From: a virus
DNA: 64,000 nt
Reading direction: 5' to 3' (one strand)
Virus record (IMG/VR): IMGVR_UViG_3300042897_000994
Location: 1-64,000 of that record
Part shown: positions 1-64,000 of the stretch, piece by piece
Position numbering within the stretch: the stretch's first letter is position 1
Layout of the letters: every line of letters starts with the position of its first letter
Program-made: the position numbers and the translations under genes
The notes under the pieces: generated by a model
What the model saw: the letters and a program-made list of their open reading frames with translations, nothing else
Told to the model about the DNA's origin: nothing
Database searches by the model: none

Positions 1-1
1 T

Positions 2-2799
2 ACTTCAGGTTCGAGCGGTTCTTCGGGAACTAGCGGCAGTTCAGGTTCAAGCGGTACCAGTGGTTCATCAGGTACTTCAGGCTCAAGTGGTTCTTCTGGA
101 ACGAGTGGTTCATCAGGTTCAAGTGGTACCTCAGGAAGTTCAGGTATATCAGGTGTAGATGGTACTGATGGAAGTTCTGGTTCTAGTGGTTCGAGCGGAA
201 CATCTGGTTCAAGTGGTTCTTCAGGAACATCTGGTTCGTCTGGAACAAGTGGTTCATCGGGAACTTCAGGTTCTTCAGGATCATCTGGAACGAGTGGTTC
301 TTCAGGTTCATCAGGAACCTCAGGCTCGTCTGGTACTTCGGGAAGTTCTGGGACATCTGGCTCATCTGGAACGAGTGGTTCTAGTGGAAGCTCGGGGACT
401 TCAGGTTCATCAGGTTCTTCAGGAACTGGAGGAACATCAGGTTCATCGGGTACTAGTGGTTCATCAGGTACTTCAGGAAGTTCTGGAACATCTGGATCGA
501 GTGGCTCGAGTGGAACAAGCGGAAGTTCAGGTTCATCAGGAACTAGTGGAAGTTCAGGATCGAGTGGAAGTTCAGGAACGAGTGGAACTAGTGGAGTTAG
601 TGGAGCATCTGGTACTAGCGGAACATCAGGTTCAAGTGGTACAAGTGGAAGCTCAGGCGCAACAGGAGCACAAGGCGTTCAGGGAGCACAGGGAGCACAA
701 GGCGTTCAAGGTGCACAAGGAAACCAAGGAGCACAGGGAGCACAAGGAAACCAAGGAGCACAGGGAGCACAGGGCGTTCAAGGAGCAACTGGAAACCAAG
801 GCGCACAAGGAGCACAAGGAGCTGCAGGATCAAGTGGATCTTCAGGAACTTCAGGTGCAACAGGAGCACAAGGCGTTCAAGGTGCACAAGGAAACCAAGG
901 AGCACAGGGTGCACAAGGAAACCAAGGAGCACAGGGAGCACAAGGAAACCAAGGAGCACAGGGAGCACAGGGTGTTCAAGGAGCAACTGGAAACCAAGGC
1001 GCACAAGGAGCACAAGGAGCTGCAGGATCAAGTGGATCAAGCGGAACGAGTGGTTCATCTGGTTCTTCAGGTTCATCAGGAACTTCGGGTTCATCTGGAA
1101 CAAGTGGTTCAAGTGGAACGAGTGGTTCAAGTGGTTCTTCTGGAACTAGTGGTTCTTCCGGTATATCGGGTGTAGATGGTACCGACGGAAGCTCTGGATC
1201 GAGTGGAAGTTCAGGAACTTCAGGAGCACAAGGTGCACAAGGTGCACAAGGTGTTCAAGGGGCACAAGGAAACCAAGGAGCGCAGGGAGCGCAAGGAAAC
1301 CAAGGAGCACAAGGAGCACAGGGTGTTCAAGGAGCAACGGGAAACCAAGGAGCACAGGGAGCACAAGGAGCTGCTGGATCAAGTGGTTCAAGCGGAACTT
1401 CAGGTGCAACAGGAAACCAGGGAGCACAAGGAGCACAAGGAGCACAAGGTGTTCAAGGAGCACAAGGAGCACAAGGTGTTCAAGGAGCACAAGGAGCACA
1501 AGGTGTTCAAGGAGCAACAGGAAACCAAGGAGCACAAGGAGCGCAAGGAAACCAAGGAGCACAAGGAGCACAGGGTGTTCAAGGAGCAACAGGAAACCAA
1601 GGAGCACAGGGAGCACAAGGAGCTGCTGGATCAAGTGGTTCAAGCGGAACTTCAGGTGCAACAGGAAACCAGGGAGCACAAGGAGCACAAGGTGTTCAAG
1701 GAGCACAAGGAGCACAAGGTGTTCAAGGAGCACAAGGAGCACAAGGTGTTCAAGGAGCAACAGGAAACCAAGGAGCACAAGGAGCACAAGGAGCTGCTGG
1801 ATCTTCGGGGTCGAGCGGAACTAGTGGTAGTTCCGGAACTAGTGGTAGTTCTGGGGTAAGTGGTATTGCTGGAACTAATGGTACATCTGGTTCTTCAGGA
1901 TCGAGCGGAACTTCAGGTGCAACAGGAAACCAAGGAGCACAAGGAGCACAGGGTGTTCAAGGAGCAACAGGAAACCAAGGGGCACAAGGAGCACAAGGAG
2001 CACAGGGTGTTCAAGGAGCAACAGGAAACCAAGGGGCACAAGGAGCACAAGGAGCGCAGGGTGTTCAAGGAGCAACAGGAAACCAAGGAGCACAAGGAGC
2101 TGCTGGATCTTCAGGATCGAGTGGAACTTCAGGTGCAACAGGAGCACAAGGTGTTCAAGGAGCAACAGGAAACCAAGGAGCACAAGGAGCACAGGGTGTT
2201 CAAGGAGCAACAGGAAACCAAGGAGCACAAGGAGCACAAGGAGCACAGGGTGTTCAAGGAGCAACAGGAAACCAAGGAGCACAAGGAGCACAAGGAGCAC
2301 AGGGTGTTCAAGGAGCAACAGGAAACCAAGGAGCACAAGGAGCTGCTGGATCTTCAGGATCGAGTGGAACTTCAGGTGCAACAGGAAACCAAGGAGCACA
2401 AGGAGCACAAGGTGTTCAAGGAGCAACAGGAAACCAAGGGGCACAAGGAGCACAGGGTGTTCAAGGAGCAACAGGAAACCAAGGAGCACAAGGTGCACAA
2501 GGTGTTCAAGGAGCAACAGGAAACCAAGGAGCACAAGGAGCACAGGGTGTTCAAGGAGCAACAGGAAACCAAGGAGCACAAGGTGCCGGAGGAGCTGCTG
2601 GATCTTCAGGATCGAGTGGAACTTCAGGTGCAACAGGAAACCAAGGAGCACAAGGAAACCAAGGAGCACAAGGAGCACAAGGAAATGCAGGAGCGCAAGG
2701 AGCACAAGGAAATGCAGGAGCACAGGGAGCACAAGGAAATGCAGGAGCACAGGGGGCACAAGGAAATGCAGGAGCACAAGGGGCACAAGGTGCAGCGGT
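2..2799 (+). repeat. 9-bp-unit tandem repeat (GSS/GTS and GAQ/GNQ/GVQ/GAT triplets) with higher-order units of about 243-252 bp
   Basis: ggagcacaa, ggaaaccaa and ggtgttcaa units. The gctgctggatc... block recurs at 1370, 1622, 2099, 2342 and 2594. Confidence 0.95.
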
Positions 2800-3277
2800 A
2801 TCAGTGTCTGGAACCAACAATACAGTAGTTAAATTTACAGGCGCAAGTACAGTAGGAAATAGCCAGATCACGGACGATGGTACTACCGTTACTATGACGG
2901 GAAGACTCGGAGTTGGTTCCGGTGTTAGTGTACCAGCAACCAATGGGGTAATTGTTGCAACAAATGATGTAATAGCTTTTGCTTCCTCCGACTCTAGGTT
3001 AAAAGATAATAAAACTATTCTGACTAACCCTCTAGATAAAGTTTCTAAACTGAATGGGTACGAGTTCGATTGGATCCCGATGCTTGGAATTCACGAAAAT
3101 GAAGGACACGATATTGGTTTAATAGCACAAGAGGTTGAAAAAGTACTGCCAGAAATTGTTAAAACTCGTGATAATGGATATAAAGCTATTAGATACGAGA
3201 AGATCGTTCCTCTACTAATTGAAGCTATTAAAGAGCTAAGCGCGGAGATAGATAAATTAAAAAGTAAAAAATCATAA
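2..3277 (+). CDS. Long tail fibre, 5'-truncated: about 930 residues of G-X-Y repeats plus a C-terminal intramolecular chaperone (peptidase S74-like) domain
   Basis: Frame 2 reads [12 protein letters not shown] from base 2 and joins the track ORF 2804..3277 in frame. The C-terminus SDSRLKDN...LNGYEFDW...[16 protein letters not shown]...[20 protein letters not shown] is the typical S74 chaperone. Confidence 0.88.
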
Positions 3278-3279
3278 TT

Positions 3280-3990
3280 ATGACAACACCAGCATCTGGA
3301 CAAATTTCAATGGACGACGTTAAAGCCGAGGTTGGTTTCGGTAATCCAGTAAAAATGTCAGATTTATACGGTTTAGCTCTTGTGCAGGGCGCGGGCGGAT
3401 TGATGTATCATAATCTAAATATGTCTCCTGGTAATGCAACAACGGCCAAGGTTGCAATCTATGATCCAAACAATGCAAATCAAAATAGGTCTTTAGATAA
3501 TTGGTACAACTACGATCAAACTCCAAATATAGTATTAAACTTTGATGTAATAAACCAGGTAGGCACAGGAGACATTATTTTTGAGCTTTATATAGTTGAT
3601 CCTGACACTGCACCCCCAACGTTTATTCAATTTAACCCCCCTTACACAGGAAACCTGGCACCTGCTGGTGGTAATGTTAGTGAAACAAATTTTGATACGG
3701 GAGTGCCCGTTGCGAGCATTGTGCAGGGTTACAAAATCGGGGTGGAAGCTGCTTATGCACCTAATCCTCCACCTCCCCCCACCCCGGCGGTTGCTATAAC
3801 AGCAGACGTATTTGGAGCTGCGAGTGATACTGATGGTGTAGGTCCTGGTACGTTTAGAAGAGGATTAGGTCCAACCTTCGACACGGACACTCCGCTGCCA
3901 CAAACAATAATTGTTGACGGAAATACCCCATCCGGGAGAACGGAAATTTTGATTAACAAGAGAACCACTTTTACGTTAACTTTTGTGTAA
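3280..3990 (+). CDS. Putative fibre-tip or adhesin protein
   Basis: Directly follows the fibre gene. The N-terminal TTPASGQISMDDVKAE motif is typical of proteins encoded after S74-bearing fibres. Beta-rich, Pro-rich C-terminal part. Confidence 0.5.
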   Translation: MTTPASGQISMDDVKAEVGFGNPVKMSDLYGLALVQGAGGLMYHNLNMSPGNATTAKVAIYDPNNANQNRSLDNWYNYDQTPNIVLNFDVINQVGTGDIIFELYIVDPDTAPPTFIQFNPPYTGNLAPAGGNVSETNFDTGVPVASIVQGYKIGVEAAYAPNPPPPPTPAVAITADVFGAASDTDGVGPGTFRRGLGPTFDTDTPLPQTIIVDGNTPSGRTEILINKRTTFTLTFV

Positions 3991-4059
3991 TTCTCCGTTT
4001 CTTCCGGTTATGTAAGTTAAAACATTAACGTACTAAAGATCTAGTTTCTTAAAAAGATG

Positions 4060-4085
4060 AAACTATTTCTAAATTTCTTCTAAAA
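4060..4085 (+). promoter_or_regulatory. Putative early/middle promoter AAAC-N17-TAAAA
   Basis: AAAC at 4060-4063 and TAAAA at 4081-4085. The same spacing occurs at five other + strand sites. Confidence 0.55.
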
Positions 4086-4092
4086 GTTAAAT

Positions 4093-4578
4093 ATGTCTAC
4101 AATAAAGAACGATATTTTTTACGAGTGGGTGAAAGGTGATTATACCGGAAACCTAGAAAAAATAACTTCTGAAGAGATTGAAAATGGAATAGAGTGGATT
4201 AATTTCGAGAGCGGCAGAAGAATAAACAAATCTCTTTTTGGAGAATTTTTACTCATAAATGAAAATGGAGTAAGTTCTATAGAACCTATCGGAAATCTGA
4301 CAGTGCCAGTAGTTTCTCCAAAGATTCAAGTTCAAGAAGAAAAATTACAAGAAAGTCCAATTTCAATCTTATTAAAGACACAAAAGAAAAGAAAAACAGA
4401 AAAGATGGTTTTAGAATTCGATCTAGAATTACCTTCGCCTGAAATACTTTTGATTATGTATGAATCTTTTGGTGAAGATCTTTTTTCTGAAATATATAAG
4501 ATGAATCTTTCTAATTTTAAAGATTCTTTACCCTCTAAATTTGATGAAGCTATAAAATCTTACTTAAAAATAAAATGA
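4093..4578 (+). CDS. Hypothetical protein
   Basis: 161-aa ORF with an ATGA-type overlap to the next gene. Confidence 0.75.
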   Translation: MSTIKNDIFYEWVKGDYTGNLEKITSEEIENGIEWINFESGRRINKSLFGEFLLINENGVSSIEPIGNLTVPVVSPKIQVQEEKLQESPISILLKTQKKRKTEKMVLEFDLELPSPEILLIMYESFGEDLFSEIYKMNLSNFKDSLPSKFDEAIKSYLKIK

Positions 4579-4853
4579 GTATAACAAGAAGACAAAAAAG
4601 AGCCTATAAAAAGGCTACCGGAGACCTAAAAAGAAAAAGATCCCAGAGTGTTTCTAACTGGATAGAAGAAGTTAGAAATAATATAAAAGAAGGTCAAAAC
4701 ATGCATCTAGCGTTTGTCGATCATCAGGATAAAATGGTATATGAACAGCTCCAAAAAAAGGAAGAGTCGATCATCGAGTGGCTTCGTGATAAAGGATATA
4801 ATGAAGATCAAATAAAGACTCACCTCGACTCTTGGTATCAATCTCTAGCGTAA
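4575..4853 (+). CDS. Hypothetical protein with a basic N-terminus
   Basis: 92 aa, starts MSITRRQKRAYKK, coupled to the upstream gene. Confidence 0.75.
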   Translation: MSITRRQKRAYKKATGDLKRKRSQSVSNWIEEVRNNIKEGQNMHLAFVDHQDKMVYEQLQKKEESIIEWLRDKGYNEDQIKTHLDSWYQSLA

Positions 4854-4855
4854 GA

Positions 4856-5248
4856 ATGTTATTTAATTGTGTCTATTCTAGGGATGCAGTTAATATAAAT
4901 CTCTTTCTAAGAGAAAGAGAAGGTCTTGTTGTCAGCTATATTGATATTACAAATAAGCTCTCTAAAAGAGACGTTTATAACGAAGAGCCCAGTGATGATA
5001 TAGTAGCCTTTCATGTATTTTCTTCTCTTCGAGAATCTTTATCTCTGGTTCAAGATTCTGAGAATTTGTTTTATGTTCTTAGCTCTACCGAAACTGAGAT
5101 TATGGAAAATTTAAGAGAATTAATTGAAGAAATTTATCAGAAAGAATTTATTTTCAATCTGTACATACACGAAGGAGAAACCCCCGAGAATGATTCTGTC
5201 TTTGATAATATTCTGTATTACAAAAATGAAGAAACACAGAATTTTTAA
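4856..5248 (+). CDS. Hypothetical protein
   Basis: The ATG at 4856, just after the previous stop, is preferred over the track start at 4832. Confidence 0.7.
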   Translation: MLFNCVYSRDAVNINLFLREREGLVVSYIDITNKLSKRDVYNEEPSDDIVAFHVFSSLRESLSLVQDSENLFYVLSSTETEIMENLRELIEEIYQKEFIFNLYIHEGETPENDSVFDNILYYKNEETQNF

Positions 5249-5777
5249 TAAAGGTGATCAGATTCATTGTTTTTTAACTTCATATACGCATCCGAAGATC
5301 TTTCTTCCGGTAAAAGCTATTATTAAAGAAACTCAATGGGATACTGTAAATCCTAAGTATCTTATTAAAGTTTTAAAATTTTACGATTCATATCTTTTTC
5401 TGAGAAATACTCTTTTTGAAATGAATTTTTCTAATTCTTTTGAAAAGAGAGCTCAACCTCTACCTATAAAAAAGGAAGACTATAAAAGAAACAAAGAGTT
5501 GGAAACTCAGATGTCATCTGAAGATCCGCGTTTTTATATAGTAGTAGATTCTATATTGGCGGTAAAGACTTATAATGATCTATCAGATCTTTTTAACAAT
5601 TTACAATTTTTTCTAATATCAAGAGAGCTTTCTGAATTAAAAGAACTAATGACTAGAACCGTTTATCGAGGTTCTTTTAAAATTGATACTGAAAGAGAAT
5701 TTTCTATTAGACTCAAGAATGCGTTTGGAGACAAGTCCAAAGATTTAGATATTGATAAATTTTTAGATTCCCTTTAA
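5226..5777 (+). CDS. Hypothetical protein
   Basis: The ATG at 5226 (MKKHRIFNKG) is preferred over the track start at 5124. Confidence 0.7.
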   Translation: MKKHRIFNKGDQIHCFLTSYTHPKIFLPVKAIIKETQWDTVNPKYLIKVLKFYDSYLFLRNTLFEMNFSNSFEKRAQPLPIKKEDYKRNKELETQMSSEDPRFYIVVDSILAVKTYNDLSDLFNNLQFFLISRELSELKELMTRTVYRGSFKIDTEREFSIRLKNAFGDKSKDLDIDKFLDSL

Positions 5778-6172
5778 GGTTTTTCCTTTTGAACTAATCC
5801 ATCAGGATGTTCAGCCGGTGTATAGATTACATATAACTTTAGATCTTCATCTCCATCATTAATGATGTTATGCTCTGTGCCAGCTGGTATTACTACTGCG
5901 TCATTAGTTTTAAATTCAAACTCTTTTCCGTTTAAAACTGCTTTACCAGAACCTGCTTCAACTCTTAAGAATTGATCTCCTTTTTTATGAACTTCGCTAC
6001 CTATTTCAGTACCTGGTTTGATGCTCATTAAAACAAGTTGGCTATAAGGCCCTGTAAAAAGAACCTTTCTATAGTTTTCGTTTTCAACTGTAGCTGTGTC
6101 TATATTTTCAAGCCAATAATCTTCGCTTGATTTTTTTTCTTCATTTAGAAATTCTTCGAATCTTTTGAGCAT
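5774..6172 (-). CDS. Cupin-domain protein with an N-terminal capsid-targeting-like peptide
   Basis: QLVLMSIKPGTEIGSEVH..DQFLRVEAGSG and VVIPAGTEHNIIN cupin motifs. N-terminus MLKRFEEFLNEE. The only minus-strand gene. Confidence 0.85.
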   Translation of the reverse strand: MLKRFEEFLNEEKKSSEDYWLENIDTATVENENYRKVLFTGPYSQLVLMSIKPGTEIGSEVHKKGDQFLRVEAGSGKAVLNGKEFEFKTNDAVVIPAGTEHNIINDGDEDLKLYVIYTPAEHPDGLVQKEKP

Positions 6173-6181
6173 TTTAACTTC

Positions 6182-6195
6182 TTTTTTTATATATT
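6182..6195 (-). promoter_or_regulatory. Putative late promoter AATATATA plus A-run (cupin gene)
   Basis: Reverse complement reads AATATATAAAAAAA just upstream of the ATG at 6172. Confidence 0.6.
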
Positions 6196-6222
6196 AAGAT
6201 ATTATGATAATCAAGTTAGGGG

Positions 6223-6237
6223 GATATATAAAAAAAA
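6223..6237 (+). promoter_or_regulatory. Putative late promoter GATATATA plus A-run
   Basis: GATATATAAAAAAAA just upstream of the baseplate operon. The motif recurs many times in the window. Confidence 0.65.
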
Positions 6238-6245
6238 TGTCCTAG

Positions 6246-8255
6246 ATGTCGTTAGTTGGAAAGCAAATTAATAGAATTACTGGAAGCGTAGAAGACTTTA
6301 ACGTAAATGCCGACGATATTAATTTGACTCAGGCTGTTAATGCTCTGAATGCAAATTCAAGCCTTAATTCTTCGTACGATAGTCTTTCAGCTCAGGCTGC
6401 TAAATCTTATTATACAAGAGAAAATAGTGATGAGGTAGATAGTTTTACGGTTCCGATTGGAGTTAAAAAACTTCCTCGATCGATTGCAAATACATATGCT
6501 CTTTTTCAATACAGAGGTATGTATGGGGCTTTGAATGAAGGATCGGATACACTGGCCAGTTCGTATTCTGATAACGTGAGTGGAGGTGGGTACAGAAGAT
6601 TAGTAGGTGGTGAACCTGCAGAAAATCCAACAGTTCAACAAATTCTTCAGTTTTTTGGTGATCAATCTGCAGATAAAAGCGGAGCTGGATTTGATGTTTT
6701 ATATGAACCTCAAGATTTTATTTTCTGTAAATACTACAGAAAAATCCCAAATAACTATCTAGTTACGTTGAGAAGATTTGGATCTCCGGCACCTGATAAT
6801 ATTTATAGCACTGCTGTTAGATATCAACCACAAGATTCTAATGGAAATGTGACCACAAATGGTCCTGCTCCCGCCGAAAATTTTCCGGTAGTTAAAACAA
6901 CTAAACCTGATATTGCACGAGCGGTAACTTGGATGGGAGAGACAACAGGAAATAAAATAGAAGAACTACTAAAGTTTACGTATGGATTTAACTATAAAGA
7001 TCAGGAAGGCACATTACAGGCTCACCAGAGACCAAATAACCAGGGTAGTGCTGAACAGTCTCCATTCTGGAATAAAATAGGTGGAGCGGGTAGAGCATTC
7101 TATCAACAAGTTTCAGGTGTAAATGCTGCTACTAAATGGAGAAATATCATAGGATCTGAGACAGGCGCTAATGATATTGACTGGTTAGGAACTACCTATG
7201 AAAACTATGTATTAGGACCTATCAACGTGATCAACAAAAACACAATTAGAGATACCGGTCTTAAATTTGAGCAGGATATCAAGCTCATATTTGAATATGA
7301 AATGAAATCTTTCAATCACATCAATCCTAAAGTTGCTATGCTTGATATGATGGCCAACTTGCTAGTCTTAACATATAATAATGCAAGTTTCTGGGGAGGA
7401 GCACACCGTTTCTACGGTAGCAATGGATATTCAATGCCGCCATTTGGTGATTTTTCAAAATTACAAAGAGGTGATATTGGCGGATTTTTAACCAGTGTAG
7501 TTAGTAATGTAACTACTAGAGTTAGAGATTCATTTATGGCTAAAGGTAAAGATGGTTCATATAGTCTTGATCCTAAAAAACTTGTGAATCAATTTTTAGG
7601 ATTCTTGAATAATGTGGCTGGAGACTTTCTCGGGCAATTTGCAATGGATAATTTCGGAGCTGGCCCAGCGGCAGTTGCGCTACCTGCACTTGTTAGCGGA
7701 GATCCACATGGATGTTGGCATGTAACAATCGGAAATCCTCTTAATCCTATTGCAATGATCGGAAATTTGCATTTAGAATCTTCAGACTTAACGTTCGGTC
7801 CTACTCTGGGTAGAGATGATTTTCCAACTTCGATGAAACTTGAAGTTGATCTTAAACATGCAAAACCTAGAGACAAAACAGATTTTGAAAGTATCTTTAA
7901 CGCAGGTAAAGGTAGACTTTACGCTACTGGATTTAATCAAGATATTTTGAATATTAAAGGGGTTGATTCCAGAGATAAAAGATCAGGCGGAAGCGGTGAT
8001 CCCCCAGGACAAAATCCAGGAGGTGCGGGCGGATCTGCAAATACTACAACAACTGGAAATAGTAGAAGAAAAACTCCTTCCAAGGGAGGAATTTCAGGAT
8101 CAGATCAACCTGCTACTGTTCTTTCAAATGCTCTAAGAAATCCTGCCGGTAGCATCTATCAGATGGGACAAGGATTAAGTGTTCAGAAGCTTAAAAACTA
8201 TGGAACGGATGTCGGAGAAGTTCTTAACCAAATAAGATTTAGAATTGACTCATGA
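6246..8255 (+). CDS. Baseplate or tail-tube-associated structural protein
   Basis: First gene of the baseplate operon, before gp53-, hub- and gp5-like genes. Exact orthology is uncertain. Confidence 0.45.
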   Translation: MSLVGKQINRITGSVEDFNVNADDINLTQAVNALNANSSLNSSYDSLSAQAAKSYYTRENSDEVDSFTVPIGVKKLPRSIANTYALFQYRGMYGALNEGSDTLASSYSDNVSGGGYRRLVGGEPAENPTVQQILQFFGDQSADKSGAGFDVLYEPQDFIFCKYYRKIPNNYLVTLRRFGSPAPDNIYSTAVRYQPQDSNGNVTTNGPAPAENFPVVKTTKPDIARAVTWMGETTGNKIEELLKFTYGFNYKDQEGTLQAHQRPNNQGSAEQSPFWNKIGGAGRAFYQQVSGVNAATKWRNIIGSETGANDIDWLGTTYENYVLGPINVINKNTIRDTGLKFEQDIKLIFEYEMKSFNHINPKVAMLDMMANLLVLTYNNASFWGGAHRFYGSNGYSMPPFGDFSKLQRGDIGGFLTSVVSNVTTRVRDSFMAKGKDGSYSLDPKKLVNQFLGFLNNVAGDFLGQFAMDNFGAGPAAVALPALVSGDPHGCWHVTIGNPLNPIAMIGNLHLESSDLTFGPTLGRDDFPTSMKLEVDLKHAKPRDKTDFESIFNAGKGRLYATGFNQDILNIKGVDSRDKRSGGSGDPPGQNPGGAGGSANTTTTGNSRRKTPSKGGISGSDQPATVLSNALRNPAGSIYQMGQGLSVQKLKNYGTDVGEVLNQIRFRIDS

Positions 8256-8785
8256 ATTTTAAAGTATTTGACTATAAGCCTACACTGATAGACGAAAACG
8301 GCGACGAGTTTTTTGATTTATCGGCTCCTGTATTTGATTATAATTCAGATACAGCAAAGGCACTCGTTTTTGTGAATCAAGAATATAATGGTAGAGCTGA
8401 CTTGATTGCGTTTGATCAATTCGGAGATGAAGGATATTTAGATAGTATTATGAAAGTAAACAATCTCTACAATCCGTTTGCTGTTGAAGAGGGGCAATTT
8501 TTGTTGATTCCTGCGGTAGAATCGGGAAGCCCTTTTTACACAAAACCTGCGCAGGTTCAACTTCCAGCAAATGACACAGCCACAACTCAATATCAGCAGC
8601 CTGATCCGAATAACGAAAAAGATAAAAACAGAGTTGAGAGACTAAAACAGATTGCAGCAAAACAATCCAATGGAGTAACTGTACCTCTACCTCCGAATGC
8701 TCTTCAGCCCGGAGAAGAGATGTTTAAAAAACAACCTAACAGCACTGTTATTGCTGGAGCTAACATGAATATTAGAACTGATTAA
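8252..8785 (+). CDS. Baseplate wedge protein, gp53/LysM-like
   Basis: GRADLIAFDQFGD...IMKVNNLYNPFAVEEGQFLLIP matches the gp53/tail-X LysM-type pattern. Confidence 0.7.
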   Translation: MNFKVFDYKPTLIDENGDEFFDLSAPVFDYNSDTAKALVFVNQEYNGRADLIAFDQFGDEGYLDSIMKVNNLYNPFAVEEGQFLLIPAVESGSPFYTKPAQVQLPANDTATTQYQQPDPNNEKDKNRVERLKQIAAKQSNGVTVPLPPNALQPGEEMFKKQPNSTVIAGANMNIRTD

Positions 8786-10275
8786 TGGCAAGCTCAAAAG
8801 AACTTCGAATTTTACAAATAACCAAACCTGAGATAGTTCTAGATCAGATAAAACATGATGATTTAGAAAACAGTACAAATAATAAGTACAACCTCGGTAA
8901 AATGTGGGGATTTGTGTTTCCTTTGATTAAGATCAACGGAAAAATGTATACTGATTCTGATATCGACTTTTTTCAGCTTAATGTTTCTGGTTTTTTACCA
9001 ACTATAACTCTAACTGTGGTCGATCTTCATAATCAATTTAAGAACAGAAACTTTCCGATGGCTGGGGCTGTAATTTCTGTTTTTATTAGAGGTGCTGGAG
9101 ATGATAAAATATTTAAACCGATAAGAATTGATTTTGATACCGTTTCGATAACTCCATTTGGTGGCGTTCCGGGGAAAGGTACGATGTTCAGAATGACTGG
9201 AAAAATGCGGGTTCCTAATCTTTTTAAAGATACTTGCGGGTATTTTTCTGGAACTTCTTTTGAAACCCTATTAGAAATTAGTAAAAAAATGCAACTAGGT
9301 TTTTCATCTAATGTCACGGGCACGAGTGATTCTATGAATTGGATAAACCCTACAGATACCACAGCAAGATTTGTACAAGATATAACCTCTTCTGCGTATT
9401 TAGATGAAGATAGCTTTTTTGGTTCATATATAGATCCATACTATCTTTTAAATTTTGTAGAGTTAAATAGACTTTATCAAGATACTGCTGATATCGAACA
9501 GAGTTTTAATTTTAGCGCATCAGATGTAAGTTCTTATGTAAAGAATGTAGAAGATTCTCAGGGTGAAGCAAACGTGTTAACAAACCATCCAGAAATGCGC
9601 GGAACTGCTCGATATCTAGACGCTTACAATTCTTACAATAATACATCTAAAATTACAACGGATCATGGTTATTTTAGATTTGAGCAGCACTATGATGTAG
9701 ATAATAAAGAATATGTCAATGAATTCGTAGATCCTTTCGCTACAGATGATCCTAATAAAGTTACTTTAAAAGGCAGGGGAGTAGGTTTTTATGATAAAGG
9801 ATCGCAGGCGGTTCCTGAATTTTCTTTTAAACAGAGAGATTTTAAAACAAAATATCTAGGAAAACAAGGATCAAATATGCATCCTCAGTTTAATTATTCC
9901 ATCATCTTGAATTATCAAAATCAACTCGAAATTCAGAAATATGGACTAGTTGTAACATTAAACGCTGTAAATCCTGCTCTTCATAGATTTCAAAGGATTT
10001 TTGTGATAATTTATGATTTTGGAAGATCACAGACTTCTACTATGGATGAAGAGCTGAATAAAACACAAAATAGAGAACCTAGCGAAGGGGCTCAAAGTAC
10101 AAACTATAAAACAGGAAATAGCGGAGAATTTGGAGAACAAACTCAATCTCTAAACCAGGCACTAAGTGGATTTTATGTAATATCAGAAATTTCTTATAAG
10201 TATGACTCTACTATATCTAGTAATATATCTATGGAGCTTGTTCTTTCGAGAAGAGACTTAATTGCATCTCCATAA
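8785..10275 (+). CDS. Baseplate hub protein (gp27/VgrG-N-like)
   Basis: Position between the gp53-like and gp5-like genes. C-terminal LSGFYVISEISYKY...MELVLSRRD is typical of hub proteins. Confidence 0.55.
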   Translation: MASSKELRILQITKPEIVLDQIKHDDLENSTNNKYNLGKMWGFVFPLIKINGKMYTDSDIDFFQLNVSGFLPTITLTVVDLHNQFKNRNFPMAGAVISVFIRGAGDDKIFKPIRIDFDTVSITPFGGVPGKGTMFRMTGKMRVPNLFKDTCGYFSGTSFETLLEISKKMQLGFSSNVTGTSDSMNWINPTDTTARFVQDITSSAYLDEDSFFGSYIDPYYLLNFVELNRLYQDTADIEQSFNFSASDVSSYVKNVEDSQGEANVLTNHPEMRGTARYLDAYNSYNNTSKITTDHGYFRFEQHYDVDNKEYVNEFVDPFATDDPNKVTLKGRGVGFYDKGSQAVPEFSFKQRDFKTKYLGKQGSNMHPQFNYSIILNYQNQLEIQKYGLVVTLNAVNPALHRFQRIFVIIYDFGRSQTSTMDEELNKTQNREPSEGAQSTNYKTGNSGEFGEQTQSLNQALSGFYVISEISYKYDSTISSNISMELVLSRRDLIASP

Positions 10276-10278
10276 AAA

Positions 10279-10286
10279 GATAAATA
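10279..10286 (+). promoter_or_regulatory. Putative late promoter variant GATAAATA
   Basis: 4 nt upstream of the ATG at 10291. Differs from the T4 late consensus TATAAATA only at the first base. Confidence 0.45.
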
Positions 10287-10290
10287 TATT

Positions 10291-11889
10291 ATGGCATTTG
10301 ATCCAGAAAGTTTAGGCGCTGCATTTGGCAGAAATCGTGGCTTCAGAGATGCAGCTGTAAAGCAGTTTGTTGACTCTGGTGCTCAAAATAATGTAGGCTT
10401 CGGTTATCAGATTGGAGAAGTTCCTCTGAATAAAATAGAAGATCCTACATACTTAGGTTTTTCTTTTGTTTTTGACAAAATGTCTCCACTTTTTAATTTA
10501 AGCGATGGAGCTACAGACAACACAGCATATAGTTATCTTTTACACACATATCCAGAAGGTAATCAGTTAAGAGCTAAATACATGAGAGCTTTTGTAGAAT
10601 CTTTTTTAGCTATTAATGATAGATTCCCTTATTATTTTCAATCGATAGAAGGATTAGATACGATATGGAAAAAAACAACTATGTTCACCGATCCGTATTT
10701 CGGGGGAGATGATTCAAAAATATCAGTAGATTGTCTAGAGGCTTTAGATCTTAAAATTACCGGGATCATGGACCTTTATAGAAAAGCTGTATATGATCCG
10801 ATAAATAGAAGAGTTATTCTTCCTGAAAATTTAAGAGAATTTGATGTAGTAGTTTATGTAAAAGAAATTAGAAAATTTAGAACTTCCGCAAAAAGACTTT
10901 CAGACCTTTTAGTAACTACGAATCCTCTAGCTAACACTTTTAATAATGTAGATTTAGATCAAATTCCACCTACTGAATTTAACTCAACCGCTCAGTTTGT
11001 AAATGAAAATTCTTCATTCGTTTCTTTTACTCTCAAGTTTTGTGAATTTGTACCAGAAGATTCATCTGCATTTTTAGACAACGTTTCAAACGTCGGTGGA
11101 GAATCTGCAAAGCAGAAAATATCTTGGATTTGGAAAGATGTAGAAGAAAACAACAGATATTCAAGTCTAGTTTATTTTGCAAGTAGTTTAGCAGCAAACG
11201 GGTTAGGTGCAAATTCTGGAGGTAACGGAAGTAGATGGGCAAACGCTGCAAGAGAATTTGCTAAATCAGTAATTTATCAAGGAATTGGAGCTGCTACTCA
11301 AAAACTTGCAAATGTTATTAATCAGGGTCAGCTAGGAAACGTATTTGGATTTAGTCCAAATCAGCTACAGACTCTTCTCGTTTCTCAGAGCATCGATTCT
11401 GTAATCAGATCTGCTACAACACCAGAAGAAGATACAGATGAATTAGGAAGGCTTAAAGTTTTTTCAGAAACATTAGAAAGACCGGGTTTGGATGAATTTA
11501 ATTTGTTCGGAGAGCCCGGCGGAGAGCCTCCTCAATATACGGGAGAAAAAATCTTACCAGATGGAAATCTTCCTACGAATAAAGACGGAAATCAATCTTC
11601 GCCACTAAACGGAACTGGAAATCCTTTGGATTCTAATCCAAACCCAATAACTCCCCTGAAACCTGACAACAATTTCCCAACACCTCCGGGACCACAAGCG
11701 TTTACGGGTACTAATGTTTTAGAATCTAATCAAAATCCTACCACACCTTTAACTCCAGATAAAGTTTTAGATGCTGCTCAAACTCCTACAAATCGTGATG
11801 GATCAGAGCCACCAAAATTAAAAAGAGAACAGATACTTGGCGAGGGTGGAGCACCGGGACCGTTAGCACCTGATAATATTTTCGGATGA
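10291..11889 (+). CDS. Tail-tube-fold baseplate protein with a Pro/Asn-rich C-terminal tail
   Basis: YFQSIEGL...ISVDCLEALDLKI...F+C+F pattern resembles tube-fold proteins. Baseplate context. Confidence 0.45.
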   Translation: MAFDPESLGAAFGRNRGFRDAAVKQFVDSGAQNNVGFGYQIGEVPLNKIEDPTYLGFSFVFDKMSPLFNLSDGATDNTAYSYLLHTYPEGNQLRAKYMRAFVESFLAINDRFPYYFQSIEGLDTIWKKTTMFTDPYFGGDDSKISVDCLEALDLKITGIMDLYRKAVYDPINRRVILPENLREFDVVVYVKEIRKFRTSAKRLSDLLVTTNPLANTFNNVDLDQIPPTEFNSTAQFVNENSSFVSFTLKFCEFVPEDSSAFLDNVSNVGGESAKQKISWIWKDVEENNRYSSLVYFASSLAANGLGANSGGNGSRWANAAREFAKSVIYQGIGAATQKLANVINQGQLGNVFGFSPNQLQTLLVSQSIDSVIRSATTPEEDTDELGRLKVFSETLERPGLDEFNLFGEPGGEPPQYTGEKILPDGNLPTNKDGNQSSPLNGTGNPLDSNPNPITPLKPDNNFPTPPGPQAFTGTNVLESNQNPTTPLTPDKVLDAAQTPTNRDGSEPPKLKREQILGEGGAPGPLAPDNIFG

Positions 11890-12638
11890 GAAAAGAGATA
11901 GATCCAATAAATGATAATTTAGCAACCACTAAGTGGGTAGGAGTAGTCGTGAACAATGACGATCCTCTTCGTTTAGGAAGATGTCAGGTTAGAATATTCG
12001 GAAAGTTTGATATGAGAGAAGATCCTTTCTCAAATGATAGCCCCTTTATTATTCCAGATGAAAATCTTCCTTGGAGTTATCCAGCTACTTCTACTACTGC
12101 TTCATCCGAAACAGGAGGTGCTGGATTTTCTGTTCCAAAAATAAACTCTATAGTTTCCGTAACTTTTGATAATGGAAACCCATACTTTCCAGAATATAAT
12201 TTTAATCAACACTATTCAGATGAAGTTTTAACTGAAATCCAAAATAGTTATGCAAATGCTCATGTTCTTTGGTATGATGTTGTAACTGAAGGCGGTATGA
12301 AAGTTTTCTTTACCGAAGAAAAAGGCTTGGTGTTAGATTATAAAGAAACACAACTAAACGTCAAACCAGATAATTCAATTGTAATTCTAAACCCAAACGG
12401 TGATACTGTAACTCTTTCAAATGATGGTAATTTAACTATCAAAACTTCATCTAAAGTAAAGGTTGATTCTCCTTCTATAGAACTAGGTTCCAAAGCAGCA
12501 GAAGCGGTGATAAAAGGAAATACATTTCAGGCTTTGTTTAATGCGCATACTCATATCGGAAATCTAGGAGCGCCTACAGGTCCACCGATTATTCCACTAA
12601 ATGGATCTGAATTAAGTACAGTAACTAAAACCCAATAA
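11886..12638 (+). CDS. Baseplate central spike, gp5-like (OB-fold plus beta-helix, no lysozyme domain)
   Basis: WVGVVVNNDDPLRLGRCQVRIFG...LPW...VPKINSIVSVTF.NGNP.FP; C-terminal FNAHTH metal-binding apex motif. Confidence 0.85.
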   Translation: MRKEIDPINDNLATTKWVGVVVNNDDPLRLGRCQVRIFGKFDMREDPFSNDSPFIIPDENLPWSYPATSTTASSETGGAGFSVPKINSIVSVTFDNGNPYFPEYNFNQHYSDEVLTEIQNSYANAHVLWYDVVTEGGMKVFFTEEKGLVLDYKETQLNVKPDNSIVILNPNGDTVTLSNDGNLTIKTSSKVKVDSPSIELGSKAAEAVIKGNTFQALFNAHTHIGNLGAPTGPPIIPLNGSELSTVTKTQ

Positions 12639-12640
12639 TT

Positions 12641-12931
12641 ATGCCACTAATACCGAATACATTAGAAACAGTTTTGGCCGAAGCTTTTGATAAAGGAATG
12701 CTTGTATTTGCTGAAACAATTAAAAATTCTCCGCCCGGAACAGATGTGAGTGATGATGCCCGTAGATTGGCTGCCAAAACTTTTGCCACTATAGCTTCTA
12801 CTGCTATTGATGCATATATTAGATCAGCTACTATAATAGTTCCTCCAGGGCAAGTTGTAACTGCGGCTAGTCCCGCAGGCCCGGTTGCTGGATCAACTAC
12901 CTCTCCTTCAGCTCCCGCAATAATTTCTTAG
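12641..12931 (+). CDS. Small spike-associated protein
   Basis: 96 aa directly after gp5, with an AIDAYIRSAT motif. Confidence 0.5.
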   Translation: MPLIPNTLETVLAEAFDKGMLVFAETIKNSPPGTDVSDDARRLAAKTFATIASTAIDAYIRSATIIVPPGQVVTAASPAGPVAGSTTSPSAPAIIS

Positions 12932-12938
12932 ATTCAAA

Positions 12939-12947
12939 GATATATAA
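12939..12947 (+). promoter_or_regulatory. Putative late promoter GATATATAA (S1 gene)
   Basis: Motif match about 25 nt upstream of the ATG at 12973. Confidence 0.55.
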
Positions 12948-12972
12948 TCTGTACACTTTTAATTTAGACTAA

Positions 12973-14097
12973 ATGCCTATACAAAAAATTCAAATTCTTC
13001 GAGACGAAGAAAACCCATTTGACGTAATTGAAACAGAAGTAGAAGTACCAAAAGGAAGTAAAATCCTATCAAATGAACCTTATGTTCTAGATGTACTACA
13101 CTATTACTTTAAAAATTCTGAAGTATCTTTCAAACCTATCACCGACAATGAAATTATAGATTCAAAAATAATCTATATTTCGGAGTCTTCTATTATTGTA
13201 GACATTAACGGAAAAGACAATGCCTACATCGATCTCCTAAAGGAGAAAATGTCTTCAAATGAATTCCGAATTGGAGACACTGTCAAAATTAAAGTTAAAA
13301 AAGGCCATAAAGAAGGAAGCATCGAAGCGAGCATTGGTGCAGCTTCTACACAGGGAAAGATCGAGGACTTAGTAAATTCAATCGGTTCTAAAACTGTAGC
13401 TTACAAAGCACAAGTTAAAGAACTTATCAACGGTGGATATTATCTAATGATAGACGATATAAAAGTATTTATGCCTGGTTCACTTGCAGGTATGAACAAA
13501 CTTTCAGATTTTGAAAGAATGCTGGGAAAAGAAATTATTGTAATGCCTGTAAACTTCTCCAAAGAAAGAAATATTGTAGTAGTTTCTCACAGAGAATATT
13601 TAAAAACTTTGGTCCCTGTTGCAATTGATAGAGTTAGTGAAAATCCAAATGATCTCAGAGAAGGTACAGTTACCGGAACTTCGGGTTCTGGGATATTTGT
13701 AGAGTTTGAAGAATGTCTAACAGGATTGATCACCGTAACCGAAATGGAAAGGTGTAAAACCGATTTCGAGAATGGAAGTATTAAACCTGGGGATTCTATT
13801 CAATTTAGAATTAAGCAAATCATTAGTGAGACTAAGATTATTTTAACACAAAAGGAGAGGGAATATAGTCCATGGGATGACATCGAGGATAGATACTCAC
13901 CCGAAACCAGAATCACTGGAAATGTAGTAAAGAAAGCATCTTACGGTCTCTTTGTTGAAATTGAAAAAGGCATCAATGGTCTTCTTCACTCATCAAACAT
14001 AAAGGGTGATAATTTTGAAGAAGGAGATTCAATCGATGTAATTATTACCAAGATAGATCCTGTAAATAGAAAAATAACCCTTAGAAGAAAAAGGTAA
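12973..14097 (+). CDS. rpsA: Phage-encoded ribosomal protein S1-like protein (four S1 domains)
   Basis: Repeated S1 motifs: IIVDINGKDNAYI, NGGYYLMIDDIKVFMPGS...IVVVSHR, GTVTGTSGSGIFVEF..LTGLI, PWDDIEDRY...GNVVKKASYGLFVEIEKGINGLLHSSNI...IDPVNRKITL. Confidence 0.85.
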   Translation: MPIQKIQILRDEENPFDVIETEVEVPKGSKILSNEPYVLDVLHYYFKNSEVSFKPITDNEIIDSKIIYISESSIIVDINGKDNAYIDLLKEKMSSNEFRIGDTVKIKVKKGHKEGSIEASIGAASTQGKIEDLVNSIGSKTVAYKAQVKELINGGYYLMIDDIKVFMPGSLAGMNKLSDFERMLGKEIIVMPVNFSKERNIVVVSHREYLKTLVPVAIDRVSENPNDLREGTVTGTSGSGIFVEFEECLTGLITVTEMERCKTDFENGSIKPGDSIQFRIKQIISETKIILTQKEREYSPWDDIEDRYSPETRITGNVVKKASYGLFVEIEKGINGLLHSSNIKGDNFEEGDSIDVIITKIDPVNRKITLRRKR

Positions 14098-14116
14098 AGG
14101 CTTAATCTCAGGTAAG

Positions 14117-14145
14117 AAAAAACCTAGCTTCGGCTAGGTTTTTTT
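14117..14145 (+). terminator. Intrinsic terminator, probably bidirectional
   Basis: AAAAAACCTAGC-TTCG-GCTAGGTTTTTTT, with a C(UUCG)G tetraloop. Confidence 0.9.
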
Positions 14146-14151
14146 GTGTGA

Positions 14152-14165
14152 GATATATAAAAAAA
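14152..14165 (+). promoter_or_regulatory. Putative late promoter GATATATA plus A-run
   Basis: Immediately after the terminator and before the GTG start at 14176. Confidence 0.65.
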
Positions 14166-14175
14166 GTCTACTAAT

Positions 14176-15459
14176 GTGAATTTTACAAGAGAGGAAACCC
14201 TTTATAATACTATCATTTCTTACACTTCTGAATTTTATTCGGAATTAGGAATGGATGATGTTAAAGCATTAATTTCATCATCTTTAGGAAGAAAAGTCTA
14301 TCCTAAAGATTCTTTCCAGTTAACAGAAACTCTGATGCACGATTATCTCAGAATTTCTAAAAATTCAGCAGGAAAGTACTCAATGACCACCGGCTATTTG
14401 AGATATTCCGAAGGTCGTTTGTATCTTACAAAAATGTTGAATATGATTGATGAGAATTTCTCAACCGAAAAGGACTGTAGTCTAAATTTCAGTGTAATGT
14501 ATTCTGCTTATGATCAACCAGGTACTCCTGATATATCAAGATTAGATTCTCTTAAGTTTATTTTAGAATATGATGAAAACGTTCCATACACACATTTCCC
14601 AGAGAGAAAAAATGTACTTTATTCAAAGTCTATCAAAAATATTCTTCCTGGCAGCAAATTTTTCACAGAAAGCTCAGCAAACATTTCTTCTAGAAACTAC
14701 AGCTATCCTTTTCAGCCTTATTTTGCTGTAGATTTTTCTTCTCTAAAAAGAGGCAATCTAACTTTTAGATATATTGGTGGAGAAGATTATCAAAAGAAAG
14801 AAGGAATTAGAGAGATTATTGAATATTCTTCTTTAACTCTCTATAGTTGCATCAGAAATCCGTACATTAACGAAAAGAACAAAGCTGAATTAGATAAGAT
14901 TCTAAGTAAACATCAAGCAATTTCCGATTCTTATTCTTCAGCTACCGATTTTAAAAGGAGTTTTCCTGATATTACTCTGATGGTAAATCTGCAATCAGAT
15001 AAGAGAGTGATTGATACGATGTATCCTTACATCAGAGATAAAATATACAATCTTCTAATTGAATGCAATTTTCAAAGGGGCTACTTGAACTATGATTCAA
15101 ATAACGGAAAGCTTCAGATTAAAGATGCAGAGATCAATAATGCATATCTGATTGACAACATAGACATCTTTGATTCGAAAATAGAAGGTACCATTTCGAA
15201 TTGTGATATATTTCAATCTGAAATCAAAGAATCTGAAATTTTTAGATGTAACTTGTTTGATAGATCTAAAGCTATTAATTGCTACCTATACAATTCTTAT
15301 GTGAACGGAAATAGCATACTCAATGAATCTACAGTAGAAGGTGATCTTGGTATATTTTCGGGGAAGATGAAAGATGGAGTTTTTGTCTCTGGAAAAATAA
15401 CTCAAAGTGCTAATCTATCTGATACCACTAAAGTAATCTCATACCAAAAAATAAGCTAA
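14176..15459 (+). CDS. Amidoligase-like (COOH-NH2 ligase) protein, apparently degenerate, with a C-terminal beta-helix
   Basis: YFAVDFSSLKRGNLTFRYIGGEDYQKK resembles the amidoligase EFRYxGG region. The C-terminus has short I/C-x-x-S repeats. GTG start. Confidence 0.5.
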   Translation: MNFTREETLYNTIISYTSEFYSELGMDDVKALISSSLGRKVYPKDSFQLTETLMHDYLRISKNSAGKYSMTTGYLRYSEGRLYLTKMLNMIDENFSTEKDCSLNFSVMYSAYDQPGTPDISRLDSLKFILEYDENVPYTHFPERKNVLYSKSIKNILPGSKFFTESSANISSRNYSYPFQPYFAVDFSSLKRGNLTFRYIGGEDYQKKEGIREIIEYSSLTLYSCIRNPYINEKNKAELDKILSKHQAISDSYSSATDFKRSFPDITLMVNLQSDKRVIDTMYPYIRDKIYNLLIECNFQRGYLNYDSNNGKLQIKDAEINNAYLIDNIDIFDSKIEGTISNCDIFQSEIKESEIFRCNLFDRSKAINCYLYNSYVNGNSILNESTVEGDLGIFSGKMKDGVFVSGKITQSANLSDTTKVISYQKIS

Positions 15460-15462
15460 CAC

Positions 15463-16245
15463 ATGGCAAACATGACACCTGAACAAGTTAGATGTACTGA
15501 TGAATTAGTAAAAATGATTCAGCAAGAAGTTACAGTAGCTTGTCAAATTCCCATTACTATACCGAAGCAAGAAATTCTTCGAATTATTGATAGAGCCAAG
15601 AAATGGTTCTACAAAAATTATGAATACTCTGTACAAGAAAAATACTATGCAGTAGATGCTACAGCATTTTCAACTACTGCGTTTAAAAGAAGCGGAGAAA
15701 TTTTCATGCCGGAAAATGTATTTGCTGTAAATGCTGTATATCAGATAGGCGAATTTAGCGGAGAAGATGGAGGATTTGGAGGTTATAGTTTTAACGGTTT
15801 AGATCCTGATTTTGCTCTTGATAAATGGGTTTATGGAAATGTCTATGGCTCTGGTATTGGATCTGAAAATTTGATGTATTATGTAATTAATGCAATGTTC
15901 ATCGACTTAGCTAGATTTACTTTACAGCAGATGATGTCTTACAATTACAACTATCTGAATTATAAGTTTAGATTTATGGGACAGCTGCCAACTAATACAT
16001 GTATTTTTCTGGTATATGAAAAAATTGATGATTGCGCTCTATTTTCAGAAGAGATTTTTATCAGATATTGTGTAGCAGAAACCAAGTTGCAATTGGCCAG
16101 AATTACAGGTACTTTTAATTTCAACTTACCAGGAAATGTTACTATCAACTATTCCGAAATAAGAAGTGAGGCAACTGATGAAATTTCGTCAATTAAAGAA
16201 GAAATAAAAGGCGATGAAGGGGTAGATTACTTCTTTACAGACTAA
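15463..16245 (+). CDS. Neck / head-completion protein, gp13-like
   Basis: FIRYCVAETKLQLARITGTFNFNLPGNVTINYSEIRSEATDEI matches the gp13 C-terminal pattern. Confidence 0.75.
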   Translation: MANMTPEQVRCTDELVKMIQQEVTVACQIPITIPKQEILRIIDRAKKWFYKNYEYSVQEKYYAVDATAFSTTAFKRSGEIFMPENVFAVNAVYQIGEFSGEDGGFGGYSFNGLDPDFALDKWVYGNVYGSGIGSENLMYYVINAMFIDLARFTLQQMMSYNYNYLNYKFRFMGQLPTNTCIFLVYEKIDDCALFSEEIFIRYCVAETKLQLARITGTFNFNLPGNVTINYSEIRSEATDEISSIKEEIKGDEGVDYFFTD

Positions 16246-16262
16246 GAAAAATATAATATCAT

Positions 16263-16272
16263 AATATATAAA
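16263..16272 (+). promoter_or_regulatory. Putative late promoter AATATATAAA
   Basis: Just upstream of the ATG at 16275. Confidence 0.5.
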
Positions 16273-16274
16273 CC

Positions 16275-16631
16275 ATGCCAGATATCTATACTAGAACTGA
16301 TGACATGCTCAATTACCAACCGGATTTGTTGGAAGTAGATGATGATATTTCATTATTGATTTTACAGCTTGAAAACTTGTTGTTTACTGAGCCTCGTCGA
16401 GTTTTAGGATCTTCTAATTTTGGCATTGATCTAGAAGGATTGCTTTTTAATTTGATGTTGAATGAATCTTATATTCAAGGAAGAATAACCACTGCAATTG
16501 GAAACTTTTGCCCCTTAAGAGAGACTTATCAAATTGATGTAAGGGTAAATTTCTACTCTGGAGAAGTTTCTGACATAGGAGAAGTTTTGATAACTGTAGA
16601 TGGTAGAAAAGTATTTTCAGTTTTAGTATAA
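16275..16631 (+). CDS. Baseplate wedge protein, gp25-like
   Basis: LENLLFTEPRRVLGSSNFGIDLEGLLF matches the gp25 pattern. Lies directly before gp6. Confidence 0.75.
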   Translation: MPDIYTRTDDMLNYQPDLLEVDDDISLLILQLENLLFTEPRRVLGSSNFGIDLEGLLFNLMLNESYIQGRITTAIGNFCPLRETYQIDVRVNFYSGEVSDIGEVLITVDGRKVFSVLV

Positions 16632-16644
16632 AAAAAAGAGATAA

Positions 16645-18516
16645 ATGAACTTCTTAAATAAAAATAGAATTAAGGCTCTTCAGATTTATCAGGATGCTTT
16701 TAATTATCTTTCGGATATTTACAATCAATCCAGAAATGTGTTTACGCCTGCTTCTCCTTTCGGGCAGCTATTAACAGTGACTGCAAACTTAGGAGAAATG
16801 ATTTTCTTTTATATAGAAGCTGCTATCACTGAATTAAATATTGCTCGTGCAAAAAACGTTGAATCTGTTTATGGTCTAGCAAGACTTACCGGTCACAATG
16901 CAACTAGAGGTATTTCTGCAGAGGGGAAGTTAGGATTGAAATTGAAAACTGATGCAGCAGATAATATCACCGGAAACTACTTGTCAATAGTTAATAAAAC
17001 TCGTCTTTCATGTTCAGTTAATGGATTGGAGTATTTTTTCGAGTTTTACAAAGATGAGTTTATCATTGATAAAACTGATACAACTATACATTACGCAAAA
17101 ATATTTCAAGGAAAGACTGAATTTCAAATTTTTACAGGAAATGGTCAGCCTCTACAAAGCTACTCAGTATCTACCGGTGGAGCGGTAGACAATTACATGG
17201 TAAAAGTTACGGTAAACGGAAGACTTTACAAAGTTACGGAATCTCTCTATGACATGAATCAGAATGAGGAAATGTGTCTTGCAAAAACCGGAATAAGCGG
17301 AGGTCTTGATATTTATTTTGGAAATGGATATTTTGGAGCAATTCCACTAGAAGGAAGTTCTATTCAAATCGAATATGTAAGAACTGCAGGTTCGGCGGGC
17401 AACATTGGTGGTAGTGATGACATAACATTTCAATTCTTAGATGAAGGAAAGGATGAATTTGGAAACCCAGTTGATCTTACTGCTCTTTTAGACGTAATTA
17501 TAGTTTCTCCCCCTTCATTTGGTTCAAACACAGAAAATCCGGACTTTACTAGACTGATTGCACCAAAGGCGAGTAAATCTTTTGTTCTTGCTAATCCTGA
17601 TGCTTATGTGTATTTTCTAAAAAAGTACACATATTTTTCGTTCGTAGATGCCTTCAATACCAAAGACGATGAATATATCAATGACGATAATATTATCTAC
17701 TTAAGTTTGCTTCCGGATATCACAAGAAAACTAACTTCAGACGTTGATTATTTTACTTTACCCGAAGAAGAATTTACACTGACGGAAAGCGAAAAGTTGA
17801 TGGTTAATGATATTTTAGACAGAAGTGGTCAAATGTTGATCACGGCTGAGAATAGAATTATAGATATAGCTATCAAGAGATATGCAATTAGTATAGTGTT
17901 ACGTTATTTTGATGATGCAGATAAGAGTGAAATAAGATCTAATATCAGAAAAATCTTAAATGAATATTTCATAAACGTAAAACGCAGAGACAGAATACCA
18001 AGATCTGACGTAATTTCATTGATTGAAGAAGTTTCAGGCGTAGATTCTGTAAATGTATTCTTCATTTCAGAAGAAAATGAAAAAGCAGTTAGAGATGGAT
18101 ATTACATCGTACCTGTTTATGGATATGATCCTATCACACAACAGAGAACTCTTATAGAAAATAAGAAGGTTGTTTTGCAACCCGGAGAAGATCCAGGTCT
18201 CGGTTTAGATGAGTTTGGTGATATTATGATAGGAGATAGAGAACTTTCCATCATTAGAGGGGGTTGGTACGACAGAAATAATAATTATTTTGAAGTCTAT
18301 CCAGATTCTGATAAGATGTCATCTTTAAATGTTTTCTTTAAAGAATCTATCAAATCAGATCTTTACAACAAGATTCAGCAACAGAATATGAATCAAATCA
18401 GAAGAAAGGCTGTAATGAATAATACTACTGAAGTTGGATCTACTCTTCTTAATCAAACTACTCAAACCAAATTAGAAAATCCAATTTCTAATATCAAAAA
18501 CGGAATAACACGATGA
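16645..18516 (+). CDS. Baseplate wedge protein, gp6/baseplate-J-like
   Basis: ELNIARAKNVESVYGLARLTGHNATR, IYFGNGYFGAIP..GS.I.IEY..T.GSAGNI, and SDVISLIEEVSGVDSV. Confidence 0.85.
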   Translation: MNFLNKNRIKALQIYQDAFNYLSDIYNQSRNVFTPASPFGQLLTVTANLGEMIFFYIEAAITELNIARAKNVESVYGLARLTGHNATRGISAEGKLGLKLKTDAADNITGNYLSIVNKTRLSCSVNGLEYFFEFYKDEFIIDKTDTTIHYAKIFQGKTEFQIFTGNGQPLQSYSVSTGGAVDNYMVKVTVNGRLYKVTESLYDMNQNEEMCLAKTGISGGLDIYFGNGYFGAIPLEGSSIQIEYVRTAGSAGNIGGSDDITFQFLDEGKDEFGNPVDLTALLDVIIVSPPSFGSNTENPDFTRLIAPKASKSFVLANPDAYVYFLKKYTYFSFVDAFNTKDDEYINDDNIIYLSLLPDITRKLTSDVDYFTLPEEEFTLTESEKLMVNDILDRSGQMLITAENRIIDIAIKRYAISIVLRYFDDADKSEIRSNIRKILNEYFINVKRRDRIPRSDVISLIEEVSGVDSVNVFFISEENEKAVRDGYYIVPVYGYDPITQQRTLIENKKVVLQPGEDPGLGLDEFGDIMIGDRELSIIRGGWYDRNNNYFEVYPDSDKMSSLNVFFKESIKSDLYNKIQQQNMNQIRRKAVMNNTTEVGSTLLNQTTQTKLENPISNIKNGITR

Positions 18517-18782
18517 ACATTATAGATACTGAAGATCATAACAGAGGAATTAGTGTTTATGATGCTACATGGGAAAGTGGGAATCAGTTGAAAAACACGG
18601 GGTACGATTATAGCAAAACTTTATATTCAAAGAATGCTTCTACATATCTCTTTAGAAATCCTAGAGTAGCTAGATATATTTCTTATCTAAACGATATCAT
18701 TTTTGAATATGTCGAGACCGTTAAGAAGATAAGAGTTTATTACAACTACACGGTTAAAAAAGATTATAGAAAAATTAACTAA
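18513..18782 (+). CDS. Small baseplate-associated protein
   Basis: 89 aa, coupled to the genes on both sides. Confidence 0.55.
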   Translation: MNIIDTEDHNRGISVYDATWESGNQLKNTGYDYSKTLYSKNASTYLFRNPRVARYISYLNDIIFEYVETVKKIRVYYNYTVKKDYRKIN

Positions 18783-21595
18783 TGAGATATCAACATTTAG
18801 CATTTTTTAATAAAAATGGAAATGTTCAAGACTTTTCCTATGACTCCGCGACTCAGATATGGAGCGGGATAGTCTTTATCCCTAAGGTTTCTGTTGATCT
18901 TTTTGAAGTTGCTCAGATTTATATTCTAGAGCAAATGTTTAATCAAAATAATCAGTTAGTTTATGGGTTTCCGCACGATTTGGATTCTGCAAATTCTGCA
19001 ACTGAAGGTTGGATTTTAGAATGGGAAAAGGAGACGCCGACTGATATCTTCTTATTCTCATACGATATCGAGCAAGAGAAACCACTTTTACAGAAGGTTG
19101 ATTATGCTACGGTTTCTCTAGACTACGATCCTAATCAAACTATTGATTCTAGTGGATATCTGCATACTGATCTAGTTACAAATAGTGCATTACAAATAAA
19201 TGTTGCCCTTTCGTCTTCTACTGAAAATATCTTTGTTAGAAAGCTTCTAATTAAAGATAGAAGCCAGGATTATACAGTAGCTGAAATTTTGTTCTATGGA
19301 GAAACTGAAGGTGAAGATGAAAGATTAAAAGTAATGACTGAGAATATGGGATATCCTATATTTCCCGGCGATACTGCAATTTTTAGAAATACTGATATAA
19401 ACGAAAGAGCTGTAGACTTTATAGAAATAAACAGAAAAAGAAAAGAGATTATGCTCGAAGGGCATAATATCTTTCCGTATACAGGATCTTATAAAGCTCT
19501 AATAAATGCTATCAAATTCTATGGATATGAAAATATCTACATGAAAGAATACTGGCAGGATCTAGATCCAAATTCTAGAATGTTTGGAAAATACATACAG
19601 ACAAATCCTATTCAGCTTCTACAGCCTACAGCTAAATTTAACGATCCTAATATCAAAGTTCCGAGTAAGTCTTTAAGAAAGACTGGTAAGTTTGGTCTTT
19701 TTTATTCTATAAACGAAATTGTTCCTGATCAATATGATGATTATGGATTGCCTGTAACTGCTGAAGAATTCTCTTATACTTTAGAAGAAGCTCTTATTAA
19801 GCTATACGGTCTAAAGATTAAATTACAGAAATACTATCTTCCTCTAAATGCTAAGATTGTAGACATTACGGGAGAAGCTGATTATTTTTCTAAAAATTCT
19901 ATAACTACTCAAATAGAAAAGAATGAAACATTTTCTATTCTTGCGGGGTTTGATACCGACTTCGAAATTCTTCCTCATACTGTAGTATTTTTAGAAGATT
20001 TGAGAACTATAGAAGATTTAGAGTTTCCTAAATATACTCCGTACGACATACCTCAAAACATTCTGGTAGGGCCTCTTGGGGACCCCGTGTTGATAGGGTC
20101 TTCCGAGGTAGGAGGTCCATATTTCATCGGAGCTTCAAGCTTTCTAAGCATACAAGATAAGAATAGTCCGCTTGGACCACCCGTTGACGGAAAGGATTTT
20201 ACTCTTGGAGAGCTTTCTGATATCTTCTTAGCATATTTTTCTAGATATGCGCCGGGTATTTCAACTATTGCACAGTTAGGTGACAATGAAAATGTTCCAG
20301 TCGGAGCTCCAATCGTTCTTAAAAATACAAGCTTTTCTGATACAACTTGGAATAGTGTAGACTCTAATTGGAATCAGCTTGATACTATTTCAGGATCTAT
20401 CATATTTAGTTGGATTTATTTGCAGTATAGAAATTCGGCTGAAATAGAATGGACAATTAGTAAAGATGCCGACAGTGTGTCTCCAGCTTATTATAATGTG
20501 ATTAGAGGTCCCATTGAAGAATATGATCAAACTGCCGTGGTTCTGCCTTATGTTGGTGAATACTATGTAGAAATGAGAATTTACGACTTCTATAACAATA
20601 TCTCATCAAGCGTAGAAACTACTGCAGTTACAGTTCGTCCAAAGAATGTTGATTTTTGCGGATATTACGCAGAAAGAAAAAAGAGTTATACGTGGTCTAG
20701 TGAGGGATCTTATTCTTTAGAGGACTATGCTTCGAATTGGTCTCTTCCTTTATCTCCTAACTCAGGAGTTAGTGAATATTTGATGTCCTTTGACTCCTTA
20801 GACAGAGCTAATTATGCTACAAATAATTTTCAAGATACTATAAATTCAGAAGTTTTAACATATCAAGATAGTGGAGAGCAAAGCTTTTCGGGTCCTTATT
20901 TTTGGGACTATATGACCAAAGGTAACTGGGAAAAAACTTCTCATTTATGGTGGGATAGTACAGAAGTTACTGGGGATACTCCAGCATTTTTTGAAATTTT
21001 AGAAATTCCTGCATCTCCTTTTGTTTTAACTATAGAAAATACAAAGGGGTTTTTTGATCTTTTTATTGAGACTGAGGTGCAAAATCTTACAGATTTTGTT
21101 GACTTTATGAATAGTGCAACAGCAGATCCTTTTTCGAGATACATCTATAATCTGGTTACAAGTGAAGATAGATCTATTCAATATGTTCAAGCTGTTGCAA
21201 AATACAACTCATCTTCTTATGGAGATTTTATTTCGGTTAGTGGCTATCAAGTAAATGCTGTTTCGAATGAAGTTTTAATCGGAAGAACAGGTCAGTCGAA
21301 TATTACAAATCCAACTTGGAACTCTGCGAATCCTATTTATAATGCAGAAACCTTGCAGCTGTTGACTTATGTAACTTTTAGCTACAATAACTGTGAAATA
21401 ATGGGAAAAGTAGATGAAAAGTCTGCTTGGATTCTAAAAAATAATAGCAATCCAAATTTTAGTGATATATATTTAAACAGCAAATATTTTACGTATATGT
21501 TCGACACACCAGGTAATTATACCCTGCAATTGAACATAGAAGACAACAACCAAAACAAATACACAAGAGAAAAAAACATTCTCATAATAAAATAA
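18782..21595 (+). CDS. Baseplate wedge protein (gp7-like) with Ig/PKD-like segments
   Basis: YTGSYKALINAIKFYGY wedge motif. FTYMFDTPGNYTLQLNIED and VGEYYVEMRIYD are PKD-like strands. Confidence 0.55.
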   Translation: MRYQHLAFFNKNGNVQDFSYDSATQIWSGIVFIPKVSVDLFEVAQIYILEQMFNQNNQLVYGFPHDLDSANSATEGWILEWEKETPTDIFLFSYDIEQEKPLLQKVDYATVSLDYDPNQTIDSSGYLHTDLVTNSALQINVALSSSTENIFVRKLLIKDRSQDYTVAEILFYGETEGEDERLKVMTENMGYPIFPGDTAIFRNTDINERAVDFIEINRKRKEIMLEGHNIFPYTGSYKALINAIKFYGYENIYMKEYWQDLDPNSRMFGKYIQTNPIQLLQPTAKFNDPNIKVPSKSLRKTGKFGLFYSINEIVPDQYDDYGLPVTAEEFSYTLEEALIKLYGLKIKLQKYYLPLNAKIVDITGEADYFSKNSITTQIEKNETFSILAGFDTDFEILPHTVVFLEDLRTIEDLEFPKYTPYDIPQNILVGPLGDPVLIGSSEVGGPYFIGASSFLSIQDKNSPLGPPVDGKDFTLGELSDIFLAYFSRYAPGISTIAQLGDNENVPVGAPIVLKNTSFSDTTWNSVDSNWNQLDTISGSIIFSWIYLQYRNSAEIEWTISKDADSVSPAYYNVIRGPIEEYDQTAVVLPYVGEYYVEMRIYDFYNNISSSVETTAVTVRPKNVDFCGYYAERKKSYTWSSEGSYSLEDYASNWSLPLSPNSGVSEYLMSFDSLDRANYATNNFQDTINSEVLTYQDSGEQSFSGPYFWDYMTKGNWEKTSHLWWDSTEVTGDTPAFFEILEIPASPFVLTIENTKGFFDLFIETEVQNLTDFVDFMNSATADPFSRYIYNLVTSEDRSIQYVQAVAKYNSSSYGDFISVSGYQVNAVSNEVLIGRTGQSNITNPTWNSANPIYNAETLQLLTYVTFSYNNCEIMGKVDEKSAWILKNNSNPNFSDIYLNSKYFTYMFDTPGNYTLQLNIEDNNQNKYTREKNILIIK

Positions 21596-21601
21596 AAAAC
21601 A

Positions 21602-22246
21602 ATGGCTATTAGCGTAACTGAAATCCTCGGAACAGACTCTCTAGCAGGGTCTAGAATTGTTATTAATGACAATTTTAATATTCTTGCTGAAGAGATTAAT
21701 TTGATGGAAGTATATTTTAATCCTACTGCTGGAACATTAGCAGGATTAAATAGCACTACCACGAACACCCTTAAAGTTGGACTGTCAACTGTCAAGCTTG
21801 AAATTACTTCAAGCGCATTCAACATTATCAGCGATGTGAGCCTGATAGGTAATCTAAATCTAGAAGGTAATCTTCTTAGAAATAATATAGATCCTGACAT
21901 TTACAGCGATACTACACTGGCACCTAGCTATACAGCAAACATTGGAAGTACCACGGCGGTTCCAGAATATTTGTTATTTAAAGTTCATAATTCTCTTTCG
22001 AGTGCAGTTACTCTCAGTCTTTTTGCTGGAGAAATAGGTCAAGAGATTATCTTCCAATACGATAATAGCAACACAGGAGATGTTAACATTATTGAAGGTA
22101 CCGGTTCTACTTTTTCTCTAGAAGGAAATGCTTCTACTATTACTTTGAATGGATTAGGTCAAACTGTGCATCTATTCTCAACAACTGATTCTTCAGGTAA
22201 CCCTCTTTGGATTATTATCGGAGGAGCGGGATATACTCTTTCGTAA
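21602..22246 (+). CDS. Virion structural / short fibre protein
   Basis: N-terminal EILGTDSLAGSRIVINDNF anchor motif shared with 32768..35230. Confidence 0.55.
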   Translation: MAISVTEILGTDSLAGSRIVINDNFNILAEEINLMEVYFNPTAGTLAGLNSTTTNTLKVGLSTVKLEITSSAFNIISDVSLIGNLNLEGNLLRNNIDPDIYSDTTLAPSYTANIGSTTAVPEYLLFKVHNSLSSAVTLSLFAGEIGQEIIFQYDNSNTGDVNIIEGTGSTFSLEGNASTITLNGLGQTVHLFSTTDSSGNPLWIIIGGAGYTLS

Positions 22247-22249
22247 AAT

Positions 22250-24352
22250 ATGGCAACAACACCAGTAATAAGAACACCGCAGGCGCAGGGAGGTACTTTT
22301 TATACCTTTACTTCTGCGTCTAGAGATTTATCGAAAACACTTACGAATGATAATTTAAAGTTCGTGTTTTCTAAATATGTTCTCTTGAATCTTCCTGATT
22401 TTAATAGTTTAGATTTTTCTACCTTTGGTAGCTATAATAACTATATGCAATTCGATACAGTCGATGGTTCTATTTTTGCTGGAGGTTTATCGCCCGATAG
22501 AAACATAGACTGGGCACAAGGGCTTCAGAATTATGCATTGAATATAGAAAGTTTAATTCTAGACGATGCAAGTTATGATTCTACTCAAAAAAGAAGCGTA
22601 GCAGAAAGAGTATTTTTCAAATGGTTGAAGGAGACTGGAGCTATTAGATTTAGAGATGCTAATACTACTTCGGAGGCTAGTCCTGCTCTTACTACACCTA
22701 GATTTGTAGAAGAAGATGAAAAGTTGACAGGATCTGTTCAATATCAGAAAGTCGTACAGTACATAGGAGACATCGACGTTATTAACAACGTAGATAAAGC
22801 AGGAGACAGTTATACTGAAGTTTACCTTTATGTCCCTACTCAAGTTGGAAAAACTCCGGTTGTTCTTTTTTCTGCATTAGAAGATACGAACTATGAGCCT
22901 TCTATGATTATTCAAGGAAATGGAGAATTTGATCTAGGGAGAAACGTTTCCTCAGTTCACCCGGAAGGTTTGACTTTCAGGGCATTTTATGACGTTGATG
23001 GTCAAGTAGATTATACAGATGCAGACGCAGATTGGATGGATAATCCCTACCCACAAGCTGTAACTAATGCATATTTTACAGAACCTTCGACTTTTGCCGA
23101 TTCTTCAAATGCCGATATTCAAAAATACCCAGCAGATTATGATAATCCTTCTGGATTCAATGGCGTTGCATACAGAAGATCAAAACTGGATGGGATTAGT
23201 GTAGACTTCAATCCTAACGATTATGCAACAATAGTAAATGACTCTACAGTTTCTACTATTGCACAATATAATGGTTCTGATTATTCTTCAAACTTTGAAT
23301 TTAATGCAGTTCTAGTATATTATGATTTATATGATGTAAATGATCAAGAAAATGGAGCTACTAATTTATACGGAATCTTGTTACTGGATAATATCACTCC
23401 GACTTTAGAAGGTGGATTTATTCAAAGATCACAAAAGTTCAAGCCTAACAAGGTAACTGGTGAAAATGGAAACTCTTATGGGTTCAAACTGAACCTTAGA
23501 TTTGATGCATCTTTAAACACCCAGGGTGTTAGTAGCATCGTAAATGAATATAATAACTTTTCAACAGGTCAGTTTACAGAAGCAGTTGCTCTGTTACAAC
23601 AGTCTGTTAAGTTTTTTGAGAGACAACAAGTTAAATTTATAGATCTAGAATCTAAAATCAATACTTCTTATTCTGCTGCAACTGACAATACTGCAAGAAT
23701 TTTATCTTTGCAAGCCGAAGTAGATGCACTAGAAACTGCTCTTCAGAATGCAAGATTAGCATTCTCTTCGAGCACAGCTCTTTTAGATATGATTGCTGCG
23801 AATTCTAAAGCAATATCAGATATTGTTGCTGGTAAGATTAATATAAACTTACAGTATAACACTGATGTTTTAAGTGAAGGCCCTGGAATTGTTCTTGATA
23901 AATCGGTTCCGAATAAGATCAAAATTACGCAAAAGACTCAAGCTTATGTGATTGACGAATCTTTTGATAAAAACTCAAACCCAATAACACCTTCTTCGCC
24001 TTTAAGTCTAAATATAACTTCACCTGAAGTTTATTTCAGACTAACTGATTTTACGAATATGTGCAGAATCTACACCACAGATACCGCACTCGGAGATTTA
24101 CAAATTTATATCAATGATTCTTCTGCACTTTTTAAGAAGTATCAAACAGTTAAAGTAGTTTTCCCTACCACATTATCAATAGGATCTAGAAATATTGTGA
24201 TTTACACAGATGCACTTAACAGAAAAGGTACTGGAGTCTATGGTGTGCAAGTTGGAACTATTTCTAACCAAGATATTAGCAACAAACCTATTTTTGAGAT
24301 TATATGCTCCGATCCTGACGCATATACTTTTGAAATAGATATACTAAGATAA
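22250..24352 (+). CDS. Virion structural protein with a central coiled coil
   Basis: 700 aa in the baseplate/fibre operon, with a heptad segment ARILSLQAEVDALETALQNA. Confidence 0.5.
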   Translation: MATTPVIRTPQAQGGTFYTFTSASRDLSKTLTNDNLKFVFSKYVLLNLPDFNSLDFSTFGSYNNYMQFDTVDGSIFAGGLSPDRNIDWAQGLQNYALNIESLILDDASYDSTQKRSVAERVFFKWLKETGAIRFRDANTTSEASPALTTPRFVEEDEKLTGSVQYQKVVQYIGDIDVINNVDKAGDSYTEVYLYVPTQVGKTPVVLFSALEDTNYEPSMIIQGNGEFDLGRNVSSVHPEGLTFRAFYDVDGQVDYTDADADWMDNPYPQAVTNAYFTEPSTFADSSNADIQKYPADYDNPSGFNGVAYRRSKLDGISVDFNPNDYATIVNDSTVSTIAQYNGSDYSSNFEFNAVLVYYDLYDVNDQENGATNLYGILLLDNITPTLEGGFIQRSQKFKPNKVTGENGNSYGFKLNLRFDASLNTQGVSSIVNEYNNFSTGQFTEAVALLQQSVKFFERQQVKFIDLESKINTSYSAATDNTARILSLQAEVDALETALQNARLAFSSSTALLDMIAANSKAISDIVAGKININLQYNTDVLSEGPGIVLDKSVPNKIKITQKTQAYVIDESFDKNSNPITPSSPLSLNITSPEVYFRLTDFTNMCRIYTTDTALGDLQIYINDSSALFKKYQTVKVVFPTTLSIGSRNIVIYTDALNRKGTGVYGVQVGTISNQDISNKPIFEIICSDPDAYTFEIDILR

Positions 24353-24355
24353 ATA
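24348..24355 (+). promoter_or_regulatory. Putative late promoter variant GATAAATA
   Basis: Overlaps the upstream stop codon and lies 5 nt before the ATG at 24361. Confidence 0.45.
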
Positions 24356-24360
24356 TACAT

Positions 24361-27300
24361 ATGTCTGAGAATTCAATATCAACCCTACTACCACAGCTGT
24401 TAAGACTTTATCAGAACTCTATCAGTTCCTATGAAGCGATGACGGGTGCAGTTACGGGAAATGAGGAGACCGTTAATATTGACGTAATAGAAAATGACAA
24501 CACTATTACAAAACTACCAGTTCCTACATTTGGGTATCTGAAGAATGAAATTCAAAGACTGGAGAGAAATATAGCAACTCTTACTAACTACGATTCTGCA
24601 TCGAATAGCAGTATTCTGCTACCTGATGGGTCTGTTAGAAGTATTATTCTTCAAAAACTTGAAGCAGAAGCTTCAGATTTGACAAGCATCAATAGTGTTA
24701 CAAATTTTTCTGTCAAGCAGAATTATTTCTTTGATGATTTTATGACGCCTCTTTTATATGTGAGCTTTGATTTAACGAATCAAATTTCTCCAAATACAGA
24801 AGAAGCCGTCCTGAGTATCTTCTATATGACTATTGATTCTCAAGATAAATTGAACTATTTTAATTCCGAATTAAAGGGTTCGAGCATTTTGGAATATGAT
24901 TCGTTTAAGTCTGCTTTAGATGATAGAGGAATTTCATATTTAGAAGAAACTGAAGTCAAAGCAATATCGCCAAGAAATAATAGATATTACGGAACTTTTG
25001 ATGTAAATGATATATCTTCTTCTACTGTTACACAGCTTATAAATGGCGTAAACACTACGGTAGTCTTAAAGACTTATCGCTTGAATAAGTTGACTTATTC
25101 TGATTCCGATTCTCCTTTCACAGACACTCAAAGTATTAAGATTGGTGATAGCTTGGTGATTAATCAAGATCCTATTAGTACAAGATATGAAGTGGTAAGT
25201 GTGGATTCAGGGACGAATTCTGTGACATTAAAGTTACTAGAAGGTAATTCTCCTATTACTATTGGTTCTGAGATTTTTAAAATTTACAAGAGTCCAGAAA
25301 GTACAGTTTCTTTAGACTTGAATGTAGGATACGGAGAATACTTAGCAGTATTCATTAAACCTGTAGATCCTAATTCAAGAATACCAGCGATTAACTGGTC
25401 TCCAGGTTCGGCTTTCTTTACGAACGATTTGACGATTACTCTTTCGAGTGGAGAAGTAAAACCTCTTTATAATTATTACAGAGAATTTGTTACAGATTTT
25501 GGTGCTTATATTTTAGGTCTAGCTGTTGATAAAATTCCTACATCATCTCAAGCAATCACTCCTGATTCTCCCGTTCTGAATTCTTCAGATTTTAAAGTAG
25601 TTCAAATTAATCAACAAATCACTAACAAGAGAGAAGTTGCAGAGATTGAAGACTTGAATAAACAGAAGAATACCCTATCATCTGAGATTAAAGAGCTTGA
25701 CAATGCAATTGCGGCAAAGAGAAGCGAAATAGCAAATAAAAATTATAAGAATTCGGTTGAAAGAGATGCTGATAAAAATCAGCTAGATGGTCTTGTAACT
25801 CAAAGATCTACAAAAGCGGATTTATATTCATCTATTGTTAAGAGCATAGATGCCAAAGCCACAGATGCAGGTTTAACTGCAGCAGATCCAAAATATCGGG
25901 TTAGAGGATTCTTTCCTCTTCCTTCACCTAAAGTTTCTAATGAAACTGGGGCTCAACAGATTGTACAGTTTCTTATTGAATATAAATATCTGAATACTGA
26001 TGGCTCTGCTAATCCAGTAGATACTTTCAATTTTCAAGATGGAAATTCAGAAGCAAGCGGCGCTTTTTCAAACTGGGTAGAAGTTTACGGTCCAGTAAGA
26101 CCTAGAGTTTACAATGCGAGTTCTCAGAAATATCAATGGGCAACTATTCTTACACAAGATTCAGATACTATCAATATTAATCAGGTTGATATTCCTATTA
26201 CTAAAGGAGAACAAGTTGAAATTAGAGTACGAAGCGTTTCGGAAGCAGGTTGGCCTTCAAATCCAGCTCTTTCCGATTATTCTGAATCAGTTATTATTTC
26301 ATTCCCAACTGAAATCAATACTGACAATACTCTGAATGACATTATCAAACAGAATCAAGAGTCTTTAGCTGCTGTAAAACTGCAAGAAGCTATTAATTCA
26401 AAAGGAATTGATCAACATTTATCAAGTTCTTTTACAGCTAACGAGAAGTATTTTGCACACGATGCTACTGTTATTTCTTCAGGATTCGTATCTGGTAATC
26501 AAACTCCAATAGATCTTTTCACGAAGCTGAATCAGTTACAAAATGAAATTACTAGTCTTCAACAAGTAATAGCTGGAATCGGTGGAGAACTTGCAGTTTC
26601 TATTATCGATGATCAGGGGGTTGAAACTGCATTGGTTAAAGATCAACTAAATACGTTCTTTGCCGGATATTACGCAGATGCAGTAAACGGACTAAGTATC
26701 AAGAAAGGTGCTATAGTTACTAAAACTTACTTCATTAATATCAAGAATACCAATCAAAATCCATTAGAACTTATTTCTAAGATCTTTGGTAGCTCTGACA
26801 GAAAAGTTAGAGAATCAGAAGATCCTTCTGCTTCTTCATCTTCTAGCACGATTCTTCCTGCGATTTATGAGTATTTAGACAATTTTAATACTTATGTAAG
26901 TTCAGATTCTACATATAATACTCTGTATAAATATGACTTGGTTCCTCTATTGTTAACAAGTCCTGATGTAACTTCATCAGATCCATATACTCAGATAGAA
27001 TCTTTAGCTCCATATCAGTCTTCTCAAGTAAAATCTCAGTTCATTTACTCTAGATATTATGATGTTGCAGGAGAAGAAAAATTCTATCAAAGCGTAGAAC
27101 CAGGAACTACTACTCCAATTTACAATTTAGATGATGCAGAAAATTTTTACGGAAGACTTTCATATGAAACTTCGTTAGGAGCCAGCTTTATCTTCGGGGG
27201 TTCTTTTGCATACGATGTAGTTACCGGTAAGTTTCTTCCTACCACTTCAACTACTTTTTATAATAACGATGACAATACAATAGAAATTCATACTTCGCAT

Positions 27301-28197
27301 CCTTCTTTAGCTAGACTGAATACATTTAAAAGCTTTTATGAGAGCATAACACAGGACACTGGAACTGGTAGTGGAGTTGGAGTTACTATTCCTTCAGAAT
27401 CTGATCTTTTCACCGCAGGTTACGATCTTTATGTTGCAAATGAACGGGTAGATAGCGGAACATATTTGGGTAGAAGAACTATATTTCCAGTAATTAGAAA
27501 TTCAAAGTATGCTCCTCTAAGTGCCTCAAGTGCTTATACCAAATCTCAAAATATGTATATTTTTGAAGAAGTTGCTAATATGGGAACTTCTCAAACATAT
27601 AATATAACGGGCAGTCCTACTCTTATTGATACAAGTTTACATATCACTAATGCTTCTACTAATACCGGTGATGGTTTAGGTGGAGTTGACTTTCAGAGAG
27701 GCGCTAAAATGTCTTTTGAAAGCGACGATCAGTATCTGTTAGGCAAAAAGAGCTGCGGTTCTTATCTTTTCATTTCTACCGATATTCATAGCAGTATTTG
27801 CGTAGATGGTAAAGCTTCAACTTCAACTAAAAAGATTTTAAACGGAACTAACAATTCAATCAAAGTTCCTGTAGTTTTCCAATATCGAATGACAGATTTT
27901 TACGGCTCTGGAACAAGTGGCTTAGGAAACATCGGAGGTGATTCTACAGGAAGCACTACAAATCTTACATATACCAAGAGGATAGGTTTTGATATTTTGA
28001 TCAAAGACGGAACAGTTTATTCTTATGACTTAGAAGTTTCTGCAAAATACAAATCAGATTCGTTGAATCTAAATTCTGTACCTTCGGTTAGTGTTTCTAC
28101 TGCAGTAAGTGACTTACAGGGAGTGATAAAAAATCTATCTCCTGCAGTACCACAAACTATAGGGGCAGCTAGCACAAATACTATTTCGACTGGTTAA
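24361..28197 (+). CDS. Large virion structural protein (coiled coils plus an FN3-like segment)
   Basis: 1278 aa, Ser/Thr-rich. VEIRVRSVSEAGWPS...SDYSE is FN3-like. Confidence 0.5.
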   Translation: MSENSISTLLPQLLRLYQNSISSYEAMTGAVTGNEETVNIDVIENDNTITKLPVPTFGYLKNEIQRLERNIATLTNYDSASNSSILLPDGSVRSIILQKLEAEASDLTSINSVTNFSVKQNYFFDDFMTPLLYVSFDLTNQISPNTEEAVLSIFYMTIDSQDKLNYFNSELKGSSILEYDSFKSALDDRGISYLEETEVKAISPRNNRYYGTFDVNDISSSTVTQLINGVNTTVVLKTYRLNKLTYSDSDSPFTDTQSIKIGDSLVINQDPISTRYEVVSVDSGTNSVTLKLLEGNSPITIGSEIFKIYKSPESTVSLDLNVGYGEYLAVFIKPVDPNSRIPAINWSPGSAFFTNDLTITLSSGEVKPLYNYYREFVTDFGAYILGLAVDKIPTSSQAITPDSPVLNSSDFKVVQINQQITNKREVAEIEDLNKQKNTLSSEIKELDNAIAAKRSEIANKNYKNSVERDADKNQLDGLVTQRSTKADLYSSIVKSIDAKATDAGLTAADPKYRVRGFFPLPSPKVSNETGAQQIVQFLIEYKYLNTDGSANPVDTFNFQDGNSEASGAFSNWVEVYGPVRPRVYNASSQKYQWATILTQDSDTININQVDIPITKGEQVEIRVRSVSEAGWPSNPALSDYSESVIISFPTEINTDNTLNDIIKQNQESLAAVKLQEAINSKGIDQHLSSSFTANEKYFAHDATVISSGFVSGNQTPIDLFTKLNQLQNEITSLQQVIAGIGGELAVSIIDDQGVETALVKDQLNTFFAGYYADAVNGLSIKKGAIVTKTYFINIKNTNQNPLELISKIFGSSDRKVRESEDPSASSSSSTILPAIYEYLDNFNTYVSSDSTYNTLYKYDLVPLLLTSPDVTSSDPYTQIESLAPYQSSQVKSQFIYSRYYDVAGEEKFYQSVEPGTTTPIYNLDDAENFYGRLSYETSLGASFIFGGSFAYDVVTGKFLPTTSTTFYNNDDNTIEIHTSHPSLARLNTFKSFYESITQDTGTGSGVGVTIPSESDLFTAGYDLYVANERVDSGTYLGRRTIFPVIRNSKYAPLSASSAYTKSQNMYIFEEVANMGTSQTYNITGSPTLIDTSLHITNASTNTGDGLGGVDFQRGAKMSFESDDQYLLGKKSCGSYLFISTDIHSSICVDGKASTSTKKILNGTNNSIKVPVVFQYRMTDFYGSGTSGLGNIGGDSTGSTTNLTYTKRIGFDILIKDGTVYSYDLEVSAKYKSDSLNLNSVPSVSVSTAVSDLQGVIKNLSPAVPQTIGAASTNTISTG

Positions 28198-28206
28198 TTC
28201 ATGTGG

Positions 28207-28220
28207 GATATATAAAAAAA
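28207..28220 (+). promoter_or_regulatory. Putative late promoter inside a hairpin that covers the start codon
   Basis: ATTCA-T-GTGGGAT[ATATAAAAAAAG]ATCCCAC-TGAAT. The 3' arm includes the AT of the ATG at 28232. Confidence 0.7.
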
Positions 28221-28231
28221 GATCCCACTGA

Positions 28232-31200
28232 ATGGCTGATCCTATATTAGATAAAGCATCGTTTCAACTCGTTAGAACTAATCCAAAACTAACCACAAAT
28301 GTGAAGTTAGTAGTTGATAGTTCTGGGAATTTGTACTTAGATTCGTTTAATGCAAATTCAGACTTGTCAAATAATATTTACAAGGCTTATAACATAGATC
28401 CGAACTCGTCTTATGAAAGAGATGTTTTCAATTTCTATAATCAAAGAAACTTACCTCAGTCCTTGGCATATTCATTGTTTCAACAGAACAATGATATTTC
28501 AGTTCTCCCCGAGTATGATGATCAGTATGAGAGTTTTTATACGGGTGGAGCTGAATCTATATCTTCGGAATCTTATGCCGAAGATTTAGGTGTTTTAGCA
28601 CCAATTTGGCTAGAAGAACAAATTCCTGACTATTTTGTTATTTTCAGAACTAATGGACCTGCTAACGTAAATTTAGTTAATCAAACAGATCCTAATTTTG
28701 ATGTAGATTCTGCAACAGGATCTTCTGAATTTTCTCAGAATATTCTCGAAAATTCTACAATAATTAAAACTTTTGATTTAACTGCAAATTCAAGCATTGG
28801 AAAGTATCTTAGAAACTATAGAAGTAATCCTCTCTTTCCTCAGTCTTCTCTTTTTGTGACTAATCTTCCAGATGAACCTGTTTTATTTAGAGGAATTTCT
28901 TATGATAAAGGCGGTTTTGTAGAGAAGGGAGATCTTTTGTACAGCTCTCTTATAACAGAGGAAAAAACAATTATTGAAACTGAATATTTAATTTCATCTG
29001 GATTTGAAAGAAATGGAGTAATATGTGCAAATCTTATCAATCTTCAGTTTTTATTCAATGATGAATATTCAGATGAATATTCTATCAATAGATATTTCGG
29101 AATCTATGTTAGTGGTCAAAAAGAAGGTTCTTTCTATTTAGATTCGAATGCATTTTATCTAAATAGATTAGCAGAAAAACAAACTCCTAGAATTTCTTCT
29201 GCCGATGAAATATCTAACATAACAACAGAAAAGTTTGTAGTAACTAATCCAAACGGCGTTGTAATTTATGCAGATCCTTCTACTATAGAAACTGACACCG
29301 GATTTCCTGATCCTCAGCGAGTTTCAGAAGTAAATTCTTTTCTGTATGTAAAAGACAAATATGACAGTTTTCATACTCTTAAAAAAGGATCGAAATTTCC
29401 TGCGAATTCTCTAAGACTTTCTGATCAGAAAGCTGATTTAGGTGCTTTTACAGGTTTGGATTCTCCGCCAATTTCTTCTATTGAAGCAGAAAGACTTTCT
29501 AATAAAGGTGCGGCCGGATTTTATATTGAAATAAACAGTGGATCTGTAAGAAACGGACTTAATATAGAATTTTATGATGGGAATACAAGAACTCATATAA
29601 TTTCTTGTAATTCTGCTGTAGCAACTACACCTGGAATTTCAAATCAATATTACTTCAACGGAAATGGTTCTTCTGTAGATATTGCAAATTCAATATTAGG
29701 AGCTATTAACTATTATTCTCCAGGAACTAGATTTTTTTCTGCATGTATTGTAGGTAACAAGATAATCATTTACTCCAGATATACAGGATCCAGATTTAAT
29801 AGATTAGGATTTAAAATTACTGAAGTTGATTCTACTATTACAACTTACCCTTCTCATATAACTGATCAAGTAACTTCTTTCATTGGTGGATCGGATTCTT
29901 CTAATTCAAGAATTAAAGTAGAAAGATCCTCAAAGGATAGATTTTCTGGTAATCTGTATAAAGCAGGAGAACAAATAACTCAATATGTATCTGATGGTTT
30001 ATATTTAGAAGAGCCAGTTTTTAATTCTTCTGGAAATATTATTGGATTTACCGGGGTAGATTCTTATTCAACTATTATTTTTGACAAACCCGGCGTTGAA
30101 ATCACTTCAATTGGAACAGTTTCTAGTTATTCAGTCTTTAAGGCCGAATTTGGAAGACTTTCTATTTATCCGTTGCGAGATTTTGACTTTGATTTCTATA
30201 GTCAACAGTACAGCTTAATGGGTGAATTAATAGAAGAGCATGATTTTTACAACGAGTATGTTCTAGAAAATGGTGTTTTAGTTCCAGTAGAAGAGTCTTC
30301 TTACCCTCAGATTATCGATTTCTATACAAACGGTGGTTTTTCTGAACTTCAACCTATTCTTCGAAATGAAAGCCAACTTAATATTCAACAGTCACAAGAA
30401 ATTCTTTCTGAATATGATAGACTGTTTGAAAATTATAACAAAAATTTGGCTTTACCTTCTAGAACGGTTCCTTATATTTGTAAATGGGTCTATGATGACT
30501 ATGGAAAGGATGTTAGAAATAAAGCTTACAGACTGGATTATAGTCCAGCCTTCGGTATCTACAACTTTTCTCCGTCGGATAAAGATTTTACGCAAAATCC
30601 ACAGGCATTCACTCATGAATGGTACTATCTTTCAAAGGTACCTTATTATTTTGATGAAGTAAGTCTTTTAGAATCATGGAGCTATTTCAACGAAACAGTT
30701 GATGACAATCAAGGTTCGACTCTTGGATTTTTTCAAGATGTAACTACTGACAATTTCGTTAATTACTTTGTTGTTGATAATCTGCATAACGATTTATATG
30801 ATGCTTACTTCGACAAGGAGATAAGATATTCAAGATTTAGTAATGGAAATTCTGCTAACTTTGCAGAAGCATTTTTTAGAGGAGTTAAAGTAATCGGAAA
30901 AAAGAGATCAGAAAGCACGACAGTAATAGATTTTAATCTCAATAATATTAAGTTCACAACTCCTGATTATTTTAATGATTACAAGTTTGCGGCCATATTA
31001 ATTCCAAACAGACCAGACAAACCTTCTACGCAGATAAAGGTAATTGAAAATAAGAAATGGAAAACGATTACTCTTGTGATTTTCTTGACGATAGATTATC
31101 AAGAAATTTTACCTGGTAGAGATATAGAAGTTATTGATAGGACTCTTCTATATTGTCTTAAAGATAAAATTTCGCCTAATCTCGATGGAGACTTTTTCCC

Positions 31201-32764
31201 TCAAACGTCAGCAGGTGAATACTTATACGAAGATTCAGTACTGAATGGTGCTATAAATTTCGCAACTTCAAAATTTGATAACGCAGGAGGATACTATGTA
31301 ATGAGAGGTACTCTGAGTTCTGTAGGAGTTGCTCCTAAATTTTCTCGGGATATTCAACTTGGCCCGGATGGAAAATTTAATGATATTGAATTTACTATCG
31401 ATTCTGGGCCCGATGCAGGGGTTTATTTAATTTCTGGTATTTTAGCAGTTATTAACGATTCAACGTTTCATGCTACTACAATAACTAAAAACGGGCTTCC
31501 TTTTAATCTGCCTTATGTTCCTTCTGATATTTTAAGCTTCACTGGAGCTACCTATTATGTCGTGTTTGGTGGATTTAATCTGTTTGTACCTATTATGAAT
31601 TCAGTTTCGTATGCAGCAATCAGCTCGGCTATAAATAACGGAGATCCTGGAATTATCTATGAAACAGTAGAAACTGATGGGACTTTATCTTACAACCAAT
31701 TTGTTCTTGAATTGAGATCTCAGGATTTCTTTATGAAATCTGTGTATTTAGATCCAATAAGAGATCCTAATAAACCAACCAGCTTTAATTTACAGAATAC
31801 GATAGGTTATGAATTAAACTTATCTTCAAATTCAAGAGTAATTCCTTTCTTTAGACATAGCGGAAGATTTAATCCTAAGTTCGTTGATGTTTTCAAATTT
31901 TTAGATCCTTATCTAGCTGAAGAGACTGATAACACGGCAACCCAAGGAGGGTCAGATCTAATTTACAAAGAAAAGGTATTTAATTTGATGAGATACAAGA
32001 ATACTCAACTAGATCCTGCGTTCGTCTATTTTGGAAAAATTAGAAATTATTTCTATCACAAAGTTAATTCTATTAATGCTGGCGGAATCTTGGAATTATC
32101 AGGAAGTTCTTCCTTTCAAAGCTTATATCCTCTTATTAATGAGGTGGCTATAAACAAAAGAGATAGTTTTTATATCTTCTCTTCGTCGTGGGATCCTGGA
32201 TATTTTACTACAAATCTTACTAAGGCTTCTTCTGTTCTTTCGCCTGGAACTTTTTCATCCCTTGAAAAGAAATCTTTTGCTGGATCTAAATATGTAAAAG
32301 TTCCACAGAACTTTTTATTAGAAGAATTTCTAGAAAATGAATATAGAGTTACTGTAACCGGTTCTCAGGTTTCTATTTATTTGGATGTCCAGGGAGCACT
32401 TGTTAGATATTTCTACTCAAAAACTTCTGACCTTTTTAGAAAATACGTGAATCCTAATTTTACACTCTTTTCTGATTCTAGCGTAGAAGAATTTGCGAAA
32501 TCTTATATTAGAAAAAATATACTTCCTCTCTATAAAATAGAAAATATTAACTTCTATCTAAAGGAATCTCGATCAGTAGAACCCGATAATTACCAACCTT
32601 TTCAAATTTCTAACTCCGAAAAATTAGCAGAAGGTTTAAGAATTGTGAAGAATTTCACTGTGAATTTTAAAGATCCGAACCAGTTTAATCTGGATTTGAT
32701 ATATATTAAAAAATCAGGCTTCTCAATTTCTGCAGGTGCAAGTTTGACTATAACAAAAAAATGA
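28232..32764 (+). CDS. Large virion structural protein
   Basis: 1510 aa, late promoter upstream, structural gene context. Confidence 0.5.
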   Translation: MADPILDKASFQLVRTNPKLTTNVKLVVDSSGNLYLDSFNANSDLSNNIYKAYNIDPNSSYERDVFNFYNQRNLPQSLAYSLFQQNNDISVLPEYDDQYESFYTGGAESISSESYAEDLGVLAPIWLEEQIPDYFVIFRTNGPANVNLVNQTDPNFDVDSATGSSEFSQNILENSTIIKTFDLTANSSIGKYLRNYRSNPLFPQSSLFVTNLPDEPVLFRGISYDKGGFVEKGDLLYSSLITEEKTIIETEYLISSGFERNGVICANLINLQFLFNDEYSDEYSINRYFGIYVSGQKEGSFYLDSNAFYLNRLAEKQTPRISSADEISNITTEKFVVTNPNGVVIYADPSTIETDTGFPDPQRVSEVNSFLYVKDKYDSFHTLKKGSKFPANSLRLSDQKADLGAFTGLDSPPISSIEAERLSNKGAAGFYIEINSGSVRNGLNIEFYDGNTRTHIISCNSAVATTPGISNQYYFNGNGSSVDIANSILGAINYYSPGTRFFSACIVGNKIIIYSRYTGSRFNRLGFKITEVDSTITTYPSHITDQVTSFIGGSDSSNSRIKVERSSKDRFSGNLYKAGEQITQYVSDGLYLEEPVFNSSGNIIGFTGVDSYSTIIFDKPGVEITSIGTVSSYSVFKAEFGRLSIYPLRDFDFDFYSQQYSLMGELIEEHDFYNEYVLENGVLVPVEESSYPQIIDFYTNGGFSELQPILRNESQLNIQQSQEILSEYDRLFENYNKNLALPSRTVPYICKWVYDDYGKDVRNKAYRLDYSPAFGIYNFSPSDKDFTQNPQAFTHEWYYLSKVPYYFDEVSLLESWSYFNETVDDNQGSTLGFFQDVTTDNFVNYFVVDNLHNDLYDAYFDKEIRYSRFSNGNSANFAEAFFRGVKVIGKKRSESTTVIDFNLNNIKFTTPDYFNDYKFAAILIPNRPDKPSTQIKVIENKKWKTITLVIFLTIDYQEILPGRDIEVIDRTLLYCLKDKISPNLDGDFFPQTSAGEYLYEDSVLNGAINFATSKFDNAGGYYVMRGTLSSVGVAPKFSRDIQLGPDGKFNDIEFTIDSGPDAGVYLISGILAVINDSTFHATTITKNGLPFNLPYVPSDILSFTGATYYVVFGGFNLFVPIMNSVSYAAISSAINNGDPGIIYETVETDGTLSYNQFVLELRSQDFFMKSVYLDPIRDPNKPTSFNLQNTIGYELNLSSNSRVIPFFRHSGRFNPKFVDVFKFLDPYLAEETDNTATQGGSDLIYKEKVFNLMRYKNTQLDPAFVYFGKIRNYFYHKVNSINAGGILELSGSSSFQSLYPLINEVAINKRDSFYIFSSSWDPGYFTTNLTKASSVLSPGTFSSLEKKSFAGSKYVKVPQNFLLEEFLENEYRVTVTGSQVSIYLDVQGALVRYFYSKTSDLFRKYVNPNFTLFSDSSVEEFAKSYIRKNILPLYKIENINFYLKESRSVEPDNYQPFQISNSEKLAEGLRIVKNFTVNFKDPNQFNLDLIYIKKSGFSISAGASLTITKK

Positions 32765-32767
32765 TAA

Positions 32768-35230
32768 ATGGCTATAGTAATTAAAGAAATACTGGCTTCT
32801 GACACCATTTCACAAGCTTCTGATAAAATTAATTTTAATTTTGATCAGTTTTTAATAAATGGCGGAGGTCCTCCAGGGCCACAGGGACCTTTAGGTCCTA
32901 TCGGACCTGCAGGAGTCAGAGGAAGTTTATGGTTTGATGGTAGTGGTGCTCCATCTTCAATAACCGGTGAAGAGGAAGGCGATTATTATCTAGATGTAGA
33001 TAATGGCGATGTTTATTTGTATAATGGAGTAACCTGGTCATTAGAAGGAAATATTCAGGGTCCTCAGGGTCCGGTAGGGCCGCAAGGTCCGGGGAATATT
33101 CTTTTTGAAATAGATGGAACAAATCCAGATGTAAACCCAGCTAACCTTTTTTACAGATATAGATTCATTAATGCGAATTCCGATCTTTATACAAATACAG
33201 GTCTTTATGCTTCTCAGAGTTTACTAGTAGGTGGTTTCCCAATCGGTACTAATTCTGATGAAGGTATTTCTAGCTCGTGGGGAGAAGTAACTGATGTATA
33301 TTCTAATCAAATCAATCCTGCTTCTGGAGTTCTCTTCGTTCATATGCCGGTTGCTACTTCTGGAAAAAATATAATTCTTTCCAGGATATTAGGAGATGGA
33401 ATAAACACGTACAATACTGATGATATTACAGAGATGGGTAGTATCAGCGTTGACGACTATGATTCAGTTTTTATTGAATCAAATAGAATTATCAATAGTG
33501 CAGATTTATATGCCCAAAGCGTAGGACTAAAGATTGCTTCTTATGACAGTGATCTTCAGCTTTTGTCAGGAAGAAATATCAATATTTCTACACAGACTCC
33601 TACTACCCCTTATGGTAGTTCGATATTCGGTGCAGATACTGGGAATGGAATTATTACGATTACTGCTTTAGAATCAATTGCCTCGGGATATACTGGATCT
33701 GCTGTAAGATTACAGAAAGGTTCTGGATCTACTTATGGTCATGCATATATTTCGTTAGGAACAAGTAATCCCGCAGTACAACCTGCATCAGGTGATGGTT
33801 CTATCTTAATTACAAATACAACTGGAGATTCAATTACTGTAGATTCAAGTGGGGCACTATTCTTAGTTTCTACTGATGCTATGGATATTGTTTCTAGCGA
33901 TGATATAACGTTAGATGCTACCGTAGCTCTTAAACTTACTGCACCTACTATAGTTTTAGGTGATGGTGATCTGGAAACAGGTGGAAAGATTATTCTAGGA
34001 GCTGATACTCTTGGTGGTAGCTTTACTACTGGGCAATTATTTCTGGTAAGAGAAACAAGCAATTCGGTGAACACCGTAGTTGCTCAAAGTGGCTATGATT
34101 TTGTATTAAAGTCAATCAATTACACAGGAAATGTTTCAATACCAGAGGGTGCCAGATATGGTAGAATTGTAGGTCAAATTAATACGTCTACTGGTGGAGT
34201 TCTGGATAATTTGGCAGGAATATCTTTCGAAGCCGATTCTGGAGCTTCTTTCTCTGGACAAATAAATTCAAGAATAAGATTCTCTGTTTCTAGAAACACA
34301 GTTGCTGCATTTGAACAGAGGCTTGAACTAAATAAGAATGGTCACCTTAAATTTCTTTGGGATAGTTCTAAGTCTGCAGGCTCTGAAAGAGATGCTAAGA
34401 TCTTTATGCAAAGCGGAGACTCTACCGAAGGTGATGGTGCTCTATTGACTATAAAAGGTTCTGATTCTTATATGCCCGGGAGTGGTTTTAGCGCTTACAA
34501 CGGTGGGGGAATTATTATTGAAGGTGGCGATGGATATGGTGCAGGATTTACTCTGGGCAAGAAAGGTAATATCTATCTAAACCCTTGGCGGTTATCTGGT
34601 GGAAGTAGTCAAGACTCTTATGGTGTTAAAATTGGTGGAGATACTACCACCGGAATTACTGCTTCTCTTGCGATCTATCCAATGAGAAGTGGAGGCACTA
34701 CATATGCAACTGACACACACAGTGTACAGATTTACGATGGTTCGGGTGTAGAAAGATTCGGAATTAAAAATGATGGTAGTCTTTCGGTAGGTTTAAAATT
34801 CCCAGCCACTCAAGTCGCTTCTGCAGACGCTAACACTCTAGATGACTACGAAGAAGGAACATGGACTCCTAGTATGACTACGGGATCTGGATCCGTTACA
34901 TTCAACAGTACTAGCGGTACTTATACGAAAATAGGTAGAATGGTAACTGCTACTGGATATTTGCTTGTTTCAGCTAGCACAGGTAGCGGATTTTTAAGAA
35001 TAACTAACTTACCTTTCGCATGTGCAAACTCTAATTCAGCAGAAAGTGCAGCTGCACTCTATTTTGATGTGGTAAACTACGGTGGAACAGTTACCGGTCT
35101 GATAGGTCATGTAGTTGCTAACACTTCATACATCTTAGTAGAAGCGAATGATACAGGTTCGGGTACCAATGCAGGTGGAATGTTGGCTAATGGAACAACG
35201 ATTAGAGTAACAGTAACATATATAGTATAA
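32768..35230 (+). CDS. Tail fibre / receptor-binding protein
   Basis: Short Pro-containing collagen segments (GPPGPQGPLGPIGPAG), GDYYLD..NGDVY repeat, and a C-terminal LDDYEEGTWTP...GTYTKIGRMV domain typical of fibre tips. Confidence 0.8.
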   Translation: MAIVIKEILASDTISQASDKINFNFDQFLINGGGPPGPQGPLGPIGPAGVRGSLWFDGSGAPSSITGEEEGDYYLDVDNGDVYLYNGVTWSLEGNIQGPQGPVGPQGPGNILFEIDGTNPDVNPANLFYRYRFINANSDLYTNTGLYASQSLLVGGFPIGTNSDEGISSSWGEVTDVYSNQINPASGVLFVHMPVATSGKNIILSRILGDGINTYNTDDITEMGSISVDDYDSVFIESNRIINSADLYAQSVGLKIASYDSDLQLLSGRNINISTQTPTTPYGSSIFGADTGNGIITITALESIASGYTGSAVRLQKGSGSTYGHAYISLGTSNPAVQPASGDGSILITNTTGDSITVDSSGALFLVSTDAMDIVSSDDITLDATVALKLTAPTIVLGDGDLETGGKIILGADTLGGSFTTGQLFLVRETSNSVNTVVAQSGYDFVLKSINYTGNVSIPEGARYGRIVGQINTSTGGVLDNLAGISFEADSGASFSGQINSRIRFSVSRNTVAAFEQRLELNKNGHLKFLWDSSKSAGSERDAKIFMQSGDSTEGDGALLTIKGSDSYMPGSGFSAYNGGGIIIEGGDGYGAGFTLGKKGNIYLNPWRLSGGSSQDSYGVKIGGDTTTGITASLAIYPMRSGGTTYATDTHSVQIYDGSGVERFGIKNDGSLSVGLKFPATQVASADANTLDDYEEGTWTPSMTTGSGSVTFNSTSGTYTKIGRMVTATGYLLVSASTGSGFLRITNLPFACANSNSAESAAALYFDVVNYGGTVTGLIGHVVANTSYILVEANDTGSGTNAGGMLANGTTIRVTVTYIV

Positions 35231-35231
35231 G

Positions 35232-35429
35232 ATGACAAATATTGAACTAAAAGAACTAGAAGACAAAACGATAGCCTGTAAAAAGATGGTTATTGAAAAT
35301 GACGATACGATTAGCATCGAAAGATTTTGTGTTGAATACACTGAAGATGCCGAAGAGCTTAATCTTATCAAGCAGAAAGTGGGAGTTAAATCTTATCATG
35401 AAATCATTTCAATTTGGAATAAAATATGA
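35232..35429 (+). CDS. Hypothetical protein, possible fibre assembly helper
   Basis: 65 aa directly after the fibre gene. Confidence 0.5.
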   Translation: MTNIELKELEDKTIACKKMVIENDDTISIERFCVEYTEDAEELNLIKQKVGVKSYHEIISIWNKI

Positions 35430-35662
35430 CACAACAAGAAAGAGAACAAGTAATGAGCATTGTCTATGAATATGGATTAGCTTTCAACAAACTTGAAGCT
35501 GCACAAAAACAGATGAAAATGCTTAGTGAAAACGTAACTAACATAGAAGGTGAAATAAATGAAATCAGAAAAAGGGAGCAAGACCTTATTTCTAATTTAA
35601 GAGAAACCTACGGTGAAGATGTAATTACAGCTGATTATCTTTTCAATGAAATAAAAAAATAA
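35426..35662 (+). CDS. Hypothetical coiled-coil protein
   Basis: 78 aa with a heptad pattern. Confidence 0.65.
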   Translation: MTQQEREQVMSIVYEYGLAFNKLEAAQKQMKMLSENVTNIEGEINEIRKREQDLISNLRETYGEDVITADYLFNEIKK

Positions 35663-35668
35663 AAGCGG

Positions 35669-37051
35669 ATGGCTTTCGATTTATCAAAATATGTTCAACT
35701 GTATGATGGAGTACTTTTAGAGTACATCTACACGAATCATTCGTCTCCAGAGACTTTTAACACTCTGGATCTACCTATTGAGTTGATGCGGGATAGTTAT
35801 ACGGGTGGTACATATCTTTTTAATCCTCCTGCATATCAAAGTCAAACTGGAAATGTAAGAGGAAATAGCTCTGCTGCAATCAATTCAACAAAAACAAGAT
35901 TTGCTTCTCTTATTACAAACCGAAGCATATCATACAACGATGTTGATTCAAATTTAACACCAAGCGCTAATCTTCTTCAAACTTTTTCTCCTAATATTGA
36001 TGTTGAATATGACACAATTAGACTTCATTTCGCATCAGGCTTAGATTTTAGAGGATTTGATGGTTTTGTTATAGCTCTTACAGTACAGAGAAGAGATGGC
36101 TTGGATTTAAACTTAGCTAATATTAATTTTCTAAAAAGCGATACTGCTACATTCAATCCTAATCCCTTTTTGTTAGGTGAGAGAGTATATGCATCTTACT
36201 TAGAGTTTAAAATTCCTTCAGCTTATTATATGCTGGAGAATTTTTATTCAAATCCAAGCAGTACAAACACTCTAGGGTATAAATTTACAGAAGCGAAGGG
36301 GTTTATAAAGACTACTACCATTGATGCAACAATTAATGGAATTTCTTCAACATACACCAAAGACGGATTTCCGGCATATGAAACTCAAGTTCTTAGTAGA
36401 AGCACAATTTCTACTACTGATGAATTTAATTTATTAGCTGCAACTATCGAAGAATCAACTCTGGGTGATTTTTTCGAAATGTACGGAGAGTACAACGGAG
36501 TTATTTATGAAGATTTTATGGCAAGCCTAAACTCTCAACCTAATTCTAGCTGGATAGTATTTCATAGTGTAGTTACTCAAGAACAGATAGGTACTTCTTT
36601 TGTAGAAACTGCAGAACAGACTTTTACTCAATTAGATAATTTTGATGTTCCTATCAGATTTAGACCTATCATATTGAACTCTGCTGTTGCTGTATCTTTT
36701 GCTCTTGATTATACGATGAGGATTTATAATAGAGCGAATGGAACTCAAATTATTAGAAAATCGAGAATAATTTCTACAGATGTCGGAACTTATGGAAGAA
36801 GACTTAGAAGAATTAATCTGGGTACAGTTCCTACGGTGGTAAAAGTTTATAATGAACTGCCTAGAGATAATGGAGAAAATATCATCATAAATGATGTAAT
36901 AAATGTACAGAGAAGTATCACACAGGGTACAAGTCCAGTTGCAAATACACCTGTTCAAACTCAAATAGTTCCAGTAACAGTATTTAGAGATAAAGGAGCA
37001 GTTACTGCTAAAATATCTCCAGTTAAAGTAGAAGTTCGTAATGGCAATTGA
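35669..37051 (+). CDS. Putative virion structural protein
   Basis: 460 aa, beta-rich, structural gene context. Confidence 0.5.
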   Translation: MAFDLSKYVQLYDGVLLEYIYTNHSSPETFNTLDLPIELMRDSYTGGTYLFNPPAYQSQTGNVRGNSSAAINSTKTRFASLITNRSISYNDVDSNLTPSANLLQTFSPNIDVEYDTIRLHFASGLDFRGFDGFVIALTVQRRDGLDLNLANINFLKSDTATFNPNPFLLGERVYASYLEFKIPSAYYMLENFYSNPSSTNTLGYKFTEAKGFIKTTTIDATINGISSTYTKDGFPAYETQVLSRSTISTTDEFNLLAATIEESTLGDFFEMYGEYNGVIYEDFMASLNSQPNSSWIVFHSVVTQEQIGTSFVETAEQTFTQLDNFDVPIRFRPIILNSAVAVSFALDYTMRIYNRANGTQIIRKSRIISTDVGTYGRRLRRINLGTVPTVVKVYNELPRDNGENIIINDVINVQRSITQGTSPVANTPVQTQIVPVTVFRDKGAVTAKISPVKVEVRNGN

Positions 37052-38243
37052 TACTAACATACCGCAAATTAAAACTCCGATTAATTACATTTACACCGCA
37101 AGAAATCTTGCGATAAATGATATTTCTTATTCGGATGGTGATGGAACTCTAACAGTACCTCGGTTTGACAGTTATGTTATGTTTGATTTCGATCAAACTG
37201 ATTTAAATGGTCAAAAATTTGAAGTTGATTTTTCAGGAATGGGGGATGCTTATCTCTGCTTTGTCGATAATAATATCGAAGTAAAGATAAAAAATCTGAA
37301 TAATATTGAGAATATCAATAAGGGATTAGGTCAAGTAGTTTTTAAAATATCGTCTGATGATTCGAGAAAAATATATGGAATGCAGACTAGATATTTCTTT
37401 GTTACTACGAAGATCACTCAATTAAATTCAGTTACTGAAGAAACTGTAGTATATTCAGGCATCTGGCAAAAATCAGGTGAAGGAGAAAGAATTACATTCG
37501 AAAATCTAATAGCTACAAAAAATGCAGAATATAATAACTTGAATGAGACTTATAAATCTGCATATGAATCTTCTGAAAAACAACAGAACATATTAAACAA
37601 TTCTGCTTCGATTCTAGAAGAAGAAAAGAATAAAACTAAGATTTTAACTGATTCAATCGCGAGAGTTCAAGGGGAAATTGAAAAATCTCGCAAAATTGTA
37701 GTAACTACTGGATCAACTACAGGTTCAAATACAGGAACTCCGGGGGGAACTCCAGATCCTAATGCAGTAACTGCTACTGTACAAGGAGTTACTAACGATG
37801 AAGAAAAAGTAGTAGTAATTGATCACACTTTTTTTGGTGACAATGGAACTACATCTAGAAAGCTTGCAAAGCTTAAATTTACGTCGAGTATGAATACTTT
37901 GTTTGCTTTAATCGATAATAGTATTTTAATTCCGAAACCAAGTTTAGATACGAGTATTAAAATTACATCTAGCCAGTATAACAAATATCTTTCTACTTCA
38001 AAACAAACTTCAAAGCTAATGAAATATTATTCAGTAGAATTTACAGATTCAACTTTGAAAGTTACGATAATGAAGAAGTACAAAACTGATTTTCTTCACT
38101 TTGCGGGAATTGAATATCTGACTGCAAATATTGAAGATATTGGTGGCAGCAAGCAAATTAAATGTTCATTAAAAGAAGCATTGGATAATATAGATGAAAT
38201 TCTAACAGATTCCGGTCAAGGTAAGATAAAAATTAACGTATGA
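37041..38243 (+). CDS. Putative structural protein (beta-sandwich plus coiled coil), paralog of the next gene
   Basis: AYLCFVD...GQVVFKIS.DDSRKI aligns with AYLVFED...GVVSFLIE.TDARRI. Confidence 0.5.
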   Translation: MAIDTNIPQIKTPINYIYTARNLAINDISYSDGDGTLTVPRFDSYVMFDFDQTDLNGQKFEVDFSGMGDAYLCFVDNNIEVKIKNLNNIENINKGLGQVVFKISSDDSRKIYGMQTRYFFVTTKITQLNSVTEETVVYSGIWQKSGEGERITFENLIATKNAEYNNLNETYKSAYESSEKQQNILNNSASILEEEKNKTKILTDSIARVQGEIEKSRKIVVTTGSTTGSNTGTPGGTPDPNAVTATVQGVTNDEEKVVVIDHTFFGDNGTTSRKLAKLKFTSSMNTLFALIDNSILIPKPSLDTSIKITSSQYNKYLSTSKQTSKLMKYYSVEFTDSTLKVTIMKKYKTDFLHFAGIEYLTANIEDIGGSKQIKCSLKEALDNIDEILTDSGQGKIKINV

Positions 38244-38839
38244 TTTTAGCTATTTCTCCATTTTCTAATTTCTTTACTTTCACTATACAGAAAAGTGACG
38301 GTGGGACTCTGTCTTCTATTAATCTAGAAAATATTAAGCAAGCTTATCTTGTTTTTGAAGATGGGCAAAATATAGTAAAGGTCGAGTCATTAATTTTGAA
38401 GAGTAGAGAAGGTTTAAACGAAGGAGTTGTAAGTTTTTTAATTGAACAGACAGATGCTCGTAGAATTAGAAAATTCAATACTAGAAATTACGTCTTAACG
38501 ATTTTAGAACAGAGAATAGATGGAGTATTAGATGAATCTCCCATCTATGAAAACTCTTGGATTCTTTATGAAAAGAAGGCAGAAAACTCATACATCGCTA
38601 AAAATATAAAACTCACTACTCAAATAAACGAATTAACGGTGAAGTTGAATGCCTTGAATACAAATATTGAACAGCTTAAGAATGAAAATTCCTCGATACA
38701 ATCAGAAACTCTGACTGTAAGAGAAAAAAATTCTGGGTTACAAGCTACTTTAAATCAGAGAGAATCTGAGCTAGCGAAACTCTTAGCTTCACCAAATAAT
38801 AAGGGAGCTAATGCTTCTACTAATGCATCAATAAATTAA
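38240..38839 (+). CDS. Putative structural protein (beta-sandwich plus coiled coil)
   Basis: Paralog of 37041..38243, with C-terminal heptads. Confidence 0.5.
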   Translation: MILAISPFSNFFTFTIQKSDGGTLSSINLENIKQAYLVFEDGQNIVKVESLILKSREGLNEGVVSFLIEQTDARRIRKFNTRNYVLTILEQRIDGVLDESPIYENSWILYEKKAENSYIAKNIKLTTQINELTVKLNALNTNIEQLKNENSSIQSETLTVREKNSGLQATLNQRESELAKLLASPNNKGANASTNASIN

Positions 38840-38844
38840 TAGAA

Positions 38845-39399
38845 ATGATACAGTCAGCTAGAAGTAATCAGTTTAGATTTAATTTTCCAAGAACTTTTGT
38901 TCCGCGGGTTATAGTAGATAAATACAAACCATATTTGCAAAGAATCCCGGGAAATATTGTCTATGAGCCGATCGATTTTATTAATTATTCAATACAGAGT
39001 CTAAGCTTTGTAGGATCTTCCTATGATTCAGTAGAACAAATTGATAATCCGGGAGTTAAAAGACAGTACAGAGGTAGTTTACCTACTGCTGAACTATACG
39101 GAAAAGAAATAACAGTGACATTTCAGTTGTTTGATGGTTTTTTTAATTACTGGATGATGACAGATATCTTTACTTATTACTATAATTTAGGTGGTCAGAC
39201 TCCTTATACACCAGAAGGAACTAGAGTACAATTTTTAGACTCCGAAGGAAATATTATGGTTACTGCAGGATTAGAAAGAGTTTTGTTTTCGAGCATTGCA
39301 GACTTGGAGCTGAATTTTTCTTCTAACACTGCAGAGTTTGTAACATTTGATTGCACATTCATCTATAATAAGCTAGACATTAAGCTTGAACTTCAGTAA
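38845..39399 (+). CDS. Tail tube terminator, gp3-like (tube fold)
   Basis: NQFRF...IQSLSF.G...ITVTFQLFDGFFNYWMM...LELNFS...TFDCTFIY matches the gp3/gp19 pattern. Confidence 0.6.
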   Translation: MIQSARSNQFRFNFPRTFVPRVIVDKYKPYLQRIPGNIVYEPIDFINYSIQSLSFVGSSYDSVEQIDNPGVKRQYRGSLPTAELYGKEITVTFQLFDGFFNYWMMTDIFTYYYNLGGQTPYTPEGTRVQFLDSEGNIMVTAGLERVLFSSIADLELNFSSNTAEFVTFDCTFIYNKLDIKLELQ

Positions 39400-39408
39400 T
39401 ATATAAAA
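39398..39408 (+). promoter_or_regulatory. Putative late promoter AATATATAAAA
   Basis: Overlaps the upstream stop codon and precedes 39423. Confidence 0.55.
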
Positions 39409-39422
39409 CAAATCAATCTCTT

Positions 39423-39779
39423 ATGAGAACATTTAGCGAATACATCAACGAATCTAACGAAAAAGAATTTAAACTTTTCGAATCTTCGATACATGAAGAA
39501 CTTACTCCTGAACAAGAAGCAAAGATTAACGAAGCTCTTGAGAAATTTATGGAGAAATATGAAGAAGGATATACTTTAGAAGAGCTTTCAGAAGAAATGA
39601 CTAACGAAGGAATCATCGGTTCTATTCTCGGTGGTTTAACTGGATTTGCTCTAGGTAGCACGGTTGGAAAAATGATAGCTAAAATTTTAGGAGTTGAAAA
39701 AGGTATTTTTTACGACATGTTAACCAGTAGACTTGTAGGAGCAGCTCTTGGAGCTTCTTTGGGCAAGCGAATTATATGA
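39423..39779 (+). CDS. Putative internal head protein: capsid-targeting-like peptide plus a glycine-zipper membrane segment
   Basis: N-terminus MRTFSEYINE. C-terminal GIIGSILGGLTGFALG...VGAALGASLG. Confidence 0.6.
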   Translation: MRTFSEYINESNEKEFKLFESSIHEELTPEQEAKINEALEKFMEKYEEGYTLEELSEEMTNEGIIGSILGGLTGFALGSTVGKMIAKILGVEKGIFYDMLTSRLVGAALGASLGKRII

Positions 39780-40399
39780 GATACGTAGGTATAGATTTTT
39801 CAATTAATAGTCCAGCAATCTGCATTTTAGAAAAAGATGCATATCACTTTGTAGGATTTTACAACGAAGAGGGAAAAAAGTTCGAAAAGAAAGACCCCTC
39901 TGATTATTCATATCACAGAAAGCTTCTTTCTCTCAAAGATGTAGATATCATACATTTCAGCAGAAGAAAAAAGAATGAAAATTATTCTGTCGATCAAAGA
40001 CAAAAAATCGAAGACAGTCACACTTTAGGGAAGCTAATAGCTGAGAATATTGGTTCCGAAAAAAATAAAGTAGGAATCGAAGGTTATAGCTATGGTTCGA
40101 AGGGAAATAGTTTTATAGATCTTATCTCTTTCAATTCTGTAATGAGACATGTATTGTACACGGATACGGATTCAGAGATTTTTGTTAGAACACCTAGTCA
40201 AGTTAAAGGATTAGCTGGAAAAGGAAATGCAAATAAGTCAATGATGTACGAATACTTTTGTCAGAATACAACGAAGGATCCGAATCTAGAAAAGTCTTCT
40301 TTTTGGAAATGGTGTATTGAACAGAAGTTCGTCGGAGAGATTCCGAAACCTATAGATGATCTGATAGACTCTTATTTTATCTCTAGATCTGTTCAGTAG
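39776..40399 (+). CDS. RuvC-like Holliday junction resolvase
   Basis: YVGIDFSINSPAIC, IEGYSYGS, P..VK..AGKGNANK and DDLIDSY acidic active-site pattern. Confidence 0.8.
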   Translation: MRYVGIDFSINSPAICILEKDAYHFVGFYNEEGKKFEKKDPSDYSYHRKLLSLKDVDIIHFSRRKKNENYSVDQRQKIEDSHTLGKLIAENIGSEKNKVGIEGYSYGSKGNSFIDLISFNSVMRHVLYTDTDSEIFVRTPSQVKGLAGKGNANKSMMYEYFCQNTTKDPNLEKSSFWKWCIEQKFVGEIPKPIDDLIDSYFISRSVQ

Positions 40400-40447
40400 A
40401 GCTCTGTAGCTCTTAGAGTCTTTCCTTCCCAAAACTTCAGATAAATT

Positions 40448-40475
40448 TTATAGTATGCGATCTGAGAAAGTTTAC
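40448..40475 (-). promoter_or_regulatory. Putative early/middle promoter on the minus strand with no downstream gene
   Basis: Minus strand reads GTAAAC (40475-40470), N17, TATAA (40452-40448). Confidence 0.45.
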
Positions 40476-40510
40476 TGATCTCGTAAAAAAAATTTATTCC
40501 CAGAAAAAAT

Positions 40511-40537
40511 AAACTTTTCATCGTTTCCGGATATATA
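40511..40537 (+). promoter_or_regulatory. Putative overlapping early/middle (AAAC-N17-TATAT) and late (GATATATA) promoters for ssb
   Basis: AAAC at 40511-40514 and GATATATA at 40530-40537. Confidence 0.55.
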
Positions 40538-40670
40538 TTATGTAAGGTTTTTTTAAGGGCAACTTTTATTTTTTATGGCAATTCGCGGCAAGTCTAAAAT
40601 TTTTTAGGAGCTTTTTTAAACTTCTTACGGCAAATCTTTATTAATTAAACAACAAAAAAGGCAAATTAAA

Positions 40671-41591
40671 ATGGCAAATGAATTCGACATTTTCAATCTA
40701 GGGGTCAATGACATTGACACCTACACAAGAGAAGCTTCCGGCGGAAGTGATCTCTTCAAACCCACAGCAGATCAAGGTAAAGACGGAGTCTACAAAGCAT
40801 TAGTTAGATTCGTACCTAATCCAAAGAATCCCCAAAAATCAATTATTAGAAAATTTGTTTATTGGCTGGAAGATGGTGCAGGTAACGGAGGTTACTATGA
40901 TTCACCTTCTACAGTAGGAGAAAAATGTCCTGTACAGGATCTTTTCTTTAAACTGAGAAATTCTGAATCGGCAGTAGACAAAAAGATGTCTGAAAAACTG
41001 AAAAGAAGAGAAATTTTCTATTCTTTAATTCAGATTATCAAAGACTCAAACAGTCCTGATCAAGAGGGTTCTATTAAAATTTTCAAGTACGGTTACAAAA
41101 TTAAAGAAAAAATTGATGCCGAGTTGAATCCAGAGTTTGATGAACCTACACAGGTTTTTGATTTATTCGAAGGTAAAAACTTTGAAATGATCATCACCAA
41201 ACAAGCTGGTTACAACAACTACGACTCATCAAAATTTCAAGGAAAAAGAACTCCAATTTTGGTAAACGGAAAAGCAGTTGAAAAAGATGCAGAAGGTAGA
41301 AAGCAAATTTTAGAATATCTAAATTCTTCTCCTTCTCTAGATTCTTTTGACTACAAACCTTGGGATGATGCAACTCGATCTAAAATTGAAGATATTTTGA
41401 ATCAATATAGATCTCCAGGTTCAGCAATATCCACGGTCTCTTCCAAGAAGAGCCAAACTTCTGAATCCGCATCATTTGATAGTTTTGGTTTTGATGAACC
41501 TAAAGCTTCGGCACCTGCAACTTCAACTTCATCGGCATCTGAAGAAGATTCGGATGATCTAGATGAATTCTTGAAGGGTCTTGACATCTAA
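40671..41591 (+). CDS. Single-stranded DNA-binding protein, T4 gp32-like
   Basis: ALVRFVP, SPSTVGEKCPV, KIFKYGYKIKEKI, FDLFEGKNF, YNNYDSSKF, and an acidic tail DDLDEFLKGLDI. Confidence 0.9.
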   Translation: MANEFDIFNLGVNDIDTYTREASGGSDLFKPTADQGKDGVYKALVRFVPNPKNPQKSIIRKFVYWLEDGAGNGGYYDSPSTVGEKCPVQDLFFKLRNSESAVDKKMSEKLKRREIFYSLIQIIKDSNSPDQEGSIKIFKYGYKIKEKIDAELNPEFDEPTQVFDLFEGKNFEMIITKQAGYNNYDSSKFQGKRTPILVNGKAVEKDAEGRKQILEYLNSSPSLDSFDYKPWDDATRSKIEDILNQYRSPGSAISTVSSKKSQTSESASFDSFGFDEPKASAPATSTSSASEEDSDDLDEFLKGLDI

Positions 41592-41593
41592 AA

Positions 41594-42667
41594 ATGCCAA
41601 CAAAATTGTCTACAGACAAAATAAGTCGGGAAGAGATAACTCTGAAGATTGAGCAGGTCTTAGACAGATGTCACGGCAATTTAGAAAAAAGAAGAGCAAG
41701 AGAATCTCACAGCAGGCTTAATTTTGCTTGTCCATATTGCGGAGATTCTTCTTCAGACATGAGAAAGAAGAGGGGCAACCTATACTGGGAGTCCCTCTCT
41801 TTCCATTGTTTTAATTGTAATAAACATCGAGATCTAGATGCATTTTTACGTGATTTTGATAATGGCTTCGAAGGAGAAAAAAGGCTAAGCTTAGTAAATT
41901 TCTTGAGAGAAAGAGCTACTTACAACATACCTAAAACTCTAGACTTTTATCTTTTTCAGAAAATAGAAGAGCTCGCAATTACCAAAGCAGAATTATTTTC
42001 TGCTCTCAATGTTTATCCGATAAATTCAAATACAAAACGAGCATATCCATATCTACAAAGCAGACTGTTAACTCATCGCCTTGAAAATTTTGGATATGAT
42101 CCAAAGAGAAGAACTCTATATGTATTTAATTTTAATTCTGATAAAACTAAGATCATAGGTTATCAGACTCGTTATTTAGAAGATTCTGCTTCCAAATATT
42201 TGAGTTATAATCTTTTTAGAATGAGAGAAAAATTGAATCAACCTGAAGTAGAAATAAATGATACTGATAAAGATTCAATAAATAGAATATCAATGCTGTT
42301 TGGTATTCTGCAAATAGATCTTTCTCGAATCTTCACCATCTTCGAAGGCCCCATAGATGCAATGTTTATGAAAAATTCTTTGGCTTTAACTGGAGTAAGC
42401 AAAAGCACATTTAACTTTGATGAACTTGATTCTGTAAGGTACATGTTAGATAATGATTATGAAGGAAAGAGAAAAATGGTTGAAAAACTAAAACTTGGAA
42501 AAAAGGTTTTTATGTGGAGAAAGTTTATTGAAGAAAATAGACTCTCTAGACATAAAATTAAGGACTTAAACGATTTAGTTAAAGTTGCATATAAAGAAAA
42601 AAGAGATGTTTTGAGAGAAATCAATCTTTATTTTACAGATAACTCAAAAGATCTAATATATGTATGA
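41594..42667 (+). CDS. DNA primase, T4 gp61-like
   Basis: NFACPYCGDS...KKRG...FHCFNC zinc ribbon; FEGPIDAMF and LDND TOPRIM motifs. Confidence 0.9.
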   Translation: MPTKLSTDKISREEITLKIEQVLDRCHGNLEKRRARESHSRLNFACPYCGDSSSDMRKKRGNLYWESLSFHCFNCNKHRDLDAFLRDFDNGFEGEKRLSLVNFLRERATYNIPKTLDFYLFQKIEELAITKAELFSALNVYPINSNTKRAYPYLQSRLLTHRLENFGYDPKRRTLYVFNFNSDKTKIIGYQTRYLEDSASKYLSYNLFRMREKLNQPEVEINDTDKDSINRISMLFGILQIDLSRIFTIFEGPIDAMFMKNSLALTGVSKSTFNFDELDSVRYMLDNDYEGKRKMVEKLKLGKKVFMWRKFIEENRLSRHKIKDLNDLVKVAYKEKRDVLREINLYFTDNSKDLIYV

Positions 42668-42872
42668 CAAGGTAATGGAAGATCTCGATAAATTTTTCGA
42701 TGAAAAAAATAATAGAGATAAAAAATTGAAATTTTTTGTTGAAATCGAGACTTCTGATGTTAATATAGAAGAACACCCCTTTATCTTTCCAGAACCAATC
42801 CAAAAGAAAAAAACTATAGTCAGGGTTGCGACTAAAAGAAAGGGTAAAGATAGCAAAGATAATCTATTCTAA
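42660..42872 (+). CDS. Hypothetical protein
   Basis: 70 aa, coupled on both sides, ends KDNLF. Confidence 0.65.
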   Translation: MYDKVMEDLDKFFDEKNNRDKKLKFFVEIETSDVNIEEHPFIFPEPIQKKKTIVRVATKRKGKDSKDNLF

Positions 42873-43312
42873 TGAATCGTGAAGAACTAGAAGCAAAAAC
42901 TCTTGAATTAGAAGAAACTCTAATCCGCGACAGAGATAAATGGAGCAATAAGATTAGAGAACTTATTGCTATGATGAAGAATGTAAATGACATTCCAGAA
43001 GCACAAGTATATATGCTTTCTTATCGTCAAATGCTACTTGATTCTATTTCTTCTTTTCAAACAAGCTTATACAAAAAGAATGTTAGCTTTGATACTTACT
43101 ATAAAAAGAAATTTAGAGAATACACTCTAGATTACGACATAAAATTGAACGGAGGTGAAAAGGAAAAGATGATTAGAGCCGATTTAACCCTCGTTCAAAG
43201 ACAAATACATCTTCTGGAATCTCATATTGATTATTACAGGGAGTGCATCAGAACTCTAGATAATATGGGGTTTGCTATTAGAAATAGAATAAGAGTTGCA
43301 GAAGAGTTTTAA
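42872..43312 (+). CDS. uvsY: Recombination mediator, UvsY-like
   Basis: Helical 146 aa ending LDNMGFAIRNRI, immediately upstream of the UvsW-like gene. Confidence 0.65.
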   Translation: MNREELEAKTLELEETLIRDRDKWSNKIRELIAMMKNVNDIPEAQVYMLSYRQMLLDSISSFQTSLYKKNVSFDTYYKKKFREYTLDYDIKLNGGEKEKMIRADLTLVQRQIHLLESHIDYYRECIRTLDNMGFAIRNRIRVAEEF

Positions 43313-43326
43313 AAAAATAAAGAAAA

Positions 43327-44835
43327 ATGGATTTAAGACTTTCTGATGATAAGAGATTTTTAATCATTGAAAGTTGTACTGAAATGGAGTACGAACAGCT
43401 AAAGCTGTCTCTGACTAAAAAGATCGATGGCTGGAGATTTCACCCTCTAGTTAAAAAGAAATTATGGGACGGAAATATCAGTTTCATAAAAGGAAATAAA
43501 ATTCCGGCAGGTCTCTGGAAAGAGGTACTCGACATTGGCCAAGAATATAGTTTCGTGGTTAATATGAAAGGTACAACTATACTTTTTGATTCTGAAATCA
43601 AAGAAGAAGAATTTATTGCATGGGCAACTGAATTCTTCAAAAAACATCCTAAATACAAACCGAGGGACTATCAAATTCAAGCAGCTTATAGAATTTTAAG
43701 ATATAGAAGATGTCTTGCAGAGCTCGCAACATCAGCCGGAAAGACTCTTATATCTTTTATGGTAATTGCGTATTTGTTAGAAGTTTTAAAGAAAAAGAGA
43801 ATACTCTTTATTGTTCCTAACGTATCTCTGGTTCTTCAAGCAACCGAAGATTTTGATGAATATAATTTAAAAGAGAGAGTACCTCTCAAAATTCAGCAAA
43901 TTTACGCAGGTGCAAAAATTAAAGCAAGTTCTAATATTGTAGTTGGAACATATCAATCTCTGGTCAAAAAGCCTGCAGATTATTATGAGAGCTTTGATGT
44001 AGTTATGATCGATGAAACTCACAAAGCAAAATCAAATTCAATAAGATCGATTCTTGATCAGTGCTGGCACTGTGATTATAGATTTGGTCTTTCTGGAACA
44101 ATTCCTAAAAGAGGAACTGTAGACAGATTAACCCTGATGGCATGTACTGGGCCTCTTATCACAAATGTAAGTGCTAATTATCTTCAGCAAGAAGGCCACG
44201 TTTCTCTTTGTAAAGTTCATATTTTTGAAATGGATTATGCTTCTAACGAACAAAAAGAAGCTTTCTATTTCTTGTCAAAAACTCCAGAAGACAGAAAAAA
44301 GCTTTTTTCCCTAGAACAGAATTTTATAGTAGGTTCTTTAAAAAGAAGAGAATTTATCACTAAAGTAATTGCTAGTTCGACGAACAATAGCTTGGTTTTA
44401 TTCTATCGAATTGAACAAGGAGAAGCCTTGTATAATGAGCTAAGACAACTTCCAGACAAAGAAGTCTACTATGTAGACGGCGGAACTGATAAGGATATCA
44501 GAGAAGTTTATAAGAAGAAAATGGAAGGTGGAGATAATGTAATTCTAGTTGCCTCATTTGGAACCTTTTCAACCGGTATCTCTGTACAAAACATTCATAA
44601 TATCTTCTTAACCGAATCTTTTAAATCTGAAGTAATTATCAGGCAGTCTATCGGTAGAGGTTTGAGAAAGCACAGCTCAAAATCAATGTTGAATATCATC
44701 GATTTTGTAGATGATTTTCGCTACAATGAAGGCGGCAAATATTGGACCAATTACTTATATAAACATTCAGAAACTCGAATAGAGATCTACAAAGACCAGA
44801 AGTTTCCGTATGAAGTGAAAAAATTCAAATTCTAA
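43327..44835 (+). CDS. uvsW: SF2 DNA helicase, UvsW-like
   Basis: PRDYQ, LATSAGKT, IDETH, GLSGT, TFSTGIS and QSIGRGLR motifs. Confidence 0.92.
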   Translation: MDLRLSDDKRFLIIESCTEMEYEQLKLSLTKKIDGWRFHPLVKKKLWDGNISFIKGNKIPAGLWKEVLDIGQEYSFVVNMKGTTILFDSEIKEEEFIAWATEFFKKHPKYKPRDYQIQAAYRILRYRRCLAELATSAGKTLISFMVIAYLLEVLKKKRILFIVPNVSLVLQATEDFDEYNLKERVPLKIQQIYAGAKIKASSNIVVGTYQSLVKKPADYYESFDVVMIDETHKAKSNSIRSILDQCWHCDYRFGLSGTIPKRGTVDRLTLMACTGPLITNVSANYLQQEGHVSLCKVHIFEMDYASNEQKEAFYFLSKTPEDRKKLFSLEQNFIVGSLKRREFITKVIASSTNNSLVLFYRIEQGEALYNELRQLPDKEVYYVDGGTDKDIREVYKKKMEGGDNVILVASFGTFSTGISVQNIHNIFLTESFKSEVIIRQSIGRGLRKHSSKSMLNIIDFVDDFRYNEGGKYWTNYLYKHSETRIEIYKDQKFPYEVKKFKF

Positions 44836-44836
44836 A

Positions 44837-44851
44837 GATATATAAAAAAAA
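44837..44851 (+). promoter_or_regulatory. Putative late promoter GATATATA plus A-run
   Basis: Upstream of the 44864/45713 gene pair. Confidence 0.65.
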
Positions 44852-44863
44852 TTATTTTTAAGG

Positions 44864-45697
44864 ATGCAACCAATACAGAAATTTTCTGATTACTTCAAAG
44901 GTTATCAGACTACACAAGAAGCTATTCGCGAAGCAGATCTTCAAAAAGAATACGGTGAAGTTTTCATGTCTCTTTTGAAAAAATATGGAGTTAGTAGTCC
45001 AGCAGAGCTAGACGAAGAAAAGAAGAAAGAATTTTTCGATGAAATCGGAGGTCTTTATAAAAAGGGAGAAGGTCAAACTGCTAAGGGCGAAGAATTAGTA
45101 GACACTGAAAAACCTGAGCCCGTTAAAGAAGAGGAAAATGAAGAAGAGGAAGAAGAAGACGAAGAAGGTGTGAAGATTCCTAAAAAGAAAGACGAAGAAA
45201 CAGCTGCAGAAATAGAAGCAGAAATCGATGATATGGGTGAACCTAAAGATTCTGAAGATAAAGGAGATGAAGTTCCTAAAGACTCAGAAGAAGTCGAGGT
45301 AGAAGTTGAAGAAGAACCTGCAGCACCAGAAGCTGGAACTGAGGTTGATAAAGAAGAAGATAAAGAAACTGACAAAGATATTGAAGCTGAGATTGATGCA
45401 ATGGGTGAACCTAAAGATTCTGAAGATAAAGGAGATGAAGTTCCCGCCGATGCTGAAGAAGTTGAAGTAGAAGTTGAAGAAGAACCTGCAGCACCAGAAG
45501 CTGGAACTGAGGTTGATAAAGAAGAAGATAAAGACACAGCAAAAGAAATCGAAGCTGATAAAGTTGAAATGGGTAAACCAAAGAAAGCTGTTATGAGTTT
45601 TGATGAATTTGTTTCTTCTAAGAATGAGTCTACTACCAAAGGAGAAGAATCCGAATTAGAGGATGAAGATTTGGATGATGTAGACGATCTTGGGTAA
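44864..45697 (+). CDS. Very acidic putative prohead core / internal protein
   Basis: LKKYGVSSPAELDEEKKKEFF motif, Glu/Asp-rich, capsid-targeting-like motifs at both ends. Confidence 0.55.
   Translation: MQPIQKFSDYFKGYQTTQEAIREADLQKEYGEVFMSLLKKYGVSSPAELDEEKKKEFFDEIGGLYKKGEGQTAKGEELVDTEKPEPVKEEENEEEEEEDEEGVKIPKKKDEETAAEIEAEIDDMGEPKDSEDKGDEVPKDSEEVEVEVEEEPAAPEAGTEVDKEEDKETDKDIEAEIDAMGEPKDSEDKGDEVPADAEEVEVEVEEEPAAPEAGTEVDKEEDKDTAKEIEADKVEMGKPKKAVMSFDEFVSSKNESTTKGEESELEDEDLDDVDDLG
45212..45583 (+). repeat. 168-bp (56-aa) intragenic tandem repeat, a little over two copies
   Basis: atgggtgaacc or atgggtaaacc at 45233, 45401 and 45569. Confidence 0.9.
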
Positions 45698-45712
45698 TCA
45701 CAAAAAAATGAA

Positions 45713-46843
45713 ATGAAGCACATTAAACTATTTGAAGAATTCTCGGCCACATTCGAGGCTCAAACCAAGCTAACACCTGAGCAAGAGAAGTTCTTAAATA
45801 GGTCAGTAGGAGGAACTTGGTCTTTGAATCCTCAGACAGGACTTGTTGATGTAGATGGCTATGTCAACTGTTCTAATGAGGGTCTACAAGATCTTAAAGG
45901 CGTCAGATTCGGGAACGTAAGTGGGAGTTTCTCGTGCAGCTATAATAAGCTCACAAGTCTGGCAGGAGCACCACAGACCGTTGGTAAGGATTTCCATTGT
46001 GATATGAATAAGCTCACCTCACTGGTGGGAGCACCACAGGCTGTTGGGGGGATAAATGCCTTTACTGTATCAGGCACTACGGGGAGTTTCTGGTGTATGA
46101 ACAATCAGCTCACCTCACTGGTGGGAGCACCGCAGGCTGTTGGCGGGGATTTCCGTTGTCATAACAATGTGCTCACCTCTCTAGAGGGAGCACCTCAGAC
46201 CGTTAAATGGGGTTTCCTTTGTAGTAACAATCAGCTCACCTCTCTAGTGGGAGCACCAAAGACCGTTGGTAAGGAATTCGATTGTAGTAACAATCAGCTC
46301 ACCTCACTGGTGGGAGCACCTCAGAAGGTTGGTGACGAATTCGATTGTAGAAATAATCCTCAACTTACCTCATTAGAAGGAGCGCCGAAAGCAAAGAGAA
46401 TTGCTAGTGATATTAATAAAACCACGGTGGCTCCGCGGTCTTTTTCTATTGCCAGCGAATTCGAGGATTATGAAAATGGCAAAACTTATGATCTACAGGG
46501 TGAATGGGAAGATTTTAATTTTTCTGTTAAAGGAGACACCGTAATCTTTTCTGGTAAAGCTTATATAGGTGATGTAAAAGGAAGTTATAGTGATAAAAGG
46601 GGTTTAGAAATGACCATGATGGTTGATATATTCACATTTGCAGATTGGTTTAAAGATAATCCTGTAAAGATCATATATAGAGTCAACAAAATCAAACCTG
46701 AAGATGTAATTGGTGATATTCATAACACCCTTGCCGCAATTAATGACTCTGGGACTGATTGGGAATCAGTAAAAGATGTTAGTAAATTTCTTAGAGATAA
46801 TGGATTAAAAACTACATCTAAAATATTAGAGCCTGAAGATTAA
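45713..46843 (+). CDS. Leucine-rich-repeat protein with a capsid-targeting-like N-terminus
   Basis: Starts MKHIKLFEEF. Seven LTSLxGAP units with linking VxxxFxCxxNx segments. Unrelated C-terminal domain. Confidence 0.85.
   Translation: MKHIKLFEEFSATFEAQTKLTPEQEKFLNRSVGGTWSLNPQTGLVDVDGYVNCSNEGLQDLKGVRFGNVSGSFSCSYNKLTSLAGAPQTVGKDFHCDMNKLTSLVGAPQAVGGINAFTVSGTTGSFWCMNNQLTSLVGAPQAVGGDFRCHNNVLTSLEGAPQTVKWGFLCSNNQLTSLVGAPKTVGKEFDCSNNQLTSLVGAPQKVGDEFDCRNNPQLTSLEGAPKAKRIASDINKTTVAPRSFSIASEFEDYENGKTYDLQGEWEDFNFSVKGDTVIFSGKAYIGDVKGSYSDKRGLEMTMMVDIFTFADWFKDNPVKIIYRVNKIKPEDVIGDIHNTLAAINDSGTDWESVKDVSKFLRDNGLKTTSKILEPED
45950..46390 (+). repeat. 63-bp (21-aa) LRR repeat array
   Basis: ctcacctcactggtgggagcacc-like cores at 45950, 46013, 46109, 46172, 46235, 46298 and 46364. 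Confidence 0.9.
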
Positions 46844-46861
46844 TCAAAATTGATTCTAGAT

Positions 46862-46893
46862 AAAAAAGAGGTCACCTATGGCCTCTTTTTTTT
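46862..46893 (+). terminator. Intrinsic terminator
   Basis: AAAAAAGAGGTCA-CCTA-TGGCCTCTTTTTTTT. Confidence 0.85.
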
Positions 46894-46946
46894 GTTTACA
46901 TAATTACTTATTATAATAAAAAAAGAATGCCCTAAAATGCACGAGA

Positions 46947-47402
46947 ATGAATTCGATGATTTTAATTGGTTCCCTGACCATCCCTTCAGTCAGCCCGCTA
47001 AACCTATTACAGGAACTATATCGGGAGAATCCCTGGAAGATGCTGGTATGTTGTCTATTTCTGAATCAGACAACCAGAAAGCAAGTCGACAAGATCCGTG
47101 AAGAATTTTTCTTAAGATATCCGTCTCCTCAAGATCTATTAAAAACTGGAGATGAAGAAATTGAAGATCTGATCAAATCTCTAGGGTTTAAAAGAGTTAG
47201 AACACAAAGACTAAAGAGATTCTCTCTAGAATTTATTTCTAAAGAATGGAAAGAACCTATTGAGTTACATGGAATAGGGAAGTATGCCCAAGAATCTTGG
47301 GAAATATTTCAGAAGCTCAACTTCAATGTTCAACCTACAGATGGAGCTTTAATCGATTATTTGAACTGGTTGGAAATATATAAAACAAATGGCAGGAATT
47401 AG
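46947..47402 (+). CDS. HhH-GPD DNA glycosylase, MBD4 catalytic-domain-like
   Basis: SPLNLLQE....PWKMLVCCLFLNQT, YPSP, LIKSLGF..VR, WKEPIELHGIGKYAQESWEIF and VQPTD (catalytic Asp) parallel the MBD4 glycosylase domain. Confidence 0.85.
   Translation: MNSMILIGSLTIPSVSPLNLLQELYRENPWKMLVCCLFLNQTTRKQVDKIREEFFLRYPSPQDLLKTGDEEIEDLIKSLGFKRVRTQRLKRFSLEFISKEWKEPIELHGIGKYAQESWEIFQKLNFNVQPTDGALIDYLNWLEIYKTNGRN
47375..47385 (+). promoter_or_regulatory. Putative late promoter inside the 3' end of the glycosylase gene
   Basis: AATATATAAAA just upstream of the ATG at 47389. Confidence 0.5.
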
Positions 47403-48540
47403 TACATTAGATTCTTTTTACAAAAAAGAGGGAAAAGAAAAACTAGATAATCTTCTCAAGAATTATGTAGTGATAGTTGAGAAGTTTTCAGCTTGTAATT
47501 TTTACATTCAAAGATCGGGTGATCAGGTTTCTTTTTATAAGAAAGATGATCAAAACATGATAGGACTAATAGATAGAACTTTTACGCAATTATACGAAAA
47601 GGCTATTTCCCATTTTTTGAAATTTGACTCTACGGACTTTCCAGAAAACTATAGATTTGGTTTTGAATATTTTCCAAATAATAAACCCGGAGAGATTGAA
47701 TATATCAGTATTCCTGAAAATTCTTTAGTTCTAACGAGAATAATGATTAAAAATTCAGCAGGTAAAACTGTAAAAGTAATTGATGATGATAAAGTTCTAG
47801 AAAACTGGGCGAGCATTTTAGACGTTTCATACAACACTCCAATTTTTTCTGGTGAGCTTTCTGATAAACAGAGAAATACTCTTGTAGAAATGGTGATTAA
47901 TTCTTCAGACAATGTAAAACGTAAATTTCTTTCTCTTTTTGAATCATATGAAGCACCAGCTCAAAGTGACACTTTCGATTCATATATCTTTAAAATTGTT
48001 TCACCGGGATCTGTTAAAAAATATAAATTTGTAGATGTTTCTGTTCCTCTCACTGAAAAAACTTCACAAGAAGCAAGACGAGGTTCTGTGGATTCCGTTT
48101 CAATTTTAATCTTAGATGTTTTAGATTTTATCGAAAGTGAAGGACTTCCTCAACTGTTATCGGGCTCAAATGACGAGGAAAAATACATTGATCTTATTTC
48201 CCAACTGTACAATAGGTACATGAGTAAATATGAGAGTGGAGTTGCTGGAATGACTTTTGATAAAAAGGACTTTGCAGATTCTCCAGAGTTTGATGTTAAT
48301 TTAAACATGATTAAAAATCCAACAACTCTACGGTTTTTGGAAAAATCGGATACCAACAAGACTATATTTAAAATTCTTCTAAACTCATTTAGAAAGTATA
48401 GAGATACAGAAATGGCAAATGATGTCTTAACCCCACAGGTATTAAAAGACTTTAATCTTAGAGTTGATGAAATCAAATCTCTAAGCAAGAAAATCTCAAA
48501 TGATATAAAGACCTTTTCTGAATTTGTAGGTGATATATAA
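47389..48540 (+). CDS. RNA-ligase-like (nucleotidyltransferase-fold) protein, possibly degenerate
   Basis: VIVEKFSACNF resembles motif I of Rnl2 (EKxxGxNF); FGFEYF resembles motif III. C-terminal IKTFSEF. Confidence 0.4.
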   Translation: MAGISTLDSFYKKEGKEKLDNLLKNYVVIVEKFSACNFYIQRSGDQVSFYKKDDQNMIGLIDRTFTQLYEKAISHFLKFDSTDFPENYRFGFEYFPNNKPGEIEYISIPENSLVLTRIMIKNSAGKTVKVIDDDKVLENWASILDVSYNTPIFSGELSDKQRNTLVEMVINSSDNVKRKFLSLFESYEAPAQSDTFDSYIFKIVSPGSVKKYKFVDVSVPLTEKTSQEARRGSVDSVSILILDVLDFIESEGLPQLLSGSNDEEKYIDLISQLYNRYMSKYESGVAGMTFDKKDFADSPEFDVNLNMIKNPTTLRFLEKSDTNKTIFKILLNSFRKYRDTEMANDVLTPQVLKDFNLRVDEIKSLSKKISNDIKTFSEFVGDI

Positions 48541-48545
48541 AAAAA
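48532..48545 (+). promoter_or_regulatory. Putative late promoter in a hairpin loop
   Basis: TTTGTAGG-[TGATATATAAAAAAAT]-CCTATAAA, just before the ATG at 48557. Confidence 0.65.
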
Positions 48546-48556
48546 TCCTATAAAAT

Positions 48557-50167
48557 ATGATAAGTAGTTTCGACGACTTTTTAGATGAAGGTAAAGTACA
48601 AGTTAAAAGACGGTATACTGAAAACTATCCGTCCAAACATGTTTATAGCGGAGCTAAAATCAGGAATGCAGTTCTTTCTGCAATTAAAGACGGCGTTGTA
48701 ACCGAAGAAGAATTTCAAAAGATTTTAGACGAAGCTGGAGCTTCTAGAATTTGGAAATACAAATACAATCATCTTTTTGACGTCAACGAAGACGGCGTAA
48801 AACTTTCATCAAAAGGTCTTAAACTCTGTCCTGTTGAAAGAATTGAAGAAGCTGATAAGATTGATGAAGTTTCAACTTCAATAGCTCAACAAAGACTAAT
48901 GGGAATGGCCTATGCCTTGAAAACGGGCGAAATGGACCCTGAGGATGCTAGTGATGAAGTAAAAGATTTAGCTAAAAACATGACAGTTAAACAGCTAAAA
49001 GATTTTGCATCTACCAAGCATAAAGGTCTTCCCTATAAAAAAGAAAATGAAAATCTTACATTACCAGATGTCCCCGGCATGGGAGCCGTTAAACTACCCG
49101 GAAACCCAGGAACATCTACACAGTTTGATAATCAAGAAACCGGATCTGGTGATATTCCTTACCCGATACCAAACAAGAAAAAAATGAAAAAAATGAAACT
49201 AATTCCAGAATCTTTTGAAGAGTTTTCAGAATCTCTAATCAATGAAGCATTTGCATCTTCTATTTTACAAAATTTAACTGCAGGAAAGTCAGATCTTAAC
49301 AAGAAATTTTTTGATGCATTGTCAAGAATGGGAATTGCTGCATCCGATATTGAAGATGATCAAATAATTGAATTGAAAACCAGCGATGCCAAAAAATATA
49401 CAAAGCAAAACCCCAATTCCATATTGATTTATTATTCTACTACAGAAAAGCCAAATCCGTTTGCTGGTAGTGGAGCATGGAGTAGTTCTAAAACTATCCC
49501 AGGTGATATGCCTTTAGCCGTTGTAAAAGATAAGATATACATGGGATTAAAATATGACAGATACTCTAGAGGAAGTAAACCAGAGTATTCTTTAGTTCAG
49601 AATCCAGGCGGCACTATAGGAATCGATAAAGCTGGAGGAACTTATGGTTCGGGATTAACGACATTAGATAAAATAGCAGCGGTGTCTGATATTGTGTATG
49701 TAATTGATCCTACTGTAATACCTTCTTCTTCTGCAAAAAGAGCAGAAAGAAAACAGTCTAGATCCGGAGCCACTGCATATGTTAGTGATAAAGATTTTAA
49801 AGCTCAAAATAAAGCAAGATACGATGTTATTCTAGCAGACAGAGCTTCTAAATTGCCACTAGATAAAGAAGTTGGTGAAGCTATCGATATTTTGGCTTCT
49901 CACATCAAAGATGCTATCTCTTCAGGAGCTAAAACTAGATATGGGGAAATCCTTATCGGTACAGATCCAAAAGGAAGAGAAATTAAAATGAGTGATGCCA
50001 GTAGCATCATGAGAAATCTTTTAGATGATTTTGGAAGATATGTAGATTATACAAATAAATCTGCAGAAGAAGGTAGTAGCAGATACTATGAAGCAGAATC
50101 TAAGCAATATGCTAAATCAGTTTCGGATAGACTTCGAAAAATTAAGAATAAAGACTATGCTTGGTAA
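48557..50167 (+). CDS. Putative internal head polyprotein containing a DUF3008-like module
   Basis: Starts MISSFDDFLDE. SIAQQRLMGMA...LKDFASTKHKGLP is DUF3008-like. Internal MKKMKLIPESFEEFSESLINE. Confidence 0.6.
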   Translation: MISSFDDFLDEGKVQVKRRYTENYPSKHVYSGAKIRNAVLSAIKDGVVTEEEFQKILDEAGASRIWKYKYNHLFDVNEDGVKLSSKGLKLCPVERIEEADKIDEVSTSIAQQRLMGMAYALKTGEMDPEDASDEVKDLAKNMTVKQLKDFASTKHKGLPYKKENENLTLPDVPGMGAVKLPGNPGTSTQFDNQETGSGDIPYPIPNKKKMKKMKLIPESFEEFSESLINEAFASSILQNLTAGKSDLNKKFFDALSRMGIAASDIEDDQIIELKTSDAKKYTKQNPNSILIYYSTTEKPNPFAGSGAWSSSKTIPGDMPLAVVKDKIYMGLKYDRYSRGSKPEYSLVQNPGGTIGIDKAGGTYGSGLTTLDKIAAVSDIVYVIDPTVIPSSSAKRAERKQSRSGATAYVSDKDFKAQNKARYDVILADRASKLPLDKEVGEAIDILASHIKDAISSGAKTRYGEILIGTDPKGREIKMSDASSIMRNLLDDFGRYVDYTNKSAEEGSSRYYEAESKQYAKSVSDRLRKIKNKDYAW

Positions 50168-50204
50168 CTTTATGCCTGTGTAGCATCATACTCTAAATTT
50201 CTTT

Positions 50205-50232
50205 AAGCTCGGTTTAGGCCGAGCTTTTTTTT
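50205..50232 (+). terminator. Intrinsic terminator
   Basis: AAGCTCGGT-TTAG-GCCGAGCTTTTTTTT. Confidence 0.88.
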
Positions 50233-50252
50233 GTTAATTTCATAATAAGGTT

Positions 50253-50278
50253 AAACAATTGCAAGAGTTGTCATATAA
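50253..50278 (+). promoter_or_regulatory. Putative early/middle promoter AAAC-N17-TATAA
   Basis: AAAC at 50253-50256 and TATAA at 50274-50278. Confidence 0.6.
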
Positions 50279-50283
50279 ATTTT

Positions 50284-50763
50284 ATGGCAAATCAAGATAA
50301 TACATGTTCGGATCTTCACATCGAAGATTTTTGGGAAAGAAGAACGCAGTTTACAACCGATACCCTTGGTGATATTTTAAATTTACAGGCAGAAACTCAA
50401 AAAAATATTTATGAATATGATTTTGAGAATATGTCTCTTCGCGACATTATGAATTTCTGGCACATGAATACTCATGCTATGATCGATGAAATTCATGAAG
50501 CTACAGATGCTTTAGGTGGAATTAGAGACGGTTCTGGAAATGCGATTTGGAAAAGATGGAAAAAAGACTATAAAAAATTCGAATCTTTGAAGTTTTCCGA
50601 TTTAAGCGAAAATGATCAACTGGAATGTAAATTTGAAATTGTGGACATGCTTCACTTTTTTATGAATTATGCGGCTTCTATTGGAATGACTTCTCAAGAA
50701 ATGTACAATATGTATATGAGTAAGAATAAAGAGAATAGAGAAAGACAAAAGCGAGGATATTAA
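50284..50763 (+). CDS. dCTP/dUTP pyrophosphatase, T4 gp56-like (all-alpha)
   Basis: IDEIHEATDALG, AIWKRWKK, DQLECKFEIVDMLHF and KNKENRERQKRGY are all collinear with T4 gp56. Confidence 0.88.
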   Translation: MANQDNTCSDLHIEDFWERRTQFTTDTLGDILNLQAETQKNIYEYDFENMSLRDIMNFWHMNTHAMIDEIHEATDALGGIRDGSGNAIWKRWKKDYKKFESLKFSDLSENDQLECKFEIVDMLHFFMNYAASIGMTSQEMYNMYMSKNKENRERQKRGY

Positions 50764-52169
50764 TGTTATTAGACATAGAACAGCGTGGTAAAGAACTTAT
50801 CGTTTCTTATTACAACAAAGAAGGAAACACTGCCTTTAAAAAATATAAGCTACCTTCCGTTTCTAACTGGGCCGTATGTAATCCAAAAGACAAAGGAAAG
50901 TCCGAAGAATTTAAAAACTGGGATGGCCGACCAGTAAGACTGGCACCTAGTAAAGCTTATGATAAATATTCTCTAATTCAATTTTTAGAAAATTTACCAG
51001 AAGAAGAATCATTTGAAATTTTTGAATATTGTCTTCCAAAGATTTATTTTGTAGATATTGAGGTTGAAGTTACCGATTCTTTTCCAGAACCAGAAAGAGC
51101 AGAAAATCCAGTTACTACAATAGCAATTGTTACACCGACTGGACAGTCTATTGTTTTAGCAACAAAAGATTTAAAAAGAGAAAATCAAATAGAAATACAA
51201 GAATCTATTAATGACTATTTCTTAGAAGAAGATGTTTCTTTTAACTTTGTTTATAAAGTTTTTTCATCTGAATATGATATGCTTTATACGTTTTTCCACA
51301 CCTTTGTGAAAAAATTTCCAATGATGACAGGTTGGAACTTTATTAATTTTGACTGGAAATATCTCGTAAATAGAGCAATGAAACTTTCTATTGATGTTTC
51401 AATCGCCTCTCCGACCGGTGCAGTTTGGGGAAAAGAACAAATTCCATTTCATGTAGGTGTGATGGACTATTTGGAACTATACCGAAAATGGGATAGAAGC
51501 GTAGATATTAAAGAAAACTTTACTTTAGATTCAGTTGCCGAAGTTGTTACTGGATATAAGAAAATTAAATACAATGGATCTCTACAAGATCTCTATGAAC
51601 AAGACTATCAGAAATATGTTTATTATAACGTAGTCGATACTTGTCTGGTATTTCTCATACACAGAAAAATTAAAACGATGGAGATTGCTTTAACTATTGC
51701 AAATCTTTGTCGAATTTCTATTTATAAAGCAGCATCACCCGTTGCGGTAACCGAGTCTCTCTTGTGCAGGAAATTCTTGGATAAAGGTCAAGTGATGGCC
51801 AAAGACTGGGAAGCCTCACCAAATAAAGTAAATGGACAATATGCCGGAGCTTATGTAAAACAACCAGAAGTCGGAATGCACAGAGGAGTAGCTTGCTTTG
51901 ACTTTGCTTCTCTATATCCATCAATTATGAGACAGTTGAATGTTAGTCCCGATTCGTTCATTAGAAAGGTAGATCCTAACAATGCAGATGCGGAAAAACG
52001 TGATGATAGAATAGTATCTGTGACTGGCGCAGTATATCGAAAAGATGAATCCATACTCAAGAATATTCTCACAGATCTCTATAATCAGAGAAGAACTTAC
52101 AAGAAAAAGTATTTTGAGTTAGAAGTTAAAGCAGATGAGCTTAGGAAAAAAATTAAGGAAATGAGTTAG
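50763..52169 (+). CDS. Family B DNA polymerase, N-terminal subunit (exonuclease, motif A, first finger helix)
   Basis: Exo motifs DIEV, GWNFINFD and YNVVD; YAGAYVKQP; FDFASLYPSIM. Ends after LYNQRRTYKKK. Confidence 0.92.
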   Translation: MLLDIEQRGKELIVSYYNKEGNTAFKKYKLPSVSNWAVCNPKDKGKSEEFKNWDGRPVRLAPSKAYDKYSLIQFLENLPEEESFEIFEYCLPKIYFVDIEVEVTDSFPEPERAENPVTTIAIVTPTGQSIVLATKDLKRENQIEIQESINDYFLEEDVSFNFVYKVFSSEYDMLYTFFHTFVKKFPMMTGWNFINFDWKYLVNRAMKLSIDVSIASPTGAVWGKEQIPFHVGVMDYLELYRKWDRSVDIKENFTLDSVAEVVTGYKKIKYNGSLQDLYEQDYQKYVYYNVVDTCLVFLIHRKIKTMEIALTIANLCRISIYKAASPVAVTESLLCRKFLDKGQVMAKDWEASPNKVNGQYAGAYVKQPEVGMHRGVACFDFASLYPSIMRQLNVSPDSFIRKVDPNNADAEKRDDRIVSVTGAVYRKDESILKNILTDLYNQRRTYKKKYFELEVKADELRKKIKEMS

Positions 52170-52196
52170 ATTTTTATGGTTAGGCCCACTTTTTCC

Positions 52197-52315
52197 AATA
52201 TATAATTTAATAGAATTGCTTATGTCTACTATCTAACATATAAAAGACTAATGAAGGACCTCTTACAAAAAGAGGTCCTTCTTGTCTCTAAAACTTTTAA
52301 AACTAATAAGCAGTT
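52197..52315 (+). promoter_or_regulatory. Promoter-like motif plus structured leader upstream of nrdB
   Basis: AATATATAA at 52197-52205. Perfect 12-bp stem 52253-52264/52270-52281. Outer pairing AATTGCTTA/TAAGCAGTT. Confidence 0.5.
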
Positions 52316-52352
52316 TTTAAAAAACAAAAGATAAAAAAACACTAAAATACAC

Positions 52353-53345
52353 ATGGGATTATTTGACAACAGAGTAGCTTTTAAGCCTTTTGAATATCCG
52401 GCTTACTTTACAGATGGATGGCTATTACAGGCTCAAAGTTTCTGGCTTCACACCGAAATTCCAATGCAGGGGGATGTTAAAGATTGGAATGAGAATCTAG
52501 CGCCACACGAAAAGAATCTCGTAGGAAATATTCTCTTGGGCTTTGCTCAAACTGAATGCGCAGTTTCTGATTATTGGACAGGAATGGTAACTAACTGGTT
52601 TCCGAAACATGAAATCAAGCACATGGCTATGATGTTTGGTTCACAAGAAACGATTCATGCCACTGCATATTCATATTTGAACGAAACTCTAGGATTAGAA
52701 GACTTTGAAGCATTCTTGCATGAACCTGCAACATCTGAAAAGTTCGAACTTTTAGTTTCTACCAAAGCAGAGTATAATTATGAAGATCTTAAATGGAATA
52801 AAGACGCTAGAAATGATGTTGCCAAATCTTTAGCTATTTTTTCTGCTTTCGCCGAAGGTGTTTCTTTATATTCATCATTTGCCGTTTTATATTCATTCCA
52901 GATGAGAAATCTTCTCAAAGGAATAGGACAGCAAATGAAGTGGAGTGTTAGAGATGAATCTTTACATTCTAGAATGGGTTGCCAATTATTTCGTCATATG
53001 TGTGATGAATATCCTGATCTAAAAAAGAATGTAATGTATCAGGTTATCGAAGCAGCAGAATTGATTGTAGAGCTTGAACATAAATTTATTGACAAAATGT
53101 TCGAAATGGGAGATTTAGAGAATCTTAAAGCTGAAGATTTAAAGCACTTTATTCTTAAAAGAGCTAATGAAAAACTGGTAGAGCTTGGATATGAACCTCA
53201 TTTTGAATATGATAAAGAATCTGCAGATCAGTTAGAATGGTTTTATCATTTAACGGGAGGATTAACACACACTGACTTTTTTGCATTAAGACCTACCGAC
53301 TATTCAAAAGCCGGCGAAGGAGAAGATTGGGAAGATATATTTTAA
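52353..53345 (+). CDS. nrdB: Ribonucleotide reductase class Ia beta subunit
   Basis: FKPFEYP, FWLHTE, ETIH..AYS, EGVSLYSSF, RDESLH and DFF motifs. Confidence 0.95.
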   Translation: MGLFDNRVAFKPFEYPAYFTDGWLLQAQSFWLHTEIPMQGDVKDWNENLAPHEKNLVGNILLGFAQTECAVSDYWTGMVTNWFPKHEIKHMAMMFGSQETIHATAYSYLNETLGLEDFEAFLHEPATSEKFELLVSTKAEYNYEDLKWNKDARNDVAKSLAIFSAFAEGVSLYSSFAVLYSFQMRNLLKGIGQQMKWSVRDESLHSRMGCQLFRHMCDEYPDLKKNVMYQVIEAAELIVELEHKFIDKMFEMGDLENLKAEDLKHFILKRANEKLVELGYEPHFEYDKESADQLEWFYHLTGGLTHTDFFALRPTDYSKAGEGEDWEDIF

Positions 53346-53352
53346 AATAGAA

Positions 53353-55131
53353 ATGAAAAATTACGGAGATGATTTAGGCTGGGAATTGGGAGTTGATTTT
53401 CCAGTTTGGGGTAACACAGAAATTTATGTTAAAACAATATCCAAGGGGTATCTTCTAGCCGGAGAAACCCCAAAGGACGCATATTGGAGAGTATCTACAG
53501 CAGTTGCTCGTAGATTAGGAAAGCCGCACATGGCTAGCAAGTTCTTTGATTTTATTTGGAGAGGCTGGCTCAATTTAGCAACTCCTGTTTTGTCTAACAC
53601 TGGCACTGATAGAGGTTTACCTATCTCTTGCTTTGGTATAGATGTAGGAGATTCTATTCAAGAAATTGGATCGAAAAATCTAGAAATGATGCTTTTAGCC
53701 AAACATGGTGGAGGAGTAGGAGTCGGAGTCAACCTGGTTAGATCTGCTGGATCCAGAATTACTGGAAATGGTACTTCAGACGGTGTAGTTCCCTTCTGCA
53801 AAATATATGACTCAACTATTTTAGCTACTAATCAGGGTTCGGTACGTAGAGGAGCCGCCTCAGTTAATCTAAATATTGAACATGGAGACTTTGATGAATG
53901 GATTGAAATCAGAGAACCTAAAGGAGACGTAAATCGCCAATCTTTAAATTTACATCAATGTGTAGTAGTTGGTGATAAATTTATGCGAAGGGTTGAAGAT
54001 GGAGATCCAGAAGCTAGAAGAAAGTGGAGTAAGGTTCTACAAAAGAGAAAAGCCACAGGAGAACCTTATATCATGTTTAAAGGTAATGTGAACAAGCAAA
54101 ATCCAGAGGCTTACAAGCAAAACGGTCTTAAAGTATTTATGACTAATATTTGTAGTGAAATTACTCTACATACAGATGAATCACATTCATTTGTATGCTG
54201 TTTGTCTTCTGTAAATTTAGCTAAGTATGATGAATGGAAAGACACCGATTTAATCTACACTGCTATTTGGTTCTTGGATGGAGTTTTGGAAGAATTCATC
54301 CAAAGAGCTAAAAACATGAGAGGTTTTGAAAACTCAGTTCGTTCAGCTGAAAAGGGTCGAGCATTAGGATTAGGAGTTTTAGGATGGCATACATATCTCC
54401 AACAGAAAGGCATACCATTTGAAGGTCTACCGGCTCAGTTTGAAACTAGAAGAATTTTTTCTCAGATGAAAATTGAAGCAGAAAGAGCTTCTAGGGATAT
54501 GGCTACTGAATGCGGAGAACCTTTATGGTGTGTAGGTACAGGTATGAGAAATACTCACCTGATGGCAATTGCACCTACAGTTTCAAATTCAAAGCTTTCA
54601 GGAAATGTTTCTGCTGGAATTGAACCATGGGCTGCAAATGTATTCACAGAACAAACTGCCAAAGGCACATTTATCAGAAAGAATCCCGAATTAGAAAGAG
54701 TTCTTCGCAAAATAGGAATTAATAATAGAGATACTTGGGACAAAATTCTCGAAGATGGAGGATCCGTTCAAGATATCGGCGAATTAGATAAGTGGGGATT
54801 TATAAACGGAAAACTAACAAATGAGATATCTGAAACCGCAATTCAAAATAAAGAAGTAGATTGGGTTAAAGATGTCTTTAAAACATTTAAAGAAATAAAT
54901 CAGCTAGATCTTATAAAGCAGGCGGGTATTCGCCAGCAATATGTAGATCAGTCAGTTTCTTTAAATTTGGCATTCCCTTCTCAAGCAAATCCGAAGTGGA
55001 TTAATCAAGTTCATTTAGAAGCTTGGAAACAGGGAATAAAAACTCTCTACTATATGAGAACTGAATCTGTATTAAGAGGTGACATAGCAATAAGAGCAAC
55101 AGATCCTGATTGCGTAAGTTGCGACGGTTAA
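53353..55131 (+). CDS. nrdA: Ribonucleotide reductase class Ia alpha subunit (no ATP cone)
   Basis: ATPVLSN, ISCF, GGGVG, TNICSE, APTVS, KTLYY and C-terminal CVSC. Confidence 0.95.
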   Translation: MKNYGDDLGWELGVDFPVWGNTEIYVKTISKGYLLAGETPKDAYWRVSTAVARRLGKPHMASKFFDFIWRGWLNLATPVLSNTGTDRGLPISCFGIDVGDSIQEIGSKNLEMMLLAKHGGGVGVGVNLVRSAGSRITGNGTSDGVVPFCKIYDSTILATNQGSVRRGAASVNLNIEHGDFDEWIEIREPKGDVNRQSLNLHQCVVVGDKFMRRVEDGDPEARRKWSKVLQKRKATGEPYIMFKGNVNKQNPEAYKQNGLKVFMTNICSEITLHTDESHSFVCCLSSVNLAKYDEWKDTDLIYTAIWFLDGVLEEFIQRAKNMRGFENSVRSAEKGRALGLGVLGWHTYLQQKGIPFEGLPAQFETRRIFSQMKIEAERASRDMATECGEPLWCVGTGMRNTHLMAIAPTVSNSKLSGNVSAGIEPWAANVFTEQTAKGTFIRKNPELERVLRKIGINNRDTWDKILEDGGSVQDIGELDKWGFINGKLTNEISETAIQNKEVDWVKDVFKTFKEINQLDLIKQAGIRQQYVDQSVSLNLAFPSQANPKWINQVHLEAWKQGIKTLYYMRTESVLRGDIAIRATDPDCVSCDG

Positions 55132-55155
55132 ACTTTTTCTACTTTCACTATAAAA
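55130..55155 (+). promoter_or_regulatory. Putative early/middle promoter AAAC-N17-TAAAA
   Basis: AAAC at 55130-55133 and TAAAA at 55151-55155. Confidence 0.55.
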
Positions 55156-55178
55156 TAAAACAAAAAAATAAGAAAAAC

Positions 55179-55355
55179 ATGGAAAAATTCGAAAAAATCA
55201 AAGCATTGATCGCAGAAGCAGAAGCTGATGTAGAAAAATTCTACGAAAAAGGAAACAAATCTGCAGGTACTCGTATCCGTAAGGCTATGCAAGACTTGAA
55301 GAAACTTGCTCAAGAAATGCGTCAAGACGTTCAAGATACTAAGAATACAGCGTAA
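55179..55355 (+). CDS. Histone H1-like protein (Hc1 family)
   Basis: KFYEKGNKSAGTRIRKAMQDLKKLAQEMR is the Hc1 signature. ATG at 55179. Confidence 0.85.
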   Translation: MEKFEKIKALIAEAEADVEKFYEKGNKSAGTRIRKAMQDLKKLAQEMRQDVQDTKNTA

Positions 55356-55380
55356 TTCAGTAATCTATCACATCTGAATT

Positions 55381-55414
55381 AAAAGAGCCTCTGCTAAAGC
55401 AGGGGCTTTTTTTT
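55381..55414 (+). terminator. Intrinsic terminator
   Basis: AAAAGAGCCTCTGC-TAAA-GCAGGGGCTTTTTTTT. Confidence 0.88.
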
Positions 55415-55437
55415 GAAAACTTTATGATTCTATATTG

Positions 55438-55463
55438 AAACTAATGGTTTTTTGACTATATAA
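55438..55463 (+). promoter_or_regulatory. Putative early/middle promoter AAAC-N17-TATAA
   Basis: AAAC at 55438-55441 and TATAA at 55459-55463. Confidence 0.6.
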
Positions 55464-55479
55464 AAAAGAAAAATAATAA

Positions 55480-56232
55480 ATGGAAATCAAAATTAAGAAA
55501 ATAGACACTGCAGAATTTCAGTTGTTTGTTAAGAAATTATTGTCTATCGACAAGTTCATTTTTATGAAAGTTGGAGAAAAGGTTACATCTTCTTCTGTCT
55601 TTCTTCCACAACGGGATGCCGTAAAATTAGTAAACGTTAAGACTTCTGATCTTTTTGATTCTGAAGCTTGGCCTGATCAACCGGTTAAAGTTTCTTTCTT
55701 TAATGGAAATAAGATTATAGAAGCTCTTTCTCATTTCGGTGGAGAATGTTCAGGAAAAATTATCTATGATAAAGTAGGGAATGATTTTGTTGCAAGTGAC
55801 TTTATTATTGAAAATGATAATCTAAAGATCAAACTCTTTTGCGCGGATCCAAGTTTAAACTTTATGGATATGAAAGAAGATGAAACCAAGAGAGCATTTA
55901 CAACTACAGATTCAAAATTCTCTTTTGAACTTTTAACAATCCATGCAGACAAGATGAAGTCTCTTTTCTCTCTCGATAAAGAAAAAGAAACTTATAAGTT
56001 ATATGCAGATTCTAGAGGTGTAAGTATTAAAGGTGAAAATTATGATGCCATCATTACTCACTCTGTTGAAATGGATTCTGAAAATGAAGAAGTTACAATT
56101 TATAAAAAGTATAGTCCTCTTCTAGATAAAGAAAACTACAAAGTAGTAGTATGCGGAAATAAAATTGTATTTAAGTCTCTAGATACTGCAACATATTTAA
56201 CTGTAGCTGTAGCTATCATAGACGAAGAATAA
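55480..56232 (+). CDS. Putative sliding clamp (gp45-like)
   Basis: 250 aa with a two-domain alpha/beta pattern, a central CADPS linker and a terminal YLTVAV strand. Coupled to the polymerase subunit. Confidence 0.55.
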   Translation: MEIKIKKIDTAEFQLFVKKLLSIDKFIFMKVGEKVTSSSVFLPQRDAVKLVNVKTSDLFDSEAWPDQPVKVSFFNGNKIIEALSHFGGECSGKIIYDKVGNDFVASDFIIENDNLKIKLFCADPSLNFMDMKEDETKRAFTTTDSKFSFELLTIHADKMKSLFSLDKEKETYKLYADSRGVSIKGENYDAIITHSVEMDSENEEVTIYKKYSPLLDKENYKVVVCGNKIVFKSLDTATYLTVAVAIIDEE

Positions 56233-57368
56233 TGAAAGAAGATATAGAAGATCTAAAAAAACAACTTAAAGAAATAGAACAAGAGTCTCAGAAGTATTAC
56301 AACTACGAACAAGCTGTTAAATTAACTCTAAACTCAATTTACGGCGCATTCGGTAATGAGTGGTTCTATTTCTTTAATGTAGACATTGCAGAAACAATTA
56401 CCCTGCAAGGTCAAGACGCAATCTTTTATACCGAAAAACTGATCAATAAGTACTTTCATGATTTTTGGCACAAAGACACGGAAGTACATAAGGAGCTTGG
56501 AATTGAGATTAAAGGCGAAGTAAAGAAGCCTATTGTAATCTACATCGACACAGACTCATGTTATCTTAGATTCGAAGAAGTTCTTGAAAAATGTACTTGG
56601 GATAAATCAGAAAAAGAATTTATTCTCAAGATTTATAATATCAGACTAAAGTCATACATTGAAAATGTTCTTAGTTCCTATGCAAAAAAGAACAACTCTG
56701 ATAACTTTCTTTCATTCGAACTTGAATCGATAGCCAAAAATGCAATCTGGCTAGCAAAAAAGAAATACATGCAAAACATTGTATGGAAAGATCCAGATAT
56801 TCATTTCGAGGCCTTGAGTAAAATAAGTACAAAAGGATTTGAAATCATACAATCAAGTACTCCGCTTTTCGCTCGAAACAAGCTAAAGGAAATCATCAAA
56901 TATATCTTTTCAGTAGATAAAGTAAATTATCCAGATTTGATTGCTCTTTTGAAAAAAATTAAAAGAGAATTTAAACTTGCAAATATCGAGCATATATGTT
57001 TCAATCTAAGAATTGGAAACTATCAGAAATATATTGTTAACGACTATTCTGAATTTGAAATAGCTTCAGGTTGTCCAATGCACGTTAGGGCATCTGGGTA
57101 TTATAATTATTTACTAAATAACAGTACGCACAAAGGAAAATATAAACTTCTTGCCAATTCAGAAAAGGTAAAAATGTATATAAGCAAAGATTCTGCATGT
57201 GACGTATTTGCATTTCCTCCTGGGAATCACCCTTATGAATTTGCACCTTCAGTAGATTATGATGCACAATTCGAAAAAGCAATAATTGATCCTATGAATC
57301 GAGTTATTGCGGCAATGAGCCTTCCTATACTAGATAGAAATTTAATTTATACAACAACGCTCTTTTAA
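56232..57368 (+). CDS. Family B DNA polymerase, C-terminal subunit (second finger helix, motifs B and C, thumb)
   Basis: KLTLNSIYGAFG, AETITLQGQ, YIDTDS, AKKKY and KGFEIIQSSTP. Confidence 0.92.
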   Translation: MKEDIEDLKKQLKEIEQESQKYYNYEQAVKLTLNSIYGAFGNEWFYFFNVDIAETITLQGQDAIFYTEKLINKYFHDFWHKDTEVHKELGIEIKGEVKKPIVIYIDTDSCYLRFEEVLEKCTWDKSEKEFILKIYNIRLKSYIENVLSSYAKKNNSDNFLSFELESIAKNAIWLAKKKYMQNIVWKDPDIHFEALSKISTKGFEIIQSSTPLFARNKLKEIIKYIFSVDKVNYPDLIALLKKIKREFKLANIEHICFNLRIGNYQKYIVNDYSEFEIASGCPMHVRASGYYNYLLNNSTHKGKYKLLANSEKVKMYISKDSACDVFAFPPGNHPYEFAPSVDYDAQFEKAIIDPMNRVIAAMSLPILDRNLIYTTTLF

Positions 57369-57375
57369 AAAAACT

Positions 57376-58581
57376 ATGGCAAAAACATTTTCATTTGAAG
57401 ACTTAAACAAAGAAATGTCTAAGATCTCAACTTACGGTGATACTCTCGATAAAAGCGAAGTATCTTCTGTAGAACACCACATTCCTACCGGTAATTATGT
57501 ACTGAATGCATGTCTTACTGGATCGCTTTTCGGCGGATATCCAAATAACAGATCTGTATGTATCGCAGGTCCGTCTGGAACAGGAAAAACATTCTTGATT
57601 TTAAATGGCATTAGAGAAGCTCAAAAACTCGGATATTATACAATTTATTATGATTCAGAAAACGCAGTTGATAGAGATCTAGTTGTAAAATTTGGCATTG
57701 ATCCTGCTAGACTAAGATATGAACCTTGTAATACAGTTCAAGAGTTTAGATCAAGTATCACAAATCTTACTAATACTCTTTTAGAACAAAAGAAGAAAGG
57801 AATTGAAATTCCAAGGATCATGGTTATTTTAGACTCTGCTGGTAACTTAGCAACGCAAAAAGAAATCGATGATGCAAAAACTGGATCTGATAAAGCAGAT
57901 ATGACAAGGGCTAAATTGCTCAAATCGACATTTAGAATCCTGATGACTCAAATGGGGCTATGTAAAATTCCATTTTTATTTACTAATCATACATATCAAA
58001 CACAAGATCTTTTTAGCAAACAAGTTGCGGGCGGAGGAACCGGTCCCGAATATGCAGCTTCTATTATATTGTTTTTAGGTAAAGCTAAACTTTCCGAAGG
58101 CAATGCAACAGGAATTATCGTTACCGCTAAACCAAACAAAAATAGATTTGCCAAACCTACACCTGTAAAATTTTGGATTGATTTTAACAAAGGAATGAAT
58201 CAGTACGTAGGTTTACAAGATTTTATTAGTTGGGATAATTGCGGAATTCAAAGAGGCAAATTTATTAATCAAAAAGATTATGAAAAGCTTTCGGCTTCTG
58301 ATAAAGAAAATTGTAGAGAACACACTTACAATACAGAAAAAGGCGAAGTTACTGTATATTTTCAACCTTCAGAAACAGCAAGAGGTTTAGCTGTAAAACA
58401 TCTTAATGATGTTATAAAACTCACAGACTTATTTACGCCTGAAGTTTTAGATCCAGTTCTTAAAGAATTAGATGAAAACGTTATCCAGCAAATATTTCAA
58501 TACGGTGAGAGTGAAGGTATTGAAACGGAGATAGATGATATTATCAATTCAACAGAAGAAATTGATTCTGAAAATGAGTGA
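57376..58581 (+). CDS. uvsX: RecA-like recombinase, UvsX-like
   Basis: GPSGTGKT, YYDSENA, ILDSAGNL, DMTRAK, TNHTY and GGGTGPEYAAS. Confidence 0.92.
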   Translation: MAKTFSFEDLNKEMSKISTYGDTLDKSEVSSVEHHIPTGNYVLNACLTGSLFGGYPNNRSVCIAGPSGTGKTFLILNGIREAQKLGYYTIYYDSENAVDRDLVVKFGIDPARLRYEPCNTVQEFRSSITNLTNTLLEQKKKGIEIPRIMVILDSAGNLATQKEIDDAKTGSDKADMTRAKLLKSTFRILMTQMGLCKIPFLFTNHTYQTQDLFSKQVAGGGTGPEYAASIILFLGKAKLSEGNATGIIVTAKPNKNRFAKPTPVKFWIDFNKGMNQYVGLQDFISWDNCGIQRGKFINQKDYEKLSASDKENCREHTYNTEKGEVTVYFQPSETARGLAVKHLNDVIKLTDLFTPEVLDPVLKELDENVIQQIFQYGESEGIETEIDDIINSTEEIDSENE

Positions 58582-58879
58582 TTTTATTCCTGGGATTGAT
58601 CTAAATAAGATCAAAGTAAAACATCTTTTAGGTATTTCTAGCACTCTTTCTAGTTTTCCAGACGATAGTGACATTCTGTATTATTTAGTAGACACAATAT
58701 CCTCTAATCCAAAGTCTGACAAAACCTTTACAGATGTTCAATTATCAAAAAAATTCAATAAAGATCGAGAAGAGATTACTTCTCTTCTCGATTCTCTTTC
58801 ATCTCAAGGCTATGTGAAGAAGCTTAAATCTTTAGATAGCAAGTCGGTATATCAAATACTTAAAAATCCATACCGTTAA
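58574..58879 (+). CDS. Winged helix-turn-helix protein
   Basis: FTDVQLSKKF...ITSLLDSLSSQGYVKK...VYQI. ATG at 58574. Confidence 0.55.
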   Translation: MSDFIPGIDLNKIKVKHLLGISSTLSSFPDDSDILYYLVDTISSNPKSDKTFTDVQLSKKFNKDREEITSLLDSLSSQGYVKKLKSLDSKSVYQILKNPYR

Positions 58880-58903
58880 ACTTAATACCTTTTTTGTCTA
58901 TAA
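58878..58903 (+). promoter_or_regulatory. Putative early/middle promoter AAAC-N17-TATAA
   Basis: AAAC at 58878-58881 and TATAA at 58899-58903. Confidence 0.6.
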
Positions 58904-58909
58904 TTTATA

Positions 58910-60205
58910 ATGGACAAGTATGGCATAGATTACGAAAAAATCTTTTTTCTTTACTTTCTAAAAAATCCTTTTTTCTTATCTAAAGTATACAAAGGATTTT
59001 TTAGTAATCAGGATCTGGATTTTTTATCTCAAGTTGCAAAGGAGTTTCAAGTAAAGTTTCAAGAAACTCCTTCGAAAGATCAACTTAAGATTCTGATTAA
59101 AAATGTAAAAGAAAAAAGAGAGCTAGATGATGAAATCGTAGAGGCTATCTTCCAAACCGATATCAAGCAATATGATGAAGAATGGCTTGATAGAACTTCC
59201 AAAGCTTGGATAGCTTGGAAGCATTTCGATAAAAAACTTATTTCTACTGTAGAATTTGTAAAGTTTCAGGATGTCACTCCTGAAAATGTAGAAAAAATAG
59301 TCAATCAAGCAATTGGGATTTTATCTGAAGGTAGCTTAACCTTCGATCAAGATCATGGTTTAGACTTTTTTGAACCTGAAGATCACATTCAAAAAGAATC
59401 TTCTAAAATTCCTTCGGGTAGAGATTTTATAGATCGAATTACAGGCGGAGGTTATGATGCTAAATCTCTCGTTGTTTATGCAGGTGAACAAAATATTGGA
59501 AAAAGTATTTGGCTTGCAAATGATGCATGTAGCTTTGTAAGAATGGGTTATAACACTGCATTTATTACTGCAGAAATGGCAGCTCATAAAGTTGTAAAAA
59601 GGATTGGATCAAATCTTTTAGATATTACAATGGCCGAATATTCCAAGAAAACCTCTGATAGATCTTTTATGAAAAGAAAACTAGAAAGAGTGTCAAATGG
59701 AGTAATGCCACCAGGTAGACTTTTTGTAAAAGAATTTCCTACTTCTCAGGCTACTGTTCCTGATATTGAAAAATTCTTAAAGGGATTAGAAGAATCTCAA
59801 TCATTTAAACTGAAGGCAATTGTTCTCGATTATATAAATATCTTAGCCAACTTTAGAAATCCTAACAGCGAAAATACATATATGAAGATTAAGCAAATTG
59901 CAGAAGATCTTCGAGCAATGGCGGTAAGAAATGACTGGTTAATTATCACTGCAACTCAAATCACTAGAGGAGGTTGGGATGCTACAGAGATAAATATGTC
60001 GAATATTGCTGAATCTGCAGGTTTGGCTCATACTGCAGATATGATGTATGCAATTATTCAAGATTCAATGATGCATGCAAACAAAGAATATTGGTTAAAA
60101 GTCTTAAAAATTAGAGACGGAGAAGGCAAAGGATCTAAATGCAGATTTGAAATTAATTATGAGTATATGCGTCTTAGGGAAACTGGCGACGTAATAACAA
60201 ATTAA
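58910..60205 (+). CDS. Replicative DnaB-like helicase, T4 gp41-like
   Basis: AGEQNIGKS, ITAEM, VKEFPT, VLDYIN, TATQITR and AESAGLAHTAD. Confidence 0.92.
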   Translation: MDKYGIDYEKIFFLYFLKNPFFLSKVYKGFFSNQDLDFLSQVAKEFQVKFQETPSKDQLKILIKNVKEKRELDDEIVEAIFQTDIKQYDEEWLDRTSKAWIAWKHFDKKLISTVEFVKFQDVTPENVEKIVNQAIGILSEGSLTFDQDHGLDFFEPEDHIQKESSKIPSGRDFIDRITGGGYDAKSLVVYAGEQNIGKSIWLANDACSFVRMGYNTAFITAEMAAHKVVKRIGSNLLDITMAEYSKKTSDRSFMKRKLERVSNGVMPPGRLFVKEFPTSQATVPDIEKFLKGLEESQSFKLKAIVLDYINILANFRNPNSENTYMKIKQIAEDLRAMAVRNDWLIITATQITRGGWDATEINMSNIAESAGLAHTADMMYAIIQDSMMHANKEYWLKVLKIRDGEGKGSKCRFEINYEYMRLRETGDVITN

Positions 60206-60208
60206 AAG

Positions 60209-60775
60209 ATGATGGAAGAAGAAGAATTTGAAGACGAGTCATTGTCCAGGAGGATAGATGATATAGACGAACTGTACAAAGTAGAAAAAGTATCAGATGA
60301 AGAAGAGAACCCAGATATTGAAGAAGAAATCAGCAATGGATTACGGGTAGATAAGATTTTTGATAATTCATTTGGTGAAAGTGAATATGATGGAAGCAAG
60401 TCGAATTTCGCGGTAGATGCGCAATTTCATGATTATGAAGAAGCCGAAGAAAAAATTCATTACAACTTACTGTTCGAAAAGATTCACGCTCTTATAAAAA
60501 GTTCTCAATATTCAGCATTAAATGAAGTTAAAGAGAATGGCAAGATCTCAAAACTAAATAAAATGCAAATTAATCAAGTATATGGATTTGTCTTAAACTC
60601 TCTTCCCGGTACTGAAAGAAAGATTGAAATTTTTTCAATTCTTTCTGATTATTTTGACATTCATCCATCTAAGTTCTATTCTTCACTTTCAAACAAATAC
60701 AAGAATGATCTGATAATAGAGTTAGATCAGTCTATGAATATTTTTGAAAAGAAGAAGATCAGAAGATTATTTTAA
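60209..60775 (+). CDS. Hypothetical protein, possible gp33-like late-transcription co-activator
   Basis: Acidic N-terminus and a small helical C-terminal domain ending KIRRLF. Weak pattern resemblance only. Confidence 0.35.
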   Translation: MMEEEEFEDESLSRRIDDIDELYKVEKVSDEEENPDIEEEISNGLRVDKIFDNSFGESEYDGSKSNFAVDAQFHDYEEAEEKIHYNLLFEKIHALIKSSQYSALNEVKENGKISKLNKMQINQVYGFVLNSLPGTERKIEIFSILSDYFDIHPSKFYSSLSNKYKNDLIIELDQSMNIFEKKKIRRLF

Positions 60776-61845
60776 TGTATAAGAGAATTATAATAACTAG
60801 TGACTGGCATTTTGGAATTAGATCCAATAACTTAGATTGGTTTGAAATCATGAAGGACTATCACGAGTCCTTTTTTATTCCTTGGCTAGAAGAGAATGTA
60901 CAAGAAGGTGACGTAATGTATCATCTTGGCGACGTTTTTGATAATCGACAAAATGTTAATTTGTTAATAGCAAGTTATGCAATCGATCTATTTGAAAGAC
61001 TTTCCAGAATTGTACCGATACATATTATCGTGGGTAATCATGATATTTACAGAAAAAACACAAATGAAGTAACTTCTGTAGATATTCTAAAACACATCCC
61101 AAATATCACGATTCATAAAGAACCTATTGTTCATAAATATAAAGAAGCAAAATGTCTTTTGATGCCTTGGAGAAGAGATAAAGAGCATGAACAAGAAACT
61201 CTAGCCGAATATAAAAACGTAGATTATCTTTTTTGTCACTCTGAAGCTAAAGGGGTTAGAACAACATCAAATCCACATATCAAACTTGAAGAAGGGAATG
61301 ATGTGAATCTATTCAAAAGATTCAAAAGAGTTTATTCTGGACATATTCACTATGCTCAAAGATTTTCTAACGTGAATTTCGTTGGTAATCCTCATCATAT
61401 GACCAGATCGGATAGAGGAAATAAGAAAGGTATCTGGCTTCTGGATATGGAGACAGGTACGGAATCATTTTACGAAAATACAAGATCACCCATATTTTTG
61501 AAGTATAAGATGTCATCCATATTAGATGAAACTGTTGAAACTCTTCAAGAAAAGTTTTCTAATAACTTTATTGACTTACAAGTTTCTTCTAAGTTTATCA
61601 CTAGCTGTAATATCAGTACCTTGATAAATCTGCTTGAATCTCATGCTCGAAAGATAGAATTAGACATTCAAGAAGAAGAAAACTTAGATGTTGAAGGCTT
61701 TGAGATAGATGAAAATGTTTCCGGTGAATTCGATATTTTGAATATTTCAAAAACATATATCGATTCAACTTCATATGATGAAGAGTTAAAAGAAAGACTA
61801 TTGAAGTCAATTAAGAGTTTATATTTGAAAGTCAATGAAGATTAA
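60775..61845 (+). CDS. Mre11/SbcD-like nuclease, T4 gp47-like
   Basis: SDWHFG, LGDVFD, GNHD and SGHIH metallophosphoesterase motifs. Confidence 0.92.
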   Translation: MYKRIIITSDWHFGIRSNNLDWFEIMKDYHESFFIPWLEENVQEGDVMYHLGDVFDNRQNVNLLIASYAIDLFERLSRIVPIHIIVGNHDIYRKNTNEVTSVDILKHIPNITIHKEPIVHKYKEAKCLLMPWRRDKEHEQETLAEYKNVDYLFCHSEAKGVRTTSNPHIKLEEGNDVNLFKRFKRVYSGHIHYAQRFSNVNFVGNPHHMTRSDRGNKKGIWLLDMETGTESFYENTRSPIFLKYKMSSILDETVETLQEKFSNNFIDLQVSSKFITSCNISTLINLLESHARKIELDIQEEENLDVEGFEIDENVSGEFDILNISKTYIDSTSYDEELKERLLKSIKSLYLKVNED

Positions 61846-63499
61846 AAAGGTTATATTTAAAAACTTTGCAAGTTACGGAAATACACTACAAACACTAGAT
61901 TTCGAAGACACAAGTTTGTTTCTAGTTTTAGGAGGTAATGGATTCGGTAAAAGCACACTTGCAAATGTTATCAAATTTCTCTGCTACGGTAAAGTAGAAG
62001 GAGTCAATAACGGAGAATTACCGAACCGCATAAATAAGAATCTCTGGGGTTCAATTGAATTAGAATCAAGAGGAAGACATGTAAAAATAGAAAGAGGTCT
62101 GGCTCCTAATATTTTCAAAATTTATATAAACGGGGTTGAATATGATCAGGCAGGAAAAATGAACACTCAAGAATATCTTGAAGAAGAGATATTCGAAATC
62201 TCATATAATGTTTTCAAAAATGTAATTATTCTTTCTGTTAATGATTTTAAGTCATTTTTGACGATGAGTCCTGGCGACAAAAAGAGTATTGTAGATAAAC
62301 TCTTCGGCTTTAGTGTTATTAATGACATGCGAGAATCGATAAAAAAGGACAGAAGGGAAGTAAGACAAGAATTAAAAACTCTGGAAGATGAATTAAATTC
62401 ATTAACTGAAAGTATTCTTTCTGTTCAGGAAAAGATTATTCAGCTAGAAGAAGCTTCTCAGAAAAAGAACTCAGAAAAAATTAAAGATCTAAAAAATCAG
62501 CTTTTTCAGTTCGATGAAAATAAGAAAAAGTTAAACGAAGCCAACAAGACTCTAAAAGACAGACTTTCTGGAATTGACAAACAGATAAGCGAAAATAGAA
62601 AGATATATGCGGAGTCTTCAGCTGAAGTTAAGACTCTAGATCAGAAGCTTAAGCTTTTCGAAAATAAACAGTGTCCTACTTGTCAGTCAGATTTAAGCGG
62701 AGAATTTCATCAGAATCTAAAGAAAGATCTAGAAGACAAAAAATCTCAACTCTTAGAAAAAGAACAGTCAGTAGAATCTCTAATAAAAGAGAGTAGAGAA
62801 GCTTATAAACAAGTTCAAGATAAACAACATGGGATTATTTCTAAGCTTTCTTCTCTAGAAACGAATATGAATAATCTAAAGAAAGAATTAGTAAAACTCG
62901 CATCGAATTTAGATAATGGAGAGCATACAGAACTTTCTTCTTTGATCAGAGAATTCAGAGATAAAGAAAAAGAGAAAACAGACAAAAAAACAACTGTTGG
63001 TTCAGAAGATCATTACTTGCAGATTTTAGAAAATATTCTCGGAGATGATGGAATTAAGAACTTAGCAATTAAGACTATTTTACCTACGTTAAATAGTCAA
63101 GTCGCTCAGATGGGAAGAAGAATGCACATCCCATTCAGTATTAAGTTTGACGATAAATTTGATTCTATTATTACTCATCTTGGAGAAGAAATTAATCCAA
63201 AGACAATGAGTACTGGAGAAAGAAAGAAAGCTGATTTTGTGATTATTATTGCTCTGATTAGACTTTTAAAGTTGAGATATCCAAGTCTTAATATTCTTTT
63301 TCTCGATGAAATTTTTAGTTCTGTAGACTCTGACGGTGTTTATCATATCATTGGCATCCTACATGATATGGTAAAAGAGATTGAAATGAATACTTTTGTT
63401 ATCAATCACACAGTTCTTCCCAGCGAATTATTTGATAAGAAAATTGAAATACGCAAGGATAGCGGATTTAGTTCTTTTTCAGTAGAGACCATTTCTTGA
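61835..63499 (+). CDS. Rad50/SbcC-like ATPase, T4 gp46-like
   Basis: FKNFASYGN, GGNGFGKS, CPTC zinc hook, MSTGE signature and LDEIFSSVD. Confidence 0.93.
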   Translation: MKIKKVIFKNFASYGNTLQTLDFEDTSLFLVLGGNGFGKSTLANVIKFLCYGKVEGVNNGELPNRINKNLWGSIELESRGRHVKIERGLAPNIFKIYINGVEYDQAGKMNTQEYLEEEIFEISYNVFKNVIILSVNDFKSFLTMSPGDKKSIVDKLFGFSVINDMRESIKKDRREVRQELKTLEDELNSLTESILSVQEKIIQLEEASQKKNSEKIKDLKNQLFQFDENKKKLNEANKTLKDRLSGIDKQISENRKIYAESSAEVKTLDQKLKLFENKQCPTCQSDLSGEFHQNLKKDLEDKKSQLLEKEQSVESLIKESREAYKQVQDKQHGIISKLSSLETNMNNLKKELVKLASNLDNGEHTELSSLIREFRDKEKEKTDKKTTVGSEDHYLQILENILGDDGIKNLAIKTILPTLNSQVAQMGRRMHIPFSIKFDDKFDSIITHLGEEINPKTMSTGERKKADFVIIIALIRLLKLRYPSLNILFLDEIFSSVDSDGVYHIIGILHDMVKEIEMNTFVINHTVLPSELFDKKIEIRKDSGFSSFSVETIS

Positions 63500-63512
63500 T
63501 ATATAAAAAAAA
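63498..63512 (+). promoter_or_regulatory. Putative late promoter in a hairpin loop
   Basis: TAGAG-A-CCATTT...GATATATAAAAA...AAATGG-CTCTA. The 3' arm ends just before the GTG at 63522. Confidence 0.65.
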
Positions 63513-63521
63513 TGGCTCTAA

Positions 63522-64000
63522 GTGTCTGCATACAACGCTGAATTTAATACTGATGATGTTTATTTAAGATACATCGTTATAGCTCTACTAGCAGAGTTAA
63601 GAAATAAAGTCTACTTTTACAACTATGTAGACGGTTCAAAGGTTAAAATTGAAGTGCCTTTCTACTATTCAGTAACAGGCCAAGAACGTTTTCTTCTAGA
63701 TAAATTTCTGTTTGAAGCTCTAGACAAAGATAAAGCAGTAGGAGATTATGAAAGAGTCCCCAGAGGGATTATTGAACTTGATTCTGCCGCAATAGATTCA
63801 GGTTCTCTTGTAAATAAATTTGTCAGAGGAGAATTTTTAAGAGAAATTAATGGAGTTCTTAAAACTTTTTCTCTCAACACTCAGCTCATTCCTCTAAATT
63901 TGAATTTTAAAGCTACGATTGTAGCTAACAATAATCTTGAAATGTTCAAAATATTTCAAGGCGTTATTTCAACCCTGTACAAAACGAGCAATTTTTACGT
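63522..64000 (+). CDS. Tail sheath stabiliser / completion protein, gp15-like, 3'-truncated (not in the ORF track)
   Basis: GTG start after an in-frame TAA, open to the window end: MSAYNAEFNTDDVYLRYIVIALL...KIEVPFYY...ERFL...VPRG...IPLNLNFKATI...MFKIFQ, a gp15-like pattern. Confidence 0.7.
   Translation, partial: MSAYNAEFNTDDVYLRYIVIALLAELRNKVYFYNYVDGSKVKIEVPFYYSVTGQERFLLDKFLFEALDKDKAVGDYERVPRGIIELDSAAIDSGSLVNKFVRGEFLREINGVLKTFSLNTQLIPLNLNFKATIVANNNLEMFKIFQGVISTLYKTSNFY

Follow-up and report, generated by a model that had tools for sequence, protein, structure and literature searches.

The window, a stretch of 64,000 nucleotides from the viral record IMGVR_UViG_3300042897_000994, carries six genes whose products contain a short aromatic and acidic motif (Table 1). 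The initial annotation had located the pattern F[ESD][ED][FY] in these six proteins, and translation together with a re-check of the coordinates confirmed every placement.

Table 1. Tagged genes, their tags and modules, and late-promoter-like motifs
Feature	Position	Strand	Evidence or description
Cupin_2 protein, 132 aa, N-terminal tag	5774..6172	(-)	Pfam Cupin_2 E=1e-16
Cupin tag MLKRFEEFLNE (short form), predicted cut after LNE	6140..6172	(-)	Translation, pattern match
Late-promoter-like motif of cupin gene	6182..6195	(-)	AATATATAAAAAAA
Second motif copy, divergent from that of cupin, for gene 6246	6223-6236	(+)	
Late-promoter-like motif before gene 39423	39398..39411	(+)	AATATATAAAACAA
118-aa protein (39423)	39423..39779	(+)	Tag MRTFSEYINE (39423-39452), acidic helical part, Gly-rich hydrophobic C-terminus
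Late-promoter-like motif heading the 44864-45713 unit	44837..44850	(+)	GATATATAAAAAAA
Very acidic repeat protein, 277 aa (44864)	44864..45697	(+)	
Degenerate long leader of 44864	44864-44932	(+)	MQPIQKFSDYF...AIRE
Tag-like peptide near C-terminus of 44864	45593-45628	(+)	MSFDEFVSSKNE
Leucine-rich-repeat protein, 376 aa (45713)	45713..46843	(+)	Long-form tag MKHIKLFEEFSATFE (45713-45757)
Late-promoter-like motif, 12 nt before ATG of 47389	47375..47388	(+)	AATATATAAAACAA
383-aa protein, family unassigned (47389)	47389..48540	(+)	Ends IKTFSEFVGDI (48505-48537)
Late-promoter-like motif overlapping last codons of 47389	48532..48545	(+)	GATATATAAAAAAA
Modular protein, 536 aa (48557)	48557..50167	(+)	N-terminal tag MISSFDDFLDE (48557-48589)
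DUF3008 module of 48557	48875..49042	(+)	Pfam PF11450 E=3e-9
34-residue copy of MCP N-terminal arm in 48557	49067..49168	(+)	
Internal tag of 48557, predicted cut after INE	49184..49246	(+)	MKKMKLIPESFEEFSESLINE
Tagged gene 110047	outside the window		MLKKFQEYIKE
Tagged gene 116210	outside the window		MKHIMLFEEFIGE
Tagged gene 107563	outside the window		MNKIKLFEEFIRE
Tagged gene 106098	outside the window		MPQIKNLDSFLSE

In the AF2 model of the cupin, a short helix at residues 5-13 is followed by a linker and then by the barrel. Bacterial cupin homologues (126-128 aa; Patescibacteria, Chloroflexi, and others) begin directly at the barrel without the tag extension, whereas the tagged extension of 12-25 aa was found only on phage-like cupin copies, with tag variants on approximately 13 metagenomic cupins. 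This distribution indicates that the tag is an add-on.

The product of gene 39423 matched phrog_15565 from residue 1 onward, and its density of [LI]xE sites was the highest of the genome. Both QKFSDYF and the C-terminal MSFDEFVSSKNE previously listed for 44864 are present, but the C-terminal copy found no comparative support as a tag; the homologue r269766 in the relative LR756500 has a collinear leader that ends in SILE|A. A matrix derived from the LR756500 tags placed the leucine-rich-repeat (LRR) protein 45713 among the top matches in its own genome, and a tagged LRR protein is also encoded by LR756500. Neither 45713 nor 44864 has a canonical [LI]-x-E cut site directly after the core.

Gene 47389 is a doubtful member. 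The C-terminal IKTFSEF claimed for it is present, but in the equivalent position the LR756500 orthologue has only the similar KTFGDY (FKTFGDYIIMKE), after which comes an additional HxGH domain. The two orthologues share a conserved N-terminus (MAGI...), which belongs to the protein and not to a tag; no Pfam or PDB relative of 47389 was found.

Residues 171-204 of 48557 were 56% identical to residues 57-90 of the capsid protein (MCP; BLASTP E=5e-9). This copy of the MCP N-terminal arm is kept in the LR756500 orthologue. The internal tag ESFEEFSESLINE proposed for 48557 was supported; the LR756500 orthologue (r265261) keeps a full tag-like peptide at the equivalent place, the C-terminal tail LKFIKTFNEFKTEYK, with which the internal tag aligns. 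A PDB sequence search with the C-terminal part of 48557 and a megablast of positions 39000-50200 against phage records gave no match.

Distribution and form of the tag

The motif was scanned across the whole record (160,937 bp), represented by 174 called ORFs with 51,904 residues; the simple ORF caller split the collagen-like gene 2-3277 into four ORFs, which did not materially change the statistics. The record is approximately half complete (CheckV estimate), and gene absences are therefore weak evidence. F[ESD][ED][FY] matched 24 times, with 7 of the 24 matches within the first 15 residues (binomial p = 1.3e-4; mean 0.33 and maximum 4 in 300 shuffles). The sharper pattern [FY][QESD][ED][FY][LIV]xE matched 8 times, and 6 of these matches were within the first 15 residues (binomial p = 4e-7; shuffle mean 0.00). 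This N-terminal enrichment greatly exceeds chance.

Four further tagged genes lie outside the window and had been missed by the initial annotation (Table 1); the record holds 6 strict and 3-4 looser members. Except for two RimK paralogues, the tagged proteins exhibited no mutual similarity outside the tag, and a PDB sequence search with 110047 revealed no relative. As read from the translations, the tag is either a short form, M-x2-3-[FY]-x-[ED]-[FY]-[LI]-x-E, or a long form, MK[HY]IK-x-F-E-E-F-[LI]-x-E. In seven members, the leader finishes with (L/I)-x-E, the context of the protease cut site (LNE, INE, LDE, IKE, IGE, IRE, and LSE); the deviants are 45713 (TFE) and 44864 (IRE, only at residue 23). 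Codons of the tag vary between the tagged genes, which indicates conservation at the peptide level. The candidate cargo list comprises the cupin, the LRR protein, two RimK-type ATP-grasp ligases, the DUF3008 modular protein, the small Gly-rich hydrophobic protein, the acidic protein, and others. The tagged genes are scattered outside the head cluster.

Late-promoter-like motif

The ATG follows a motif of the form [GA]ATATATAAAA(A/C)AA at a distance of 21-25 nt (12 nt in the case of 47389). Within 45 nt upstream, ATATATAA was found at 26 of the 174 genes, including those for the portal, the protease, and other large late-looking proteins. It preceded 7 of the 9 tagged genes as compared with 19 of the 165 others (Fisher p = 2e-5), and the remaining two tagged genes are second in units headed by the motif. 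The statement that every tagged gene or its operon has a late motif upstream thus held, and the genome-wide check of tag against late motif that the initial annotation had proposed revealed the association. The promoter-like motif, which is common to the head genes and apparently precedes tail genes too, suggests that the tagged proteins may be late.

Head module and protease-scaffold fusion

The phage encodes a Gp23-family capsid protein (PF07068, E=8e-33), a T4-type (gp20-type) portal (PF07230, E=2e-76), a gp4-like head closure protein, and a gp2-like end protector. A gp21-type Peptidase_S77 was identified in ORF 69662-71482 (PF03420, E=1.3e-16, above the cut-off), which also matched the head maturation protease family phrog_207 (E=1e-43). 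The MCP N-terminus contains the conserved sites INE|A and LNE|N or LYE|N. Adjoining the MCP gene, 73360 encodes a helical protein that is rich in Lys, Glu, and Ala and begins with a tag-like sequence; no orthologue of it was found in two relatives (LR756500 and LR745206).

Protease and scaffold form one fusion protein, the scaffold part of which consists of 9-12 tandem repeats of 14 residues with the core Y-x-[END]-Y-[LIV]-A-E; the repeats are conserved in all homologues examined (n=120) and predicted, with low confidence, to be helical. Genome-wide, [FYW]x[EDNQS][FYW][LIV]xE matched 18 times, namely at 6 tags, 7 scaffold repeats, and others. This match between the cores of the scaffold repeat and the tag is new here and suggests that cargo may dock as a mimic of a scaffold unit. 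In two of three genomes, this one and LR745206, a 9-column position matrix of the full scaffold repeats failed to pick out the tags specifically; the likeness is therefore confined to the 7-residue core, and homology is not claimed. The likeness may be convergent, reflecting a helix plus a cut site. When the scaffold repeat region (residues 250-410) was modelled as a complex with the tagged cupin, the ipSAE was 0.00; this uncontrolled prediction weighs neither way on binding. The ORF also contains a conserved in-frame Met221 (MNYVKVEDFDKYSEYLKTE), which could be the start of a separate scaffold protein.

Related phages

The MCP of LR756500.1 is 62% identical to that of this phage, and approximately 27-43 of its proteins, depending on pattern strictness, start with MK[YF]Ixx[YF]x[ED]F[LIV]xE; without the tag, they form 36 families. 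LR745206.1 encodes approximately 22-28 proteins starting with MIKK[YWF]xQFIxE and approximately 100 more with the related leader MKYLKxFNE. So many proteins would be a large number to package, and the leaders may therefore serve, or also serve, another purpose. The LRR and ATP-grasp cargo classes are tagged in two phages, and the cargo in relatives includes an RNA ligase, a 2H phosphoesterase with RNase T, a DHH protein, and LRR proteins. The tag exists and is N-terminal, conserved as a peptide, portable, and lineage-wide.

The Tyr-repeat scaffold and this tag occur together in three sampled genomes, and the sampled relatives Lak-A1, pT24, and PAU have neither. No enrichment of this tag was observed in pT24 or Lak-A1, and none in PAU under the pattern used; PAU and Lak-A1 each have their own leader families. 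No paper linking the capsid-targeting sequence (CTS) with megaphages was found in the literature searched.

Comparison with known systems

The tag pattern also retrieves ipII and ipIII of T4 (MKTYQEFIAE), which ipI (MKTFKEF...ITE) joins by N-terminal clustering. The CTS of T4 IPI, IPII, and IPIII was reportedly treated by Mullaney & Black in 1996. In both phages, an N-terminal leader (10-19 residues) precedes otherwise unrelated proteins and has the core aromatic-x-acidic-aromatic-[IL]-x-Glu, which reads Y-Q-E-F-I-A-E in T4 and F-E-E-F-L-N-E, F-S-E-Y-I-N-E, or F-Q-E-Y-I-K-E here. Both also have an S77 protease, a Gp23-type capsid protein, a T4-type portal, and tagged genes outside the head cluster. 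The CTS is the sole common part of the T-even internal proteins (PMC3012670) and is taken off by gp21 (PMC5694885). However, T4 has 3-4 tagged proteins, whereas at least 9-10 were identified here in half a genome and approximately 25-40, mostly unrelated to one another, in each of two related megaphages. The present phage further differs in having two leader forms, recognizable enzymes as cargo, and conserved internal tag copies. In T4, gp21 and gp22 are separate and gp22 lacks tag-core repeats, in contrast to the protease-scaffold fusion with repeats. The T4 internal proteins are known by experiment, whereas the present tag system is predicted from sequence. Sequence comparison supported the earlier proposal of a portable N-terminal tag that resembles the T4 CTS and is carried by unrelated late proteins; the phage also encodes a gp21-type protease.

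In encapsulins, a short terminal peptide loads diverse, unrelated enzymes into an HK97-fold shell; the peptide is usually C-terminal, binds the shell protein directly, and is not known to be removed, and no protease, scaffold, or DNA is known to be involved. The two systems are alike in that a short terminal peptide suffices for loading unrelated cargo, but the tag here is N-terminal and its removal is predicted. Lambda C/Nu3 combines protease and scaffold within one reading frame, as does the present fusion with its putative nested start at Met221, but lambda is not known to have 14-residue Tyr repeats or their likeness to cargo tags. In the giant phages phiKZ, 201phi2-1, and SPN3US, many head-internal proteins are cut after Glu by a T4-related prohead protease, and the N-termini conserved among diverged paralogues are thought to have a targeting role (PMC5694885, PMC10052503). 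The propeptides of these ejection and inner-head proteins are mostly 80-160 residues long, are cut at [AS]-x-E, and occur mainly among paralogues (PMC5694885, PMC10052503), whereas the leader here is short, T4-like, and present on unrelated folds.

Proposed mechanism and alternatives

By analogy with T4, we consider it likely that the motif is the core of a T4-type capsid-targeting leader, the cargo of which would be docked, cleaved, packaged, and ejected. The close likeness to the head-loading tag of T4 implies that the phage probably packages, and perhaps injects, approximately 10 unrelated late proteins, and the known T4 mechanism probably extends to this megaphage lineage. A leader of 10-15 residues would precede otherwise unrelated proteins made late in infection and, probably as a short amphipathic helix, would recruit them to the scaffold core during prohead assembly. 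The gp21-type (S77) protease would then cut behind the Glu of [LI]-x-E and detach the leader; the cargo, once trimmed, would stay inside the head alongside the DNA, and some or all of it would exit with the DNA at the next infection. The docking site would most likely be the scaffold half of the protease-scaffold fusion, each 14-residue repeat would also be a potential cut site, and the tag would be one imitation scaffold unit.

A broader reading is advanced tentatively. In this abundant uncultured lineage of large phages or megaphages, the scaffold might be a chain of identical 14-residue units, and any protein with one imitation unit, N-terminal or between modules, might be co-assembled, freed, and delivered with the DNA. 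If so, the injected set, tens per genome, could be read directly from sequence, and new cargo would arise by the addition of approximately 12 codons.

An alternative that we regard as unlikely accepts that the tag loads the prohead but holds that most cargo consists of assembly helpers or DNA-packing fillers, which are degraded, expelled, or kept, and not of host effectors. It overlaps with the best explanation and differs in the last step only. The extremely acidic repeat protein 44864, the capsid-bound role suggested by the MCP-arm copy in 48557, the tag-like start of 73360 beside the MCP gene, and the cutting up of the T4 core proteins gp67, gp68, and gp22 (PMC5694885) fit this alternative. 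However, no assembly role is obvious for the cupin and the two RimK-type ligases or for the tagged enzymes and binders of the relatives listed above, and the tagged T4 proteins are ejected, with IPI* acting in the host (PMC3012670).

Less probable still is a leader that is recognized or processed for a purpose other than head loading and resembles the T4 CTS only superficially. It could then dock a modifying enzyme, direct sorting to another compartment or export, or act as a pro-peptide silencing late enzymes until the protease is active. The approximately 100 LR745206 proteins with a related leader seem many for head cargo and would suit such a signal, but the phage encodes a T4-type protease whose cut-site context closes the tag, the promoter motif is common to tagged genes and head genes, and the tag has the same core as T4 ipII, T4 ipIII, and the scaffold repeats of this phage. 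A search of the approximately half-complete record for radical-SAM genes revealed none. The notion that the motif reflects composition, common descent of the proteins, or a start signal in the DNA or mRNA, to which the AT-rich genome without Shine-Dalgarno sites (favoring starts such as ATG AAA) and the alike long-form tags of 45713, 107563, and 116210 lend some color, appears largely refuted and exceedingly improbable given the near-zero N-terminal matches in shuffles against 6 observed, the lack of similarity beyond the tag outside the two RimK paralogues, the aromatic and acidic residues kept through different codons, the conserved internal tag copies, and the tagless bacterial cupins.

Should the tag function as it does in T4, sequence alone would suffice to list the proteins delivered into the cell by uncultured large phages, and first-minute counter-defence and host-takeover factors would be expected among them. 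The candidates for this list are the RimK-type ligases, the cupin, and LRR binders, to which the relatives add RNA ligase and nucleotide phosphoesterases. Metagenomes contain thousands of members of the protease-scaffold family, and the mechanism would therefore be common in nature. No answer to what the CTS binds was found in the literature searched; the likeness between tag and scaffold repeat would provide a concrete, testable one. The tag may also be usable for loading foreign proteins into such capsids.

Tag members and their statistics

The initial annotation described an F[ESD][ED][FY] tag on six unrelated late proteins that would be injected cargo, and the motif was confirmed in all six as quoted. 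The pattern matched 24 times in the whole record, with seven matches within the first 15 residues (binomial p = 1.3e-4; shuffle mean 0.33). A sharper pattern with a trailing hydrophobic-x-Glu, [FY][QESD][ED][FY][LIV]xE, gave eight matches, of which six were N-terminal (p = 4e-7; shuffles 0.00) and one lay in the scaffold part of the prohead protease protein. The tag codons varied from one member to another, and the tagged proteins shared no other similarity, two RimK paralogues excepted. These tandem RimK-type ATP-grasp ligases were both tagged (Pfam E=5e-38 and 3e-26).

Coordinates of tagged genes and other features (record IMGVR_UViG_3300042897_000994 unless stated)
Feature	Position	Location	Class or start
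Cupin	5774 (-)	window	strict; MLKRFEEFLNE
39423	39423	window	strict; MRTFSEYINE
44864	44864	window	looser
45713	45713	window	looser; MKHIKLFEEFSATFE
48557	48557	window	strict; MISSFDDFLDE
106098	106098	beyond window	looser; MPQIKNLDSFLSE
107563	107563	beyond window	strict; MNKIKLFEEFIRE
110047	110047	beyond window	strict; MLKKFQEYIKE
116210	116210	beyond window	strict; MKHIMLFEEFIGE
Tandem RimK-type ligases	106098-108552	beyond window	
Capsid-arm copy in 48557	49067-49168	window	
Protease-scaffold protein	69662-71482	beyond window	
Gp23-family major capsid protein (MCP)	71586-73271	beyond window	
Lys/Glu/Ala-rich protein	73360-74697	beyond window	MMKKVLTLEEYDQIIE|G
Divergent late motifs	6173-6245	window	
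Collagen-like protein	2-3277 (+)	window	
Ribosomal protein S1 homologue	12973-14097	window	
T4 gp61.1	18966-19130 (-)	NC_000866	MKTFKEFIKE

Late motif upstream of tagged genes

The sequence [GA]ATATATAAAA(A/C)AA was found 21-25 nt upstream of the start codons of approximately 20 genes, including those for the portal, the protease-scaffold protein, and other large, late-looking, unannotated products; it lies 100 nt upstream of the MCP gene. Within 45 nt upstream, ATATATAA preceded seven of the nine tagged genes compared with 19 of 165 others (Fisher p = 2e-5), and the other two tagged genes are second in motif-headed units. On the basis of its likeness to T4's TATAAATA and the identity of the downstream genes, we infer that the motif is a late promoter. 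Two divergent copies, 41 nt apart start to start, lie ahead of the tagged cupin (-) and the 669-aa gene 6246 (+).

The tag as an addition to the cupin

The tag is an add-on to the cupin, which has thousands of homologues. The cupins of Patescibacteria, Chloroflexi, and other bacteria comprise 126-128 residues and form the barrel from the start. Approximately 13 phage-like metagenomic cupins carry a 12-25-residue N-terminal extension bearing tag variants (MIKRFDEFLNEE, MNAFKKFQEFLDEE, MKKFTNYIKENKEE, and MKHIKEFSQF among others). In the AlphaFold model of the cupin, residues 5-13 form a short helix (pLDDT ~60), which a linker joins to a confidently modelled barrel.

Phage affiliation and head module

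The record comprises 160,937 bp, the first 64 kb of which form the window, and its CheckV completeness is ~50%. Its head genes specify the MCP, a portal of the T4 type, head-closure and DNA end-protector proteins that resemble gp4 and gp2, respectively, and a 606-residue protein, the N-terminal third of which is a Peptidase_S77 (gp21-type) prohead protease. The nearest public genome was that of uncultured phage LR756500.1 (462 kb; MCP identity 62%), followed by Lak phages and 630-735-kb huge phages and then by Tenacibaculum phage pT24 and Sphingomonas phage PAU. This ranking marks the phage as a distant member of the T4 superfamily in the huge-phage lineage.

In the MCP N-terminus, residues 5-7 (INE|A) and 42-44 (LNE|N) are candidate cut sites; the equivalent positions of the LR756500 MCP read INE|A and LYE|N. 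N-terminal sequencing in PAU revealed the removal of ~65 residues (PMC5646251), and in our own translation the removal point adjoins LME at residues 62-64. The MCP gene is followed immediately by 73360, which is headed by a late motif and encodes a 445-aa Lys/Glu/Ala-rich helical protein, a candidate abundant internal head protein that is possibly DNA-binding. No orthologue of it was found in either of two relatives.

Repeats in the scaffold resemble the tag

Past an acidic linker, residues 263-402 of the protease protein hold ten units of 14 residues each (YSNYLGENLDKSIS, YANYLAESLQNGIG, YQNYLAENVQKGID, and others alike); the region was predicted to form a single long helix with low confidence. 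The protease-scaffold protein has more than 5,900 homologues, and all 120 of those examined carried such units, 6-12 in number and mostly 9-12, with the consensus Y-[STA]-[END]-Y-[LVI]-A-E-N-[LV]-[DN]-[KQ]-x-I-x. The scaffold of the megaphage LR745206 has twelve, the majority YSEY[LI]AEN[LV]DKNI. The scaffold core Y-S-E-Y-L-A-E is nearly identical to Y-Q-E-F-I-A-E of T4. The pattern [FYW]x[EDNQS][FYW][LIV]xE matched 18 times in the record, at six N-terminal tags and seven scaffold repeats. The tag was present in all three sampled genomes with Tyr repeats, the six genomes sampled being too few for a claim of co-occurrence; in Lak-A1, pT24, and PAU, neither such repeats nor this tag was found. 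Because the core is shared and the repeats and tag occur in the same sampled genomes, we propose that the tag would imitate one scaffold unit. The likeness is confined to the core: of three genomes searched with a full-repeat matrix, two did not yield their tags.

Just ahead of the repeats, the nearly invariant, in-frame Met221 (record position 70322) opens MNYVKVEDFDKYSEYLKTE and might serve as an internal start for a nested scaffold product. The opening residues there, MNYVK, are similar to those of the long-form tag (MKYIK or MKHIK).

The tag across relatives

The tag is lineage-wide. In LR756500.1 (GC 24%), 27-43 proteins, according to how strict the pattern is, start with MK[YF]Ixx[YF]x[ED]F[LIV]xE (shuffles 0.1-1.2), with the aromatic residue at position 7 in every case; the 43 fell into 36 families once the tag was stripped. 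In LR745206.1 (635 kb), 22-28 proteins start with MIKK[YWF]xQFIxE (4.9 in shuffles). A matrix built from the LR756500 tags placed 116210, 107563, and 45713 among the top matches in the record's own genome.

Pfam searches revealed that LRR proteins and an ATP-grasp ligase are tagged in the relatives, cargo classes tagged in the record too; the ATP-grasp protein is in LR756500.1, as the RimK ligases are in the record. Further tagged cargo comprised a DUF2201 metallopeptidase-VWA protein and an RNA ligase of the T4 Rnl1 type, together with a 2H phosphoesterase that is fused to RNase T and weakly matches Acb1; DHH was also matched weakly.

Other leaders were observed as well. Approximately 23 PAU proteins start with MKT[LI]x[QK]L[YF]E[AS], many around the protease gene (e.g. 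110719-113735), and make up a separate leader family in a cultured phage. Approximately 13 Lak-A1 proteins start with MNKNIKKLLESLFDDD, and ~100 in LR745206.1 start with MKYLKxF[NE]E, on top of the MIKKYxQFIxE set. Leader families seem general in these large phages. Several LR756500.1 genes preceding tagged genes, such as those ending just before 12212, 13446, 14298, 197835, and 323012, end in ADDFGF[FL]DN*, a second shared terminal peptide.

Comparison with the T4 capsid targeting sequence

The internal proteins of T-even phages have only the capsid targeting sequence (CTS) in common, a signal that sends them to the scaffold core and that gp21 removes; IPI* inhibits a host nuclease (PMC3012670, PMC5694885). 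Applied to T4, the tag pattern recovered ipII and ipIII (MKTYQEFIAE), both annotated internal virion proteins, and gp61.1, a 54-aa hypothetical protein with a CTS-like start, encoded adjoining the primase gene. N-terminal clustering added ipI (MKTFKEF, with ITE at residues 17-19).

The putative leader system of the record resembles that of T4, and every membership feature of the T4 system that sequence can address was found in the record. What sets this phage apart from T4 is how many proteins it tags and of what kinds, its two leader forms, its conserved internal tag copies, and the fusion of its protease to a repeat scaffold bearing the tag core. No description of CTS-like tags in huge phages came up in a literature search.

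Internal and C-terminal copies

The initial annotation also included internal and C-terminal tags; the internal copy in 48557 was upheld by conservation in LR756500, and the near-C-terminal copy in 44864 found no comparative support. In 48557, the tag is followed by ~95 residues, DUF3008, a copy of the MCP N-arm (34 residues, 56% identity to MCP 57-90), a Lys run, MKLIPESFEEFSESLINE, and a 300-residue C-terminal part. Its LR756500 counterparts are separate genes, the DUF3008 protein ending ...GSGDILLNKKKKLKFIKTFNEFKTEYK. The arm copy and the full tag-like peptide are conserved in position between the two, in favour of either a functional tag away from the N-terminus or a conserved cut site. 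Processing of 48557 may resemble that of a small polyprotein, and the arm copy might be an anchor to the capsid interior or a decoy cut site.

The N-terminus of 47389 (MAGI...) is not a tag, being shared with the orthologue. At the C-terminus, KTFSEFVGDI corresponds in position to FKTFGDYIIMKE of the orthologue, which runs on into an HxGH nucleotidyltransferase-like domain; this match is suggestive only. The 44864 N-terminal leader is degenerate and collinear with its homologue, both ending in [IL]-x-E|A.

Probable role of the tag

We consider it likely that the tag is a head-loading leader removed by the protease. Delivery of most of the cargo to the host has a roughly even chance. Some tagged proteins may instead function in assembly or packing and not as effectors, with the acidic 44864, the capsid-arm-bearing 48557, and the Lys-rich 73360 as candidates. 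That the leader serves a function other than head loading is improbable, even though the ~100 further LR745206 proteins starting MKYLKxFNE are many for head cargo. No gene for a radical-SAM enzyme, one possible user of such a leader, turned up in the half-complete record. Chance, paralogy, and a nucleotide-level start signal are excluded by the shuffles, the dissimilar proteins, the varied codons, and the tagless bacterial cupins.

Other features of the window

The window encodes a ribosomal protein S1 homologue and, open at the record's 5' end, a collagen-like protein with more than 900 residues of Gly-X-Y triplets. The collagen-like gene has a GC content of 52%, compared with ~33% elsewhere, and its product has a C-terminal end that we take to resemble the self-cleaving chaperone domain of tail fibres.

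Follow-up and report, generated by a model that had tools for sequence, protein, structure and literature searches.

The question raised by this locus is whether a homolog of ribosomal protein bS1, encoded among the virion genes of a large phage, acts on the host ribosome or in some other capacity. The gene (P0001) lies at positions 12973-14097 on the + strand of the window that we analysed, which is the first 64 kb of the 160,937-bp record IMGVR_UViG_3300042897_000994 (estimated completeness, ~50%), and it encodes a protein of 374 amino acids with four S1/OB domains. Judged by its sequence, the gene product is a phage-adapted paralog of bS1.

The phage that carries the gene is a large T4-like phage, with T4-like genes for the hub and for gp6, gp13, gp25, gp4, gp2 and gp20. 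Its G+C content is 34%, and 165 of the 170 ORFs in the 160,937-bp record are on the + strand. No tRNA genes were found in the 161-kb record and no bS21 gene was found in this same fragment. The phage hosts are probably Bacteroidota; an assignment to the Flavobacteriaceae/Flavobacteriales side is only hinted at, by the Bacteroidota-type leaders of the phage genes together with the binning of related phage-like contigs in Flavobacteriaceae and Flavobacteriales MAGs.

Domain structure of the phage S1 protein

Searches with different models gave a graded picture of the protein. PHROGs has no family for it. The Pfam S1 model matched clearly at residues 225-292 (E 1.1e-8) and 311-372 (E 1.6e-9) and weakly at residues 59-120 (E 0.03), and no Pfam match was obtained over residues 135-222. 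In a phmmer search against the PDB, residues 59-373 were colinear with residues 21-347 of E. coli bS1, corresponding to its domains D1-D4 (E 3e-32). The NCBIfam rpsA models also matched the protein, with E values from 1e-45 to 1e-47, and its scores fell below their equivalog cut-offs (159.8 bits against 624 for NF000907, 155.3 against 524 for NF004952 and 136.7 against 577 for TIGR00717); overall, these cut-offs range from 524 to 918 bits, compared with about 160 for the phage protein.

We used AlphaFold2 to model the structure. With the single sequence as input the model was unusable (pLDDT 35), and we took instead a model based on an alignment of 44 homologs, for which the mean pLDDT was 85. 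Four OB folds are predicted. The first, at residues 61-120 (positions 13153-13332), corresponds to bS1 D1 by phmmer and alignment and contains the lysine K81; the second, at residues 144-205 (positions 13402-13587), corresponds by alignment to D2 and contains the invariant motif FMPGSL..G.NKL; the third, at residues 229-292 (positions 13657-13848), and the fourth, at residues 313-372 (positions 13909-14088), are those with the clear Pfam matches, and the fourth is of the canonical S1 RNA-binding type (YGLFVE...GLLH). Foldseek returned ribosome-bound bS1 as the best matches for the model (9gut_B, E 3e-25), and the D1-D2 pair superposed on the 30S-bound D1-D2 of 9guq_B with a TM-score, by target, of 0.69. 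The four S1 domains and N-terminal extension that had been listed in a first-pass annotation of this DNA are thus borne out by the colinearity with D1-D4, the four predicted OB folds and the Foldseek matches. The six-domain form of bS1 was not found: the phage protein has four domains only and stops 2 residues past D4, and among related proteins the median number of residues that follow the match was 0 in short forms and 229 in long forms.

The domains are not equally conserved. Mean identity within the family is highest in D2 (65%), whose columns F166-S170, G173 and N175-L177 are invariant in 44 family members; among the OB domains it is lowest in D1, at 34%. To the N-terminal side of D1 is an extension of 58 residues, in which the model places a beta-hairpin (strands 3-9 and 18-24, within residues 1-35) followed by a helix (residues 38-50), a candidate for uS2 binding; the hairpin and helix together are encoded at positions 12973-13122. 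Residues 1-35 have 47% mean identity within the phage family. With an N-terminal profile from a 33-sequence set, no bacterial counterpart of these residues was found, and we rejected the idea that the hairpin is an extension of the Bacteroidota type. The profile of the N-terminus alone, from the same 33 sequences, reached bacterial S1 only at non-significant E values of 0.2-0.5.

Resemblances to the ribosome-contacting parts of bS1

The bS1 of E. coli attaches to uS2 through Phe5 and Phe9 of an N-terminal helix, Lys43 in a loop of D1 enters the zinc pocket of uS2, and D2 sits in the platform cleft, with no RNA binding detectable for D1-D2 (PMC10123108). The phage protein has candidate counterparts of these elements. 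In the alignment Lys43 corresponds to K81, which at least 90% of the 44 family members retain; on the side of the putative partner, the uS2 pocket residues N204, D205 and D206 are invariant in 20 Bacteroidota uS2 sequences. The FMPGS sequence of D2 (F166, M167, P168, G169 and S170) aligns with the AFLPGS of D2 in E. coli and Bacteroidota. The predicted helix at residues 38-50, which contains the aromatic residues Y44, Y45 and F46 and has an LxxLY pattern, aligns with the ELxKLYE helix of Bacteroidota bS1 and with the Phe5/Phe9 helix of E. coli.

A predicted complex between residues 1-140 of the phage protein and a Bacteroidota uS2 scored 0.60 and the best control 0.00, which lends weak support to such a contact: 58 of 80 solved complexes attained that mark, as did 2 of 110 mismatched pairs, but a score of 0.60 or below was obtained for only 7 of these 80 solved complexes and for both of the mismatches. 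Agreement in contacts between the runs was at least 82%, and the partner was modelled with a pLDDT of at least 77. The E. coli complex is already among solved structures, so this prediction may reflect the likeness of the phage protein to bS1 rather than binding.

A phage-only clade of S1 proteins

More than 738 proteins of 369-387 amino acids in the protein collection match the phage S1, and at least 581 IMG/VR contigs, from marine and freshwater sources, encode a relative of it; a search of the phage collection gave no cultured relative. Compared with a 95%-identical relative, dN/dS for the gene is 0.05. The gene is under strong purifying selection, and it diverges at about the same rate as its structural neighbours.

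The first-pass annotation had proposed that the protein be placed in a phylogeny with host rpsA. We ran FastTree on 163 D1-D4 segments: all 55 short proteins grouped in a single clade with an SH-like support of 100, and its stem has a length of 0.90; the path in the tree from the phage S1 to any cellular S1 was at least 3.3, as compared with 1.75 between E. coli and Bacteroidota rpsA. Identity of the phage protein to 31 Bacteroidota rpsA products and to that of E. coli was 24-31%. A recent capture from host rpsA was considered and rejected on the basis of this low identity and of the long stem outside cellular S1. As the tree was made with FastTree only, has an arbitrary root and includes few phyla of known identity, it does not allow a donor to be named. 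As judged from these comparisons, the gene belongs to an old phage lineage and forms part of the conserved core of T4-like huge phages that make up a large clade.

Gene neighbourhood

To the 5' side of the S1 gene, at positions 11886-12931 of the + strand, are a gene for a gp5-like baseplate hub of 250 amino acids (PHROG 430, baseplate hub, E 4e-18) and a small ORF of 96 codons; Phage_base_V matches this hub weakly, and it also matches in relatives. To the 3' side, positions 14152-15459 of the + strand contain the next copy of the late-type motif that we describe below (14152-14160) and a gene for a protein of 427 amino acids, with an amidoligase-like N-terminal half and a beta-helix-like C-terminal half. 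Its class was assigned by way of Pfam matches in orthologs, of which 3 of 9 match Amidoligase_2 (best E 1.5e-6) and 2 of 9 match pentapeptide repeats; a PDB profile search with this neighbour gave no match. The gp13-like neck gene comes after the 427-codon gene. The earlier placement of S1 between spike and neck genes therefore holds as regards the baseplate/neck cluster as a whole, but the direct 3' neighbour is the amidoligase-like gene.

We fetched 80 IMG/VR loci in which the identity of S1 to our protein was 40-57%. In all 80, wherever the flank exists, the order of genes is: a 496-amino-acid protein, a 532-amino-acid protein, the gp5-like hub, an optional small ORF, S1, the 427-amino-acid protein, the gp13-like neck protein, a gp25-like protein and a gp6-like protein. 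The same order was also seen in contigs in which S1 is only 32-39% identical. There was one exception, a relative (33% identity) with its S1 gene in a nucleotide-metabolism context, and in another relative, which was reached by a different route than the 80 loci, two extra genes separate S1 from the 427-codon gene.

The same genome contains two genes for RimK-family ligases, a family whose named member modifies ribosomal protein S6. Together with the amidoligase-like neighbour, these genes suggest a wider remodelling of the translation apparatus.

Transcription signals

The sequence GATATATAAT, at positions 12939-12948 of the + strand and 34 nt to the 5' side of the S1 start codon, resembles a late promoter. 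Its core, GATATATAA (12939-12947 in the S1 copy), occurs 20 times on the + strand and not once on the - strand of the 161 kb. Copies lie 20-34 nt 5' of start codons, the distance being 20-28 nt for 16 genes and 34 nt for S1, and the genes behind them include those for the tail sheath, prohead protease, head closure protein and a fibre-like protein. Of 79 related loci, 72 have the motif 32-40 nt 5' of the S1 start codon; these make up 14 of 18 sequence clusters. A gene for a gp55-like late sigma factor is located at positions 66440-66802 of the genome (PHROG 234, E 1e-13), adjoining the T4-like gp4, gp2 and gp20 genes. Given the position of the motif before virion genes and the presence of this sigma gene, the GATATATAA motif is best understood as this phage's equivalent of the T4 late promoter. 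The late motif ascribed earlier to S1 is upheld by the 20:0 strand bias, by the virion genes that share it and by its conservation in relatives.

The leader of S1 is longer than other late leaders, lacks the A-run and carries the element CTTTTAA (positions 12956-12962 of the + strand), which ends 10 nt before the ATG. This element is present in the -30 to -6 region of only 2 of the 165 genes of the phage, and C(C)TTT(T)AA-like elements are found in the S1 leaders of 9 of the 18 clusters of relatives. The rpsA gene of E. coli is autoregulated. The CTTTTAA of the phage leader could likewise serve autoregulation; the pattern was picked after inspection of the data and is a lead only.

About 20-23 nt past the S1 stop codon, at positions 14117-14145 of the + strand, is a strong predicted intrinsic terminator of the form A6-CCTAGC-UUCG-GCUAGG-U7. 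Its predicted folding energy is -24.2 kcal/mol (z -5.3), and none of 200 shuffled sequences folded as well. A default terminator scan missed this site, in which the A and T tracts lengthen the stem, and we relied on folding and on an exact-stem scan; the latter found 11 + strand sites with a hairpin and a T-run, and the S1 terminator is among the 7 that are intergenic. The UUCG terminator that had been noted after S1 is accordingly supported, with its hairpin, T7 and z of -5.3. No terminator was found between the upstream hub operon and S1. Read-through from the hub operon into S1 is therefore possible, and the description of the locus as a self-contained cassette is correct with regard to the motif and terminator of its own but too strict at the upstream boundary.

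Translation signals

Shine-Dalgarno-like sequences (GGAG, GAGG or AGGA) were found in the -20 to -4 region of 10 of 165 genes, as compared with 19.0 ± 4.2 in random windows, which is a depletion, and the leaders (-20 to -1) are 51% A, compared with 36% genome-wide. In Bacteroidetes, S1 is believed to drive initiation, with a choice of A/U-rich leaders that are free of structure (PMC3155529). That Shine-Dalgarno sites are lacking appears to be a trait of the Bacteroidota type that extends over the whole genome rather than a signature of late genes; the A-rich, SD-less character that the first-pass annotation gave to the late leaders is real, but it is genome-wide and not specific to them.

That annotation had also counted start-occluding hairpins among the features of these genes. 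As a general feature they are not borne out by our folding results: 50-nt windows centred on start codons had a mean energy of -3.1 kcal/mol, as compared with -6.2 kcal/mol for internal windows (p 1e-12), so that starts are less structured than gene interiors. The late leaders that we modelled had energies of 0 to -4.9 kcal/mol, which is little or no structure. With starts less structured than gene interiors and the modelled late leaders short and nearly unstructured, an RNA-melting activity of S1 is not obviously needed.

Possible functions of the phage S1 protein

In the aggregate, these observations lead us to favour, with a probability of roughly 0.55, the reading that the phage S1 would be a late-expressed, ribosome-docking paralog of bS1. 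It is the best reading because the lysine equivalent to Lys43 and the bS1-type D2 motif have been kept. According to this proposal, the protein would dock late in infection at the uS2 site of the host 30S subunit, with contacts made through K81 of the D1 loop, the predicted helix (residues 38-50) and a D2 of the bS1 type; the RNA-binding domains D3-D4 would capture the A-rich, Shine-Dalgarno-less leaders of Bacteroidota-type translation; and it would supplement or replace host bS1 during the bulk synthesis of virion proteins. The interpretation given in the first-pass annotation, of a late translation-specificity system, is supported in part. There are several points against docking. Most contact with uS2 is made by D1, yet among the OB domains of the family this one is conserved least (34%); the resemblance of the helix is non-significant when taken alone, and the first 35 residues are without a bacterial counterpart; the scores are far under every rpsA equivalog cut-off; and the late leaders, if they are only about 8-13 nt in length and unstructured, may have little need of RNA melting. 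In addition, the gene keeps a strictly conserved place amid the virion genes, as would likewise be consistent with a protein that is packaged or structural.

We therefore weighed readings in which the protein is an RNA-binding protein off the ribosome or a part of the virion. A protein that acted off the ribosome might be a chaperone or protector of late mRNA, a cofactor of a phage enzyme or a decoy for host messages. D3 and D4 both qualify well as RNA-binding domains of the S1 type, the poor conservation of D1 would be accommodated, and phages are known to use host S1 in this manner, as cofactor for T4 RegB and Q-beta replicase (PMC13157829); Al-Shayeb et al. left the choice between "on or off the ribosome" undecided (PMC7162821). 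We consider this reading possible but clearly the less probable one, in view of the retention of the protein-contacting domains D1-D2, of which D2 is the best conserved, and the conservation of the Lys43 equivalent, when a free RNA binder would need neither D1, D2 nor the helix. Location of the gene raises a different prospect, that S1 is cargo, packed in the virion and injected, and acts on ribosomes at the start of the next infection. Its invariant place in the virion-gene module (80 of 80 loci) and its late promoter would be accounted for in this way, but late expression is equally expected of a late translation factor, as the phage-encoded bS21 illustrates (PMC9723584), and we regard the cargo reading as unlikely.

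The location might also be explained if the OB folds of S1 had been exapted as a building block of the baseplate or neck, with loss of any action on RNA or ribosomes. The gp5-like hub and gp13-like neck genes flank the S1 region in every locus, and OB folds are common in hub proteins, the OB domain of the adjoining Phage_base_V protein being an example. The similarity of the phage protein, however, is colinear and to bS1 specifically, not to OB folds in general; D4 keeps the RNA-binding signature YGxFVE...GLLH, and the bS1-type D2 motif is invariant. Moreover, the conserved neighbour is enzyme-like (amidoligase), which indicates that the cluster holds genes that do not look structural. Structural exaptation thus appears very improbable to us. 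The reading that we prefer, docking on the 30S subunit, could be extended to the neighbouring gene. S1 and the amidoligase-like gene might form a two-gene module for ribosome remodelling, fixed in the virion-gene block of the clade, in which host bS1 would give way to the phage S1 on the 30S subunit and a ribosomal protein or the S1 copy would be covalently modified by the amidoligase, perhaps together with the RimK ligases; the outcome would be phage-specific ribosomes, either late in infection or, should the proteins be packaged, as the next infection begins. We offer this extension as a speculation that is quite unlikely to hold in full.

With at least 581 contigs the family is very common, and it is strictly conserved; what holds for this S1 would be relevant to a whole clade of abundant environmental phages. 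Bacteroidota mRNAs lack Shine-Dalgarno sites, and their recruitment to the ribosome is believed to depend mainly on bS1, so that a bS1 supplied by a phage would act on the key step of initiation in these hosts. The absence of D5-D6 and the phage-specific N-terminal hairpin are a possible source of preference for phage messages.

Comparison with known systems

The existence of rpS1 in phages, and the idea of hijacking, have already been published. Al-Shayeb et al. 2020 (Nature, PMC7162821) described possible rpS1 in huge phages that rarely have Shine-Dalgarno sites, proposed that ribosomes are hijacked by it "on or off the ribosome", and remarked that a true rpS1 is hard to confirm; the statement of the first-pass annotation that S1 genes have been reported in some large phages agrees with these possible rpS1 genes. 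Our protein belongs with theirs in several respects. That of LR756500.1 (462 kb) shares 42% identity with it over 99% of the query, and the order of genes is partly shared; further matches are in LR756501-4, LR745206 and the Lak phages. In the supplementary genomes of that report, members of the family carry an S1 annotation, and the link to the lack of Shine-Dalgarno sites and the hijacking hypothesis are the same. In the passages of that report that were examined there is no definition of a four-domain clade and no description of the place between hub and neck genes, of the late promoter or of the docking residues. What we add is the domain map, the docking residues with their conservation, a gene order that does not vary and the conserved late promoter, as well as the enzyme-like conserved neighbour, the purifying selection and the removal of the hairpin-melting argument. 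The value over existing literature is incremental.

With the bS1 of E. coli and of Bacteroidota, the phage protein has in common D1-D4, a predicted helix before D1, the Lys43 equivalent, the FxPGS of D2 and canonical D3-D4. It differs in that it is without D5-D6, and is accordingly shorter (374 amino acids versus 557-600), and in that it adds a beta-hairpin of 35 residues.

The late transcription of T4 and that predicted here are alike in the single AT-rich, -10-like element, with no -35 element, and in the gp55-like sigma factor. The late promoter of T4 is TATAAATA, whereas the phage motif is GATATATAA(T/A) and lies at a nearly fixed distance, 20-28 nt, from start codons. T4 uses the S1 of its host and is not known to have an S1 gene of its own.

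The bS21 of large Bacteroidetes phages (PMC9723584) is another case of a small-subunit protein with a role in initiation whose gene adjoins core structural genes; it is expressed with late genes, and Chen et al. 2022 (PMC9723584) argued that it would give phage transcripts an advantage in the late stage of infection. It is a different protein, encoded on the opposite strand near capsid genes, and metatranscriptome data are available for it (PMC9723584).

Late leaders and the leader of the S1 copy

Throughout the record, the T4-type late-promoter-like motif GATATATAA lies 20-28 nt from start codons, a nearly fixed spacing, and is usually followed by an A-run; examples in the window are seen at positions 6223, 14152, 28207, 44837, 48532 and 63498. 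If transcription begins about 6 nt past GATATATAA, the late mRNA leaders would be only about 8-13 nt in length and would be without a Shine-Dalgarno site. A gp55-like late sigma factor of 120 aa is encoded at positions 66440-66802 of the record (L004:3440-3802), with a match to PHROG 234 (E 1e-13) and a weak one to Pfam Sigma70_r2, and its gene is followed by T4-like genes for head closure (gp4-like), a DNA end protector (gp2-like) and the portal.

The leader of the S1 copy (window positions 12948-12972) lacks the A-run of the other late leaders and contains the sequence CTTTTAA, which is rare in this genome, where it precedes 2 of 165 genes. This pattern, which was picked post hoc, is found before S1 in 9 of the 18 sequence clusters of relatives (leaders in loci L103, L116, L124, L126, L151, L154, L163, L018 and L091), and possibly represents an autoregulatory or S1-specific initiation element.

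Genes associated with the S1 copy

Wherever the flank was present (80/80 IMG/VR loci), the first conserved gene past S1 was a 427-aa amidoligase-like gene, located here at window positions 14176-15459, to the 3' side of S1, with its own GATATATAA motif. Pfam Amidoligase_2 was matched by 3 of 9 orthologs (best E 1.5e-6), and pentapeptide/beta-helix repeats are seen in the C-terminal half. The encoded protein may work together with the S1 copy. In a distant relative (locus L098), a GIY-YIG/NUMOD homing-endonuclease-like gene (8596-9360) is inserted between the amidoligase-like and gp13-like neck genes; the helicase gene of the same locus (1663-5190) gives only faint or weak matches of the homing-endonuclease type, possibly a sign of an intein.

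Another S1 family member (40% identity) is encoded by the 57.8-kb contig PAUJ01000008.1 (L018), which is included in a marine Flavobacteriaceae MAG bin whose own full-length rpsA lies on a separate contig. PAUJ01000008.1 probably derives from a phage and was placed in the same bin as its host, and therefore provides a weak hint as to the host.

Beyond the window, 2 RimK-family ATP-grasp genes (loci L100 and L101) are arranged in tandem at record positions 106467-107075 (E 6e-40), to the 3' side of a late motif, and 107953-108537 (E 1.5e-27). The best-known member of the RimK family puts glutamates onto ribosomal protein S6.

Follow-up and report, generated by a model that had tools for sequence, protein, structure and literature searches.

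The internal proteins of phage T4 are the textbook case of proteins that are injected together with the phage DNA in order to disarm host defences, and few types of such cargo are known. The capsid-targeting sequence (CTS) of T4 reads MKTYQEFIAE; targeting depends on its residues 4 and 7, and cleavage by gp21 on its residues 8 (I/L) and 10 (E). In LRR proteins, ligand specificity lies in the concave-strand positions, and the VLRs of lampreys diversify by swapping LRR cassettes through conserved flanks. In the gene described here, a CTS-like leader precedes this fold, a classic one for target recognition, and the family of the gene has thousands of uncharacterised members.

The window analysed, 64,000 nucleotides in length, covers positions 1-64,000 of the IMG/VR record IMGVR_UViG_3300042897_000994, which has a full length of 160,937 bp, is about half complete according to CheckV and represents an uncultured, metagenome-derived phage. 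Its overall GC content is 34%, and one strand carries almost all genes. The gene content places the phage among the T4-like myoviruses, since it includes a UvsW-like helicase, a family B polymerase, a ribonucleotide reductase (on a syntenic contig) and a Peptidase_S77 prohead protease. The LRR gene (45713-46843, plus strand) was taken from the ORF list with its translation, encodes 376 amino acids plus stop and is single-copy in the record. Its neighbours are replication and repair genes (UvsW-like helicase, HhH-GPD, polymerase, RNR), and it lies outside the tail block.

With somewhat more confidence than doubt, we consider the product as a whole to be best explained as a soluble, modular protein in three parts, namely an 18-aa leader, an LRR solenoid and a 130-aa domain. 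The N-terminal leader (aa 1-18; 45713-45766, plus strand) starts with MKHIKLFEEF; 16 of its first 17 residues are kept in the ortholog of a relative at about 80% ANI, and all 18 in a protein without any LRR (P0124). These first 18 residues are charged, and a hydrophobic signal peptide or membrane segment is absent from them. The LRR module (aa 19-245; 45767-46447, plus strand; GC3 0.41) is composed of an N-cap, the repeat array, a cap unit and a linker. The third part is a rare alpha/beta domain at the C-terminus (aa 246-376; 46448-46840, plus strand), recognized by homology search and by AF2.

The array occupies 45950-46426 of the plus strand and consists of seven LTSLxGAP-anchored units, six of them full (21 aa) and one a degenerate capping unit, as found by core search and translation; the anchors stand at aa 80, 101, 133, 154, 175, 196 and 218. 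An earlier note on this DNA, made from the letters alone, had reported 63-bp units with near-identical cores, residues on the strands that differ in every unit, an insert of 11 aa in one unit and a GC content above that of the 3' part of the gene and of the neighbours, and our analysis bore out this description. Tandem Repeats Finder returned a period of 63 bp (4.1 copies, 79% matches) at 46100-46358, and the degenerate 23-nt core has five exact matches, at 46013, 46109, 46172, 46235 and 46298, where shuffled sequences lead to an expectation of 0, together with two further, diverged copies at 45950 and 46364. The translation gives the same strand residues as the note (GSFSCSY, KDFHCDM, GSFWCMN, GDFRCHN, WGFLCSN, KEFDCSN, DEFDCRN), and the insert is found in unit 2 (aa 114-124; 46052-46084, plus strand), which has 32 aa and not 21. 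Among the array units of this protein F15, C17, N20, L1 and L4 are invariant, and the cysteine at unit position 17, present in six of six full units, forms a cysteine ladder. GC3 amounts to 0.41-0.45 in the LRR part, whereas the C-terminal domain reaches 0.22 and the neighbouring genes 0.20-0.34; the GC excess of the array is not merely a matter of amino-acid composition, since it persists at third codon positions. Measured in coding windows of 510 nt, GC3 has a genome-wide mean of 0.24 (sd 0.07), and the array is the top genuine coding window of the 161-kb record. A higher GC3 is found solely in off-frame ORFs that lie within the gene at 2-3277.

Structure prediction with AF2 (44 relatives) resulted in a solenoid over aa 20-235 with pLDDT >90 and with short strands at unit positions 14-16. 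The residues that differ between units sit in or beside these predicted strands, in agreement with their earlier assignment to the strands of a binding face. The insert, with pLDDT <50 at aa 114-119, probably forms a loop, and the leader is predicted as a helix at residues 2-17 (pLDDT about 60-70) that abuts the N-cap helix. The family profile matches InlJ of Listeria (3bz5) at E 1.9e-29 over 228 positions and also SspH1, and a single-sequence search with the LRR protein also reaches SspH2. The top rows of Foldseek are IpaH3, SspH1 and YopM; all best rows are LRR proteins with probability 1.0 and E about 1e-3, and a hagfish VLR is among the fold matches. Pfam LRR_4 (PF12799) scores 21.6 bits, under its gathering cut-off of 27; the unit is too divergent for this model, and many relatives carry a precomputed LRR_4 match. 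From these profile matches and the predicted model, the LRR part is a predicted solenoid of the short bacterial type, InlJ/IpaH-like with its cysteine ladder, for which InlJ is the closest solved structure.

More than 4,765 relatives were found among 5.8 billion proteins, all of them metagenomic and nearly all unnamed. The best 120 relatives include 37 short proteins whose leader and N-cap are similar and 66 that have a 280-aa N-terminal domain instead, as well as a few fusions to a PcfJ domain. Across 817 family units, L1, L4, G6, P8, F15, C17 and N20 are fixed (Cys17 in 99%), and positions 14, 16, 18 and 19 are hypervariable, with an entropy of >3 bits. We infer that the LRR module is a protein binder and that its specificity would lie at unit positions 12-14, 16 and 18 of the concave face. 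A megablast of 12 kb against 50,697 phage records gave no close DNA relative, and a protein search gave matches only in two Vibrio phages, three huge-phage records and Listeria contigs. Our literature search found no paper on the phage LRR family to which this protein belongs, or on a CTS-tagged LRR.

The array varies between closely related strains. The protein of the window is identical on four contigs, and a 2.4-kb contig from another sample is 100% identical, which confirms the seven-unit allele. A 397-aa protein in its 90% cluster is encoded on a contig (L019) that shares 98.5-99.4% identity with the window over 11 kb, and there the array has eight units and keeps the 11-aa insert. The first 456 nt of this gene are the same as in the window, the C-terminal domain differs by one codon, and all other differences are within aa 153-178, apart from one extra 63-bp unit. 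The extra unit is a mosaic that matches unit 1 over its first 41 nt and unit 5 over its last 22 nt; the codons ACA AGT CTG GCA, present in unit 1 only, recur within it. Most of the point differences near the extra unit copy states that are present in sister units. The mosaic unit and the copied sister-unit states together point to unequal exchange and gene conversion inside the array. The eight-unit allele is known from one short-read metagenome assembly; it carries, next to the face, a Lys-to-Ala replacement that needs two nucleotide changes. As none of the other units has this replacement, an assembly chimera is less likely.

At a greater distance, the relative at about 80% ANI (two overlapping contigs from one assembly) has a UvsW that is 92-93% identical in protein, and its LRR protein has five anchors, lacks the 11-aa insert and shares its face residues with the window in the last full unit only. 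The codon of Leu-1 is CTT in all units of this ortholog versus CTC in all units of the window, and this uniformity indicates concerted evolution within each array. Between the six full units, the scaffold has a dS of 0.31 and a dN of 0.05, and the face positions have a dN of 1.37, a dS of 0.50 and a pN of 0.63, a comparison by repeat position that had been proposed in the earlier note. The face is thus close to random from one repeat to the next, and the scaffold shows little synonymous difference. Between the orthologs, omega is 0.25-0.72 for the LRR gene (at dS 0.34-0.56) and 0.5 for the array; for the flanking UvsW and HhH-GPD genes it is 0.03 (at dS 1.8) and 0.09 (at dS 1.1), respectively. 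The fast change of the face suggests diversifying selection, but an excess of face dN over scaffold dS is not a clean proof of selection, because gene conversion of the cores could depress dS, and their low dS may reflect such conversion and not youth.

The variation might also be neutral repeat instability, in which units slip and convert and the x positions are unconstrained, without any arms race. Unequal exchange or gene conversion would produce all the changes between the 99% strains, the family as a whole varies at these same positions, as every LRR protein does, the omega of the ortholog array does not exceed 1, and one identical allele is found on four contigs. However, the face dN exceeds both its own dS and that of the scaffold, the omega of the LRR gene is far above those of its neighbours, and the Lys-to-Ala replacement between the 99% strains takes two nucleotide changes. 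We regard neutral instability as possible, if rather unlikely, and prefer to view the array as one that ordinary intra-array recombination and fast face change appear to reshape.

This puts the earlier proposal of a recombination-diversified binder on a different footing, since exchange within the array is supported by the mosaic unit but the swapping of cassettes after the manner of VLRs is not: the 161-kb record (about half complete) contains no other LRR gene, silent cassette or donor. In this record we found no second LRR gene or protein match, no stray core at <=5 mismatches outside the gene and, in six frames, no LTSLxGAP peptide elsewhere; the array repeat was not found outside the gene either. 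Beyond the record, the exact 23-nt core occurs in six other viral contigs (35-49% GC). Reverse transcriptase (PF00078) is likewise absent from the record, with positive controls. VLR-like cassette assembly was rejected, for this half-complete record has no donor cassettes and the mosaic drew on two units of its own array, and so was a diversity-generating retroelement (DGR), for which the record has neither a reverse transcriptase nor a template repeat. Programmed diversification of either type, by copy-choice from silent cassettes or by a DGR, could use the conserved 23-nt cores as short-homology joints, and a mosaic unit does distinguish the strains. The contents of the record and the origin of the mosaic from within its own array nevertheless speak against it, as does the recurrence of the identical allele on four contigs, and we consider it highly improbable.

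The LRR block itself seems to be a mobile module. The C-terminal domain has 6 matches only among 1.84 billion representatives (HMMER), to which a profile search added no relatives. In one of the matches, P0124 (149 aa), the C-terminal domain follows the leader immediately, and an LRR part is absent. Its scaffold (L053) aligns on both sides of 45768-46447, and exactly that stretch is missing; the LRR-less form is known from this single scaffold of 593 bp. Another match, P0126, has a similar leader and a 38%-identical C-terminal domain, followed by DUF285 repeats, and a third has a different N-terminal part. A DUF3008 gene is found two genes away from that of P0126, an arrangement similar to that around the LRR gene in the window.

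In other phages, the array has a GC3 of 0.04-0.15 where the phage has 26% GC, and of 0.58 on a contig with 50% GC. As GC3 elsewhere tracks the GC content of the genome, the excess seen here and in the ortholog at about 80% ANI is not a trait of the family; it would fit acquisition from a GC-richer source. No recent donor was found among the fetched loci, for which the best nucleotide identity is 70-73%. Because the LRR-less relative lacks the block (aa 19-245) as a whole, and the foreign GC3 agrees with this, we think that the block was most likely inserted from a GC-richer phage into a small gene made of leader and domain. Deletion from a full-length ancestor in the other lineage would give the same pattern in P0124 and may be the direction of the indel instead.

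The C-terminal domain had no Pfam match, and PHROGs matched the LRR part only. Its AF2 pLDDT was about 30-40 in the full-length run and 71.8 in a domain-only run. The predicted fold had no BFVD match at E <=0.001, and VIA-align reached a best Z of 6.2, where noise usually lies at 7-8; phmmer gave a weak match to 4w9r (E 6.6e-4).

The leader was compared with the CTS of T4. Its Phe7 and Phe10 have the three-residue spacing of the CTS aromatics, shifted by three residues from the N-terminus, which is a likeness of pattern and not homology by search. At the equivalents of CTS positions 8 and 10 the leader has Ser11 and Thr13, so that the I/L-x-E processing residues are absent, and only off-register LFE or TFE sites are present. 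Related leaders stand at the start of at least six other ORFs of the same genome, and five or more of them read [FY]x[ED][FY][IL]xE; in the very acidic protein encoded just upstream (44864), only the aromatic pair of the leader is found. In viral contigs, 53 ORFs from 49 stretches open with the exact 10-mer MKHIKLFEEF, and these ORFs are almost all unrelated thereafter. Most of the 53 continue with [IVL]-x-E, and the usual form of the leader, aromatic-x-x-aromatic-[IVL]-x-E, matches four of the four functionally mapped CTS residues. Moreover, the record encodes a prohead protease of the gp21 type (Peptidase_S77, PF03420, 57.1 bits, at 69725-70069 of the record), and of 10 large records with either the leader or the LRR family, 9 contain Peptidase_S77, a proportion that may partly reflect the base rate of T4-type proteases among large aquatic phage contigs. 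The leader is probably not a part of the LRR fold, since it is kept where the LRR module is absent and heads dozens of unrelated proteins; in members of the LRR family, its helix next to the N-cap could nevertheless belong to the fold.

The LRR gene is the second gene of a two-gene unit. A late-type promoter-like motif, ATATATAAAAAAAA (44838-44851, plus strand), stands 12 nt before the first gene, which encodes the acidic protein of 277 aa (44864-45697, plus strand; from the ORF list), carries an internal repeat of 168 bp in 2.2 copies and ends 15 nt before the LRR gene. No promoter or terminator was found between the two genes, and a hairpin resembling an intrinsic terminator, with a stem of 13 pairs, a loop of 4 and a T tail (46862-46891, plus strand), ends the unit. 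The sequence ATATATAAW occurs 30 times on the plus strand of the record and twice on the minus strand, with most copies 10-25 nt before start codons; it precedes the largest structural genes, the prohead-protease ORF and other leader-bearing genes. From its likeness to the T4 late promoter TATAAATA, we infer that ATATATAAW may act as a late promoter here. The T4 sequence itself shows no enrichment across the window (7 copies versus 8 expected), and sigma-70-like sites are at chance level.

The CTS-like aromatic spacing, the gp21-type protease, the late-type promoter motif and the presence of the leader on unrelated proteins make packaging into the capsid plausible, on grounds of sequence and of analogy to T4. 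The protein might instead be an intracellular LRR binder that is never packaged and acts late in the producing cell, its leader serving as an N-cap helix, as a translation-initiation or mRNA element, or as a sorting or turnover tag. The missing processing residues would agree with this, as would the predicted leader helix directly before the cap helix, and many proteins that carry the exact 10-mer resemble ordinary enzymes (2H-phosphoesterase-like and nucleotidyltransferase-like N-termini by eye), with no obvious capsid use for large amounts of them. Such a role is harder to reconcile with a leader that stays unchanged without the LRR module and is shared by dozens of unrelated proteins, whose usual form fits all four mapped CTS residues and which co-occurs with gp21-type proteases and with the promoter motif of structural genes. 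We hold a purely intracellular role to be unlikely, though it deserves consideration beside the packaged form that we prefer.

A second possibility is that the protein is exposed on the virion or secreted, and that it acts as an adhesin or receptor- and surface-binding accessory like InlJ. InlJ, the closest solved relative, is indeed a surface adhesin, and the promoter motif is common to tail and baseplate genes. However, the charged leader offers neither a signal peptide nor a membrane segment and resembles the tag of an internal protein and not a fibre-attachment domain, the gene is located among replication and repair genes and not in the tail block, and a ladder of free cysteines suits a reducing compartment. 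A role as adhesin is thus improbable in our opinion, and clearly more so than that of an intracellular binder.

We lean towards an explanation in which the LRR protein is a modular binder built of leader, LRR and domain, with a mobile block and a recombining array, that is probably packaged and injected. Once the block had entered the small leader-plus-domain gene, the array would change by homologous recombination between its own near-identical 23-nt cores, through which units are gained and lost, and patches of gene conversion between the cores would make mosaic units, with face residues outpacing synonymous sites. The LRR gene would be transcribed together with the acidic gene from the motif common to structural genes, and the protein would probably be carried into the prohead by its CTS-like leader, be delivered with the DNA and bind a host protein. 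The three natural alleles (seven units, eight units with a mosaic, and no LRR module) exemplify how such a binder is built and reshaped.

The rare C-terminal domain is also fused to DUF285 repeats in another phage. Only tentatively, and with considerably more doubt than confidence, we suggest that T4-like aquatic phages load hypervariable LRR binders by means of a CTS-type leader and inject them with their DNA, the LRR block acting as a swappable targeting module on a constant C-terminal effector or anchor domain, which intra-array recombination retunes as host targets change. Such binders would be the phage equivalent of the LRR effectors of type III secretion. If the protein is packaged, phages deliver evolvable binders, and the leader together with the late promoter would provide a sequence rule by which injected proteins of uncultured phages could be recognized. 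Otherwise, the large LRR family would simply have in it one more fast-evolving, ordinary member.

Among described proteins, InlJ of Listeria monocytogenes (3bz5) shares with the phage protein the units of 21 residues and the conserved cysteine that replaces one of the hydrophobic core residues. InlJ, however, is a secreted, cell-wall-anchored adhesin with a signal peptide and other domains, whereas the phage protein has no signal peptide, carries the GAP turn motif and combines its repeats with the leader and an unrelated C-terminal domain. The type III effectors IpaH3, SspH1/SspH2 and YopM have short units of bacterial type that share the NQLTSL motif, and it is through the LRR that these delivered proteins recognize their targets, a role to which that of the phage protein may be analogous. 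They are delivered by a T3SS and not by a possible capsid route, and the likeness is limited, in that the phage protein has no NEL ligase domain, the cysteine ladder finds no match in them and the Foldseek E is only about 1e-3.

The VLRs of lamprey and hagfish resemble the phage protein as LRR binders with a constant scaffold and a variable concave face, and in having mosaic units that are joined in short homology. They differ from it in that the phage record, about half complete, shows no incomplete germline gene or cassette bank, and the changes in the phage are inherited differences between strains whereas those of VLRs arise by somatic assembly. The T4 internal proteins IPI, IPII, IPIII and Alt offer the likeness of a short leader, with two aromatic residues three residues apart, on unrelated and fast-evolving proteins of a T4-type phage with a gp21-type protease. 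In contrast to theirs, the leader of the LRR protein has three additional residues at its N-terminus and lacks the I/L at position 8 and the E at position 10, the LRR cargo has no similarity to any of them, and packaging is only predicted. The strain with an eight-unit array and its mosaic, the five-anchor relative, the LRR-less relative and diversification within the array, in place of cassettes or a DGR, are new here.

The decapeptide MKHIKLFEEF, with which the leader of the LRR protein begins, opens 53 ORFs as an exact match, located on 49 stretches of IMG/VR contigs (L066-L114). The sequence downstream of it is unrelated in almost all of these ORFs, while most of them carry [IVL]-x-E directly after the peptide. 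Judged by sequence, MKHIKLFEEF together with [IVL]-x-E agrees with the T4 capsid-targeting sequence (CTS) at each of the four residues whose function has been mapped, and it looks like a portable leader in wide use among uncultured T4-type phages. Leader-type starts were also found elsewhere in the phage's own record, at positions 39423, 48557, 107581, 110047 and 116213.

The motif ATATATAAW, frequently in the form GATATATAAAAAAA, is present in 30 copies on the plus strand of the whole record (e.g., at window 6224, 28208, 44838, 48533, and 63499) versus 2 on the minus strand. Most copies are followed after 10-25 nt by the start codon of a structural or leader-bearing gene. ATATATAAW is probably the late promoter of this phage; the T4 late promoter TATAAATA is no more frequent in the window than expected by chance.

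Upstream of the LRR gene, window 44864-45697 encodes an extremely acidic 277-aa protein, and the gene contains a 168-bp repeat in 2.2 copies. The N-terminus of this protein is leader-like, and its C-terminal end, LDDVDDLG, is similar to the DLDDVGF tails found on many short members of the LRR family. Between the phage in the window and its relative of about 80% ANI (contigs L023 and L021), the LRR gene (window 45713-46843) has a dS of 0.34-0.56, two to five times below that of the flanking UvsW (1.8) and HhH-GPD (1.1) genes, which suggests either a later exchange of the LRR gene between lineages or codon constraint.

The rare C-terminal domain of the LRR protein was also detected in the distant relative P0126 (L054:1051-2064), which has a similar leader and, as in the window, a DUF3008 gene nearby. 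Since P0126 carries DUF285 repeats in place of LRRs, one rare domain bears two different repeat binders.

Moreover, long alternative-frame ORFs with a GC3 of up to 0.85 (window 159-2828) lie inside the 5'-open gene 2-3277, indicating that the window opens with a repeat gene of strong periodicity and unusual composition. The Peptidase_S77 match in the 606-aa ORF at record 69662-71482 (L051) spans only about 115 residues, and homologues of this ORF, 606-747 aa in length, occur in nine further large records, so that the prohead protease of this phage group seems to carry a long additional region as a fusion.

Among cultured phages, the only relatives to be found were two Vibrio alginolyticus phages, which may offer a tractable system in which to test packaging. 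Their LRR protein (211 aa; L052:3974-4609 in VB_VaC_TDDLMA) starts with MCTFEEWFGE, which, set against the T4 CTS, has an aromatic residue at positions 4 and 7, a hydrophobic residue at position 8 and Glu at position 10.

Follow-up and report, generated by a model that had tools for sequence, protein, structure and literature searches.

In both Mig.MthI/MIG and Vsr-Dcm, a system that makes 5-methylcytosine (5mC) brings along its own T:G repair enzyme. Among phages, Xanthomonas phage Xp12, Stenotrophomonas phage AXL1 and Janthinobacterium phage Donnerlittchen replace cytosine with a C5-modified cytosine by means of a TS homolog carrying Asp177, and the base of Xp12 has been confirmed as 5mC by LC-MS (PMC7653180). 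We find that Xp12 and Donnerlittchen share the gene order glycosylase, NTP-pyrophosphohydrolase, TS homolog (Asp177), dCMP deaminase and DHFR, with the glycosylase gene overlapping the NTP-pyrophosphohydrolase gene in Xp12 and lying directly upstream of it in Donnerlittchen. The order is the same in AXL1, and the glycosylases of this group have been treated as hypothetical or 'ENDO3c' proteins of uncertain activity (PMC9206674). Our literature search found no paper tying MBD4-like enzymes to modified-cytosine phages of this kind.

Here we describe a T4-like myovirus that encodes a stand-alone homolog of the mammalian MBD4/MED1 glycosylase domain and, in the same record, a predicted T4-type route to modified cytosine. 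The window, that is, the whole stretch of DNA analysed, covers 64 kb of an IMG/VR record of 161 kb that is about 50% complete, and pathway genes were also sought outside it. Both the glycosylase and the gp56-like ORF lie on the plus strand exactly where the first-pass annotation had placed them (Table 1).

Table 1. Features of the glycosylase locus and of the associated TS homolog; positions refer to the window unless stated otherwise.
Feature	Position	Strand	Basis
Terminator-like hairpin and T-run, 13-bp stem, 4-nt loop; closes upstream LRR gene	46862..46891	+	
MBD4-type HhH-GPD DNA glycosylase, stand-alone, 151 aa	46947..47402	+	phmmer, Pfam, AlphaFold/Foldseek
Glycosylase residues (human MBD4 equivalents): Q22 (Q449), L39/N40 (L466/N467), Q41 (R468), R44 (G471)			
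Glycosylase residues, continued: L79/G80 (L506/G507), Y113 (Y540) in HhH hairpin LHGIGKY, D132 (D560, catalytic)			
383-aa protein, putative Rnl2-like nucleotidyltransferase (ligase) fold	47389..48540	+	Foldseek, atlas lead
536-aa protein, DUF3008 segment at residues 107-162; last gene of glycosylase unit	48557..50167	+	
Terminator-like hairpin and T-run between glycosylase unit and gp56-like/polymerase unit	50205..50226	+	
T4 gp56-like all-alpha NTP pyrophosphohydrolase, predicted dCTPase/dUTPase, 159 aa	50284..50763	+	PHROG 173, 70.6 bits
Split family-B DNA polymerase (PolB), N-terminal half (exonuclease and start of polymerase domain)	50763..52169	+	
Split PolB, C-terminal half (context)	56232..57368	+	
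TS homolog, gp42-like	G000:C1:100711-101583 (outside window)		closest solved relatives by search

The proposal that the 151-aa ORF is collinear with the catalytic domain of MBD4 was borne out by sequence and by structure. A phmmer search of the PDB returned 15 MBD4 glycosylase-domain sequences as top matches (E 3e-27 to 7e-26), collinear with residues 13-142 and 36-39% identical over about 130 residues (PDB 1NGN, 3IHO, 4E9E-H, 4EVV, 4EW0, 6VJW), followed by EndoIII (8e-10) and MIG (4e-8). The AF2 model (pLDDT 94.9) has MBD4 domains as its top 16 Foldseek matches (TM 0.80-0.89, rmsd 1.2-2.1 Å), and the best structural and sequence match after MBD4 is the thymine-DNA glycosylase MIG (PDB 1KEA, TM 0.59). 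The ORF contains the motifs WKEPIELHGIGKY and PTD and scores 40.3 bits against Pfam HhH-GPD (cut-off 26.2); an alternative in-frame ATG at 46956, the start used in the database cluster representative, would give 148 aa. Against the EndoIII family model it scores 45 bits, far under the cut-off of 211.7. C35 and C36 are its sole cysteines, and the chain stops 19 residues past the catalytic Asp, so that an Fe-S loop is absent; the lack of an FeS cluster noted in the first-pass annotation thus stands, as it does for MBD4 itself. MIG differs in having a 4Fe-4S cluster and about 220 aa and in serving site-specific restriction-modification methylation, and Vsr is an unrelated endonuclease.

In MBD4, Q449, Y540, D560 and L506 have been named as key residues, Q449A is inactive, and the 5-hydroxymethyl group of bound 5hmU contacts no protein (PMC3479182); MBD4 therefore tolerates C5 substituents. 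The equivalents of these four residues are invariant or nearly so in 36 viral homologs, and the phage enzyme keeps the pocket residues with which MBD4 reads T or 5hmU, as well as the HhH hairpin of MBD4 (LHGIGKY). It is predicted, like MBD4, to excise T, U or 5hmU paired with G as a monofunctional glycosylase. Unlike MBD4, it consists of the 151-aa domain by itself, with neither a methyl-CpG-binding domain nor a linker, and it is encoded by a phage in which modified cytosine is predicted genome-wide, beyond CpG sites. In addition, the phage enzyme has Gln (across the viral family Gln, Cys or Leu) where MBD4 has the gap-filling Arg468, and in place of Gly471 it has an Arg that is nearly invariant in the viral family; because of these two replacements, DNA handling and possibly specificity may differ from those of MBD4.

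The family is essentially viral, with at least 567 contigs in IMG/VR and 11 contigs among 185,579 species genomes in a MAG collection, at least two of which resemble phage fragments. A profile of the 36 viral homologs matches eukaryotic MBD-plus-glycosylase proteins at about 1e-43, and in phylogeny the eukaryotic MBD4 domains group as one clade nested among the short viral forms. The enzyme had been called eukaryote-like: the homology to MBD4 holds, and the label gives way to a single family common to phages and eukaryotes. The homologs in Xp12 (QNN97216.1), AXL1 (gp65) and Donnerlittchen (USN14433.1) are 36-38% identical to the phage enzyme (E 1e-15 to 3e-16).

The glycosylase might instead be a general base-excision enzyme that removes uracil or oxidised pyrimidines from any DNA, in which case its co-occurrence with cytosine-modifying genes would simply mirror what large lytic phages encode. 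Its placement in the broad HhH-GPD superfamily would fit this, as would the many IMG/VR glycosylase records that are small fragments with no TS homolog seen. The glycosylase also does not track the pathway in the phage's own lineage. Among 24 relatives that have the gp56-PolB pair and lack the glycosylase, gp42-like TS gives 9 hits in 8.95 genome equivalents, all with the same D/D/D signature and at the same rate as in glycosylase carriers; because relatives without it have gp42-like TS equally often, the glycosylase is an accessory gene rather than a required part of the pathway, and within this lineage the association does not discriminate. Nevertheless, we consider a general enzyme unlikely, given that all seven near-complete glycosylase records (at least 73% complete) have a cytosine-specific (Asp177) TS homolog, spanning three chemical subtypes, that 10-kb flanks of glycosylase loci hold an Asp177 TS in 13 cases and a canonical TS in one, and that the gene is linked to 5mC genes at the operon level in Xp12-type siphoviruses. 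The low EndoIII-family score and a pocket built from the residues with which MBD4 reads T, U or 5hmU also speak against it. The association with cytosine-specific TS extends further: the 79 best IMG/VR glycosylase records, whose completeness sums to 18.8 genome equivalents, include 19 with an Asp177 TS homolog, and in cyanophage S-TIM54, which has the glycosylase, the only TS homolog carries Asp177.

The glycosylase unit begins after a terminator-like hairpin, and a second terminator precedes the gp56-like gene 2.9 kb away, which places the two genes in adjacent transcription units. As the first-pass annotation had suggested, the gp56-like gene, about 3 kb from the glycosylase, is translationally coupled to the polymerase: one base is common to its TAA stop and the ATG that opens the PolB N-terminal half (TAATG). 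Of 80 related IMG/VR loci, 74 have a gp56-like gene directly upstream of this PolB half. The two PolB halves are separated by nrdB, nrdA and a 250-aa ORF. Over 142 residues, the gp56-like protein shows 34% identity to T4 gp56 (E 1e-25), and it matches 1438 phage records, chiefly T4-likes with a dCTPase annotation; Pfam dUTPase_2 scores 20.7 bits, under its cut-off of 22.9. Specificity for dCTP is the predicted one. Within the glycosylase unit, the 383-aa ORF overlaps the glycosylase stop by 14 nt. Its top Foldseek matches are T4 RNA ligase 2 (E 4e-8, low TM), the atlas lead is RNA_ligase (0.84), and the motif I Glu-Lys (E31-K32) is invariant among 6 homologs; Pfam, PHROG and NCBIfam searches gave no match. 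This protein could be a candidate sealer of base-excision nicks.

The glycosylase sits in a neighbourhood of genes for replication and recombination (UvsW, gp32, polymerase). One alternative compatible with this setting is counter-defence, in which the chemistry opposite G would be the same and the damage would come from host DNA or nucleotide cytosine deaminases instead of spontaneous decay. Metaviromes with modified cytosine are reported to be strongly enriched in deoxycytidine deaminases (PMC8670742; bioRxiv 10.1101/2024.12.05.627091), which would agree with such a role. However, there is no known host deaminase for this uncultured phage, and the locus has no signs of defence, its sole PADLOC match being a generic HhH nicking-enzyme model ('Type II nicking endonuclease') on the glycosylase core, so that we regard counter-defence as improbable. 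Recombination and replication neighbours, together with a ligase-like gene after the glycosylase, could also suit a role outside repair, such as the creation of abasic sites or nicks from which recombination-dependent replication would begin, or an attack on host DNA. We find this highly improbable: MBD4-type enzymes require T or U mispaired with G, and intact host DNA seldom contains such mispairs; moreover, the protein has no attached nuclease or targeting domain and shows the catalytic architecture of a conventional repair glycosylase.

Evidence bearing on the modified base comes from elsewhere in the record. The first-pass annotation had held that genes for a dCMP methylase or hydroxymethylase would be worth seeking, and we found a TS homolog with the T4 gp42 signature about 50 kb downstream, 54 kb from the glycosylase gene. 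Among proteins of solved structure it comes closest to MilA CMP hydroxymethylase (1e-24) and T4 dCMP hydroxymethylase (2e-21), with true TS at about 1e-10, and it is matched at all by 1291 of 50,697 isolate records. By the published criteria for cytosine and hydroxymethyl signature residues (PMC13326640), it reads L143D, D169 and N177D (D/D/D), as in gp42, with which it also shares the motifs DFxCT and MRSND; the record encodes a canonical ThyA, carrying Asn177, as a separate gene. A dNMP-kinase-like gene overlaps the TS homolog gene and is translationally coupled to it, and the gene string continues with glycosyltransferase-like genes, including a GT47-like protein, a thioesterase, UDP-galactopyranose mutase (GLF, 174 bits) and a methyltransferase. 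From the TS homolog, kinase, glycosyltransferase-like genes and mutase, it is therefore very likely that the phage genome carries modified cytosine.

Of the two bases first put forward, 5mC and 5-hydroxymethylcytosine (5hmC), the signature points to 5hmC, and no C5-methyltransferase was found; the suggestion of a modified cytosine is supported, with 5hmC favoured over 5mC. A 5mC genome as in Xp12, or one with 5-hydroxycytosine, would have the glycosylase act on T:G or 5-hydroxyuracil:G. The family does occur beside other TS signatures (N/D/D in Xp12, L/D/D in genome G039, E/N/D in G042 and G069), and predicting the product from three residues extrapolates from PMC13326640. Against these bases, the signature and motifs are identical to those of T4 gp42, Asp169 is kept whereas the 5-hydroxy-dCMP synthases tested so far all have Asn at this position (PMC13326640), and the glycosyltransferase-like and GLF genes need a hydroxyl acceptor; we therefore hold either base to be improbable. 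The hydroxymethylcytosine is probably glycosylated, in which case the deaminated base would be bulky and might not fit the glycosylase pocket, a point that counts against our main reading.

This main reading, to which we assign a probability of roughly 0.6, is that the phage combines T4-like cytosine modification with MBD4-type excision of its deamination products. We infer the base chemistry, the substrate range of the glycosylase and the steps after base excision as follows. The gp56-like enzyme, co-translated with the polymerase, would convert dCTP (and dUTP) to the monophosphate, the gp42-like homolog would turn dCMP into 5-hydroxymethyl-dCMP, and the product of the overlapping kinase gene would begin its phosphorylation. 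After incorporation, glycosyltransferase-like proteins supplied by UDP-galactopyranose mutase would probably add a sugar. Hydrolytic deamination, chiefly in the long period that the virion spends outside cells, would yield 5hmU (or its glycoside) opposite G because every cytosine would be modified. To our knowledge, 5hmU opposite G is not removed by uracil-DNA glycosylase. The 151-aa enzyme, as a monofunctional glycosylase, would excise such thymine-like bases from decayed modified cytosines: it would flip the pyrimidine out, read it in MBD4 fashion through Gln22, Tyr113 and a main-chain NH, check the opposite G with the backbone of the Q41 and L79 loops, and cut the glycosidic bond with Asp132. 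Processing of the abasic site might then fall to an AP endonuclease of the host, followed by the phage polymerase and a ligase, for which the overlapping Rnl2-like gene product is a possible candidate; the 161 kb of this roughly half-complete record yielded neither an AP endonuclease (Xth and Nfo families) nor a dCMP deaminase.

Compared with T4 (gp56, gp42, gp1 dNMP kinase, alpha- and beta-glucosyltransferases), the phage has a gp56 homolog, a gp42-signature TS, an overlapping kinase gene and, much as b-gt adjoins gene 42, glycosyltransferase-like genes directly downstream. Unlike T4, it couples expression of its gp56-like gene to that of a split PolB; no sequence similarity links its candidate transferases to T4 beta-GT, the mutase, thioesterase and methyltransferase suggest a different sugar, and T4 lacks an MBD4-like glycosylase. 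Xp12-type siphoviruses keep the glycosylase within the 5mC modification operon, whereas here it lies apart from the predicted 5hmC genes. As in MIG and Vsr-Dcm, modified cytosine would be paired with a dedicated repair enzyme, here for a modification that would span the genome and be introduced at the nucleotide level. The phage would thus pair a modified-cytosine pathway, very probably one to hydroxymethylcytosine, with an MBD4 repair domain, and the pairing of modified cytosine with such a domain is also found in the classic 5mC phage Xp12.

We find that the virus represented by this record probably has a genome in which cytosine is modified at C5, a reading to which we give a probability of about 0.85, and that it also encodes a small DNA glycosylase belonging to the MBD4 catalytic-domain family. 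The record (G000:C1; 160,937 bp, CheckV completeness ~50%), of which the window is the first part, has the gene set of a distant T4-like myovirus, including UvsW, gp32, UvsX, a gp41-type helicase, gp46/47, a class I ribonucleotide reductase, a gp15-like protein and a split family-B polymerase (PolB). All genes of the window lie on the plus strand, and its GC content is ~33%, except at the window start, where GC reaches 46-52%, the composition is strongly skewed in G and A, a frame of 1091 aa stands open and several long frames overlap on both strands; these features suggest a repetitive, compositionally odd structural gene.

Coordinates of features in virus record G000:C1, within the window and beyond it
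Feature	Coordinates	Strand	Length	Arrangement
Window start of unusual composition	1-4000			
Glycosylase unit	46947-50167	+		Preceded by a terminator-like hairpin; separate from the gp56-PolB unit
MBD4-type glycosylase	46947-47402	+	151 aa	
383-aa ORF	47389-48540	+	383 aa	Overlaps the glycosylase stop by 14 nt
gp56-like ORF	50284-50763	+	159 aa	Unit with PolB preceded by a terminator-like hairpin
PolB N-half	50763-52169	+		
nrdB, nrdA, orphan		+	250 aa (orphan)	Between the two PolB halves
PolB C-half	56232-57368	+		
Gene string (locus L137)	G000:C1:99258-106060			Guanylate kinase, 128-aa orphan, dNMP- or thymidylate-kinase-like, TS homolog, 384-aa orphan, GT47-like 370-aa (weak), 4HBT thioesterase, UDP-galactopyranose mutase, methyltransferase
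gp42-like TS homolog	G000:C1:100711-101583		290 aa	Start overlaps the kinase-like gene; guanylate kinase just upstream
Canonical ThyA	C1:140475-141773			

The first-pass annotation had taken the glycosylase and a gp56-like dCTPase as a hint of a modified-cytosine phage with its own deamination repair, and had proposed looking elsewhere for a dCMP methylase, a dCMP hydroxymethylase or a C5-methyltransferase. This search was productive for the hydroxymethylase, in the form of a gp42-like thymidylate synthase (TS) homolog, while no C5-methyltransferase was found in the 161 kb of the record, which is about half a genome. Two TS-family genes are present, one of them a canonical ThyA with Asn at E. 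coli position 177. The other (Pfam TS, 80.8 bits) has as its nearest PDB entries MilA CMP hydroxymethylase (1e-24) and T4 dCMP hydroxymethylase (2e-21), with true TS at ~1e-10. In a published summary of the diagnostic residues of this family, N177D confers dCMP specificity, an acidic residue at L143 accompanies a non-methyl product, and D169N is the mark of 5-hydroxy-dCMP synthases (Lee et al. 2026, PMC13326640). At positions 143, 169 and 177 the homolog reads D, D and D, with the catalytic Cys kept (pattern D/C/D/D) and with DFxCT and MRSND motifs, exactly as in T4 gp42. By these published residues it is predicted to be a dCMP hydroxymethylase of the T4 gp42 type and, since Asp169 is kept, not a 5-hydroxy-dCMP synthase.

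The surroundings of this gene extend the picture. It sits in a string of nucleotide-kinase and sugar-related genes, with a UDP-galactopyranose mutase matched at 174 bits, and the string is a candidate operon for decorating hydroxymethylcytosine with an unusual sugar, furanosyl or other. The 384-aa ORF that follows the TS homolog has no similarity to T4 beta-GT and no match in Pfam, PHROG or NCBIfam; its position in the string is what would make it a putative glycosyltransferase. Neither a dCMP deaminase nor Xth or Nfo was found in the 161 kb, an absence that carries little weight because the record is about half a genome.

The coupling of the gp56-like ORF to the polymerase, also proposed at first pass, is confirmed, as its TAA stop has one base in common with the ATG that starts the PolB N-half. 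The protein is 34% identical to T4 gp56 over 142 aa (BLASTP, E 1e-25), belongs to PHROG 173 (70.6 bits) and has matches in 1438 phage records, most of them from T4-likes with the annotation dCTPase. Pfam dUTPase_2 aligns with its C-terminal 34 residues at 20.7 bits, the cut-off being 22.9. Hydrolysis of dCTP/dCDP beside dUTP is predicted for this enzyme from its context, namely the gp42-like enzyme in the genome and the position of the gp56-like gene before PolB in the lineage. Judged by gene content, the gp56 homolog, the gp42-like TS homolog, the kinase and the sugar genes make up the full T4 logic, and the most likely form of the modified base is 5hmC carrying a sugar. In this respect, the cytosine-replacement pathway is another instance of a textbook one.

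The glycosylase accompanying this pathway resembles MBD4, as had been noted from the sequence: the quoted motifs are present, and a phmmer search against all PDB sequences ranks 15 MBD4 glycosylase domains first (E 3e-27 to 7e-26), with residues 13-142 aligned collinearly, well ahead of EndoIII (8e-10) and MIG (4e-8). HhH-GPD is its sole Pfam domain (40.3 bits). An AlphaFold2 model built from 36 homologs (pLDDT 94.9) fits 16 MBD4 chains closely (TM 0.80-0.89, rmsd 1.2-2.1 Å), the next fold being MIG at TM 0.59. The reported lack of an Fe-S cluster likewise holds, since the protein ends 19 residues past the catalytic Asp and its only cysteines are the adjacent C35 and C36, leaving no Fe-S loop. 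We therefore rejected an identity with Endonuclease III (Nth), given the missing Fe-S cysteines and a TIGR01083 score of 45.1 bits against a cut-off of 211.7. Orthology with full-length MBD4 was rejected as well, as the protein has 151 aa only and no N-terminal methyl-CpG-binding (MBD) domain; viral homologs are of similar size, at 111-154 aa. A PADLOC match to 'Type II nicking endonuclease' reflects the common HhH core, and its reading as a defence system was discarded.

Structural work on human MBD4 places residues 447-449, 560-562, Leu466, Gly471 and Tyr540 in the base pocket, where Gln449 is essential (Q449A is inactive) and Asp560 serves in catalysis; Arg468 occupies the space that the flipped base vacates, the opposite guanine is read by the carbonyls of Arg468 and Leu506, and the hydroxymethyl group of 5hmU makes no contact (PMC3479182). 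With equivalences taken from the phmmer alignment, counted from the C-terminus of human MBD4, the catalytic residue is D132 (human D560), within a PTD motif, invariant in the 36 viral homologs and placed ~20 residues past the HhH hairpin, as expected. The same homologs preserve the pyrimidine-reading pair, with Q22 (Gln449) nearly invariant and Y113 (Tyr540) invariant, and L39 (Leu466) and L79 (Leu506) are invariant or nearly so. By contrast, the gap-filling Arg468 is not kept, this phage having Gln41 at that position and the aligned viral family Gln, Cys or Leu, and pocket Gly471 is replaced in that alignment by a nearly invariant Arg44, three residues past position 41. As a conjecture, the gap-filling Arg may have shifted three positions along the loop. 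With Gln449, Tyr540, Asp560, Leu466 and Leu506 kept and Arg468 and Gly471 changed, the protein belongs to the MBD4 catalytic-domain family and has an altered DNA-intercalating loop. Excision of T, U or 5hmU opposite G is predicted from these residues.

The 383-aa ORF downstream of the glycosylase has no family match. Its structural model (pLDDT 71.5) finds T4 RNA ligase 2 as best match (E 4e-8) with low TM, and a motif I Glu-Lys (E31-K32) is invariant in six homologs; this phage has the form KFSA, and the canonical KxDG / KxNG form occurs in two of the six, as KMDG and KLNG (loci L082 and L070). Such a gene lies directly 3' of the glycosylase in loci L003, L023-L025 and L027. It is attractive to consider this ligase-like protein as a nick-sealing partner of the glycosylase, an idea that is a lead only.

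Across phages, the glycosylase keeps company with cytosine modification. Among 50,697 isolate phage records, full-length relatives occur in 14, of which 13 are siphoviruses of the Xp12 group (Xp12, AXL1, Donnerlittchen and kin) and one is the TIM5-like cyanophage S-TIM54. In Xp12, 5mC replaces all C, as confirmed by LC-MS (PMC7653180). The gene lies in Xp12 and Donnerlittchen directly upstream of an NTP-pyrophosphohydrolase, overlapping it in Xp12, followed by a TS homolog, dCMP deaminase and DHFR. AXL1 has the same gene order, and its protein was called 'ENDO3c', found only in Xp12 and of doubted active site (PMC9206674). Asp177 is present in the TS homologs of the Xp12 group and in the sole TS homolog of S-TIM54.

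At least 567 IMG/VR contigs encode the family. In the best 79 glycosylase records, an Asp177 TS homolog was found in 19, to be set against CheckV completeness values that add up to 18.8 genome equivalents, and in all seven records that are at least 73% complete; those seven comprise the D/D/D subtype in four (G026, G032, G044 and G074), L/D/D, the dCMP-methylase type, in G039, and E/N/D, the 5-hydroxy type, in G042 and G069. The 10-kb neighbourhood of the glycosylase contains 13 Asp177 TS genes versus one canonical TS gene. The glycosylase thus seems confined to cytosine-replacing phages. An excerpt of the MetaGPA supplement (PMC8670742) shows enrichment of Thymidylat_synt, dCMP_cyt_deam_1 and dUTPase_2 in contigs with modified cytosine; HhH-GPD does not appear in this excerpt, which therefore has no bearing on the glycosylase. 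A search of 185,579 species genomes gave matches in only 11 MAG contigs, at least two of which look like phage fragments, one with Xp12-type gene order.

Individual loci deserve mention. A 1619-bp contig of a Salinibacterium MAG (SCSV01000215.1; L134) carries the glycosylase, an Xp12-type NTP-pyrophosphohydrolase and a TS homolog in Xp12 order; most likely it is a piece of phage DNA that was binned into a bacterial genome. The 373,759-bp, 100% complete IMG/VR record G039 (L090) has a sole TS-family gene that scores 331 bits to canonical TS and combines a kept Leu143 with Asp177. It is thereby nature's equivalent of the engineered N229D dCMP methylase and predicts a 5mC jumbo phage with an MBD4-type glycosylase. 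Records G042 and G043 (L051/L052) and G069 (L078) have, at a distance of 5-7 kb from the glycosylase, a TS homolog that reads E/N/D, as 5-hydroxy-dCMP synthases do; in a whole-record search each E/N/D match contains one in-frame stop, TAA in G042 and G043 and TGA in G069.

As a control within the phage's own lineage, we compared 80 IMG/VR loci with relatives of the PolB N-half. In 74 of them the gene immediately before the N-half is gp56-like, and a glycosylase is nearby in only seven. An expectation that relatives without glycosylase would also lack the TS homolog was rejected, given that 24 larger relatives with no glycosylase anywhere have 9 D/D/D TS genes in 8.95 genome equivalents, the same rate of about one per genome equivalent. 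Therefore, the association between glycosylase and pathway holds across lineages only, and not within this one, and the glycosylase is an accessory gene; many cytosine-replacing phages, T4 included, have none. One glycosylase-less relative (G103; L224) has, beside its D/D/D TS homolog, a second, truncated TS-like frame reading H/C/A/D (minus strand, 0-582). GC3 of the PolB N-half is 0.32 in the seven relatives with glycosylase versus 0.23 in the 24 without. This would fit less C-to-T decay and was rejected as evidence, as the seven collapse into ~4 clusters, the composition of the hosts was not controlled for, and the value of this phage is itself low, at 0.25.

The proposed phylogeny with MBD4 gave a result in two parts. 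A profile of the viral proteins recovered 512 cluster representatives at E <=1e-30, many of them long with the domain C-terminal, and several matches have an MBD domain (~1e-43) or are named eukaryotic proteins, e.g. from sea urchin and Acrasis; these hundreds of long eukaryotic forms came from a full HMM search, a word-index search having returned none owing to an index limit. Nearly all long or eukaryotic forms fall in one clade, 107 of 109 in the full tree; in a reduced tree the clade, with a support of 95, holds 34 of 35 together with 11 short forms. This clade lies inside the short viral forms with either midpoint or bacterial EndoIII rooting. The rooting is weak and the direction of transfer is suggested at most, since EndoIII sits on a branch of great length (5 changes per column) and the alignment has only 138 columns; in addition, a sequence chosen as outgroup was placed within the ingroup, and Xp12 grouped with the long branch. 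Sequence comparison thus suggests at most a viral origin of the eukaryotic MBD4 domain. It is tempting to go further, tentatively and at well below even odds, and to propose that stand-alone MBD4-type glycosylases are a large, essentially viral family guarding fully C5-substituted genomes (5mC, 5hmC, 5hoC, glycosides) from deamination mutagenesis, and that the eukaryotic catalytic domain arose from this viral radiation and acquired a methyl-CpG-binding domain afterwards, for the same job at methylated CpGs.

Fully cytosine-substituted phages such as T4 and Xp12 are classic models and sources of epigenetics reagents, and deamination of 5-substituted cytosine is faster than that of cytosine and invisible to UDG. 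We propose that in this phage the gp56-like enzyme, made together with the polymerase, destroys dCTP, while dCMP would be hydroxymethylated, phosphorylated, incorporated and then probably glycosylated. Deamination of the modified base would leave a 5-substituted U opposite G that UDG ignores, plausibly mattering most during storage in the capsid. After infection, the MBD4-type enzyme would excise this base, and a host AP endonuclease, the phage polymerase and a ligase would complete the repair.

The literature we searched, in which subscription journals are thinly covered, does not address how fully substituted phages cope with deamination of 5-substituted cytosine, nor does it hold a paper recognising the viral MBD4-type family or tying it to modified-cytosine phages. 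If our interpretation is true, a widespread viral glycosylase dedicated to T:G / 5hmU:G would account for the 'ENDO3c' or hypothetical gene of the Xp12 operon and would provide a simple genomic marker of cytosine-modified phage DNA in metagenomes. Small MBD4-type enzymes (~130-150 aa) with natural variation at the gap-filling position would also become available for enzymology and sequencing chemistry, and the family would inform the question of where the MBD4 repair domain of animals and plants came from.
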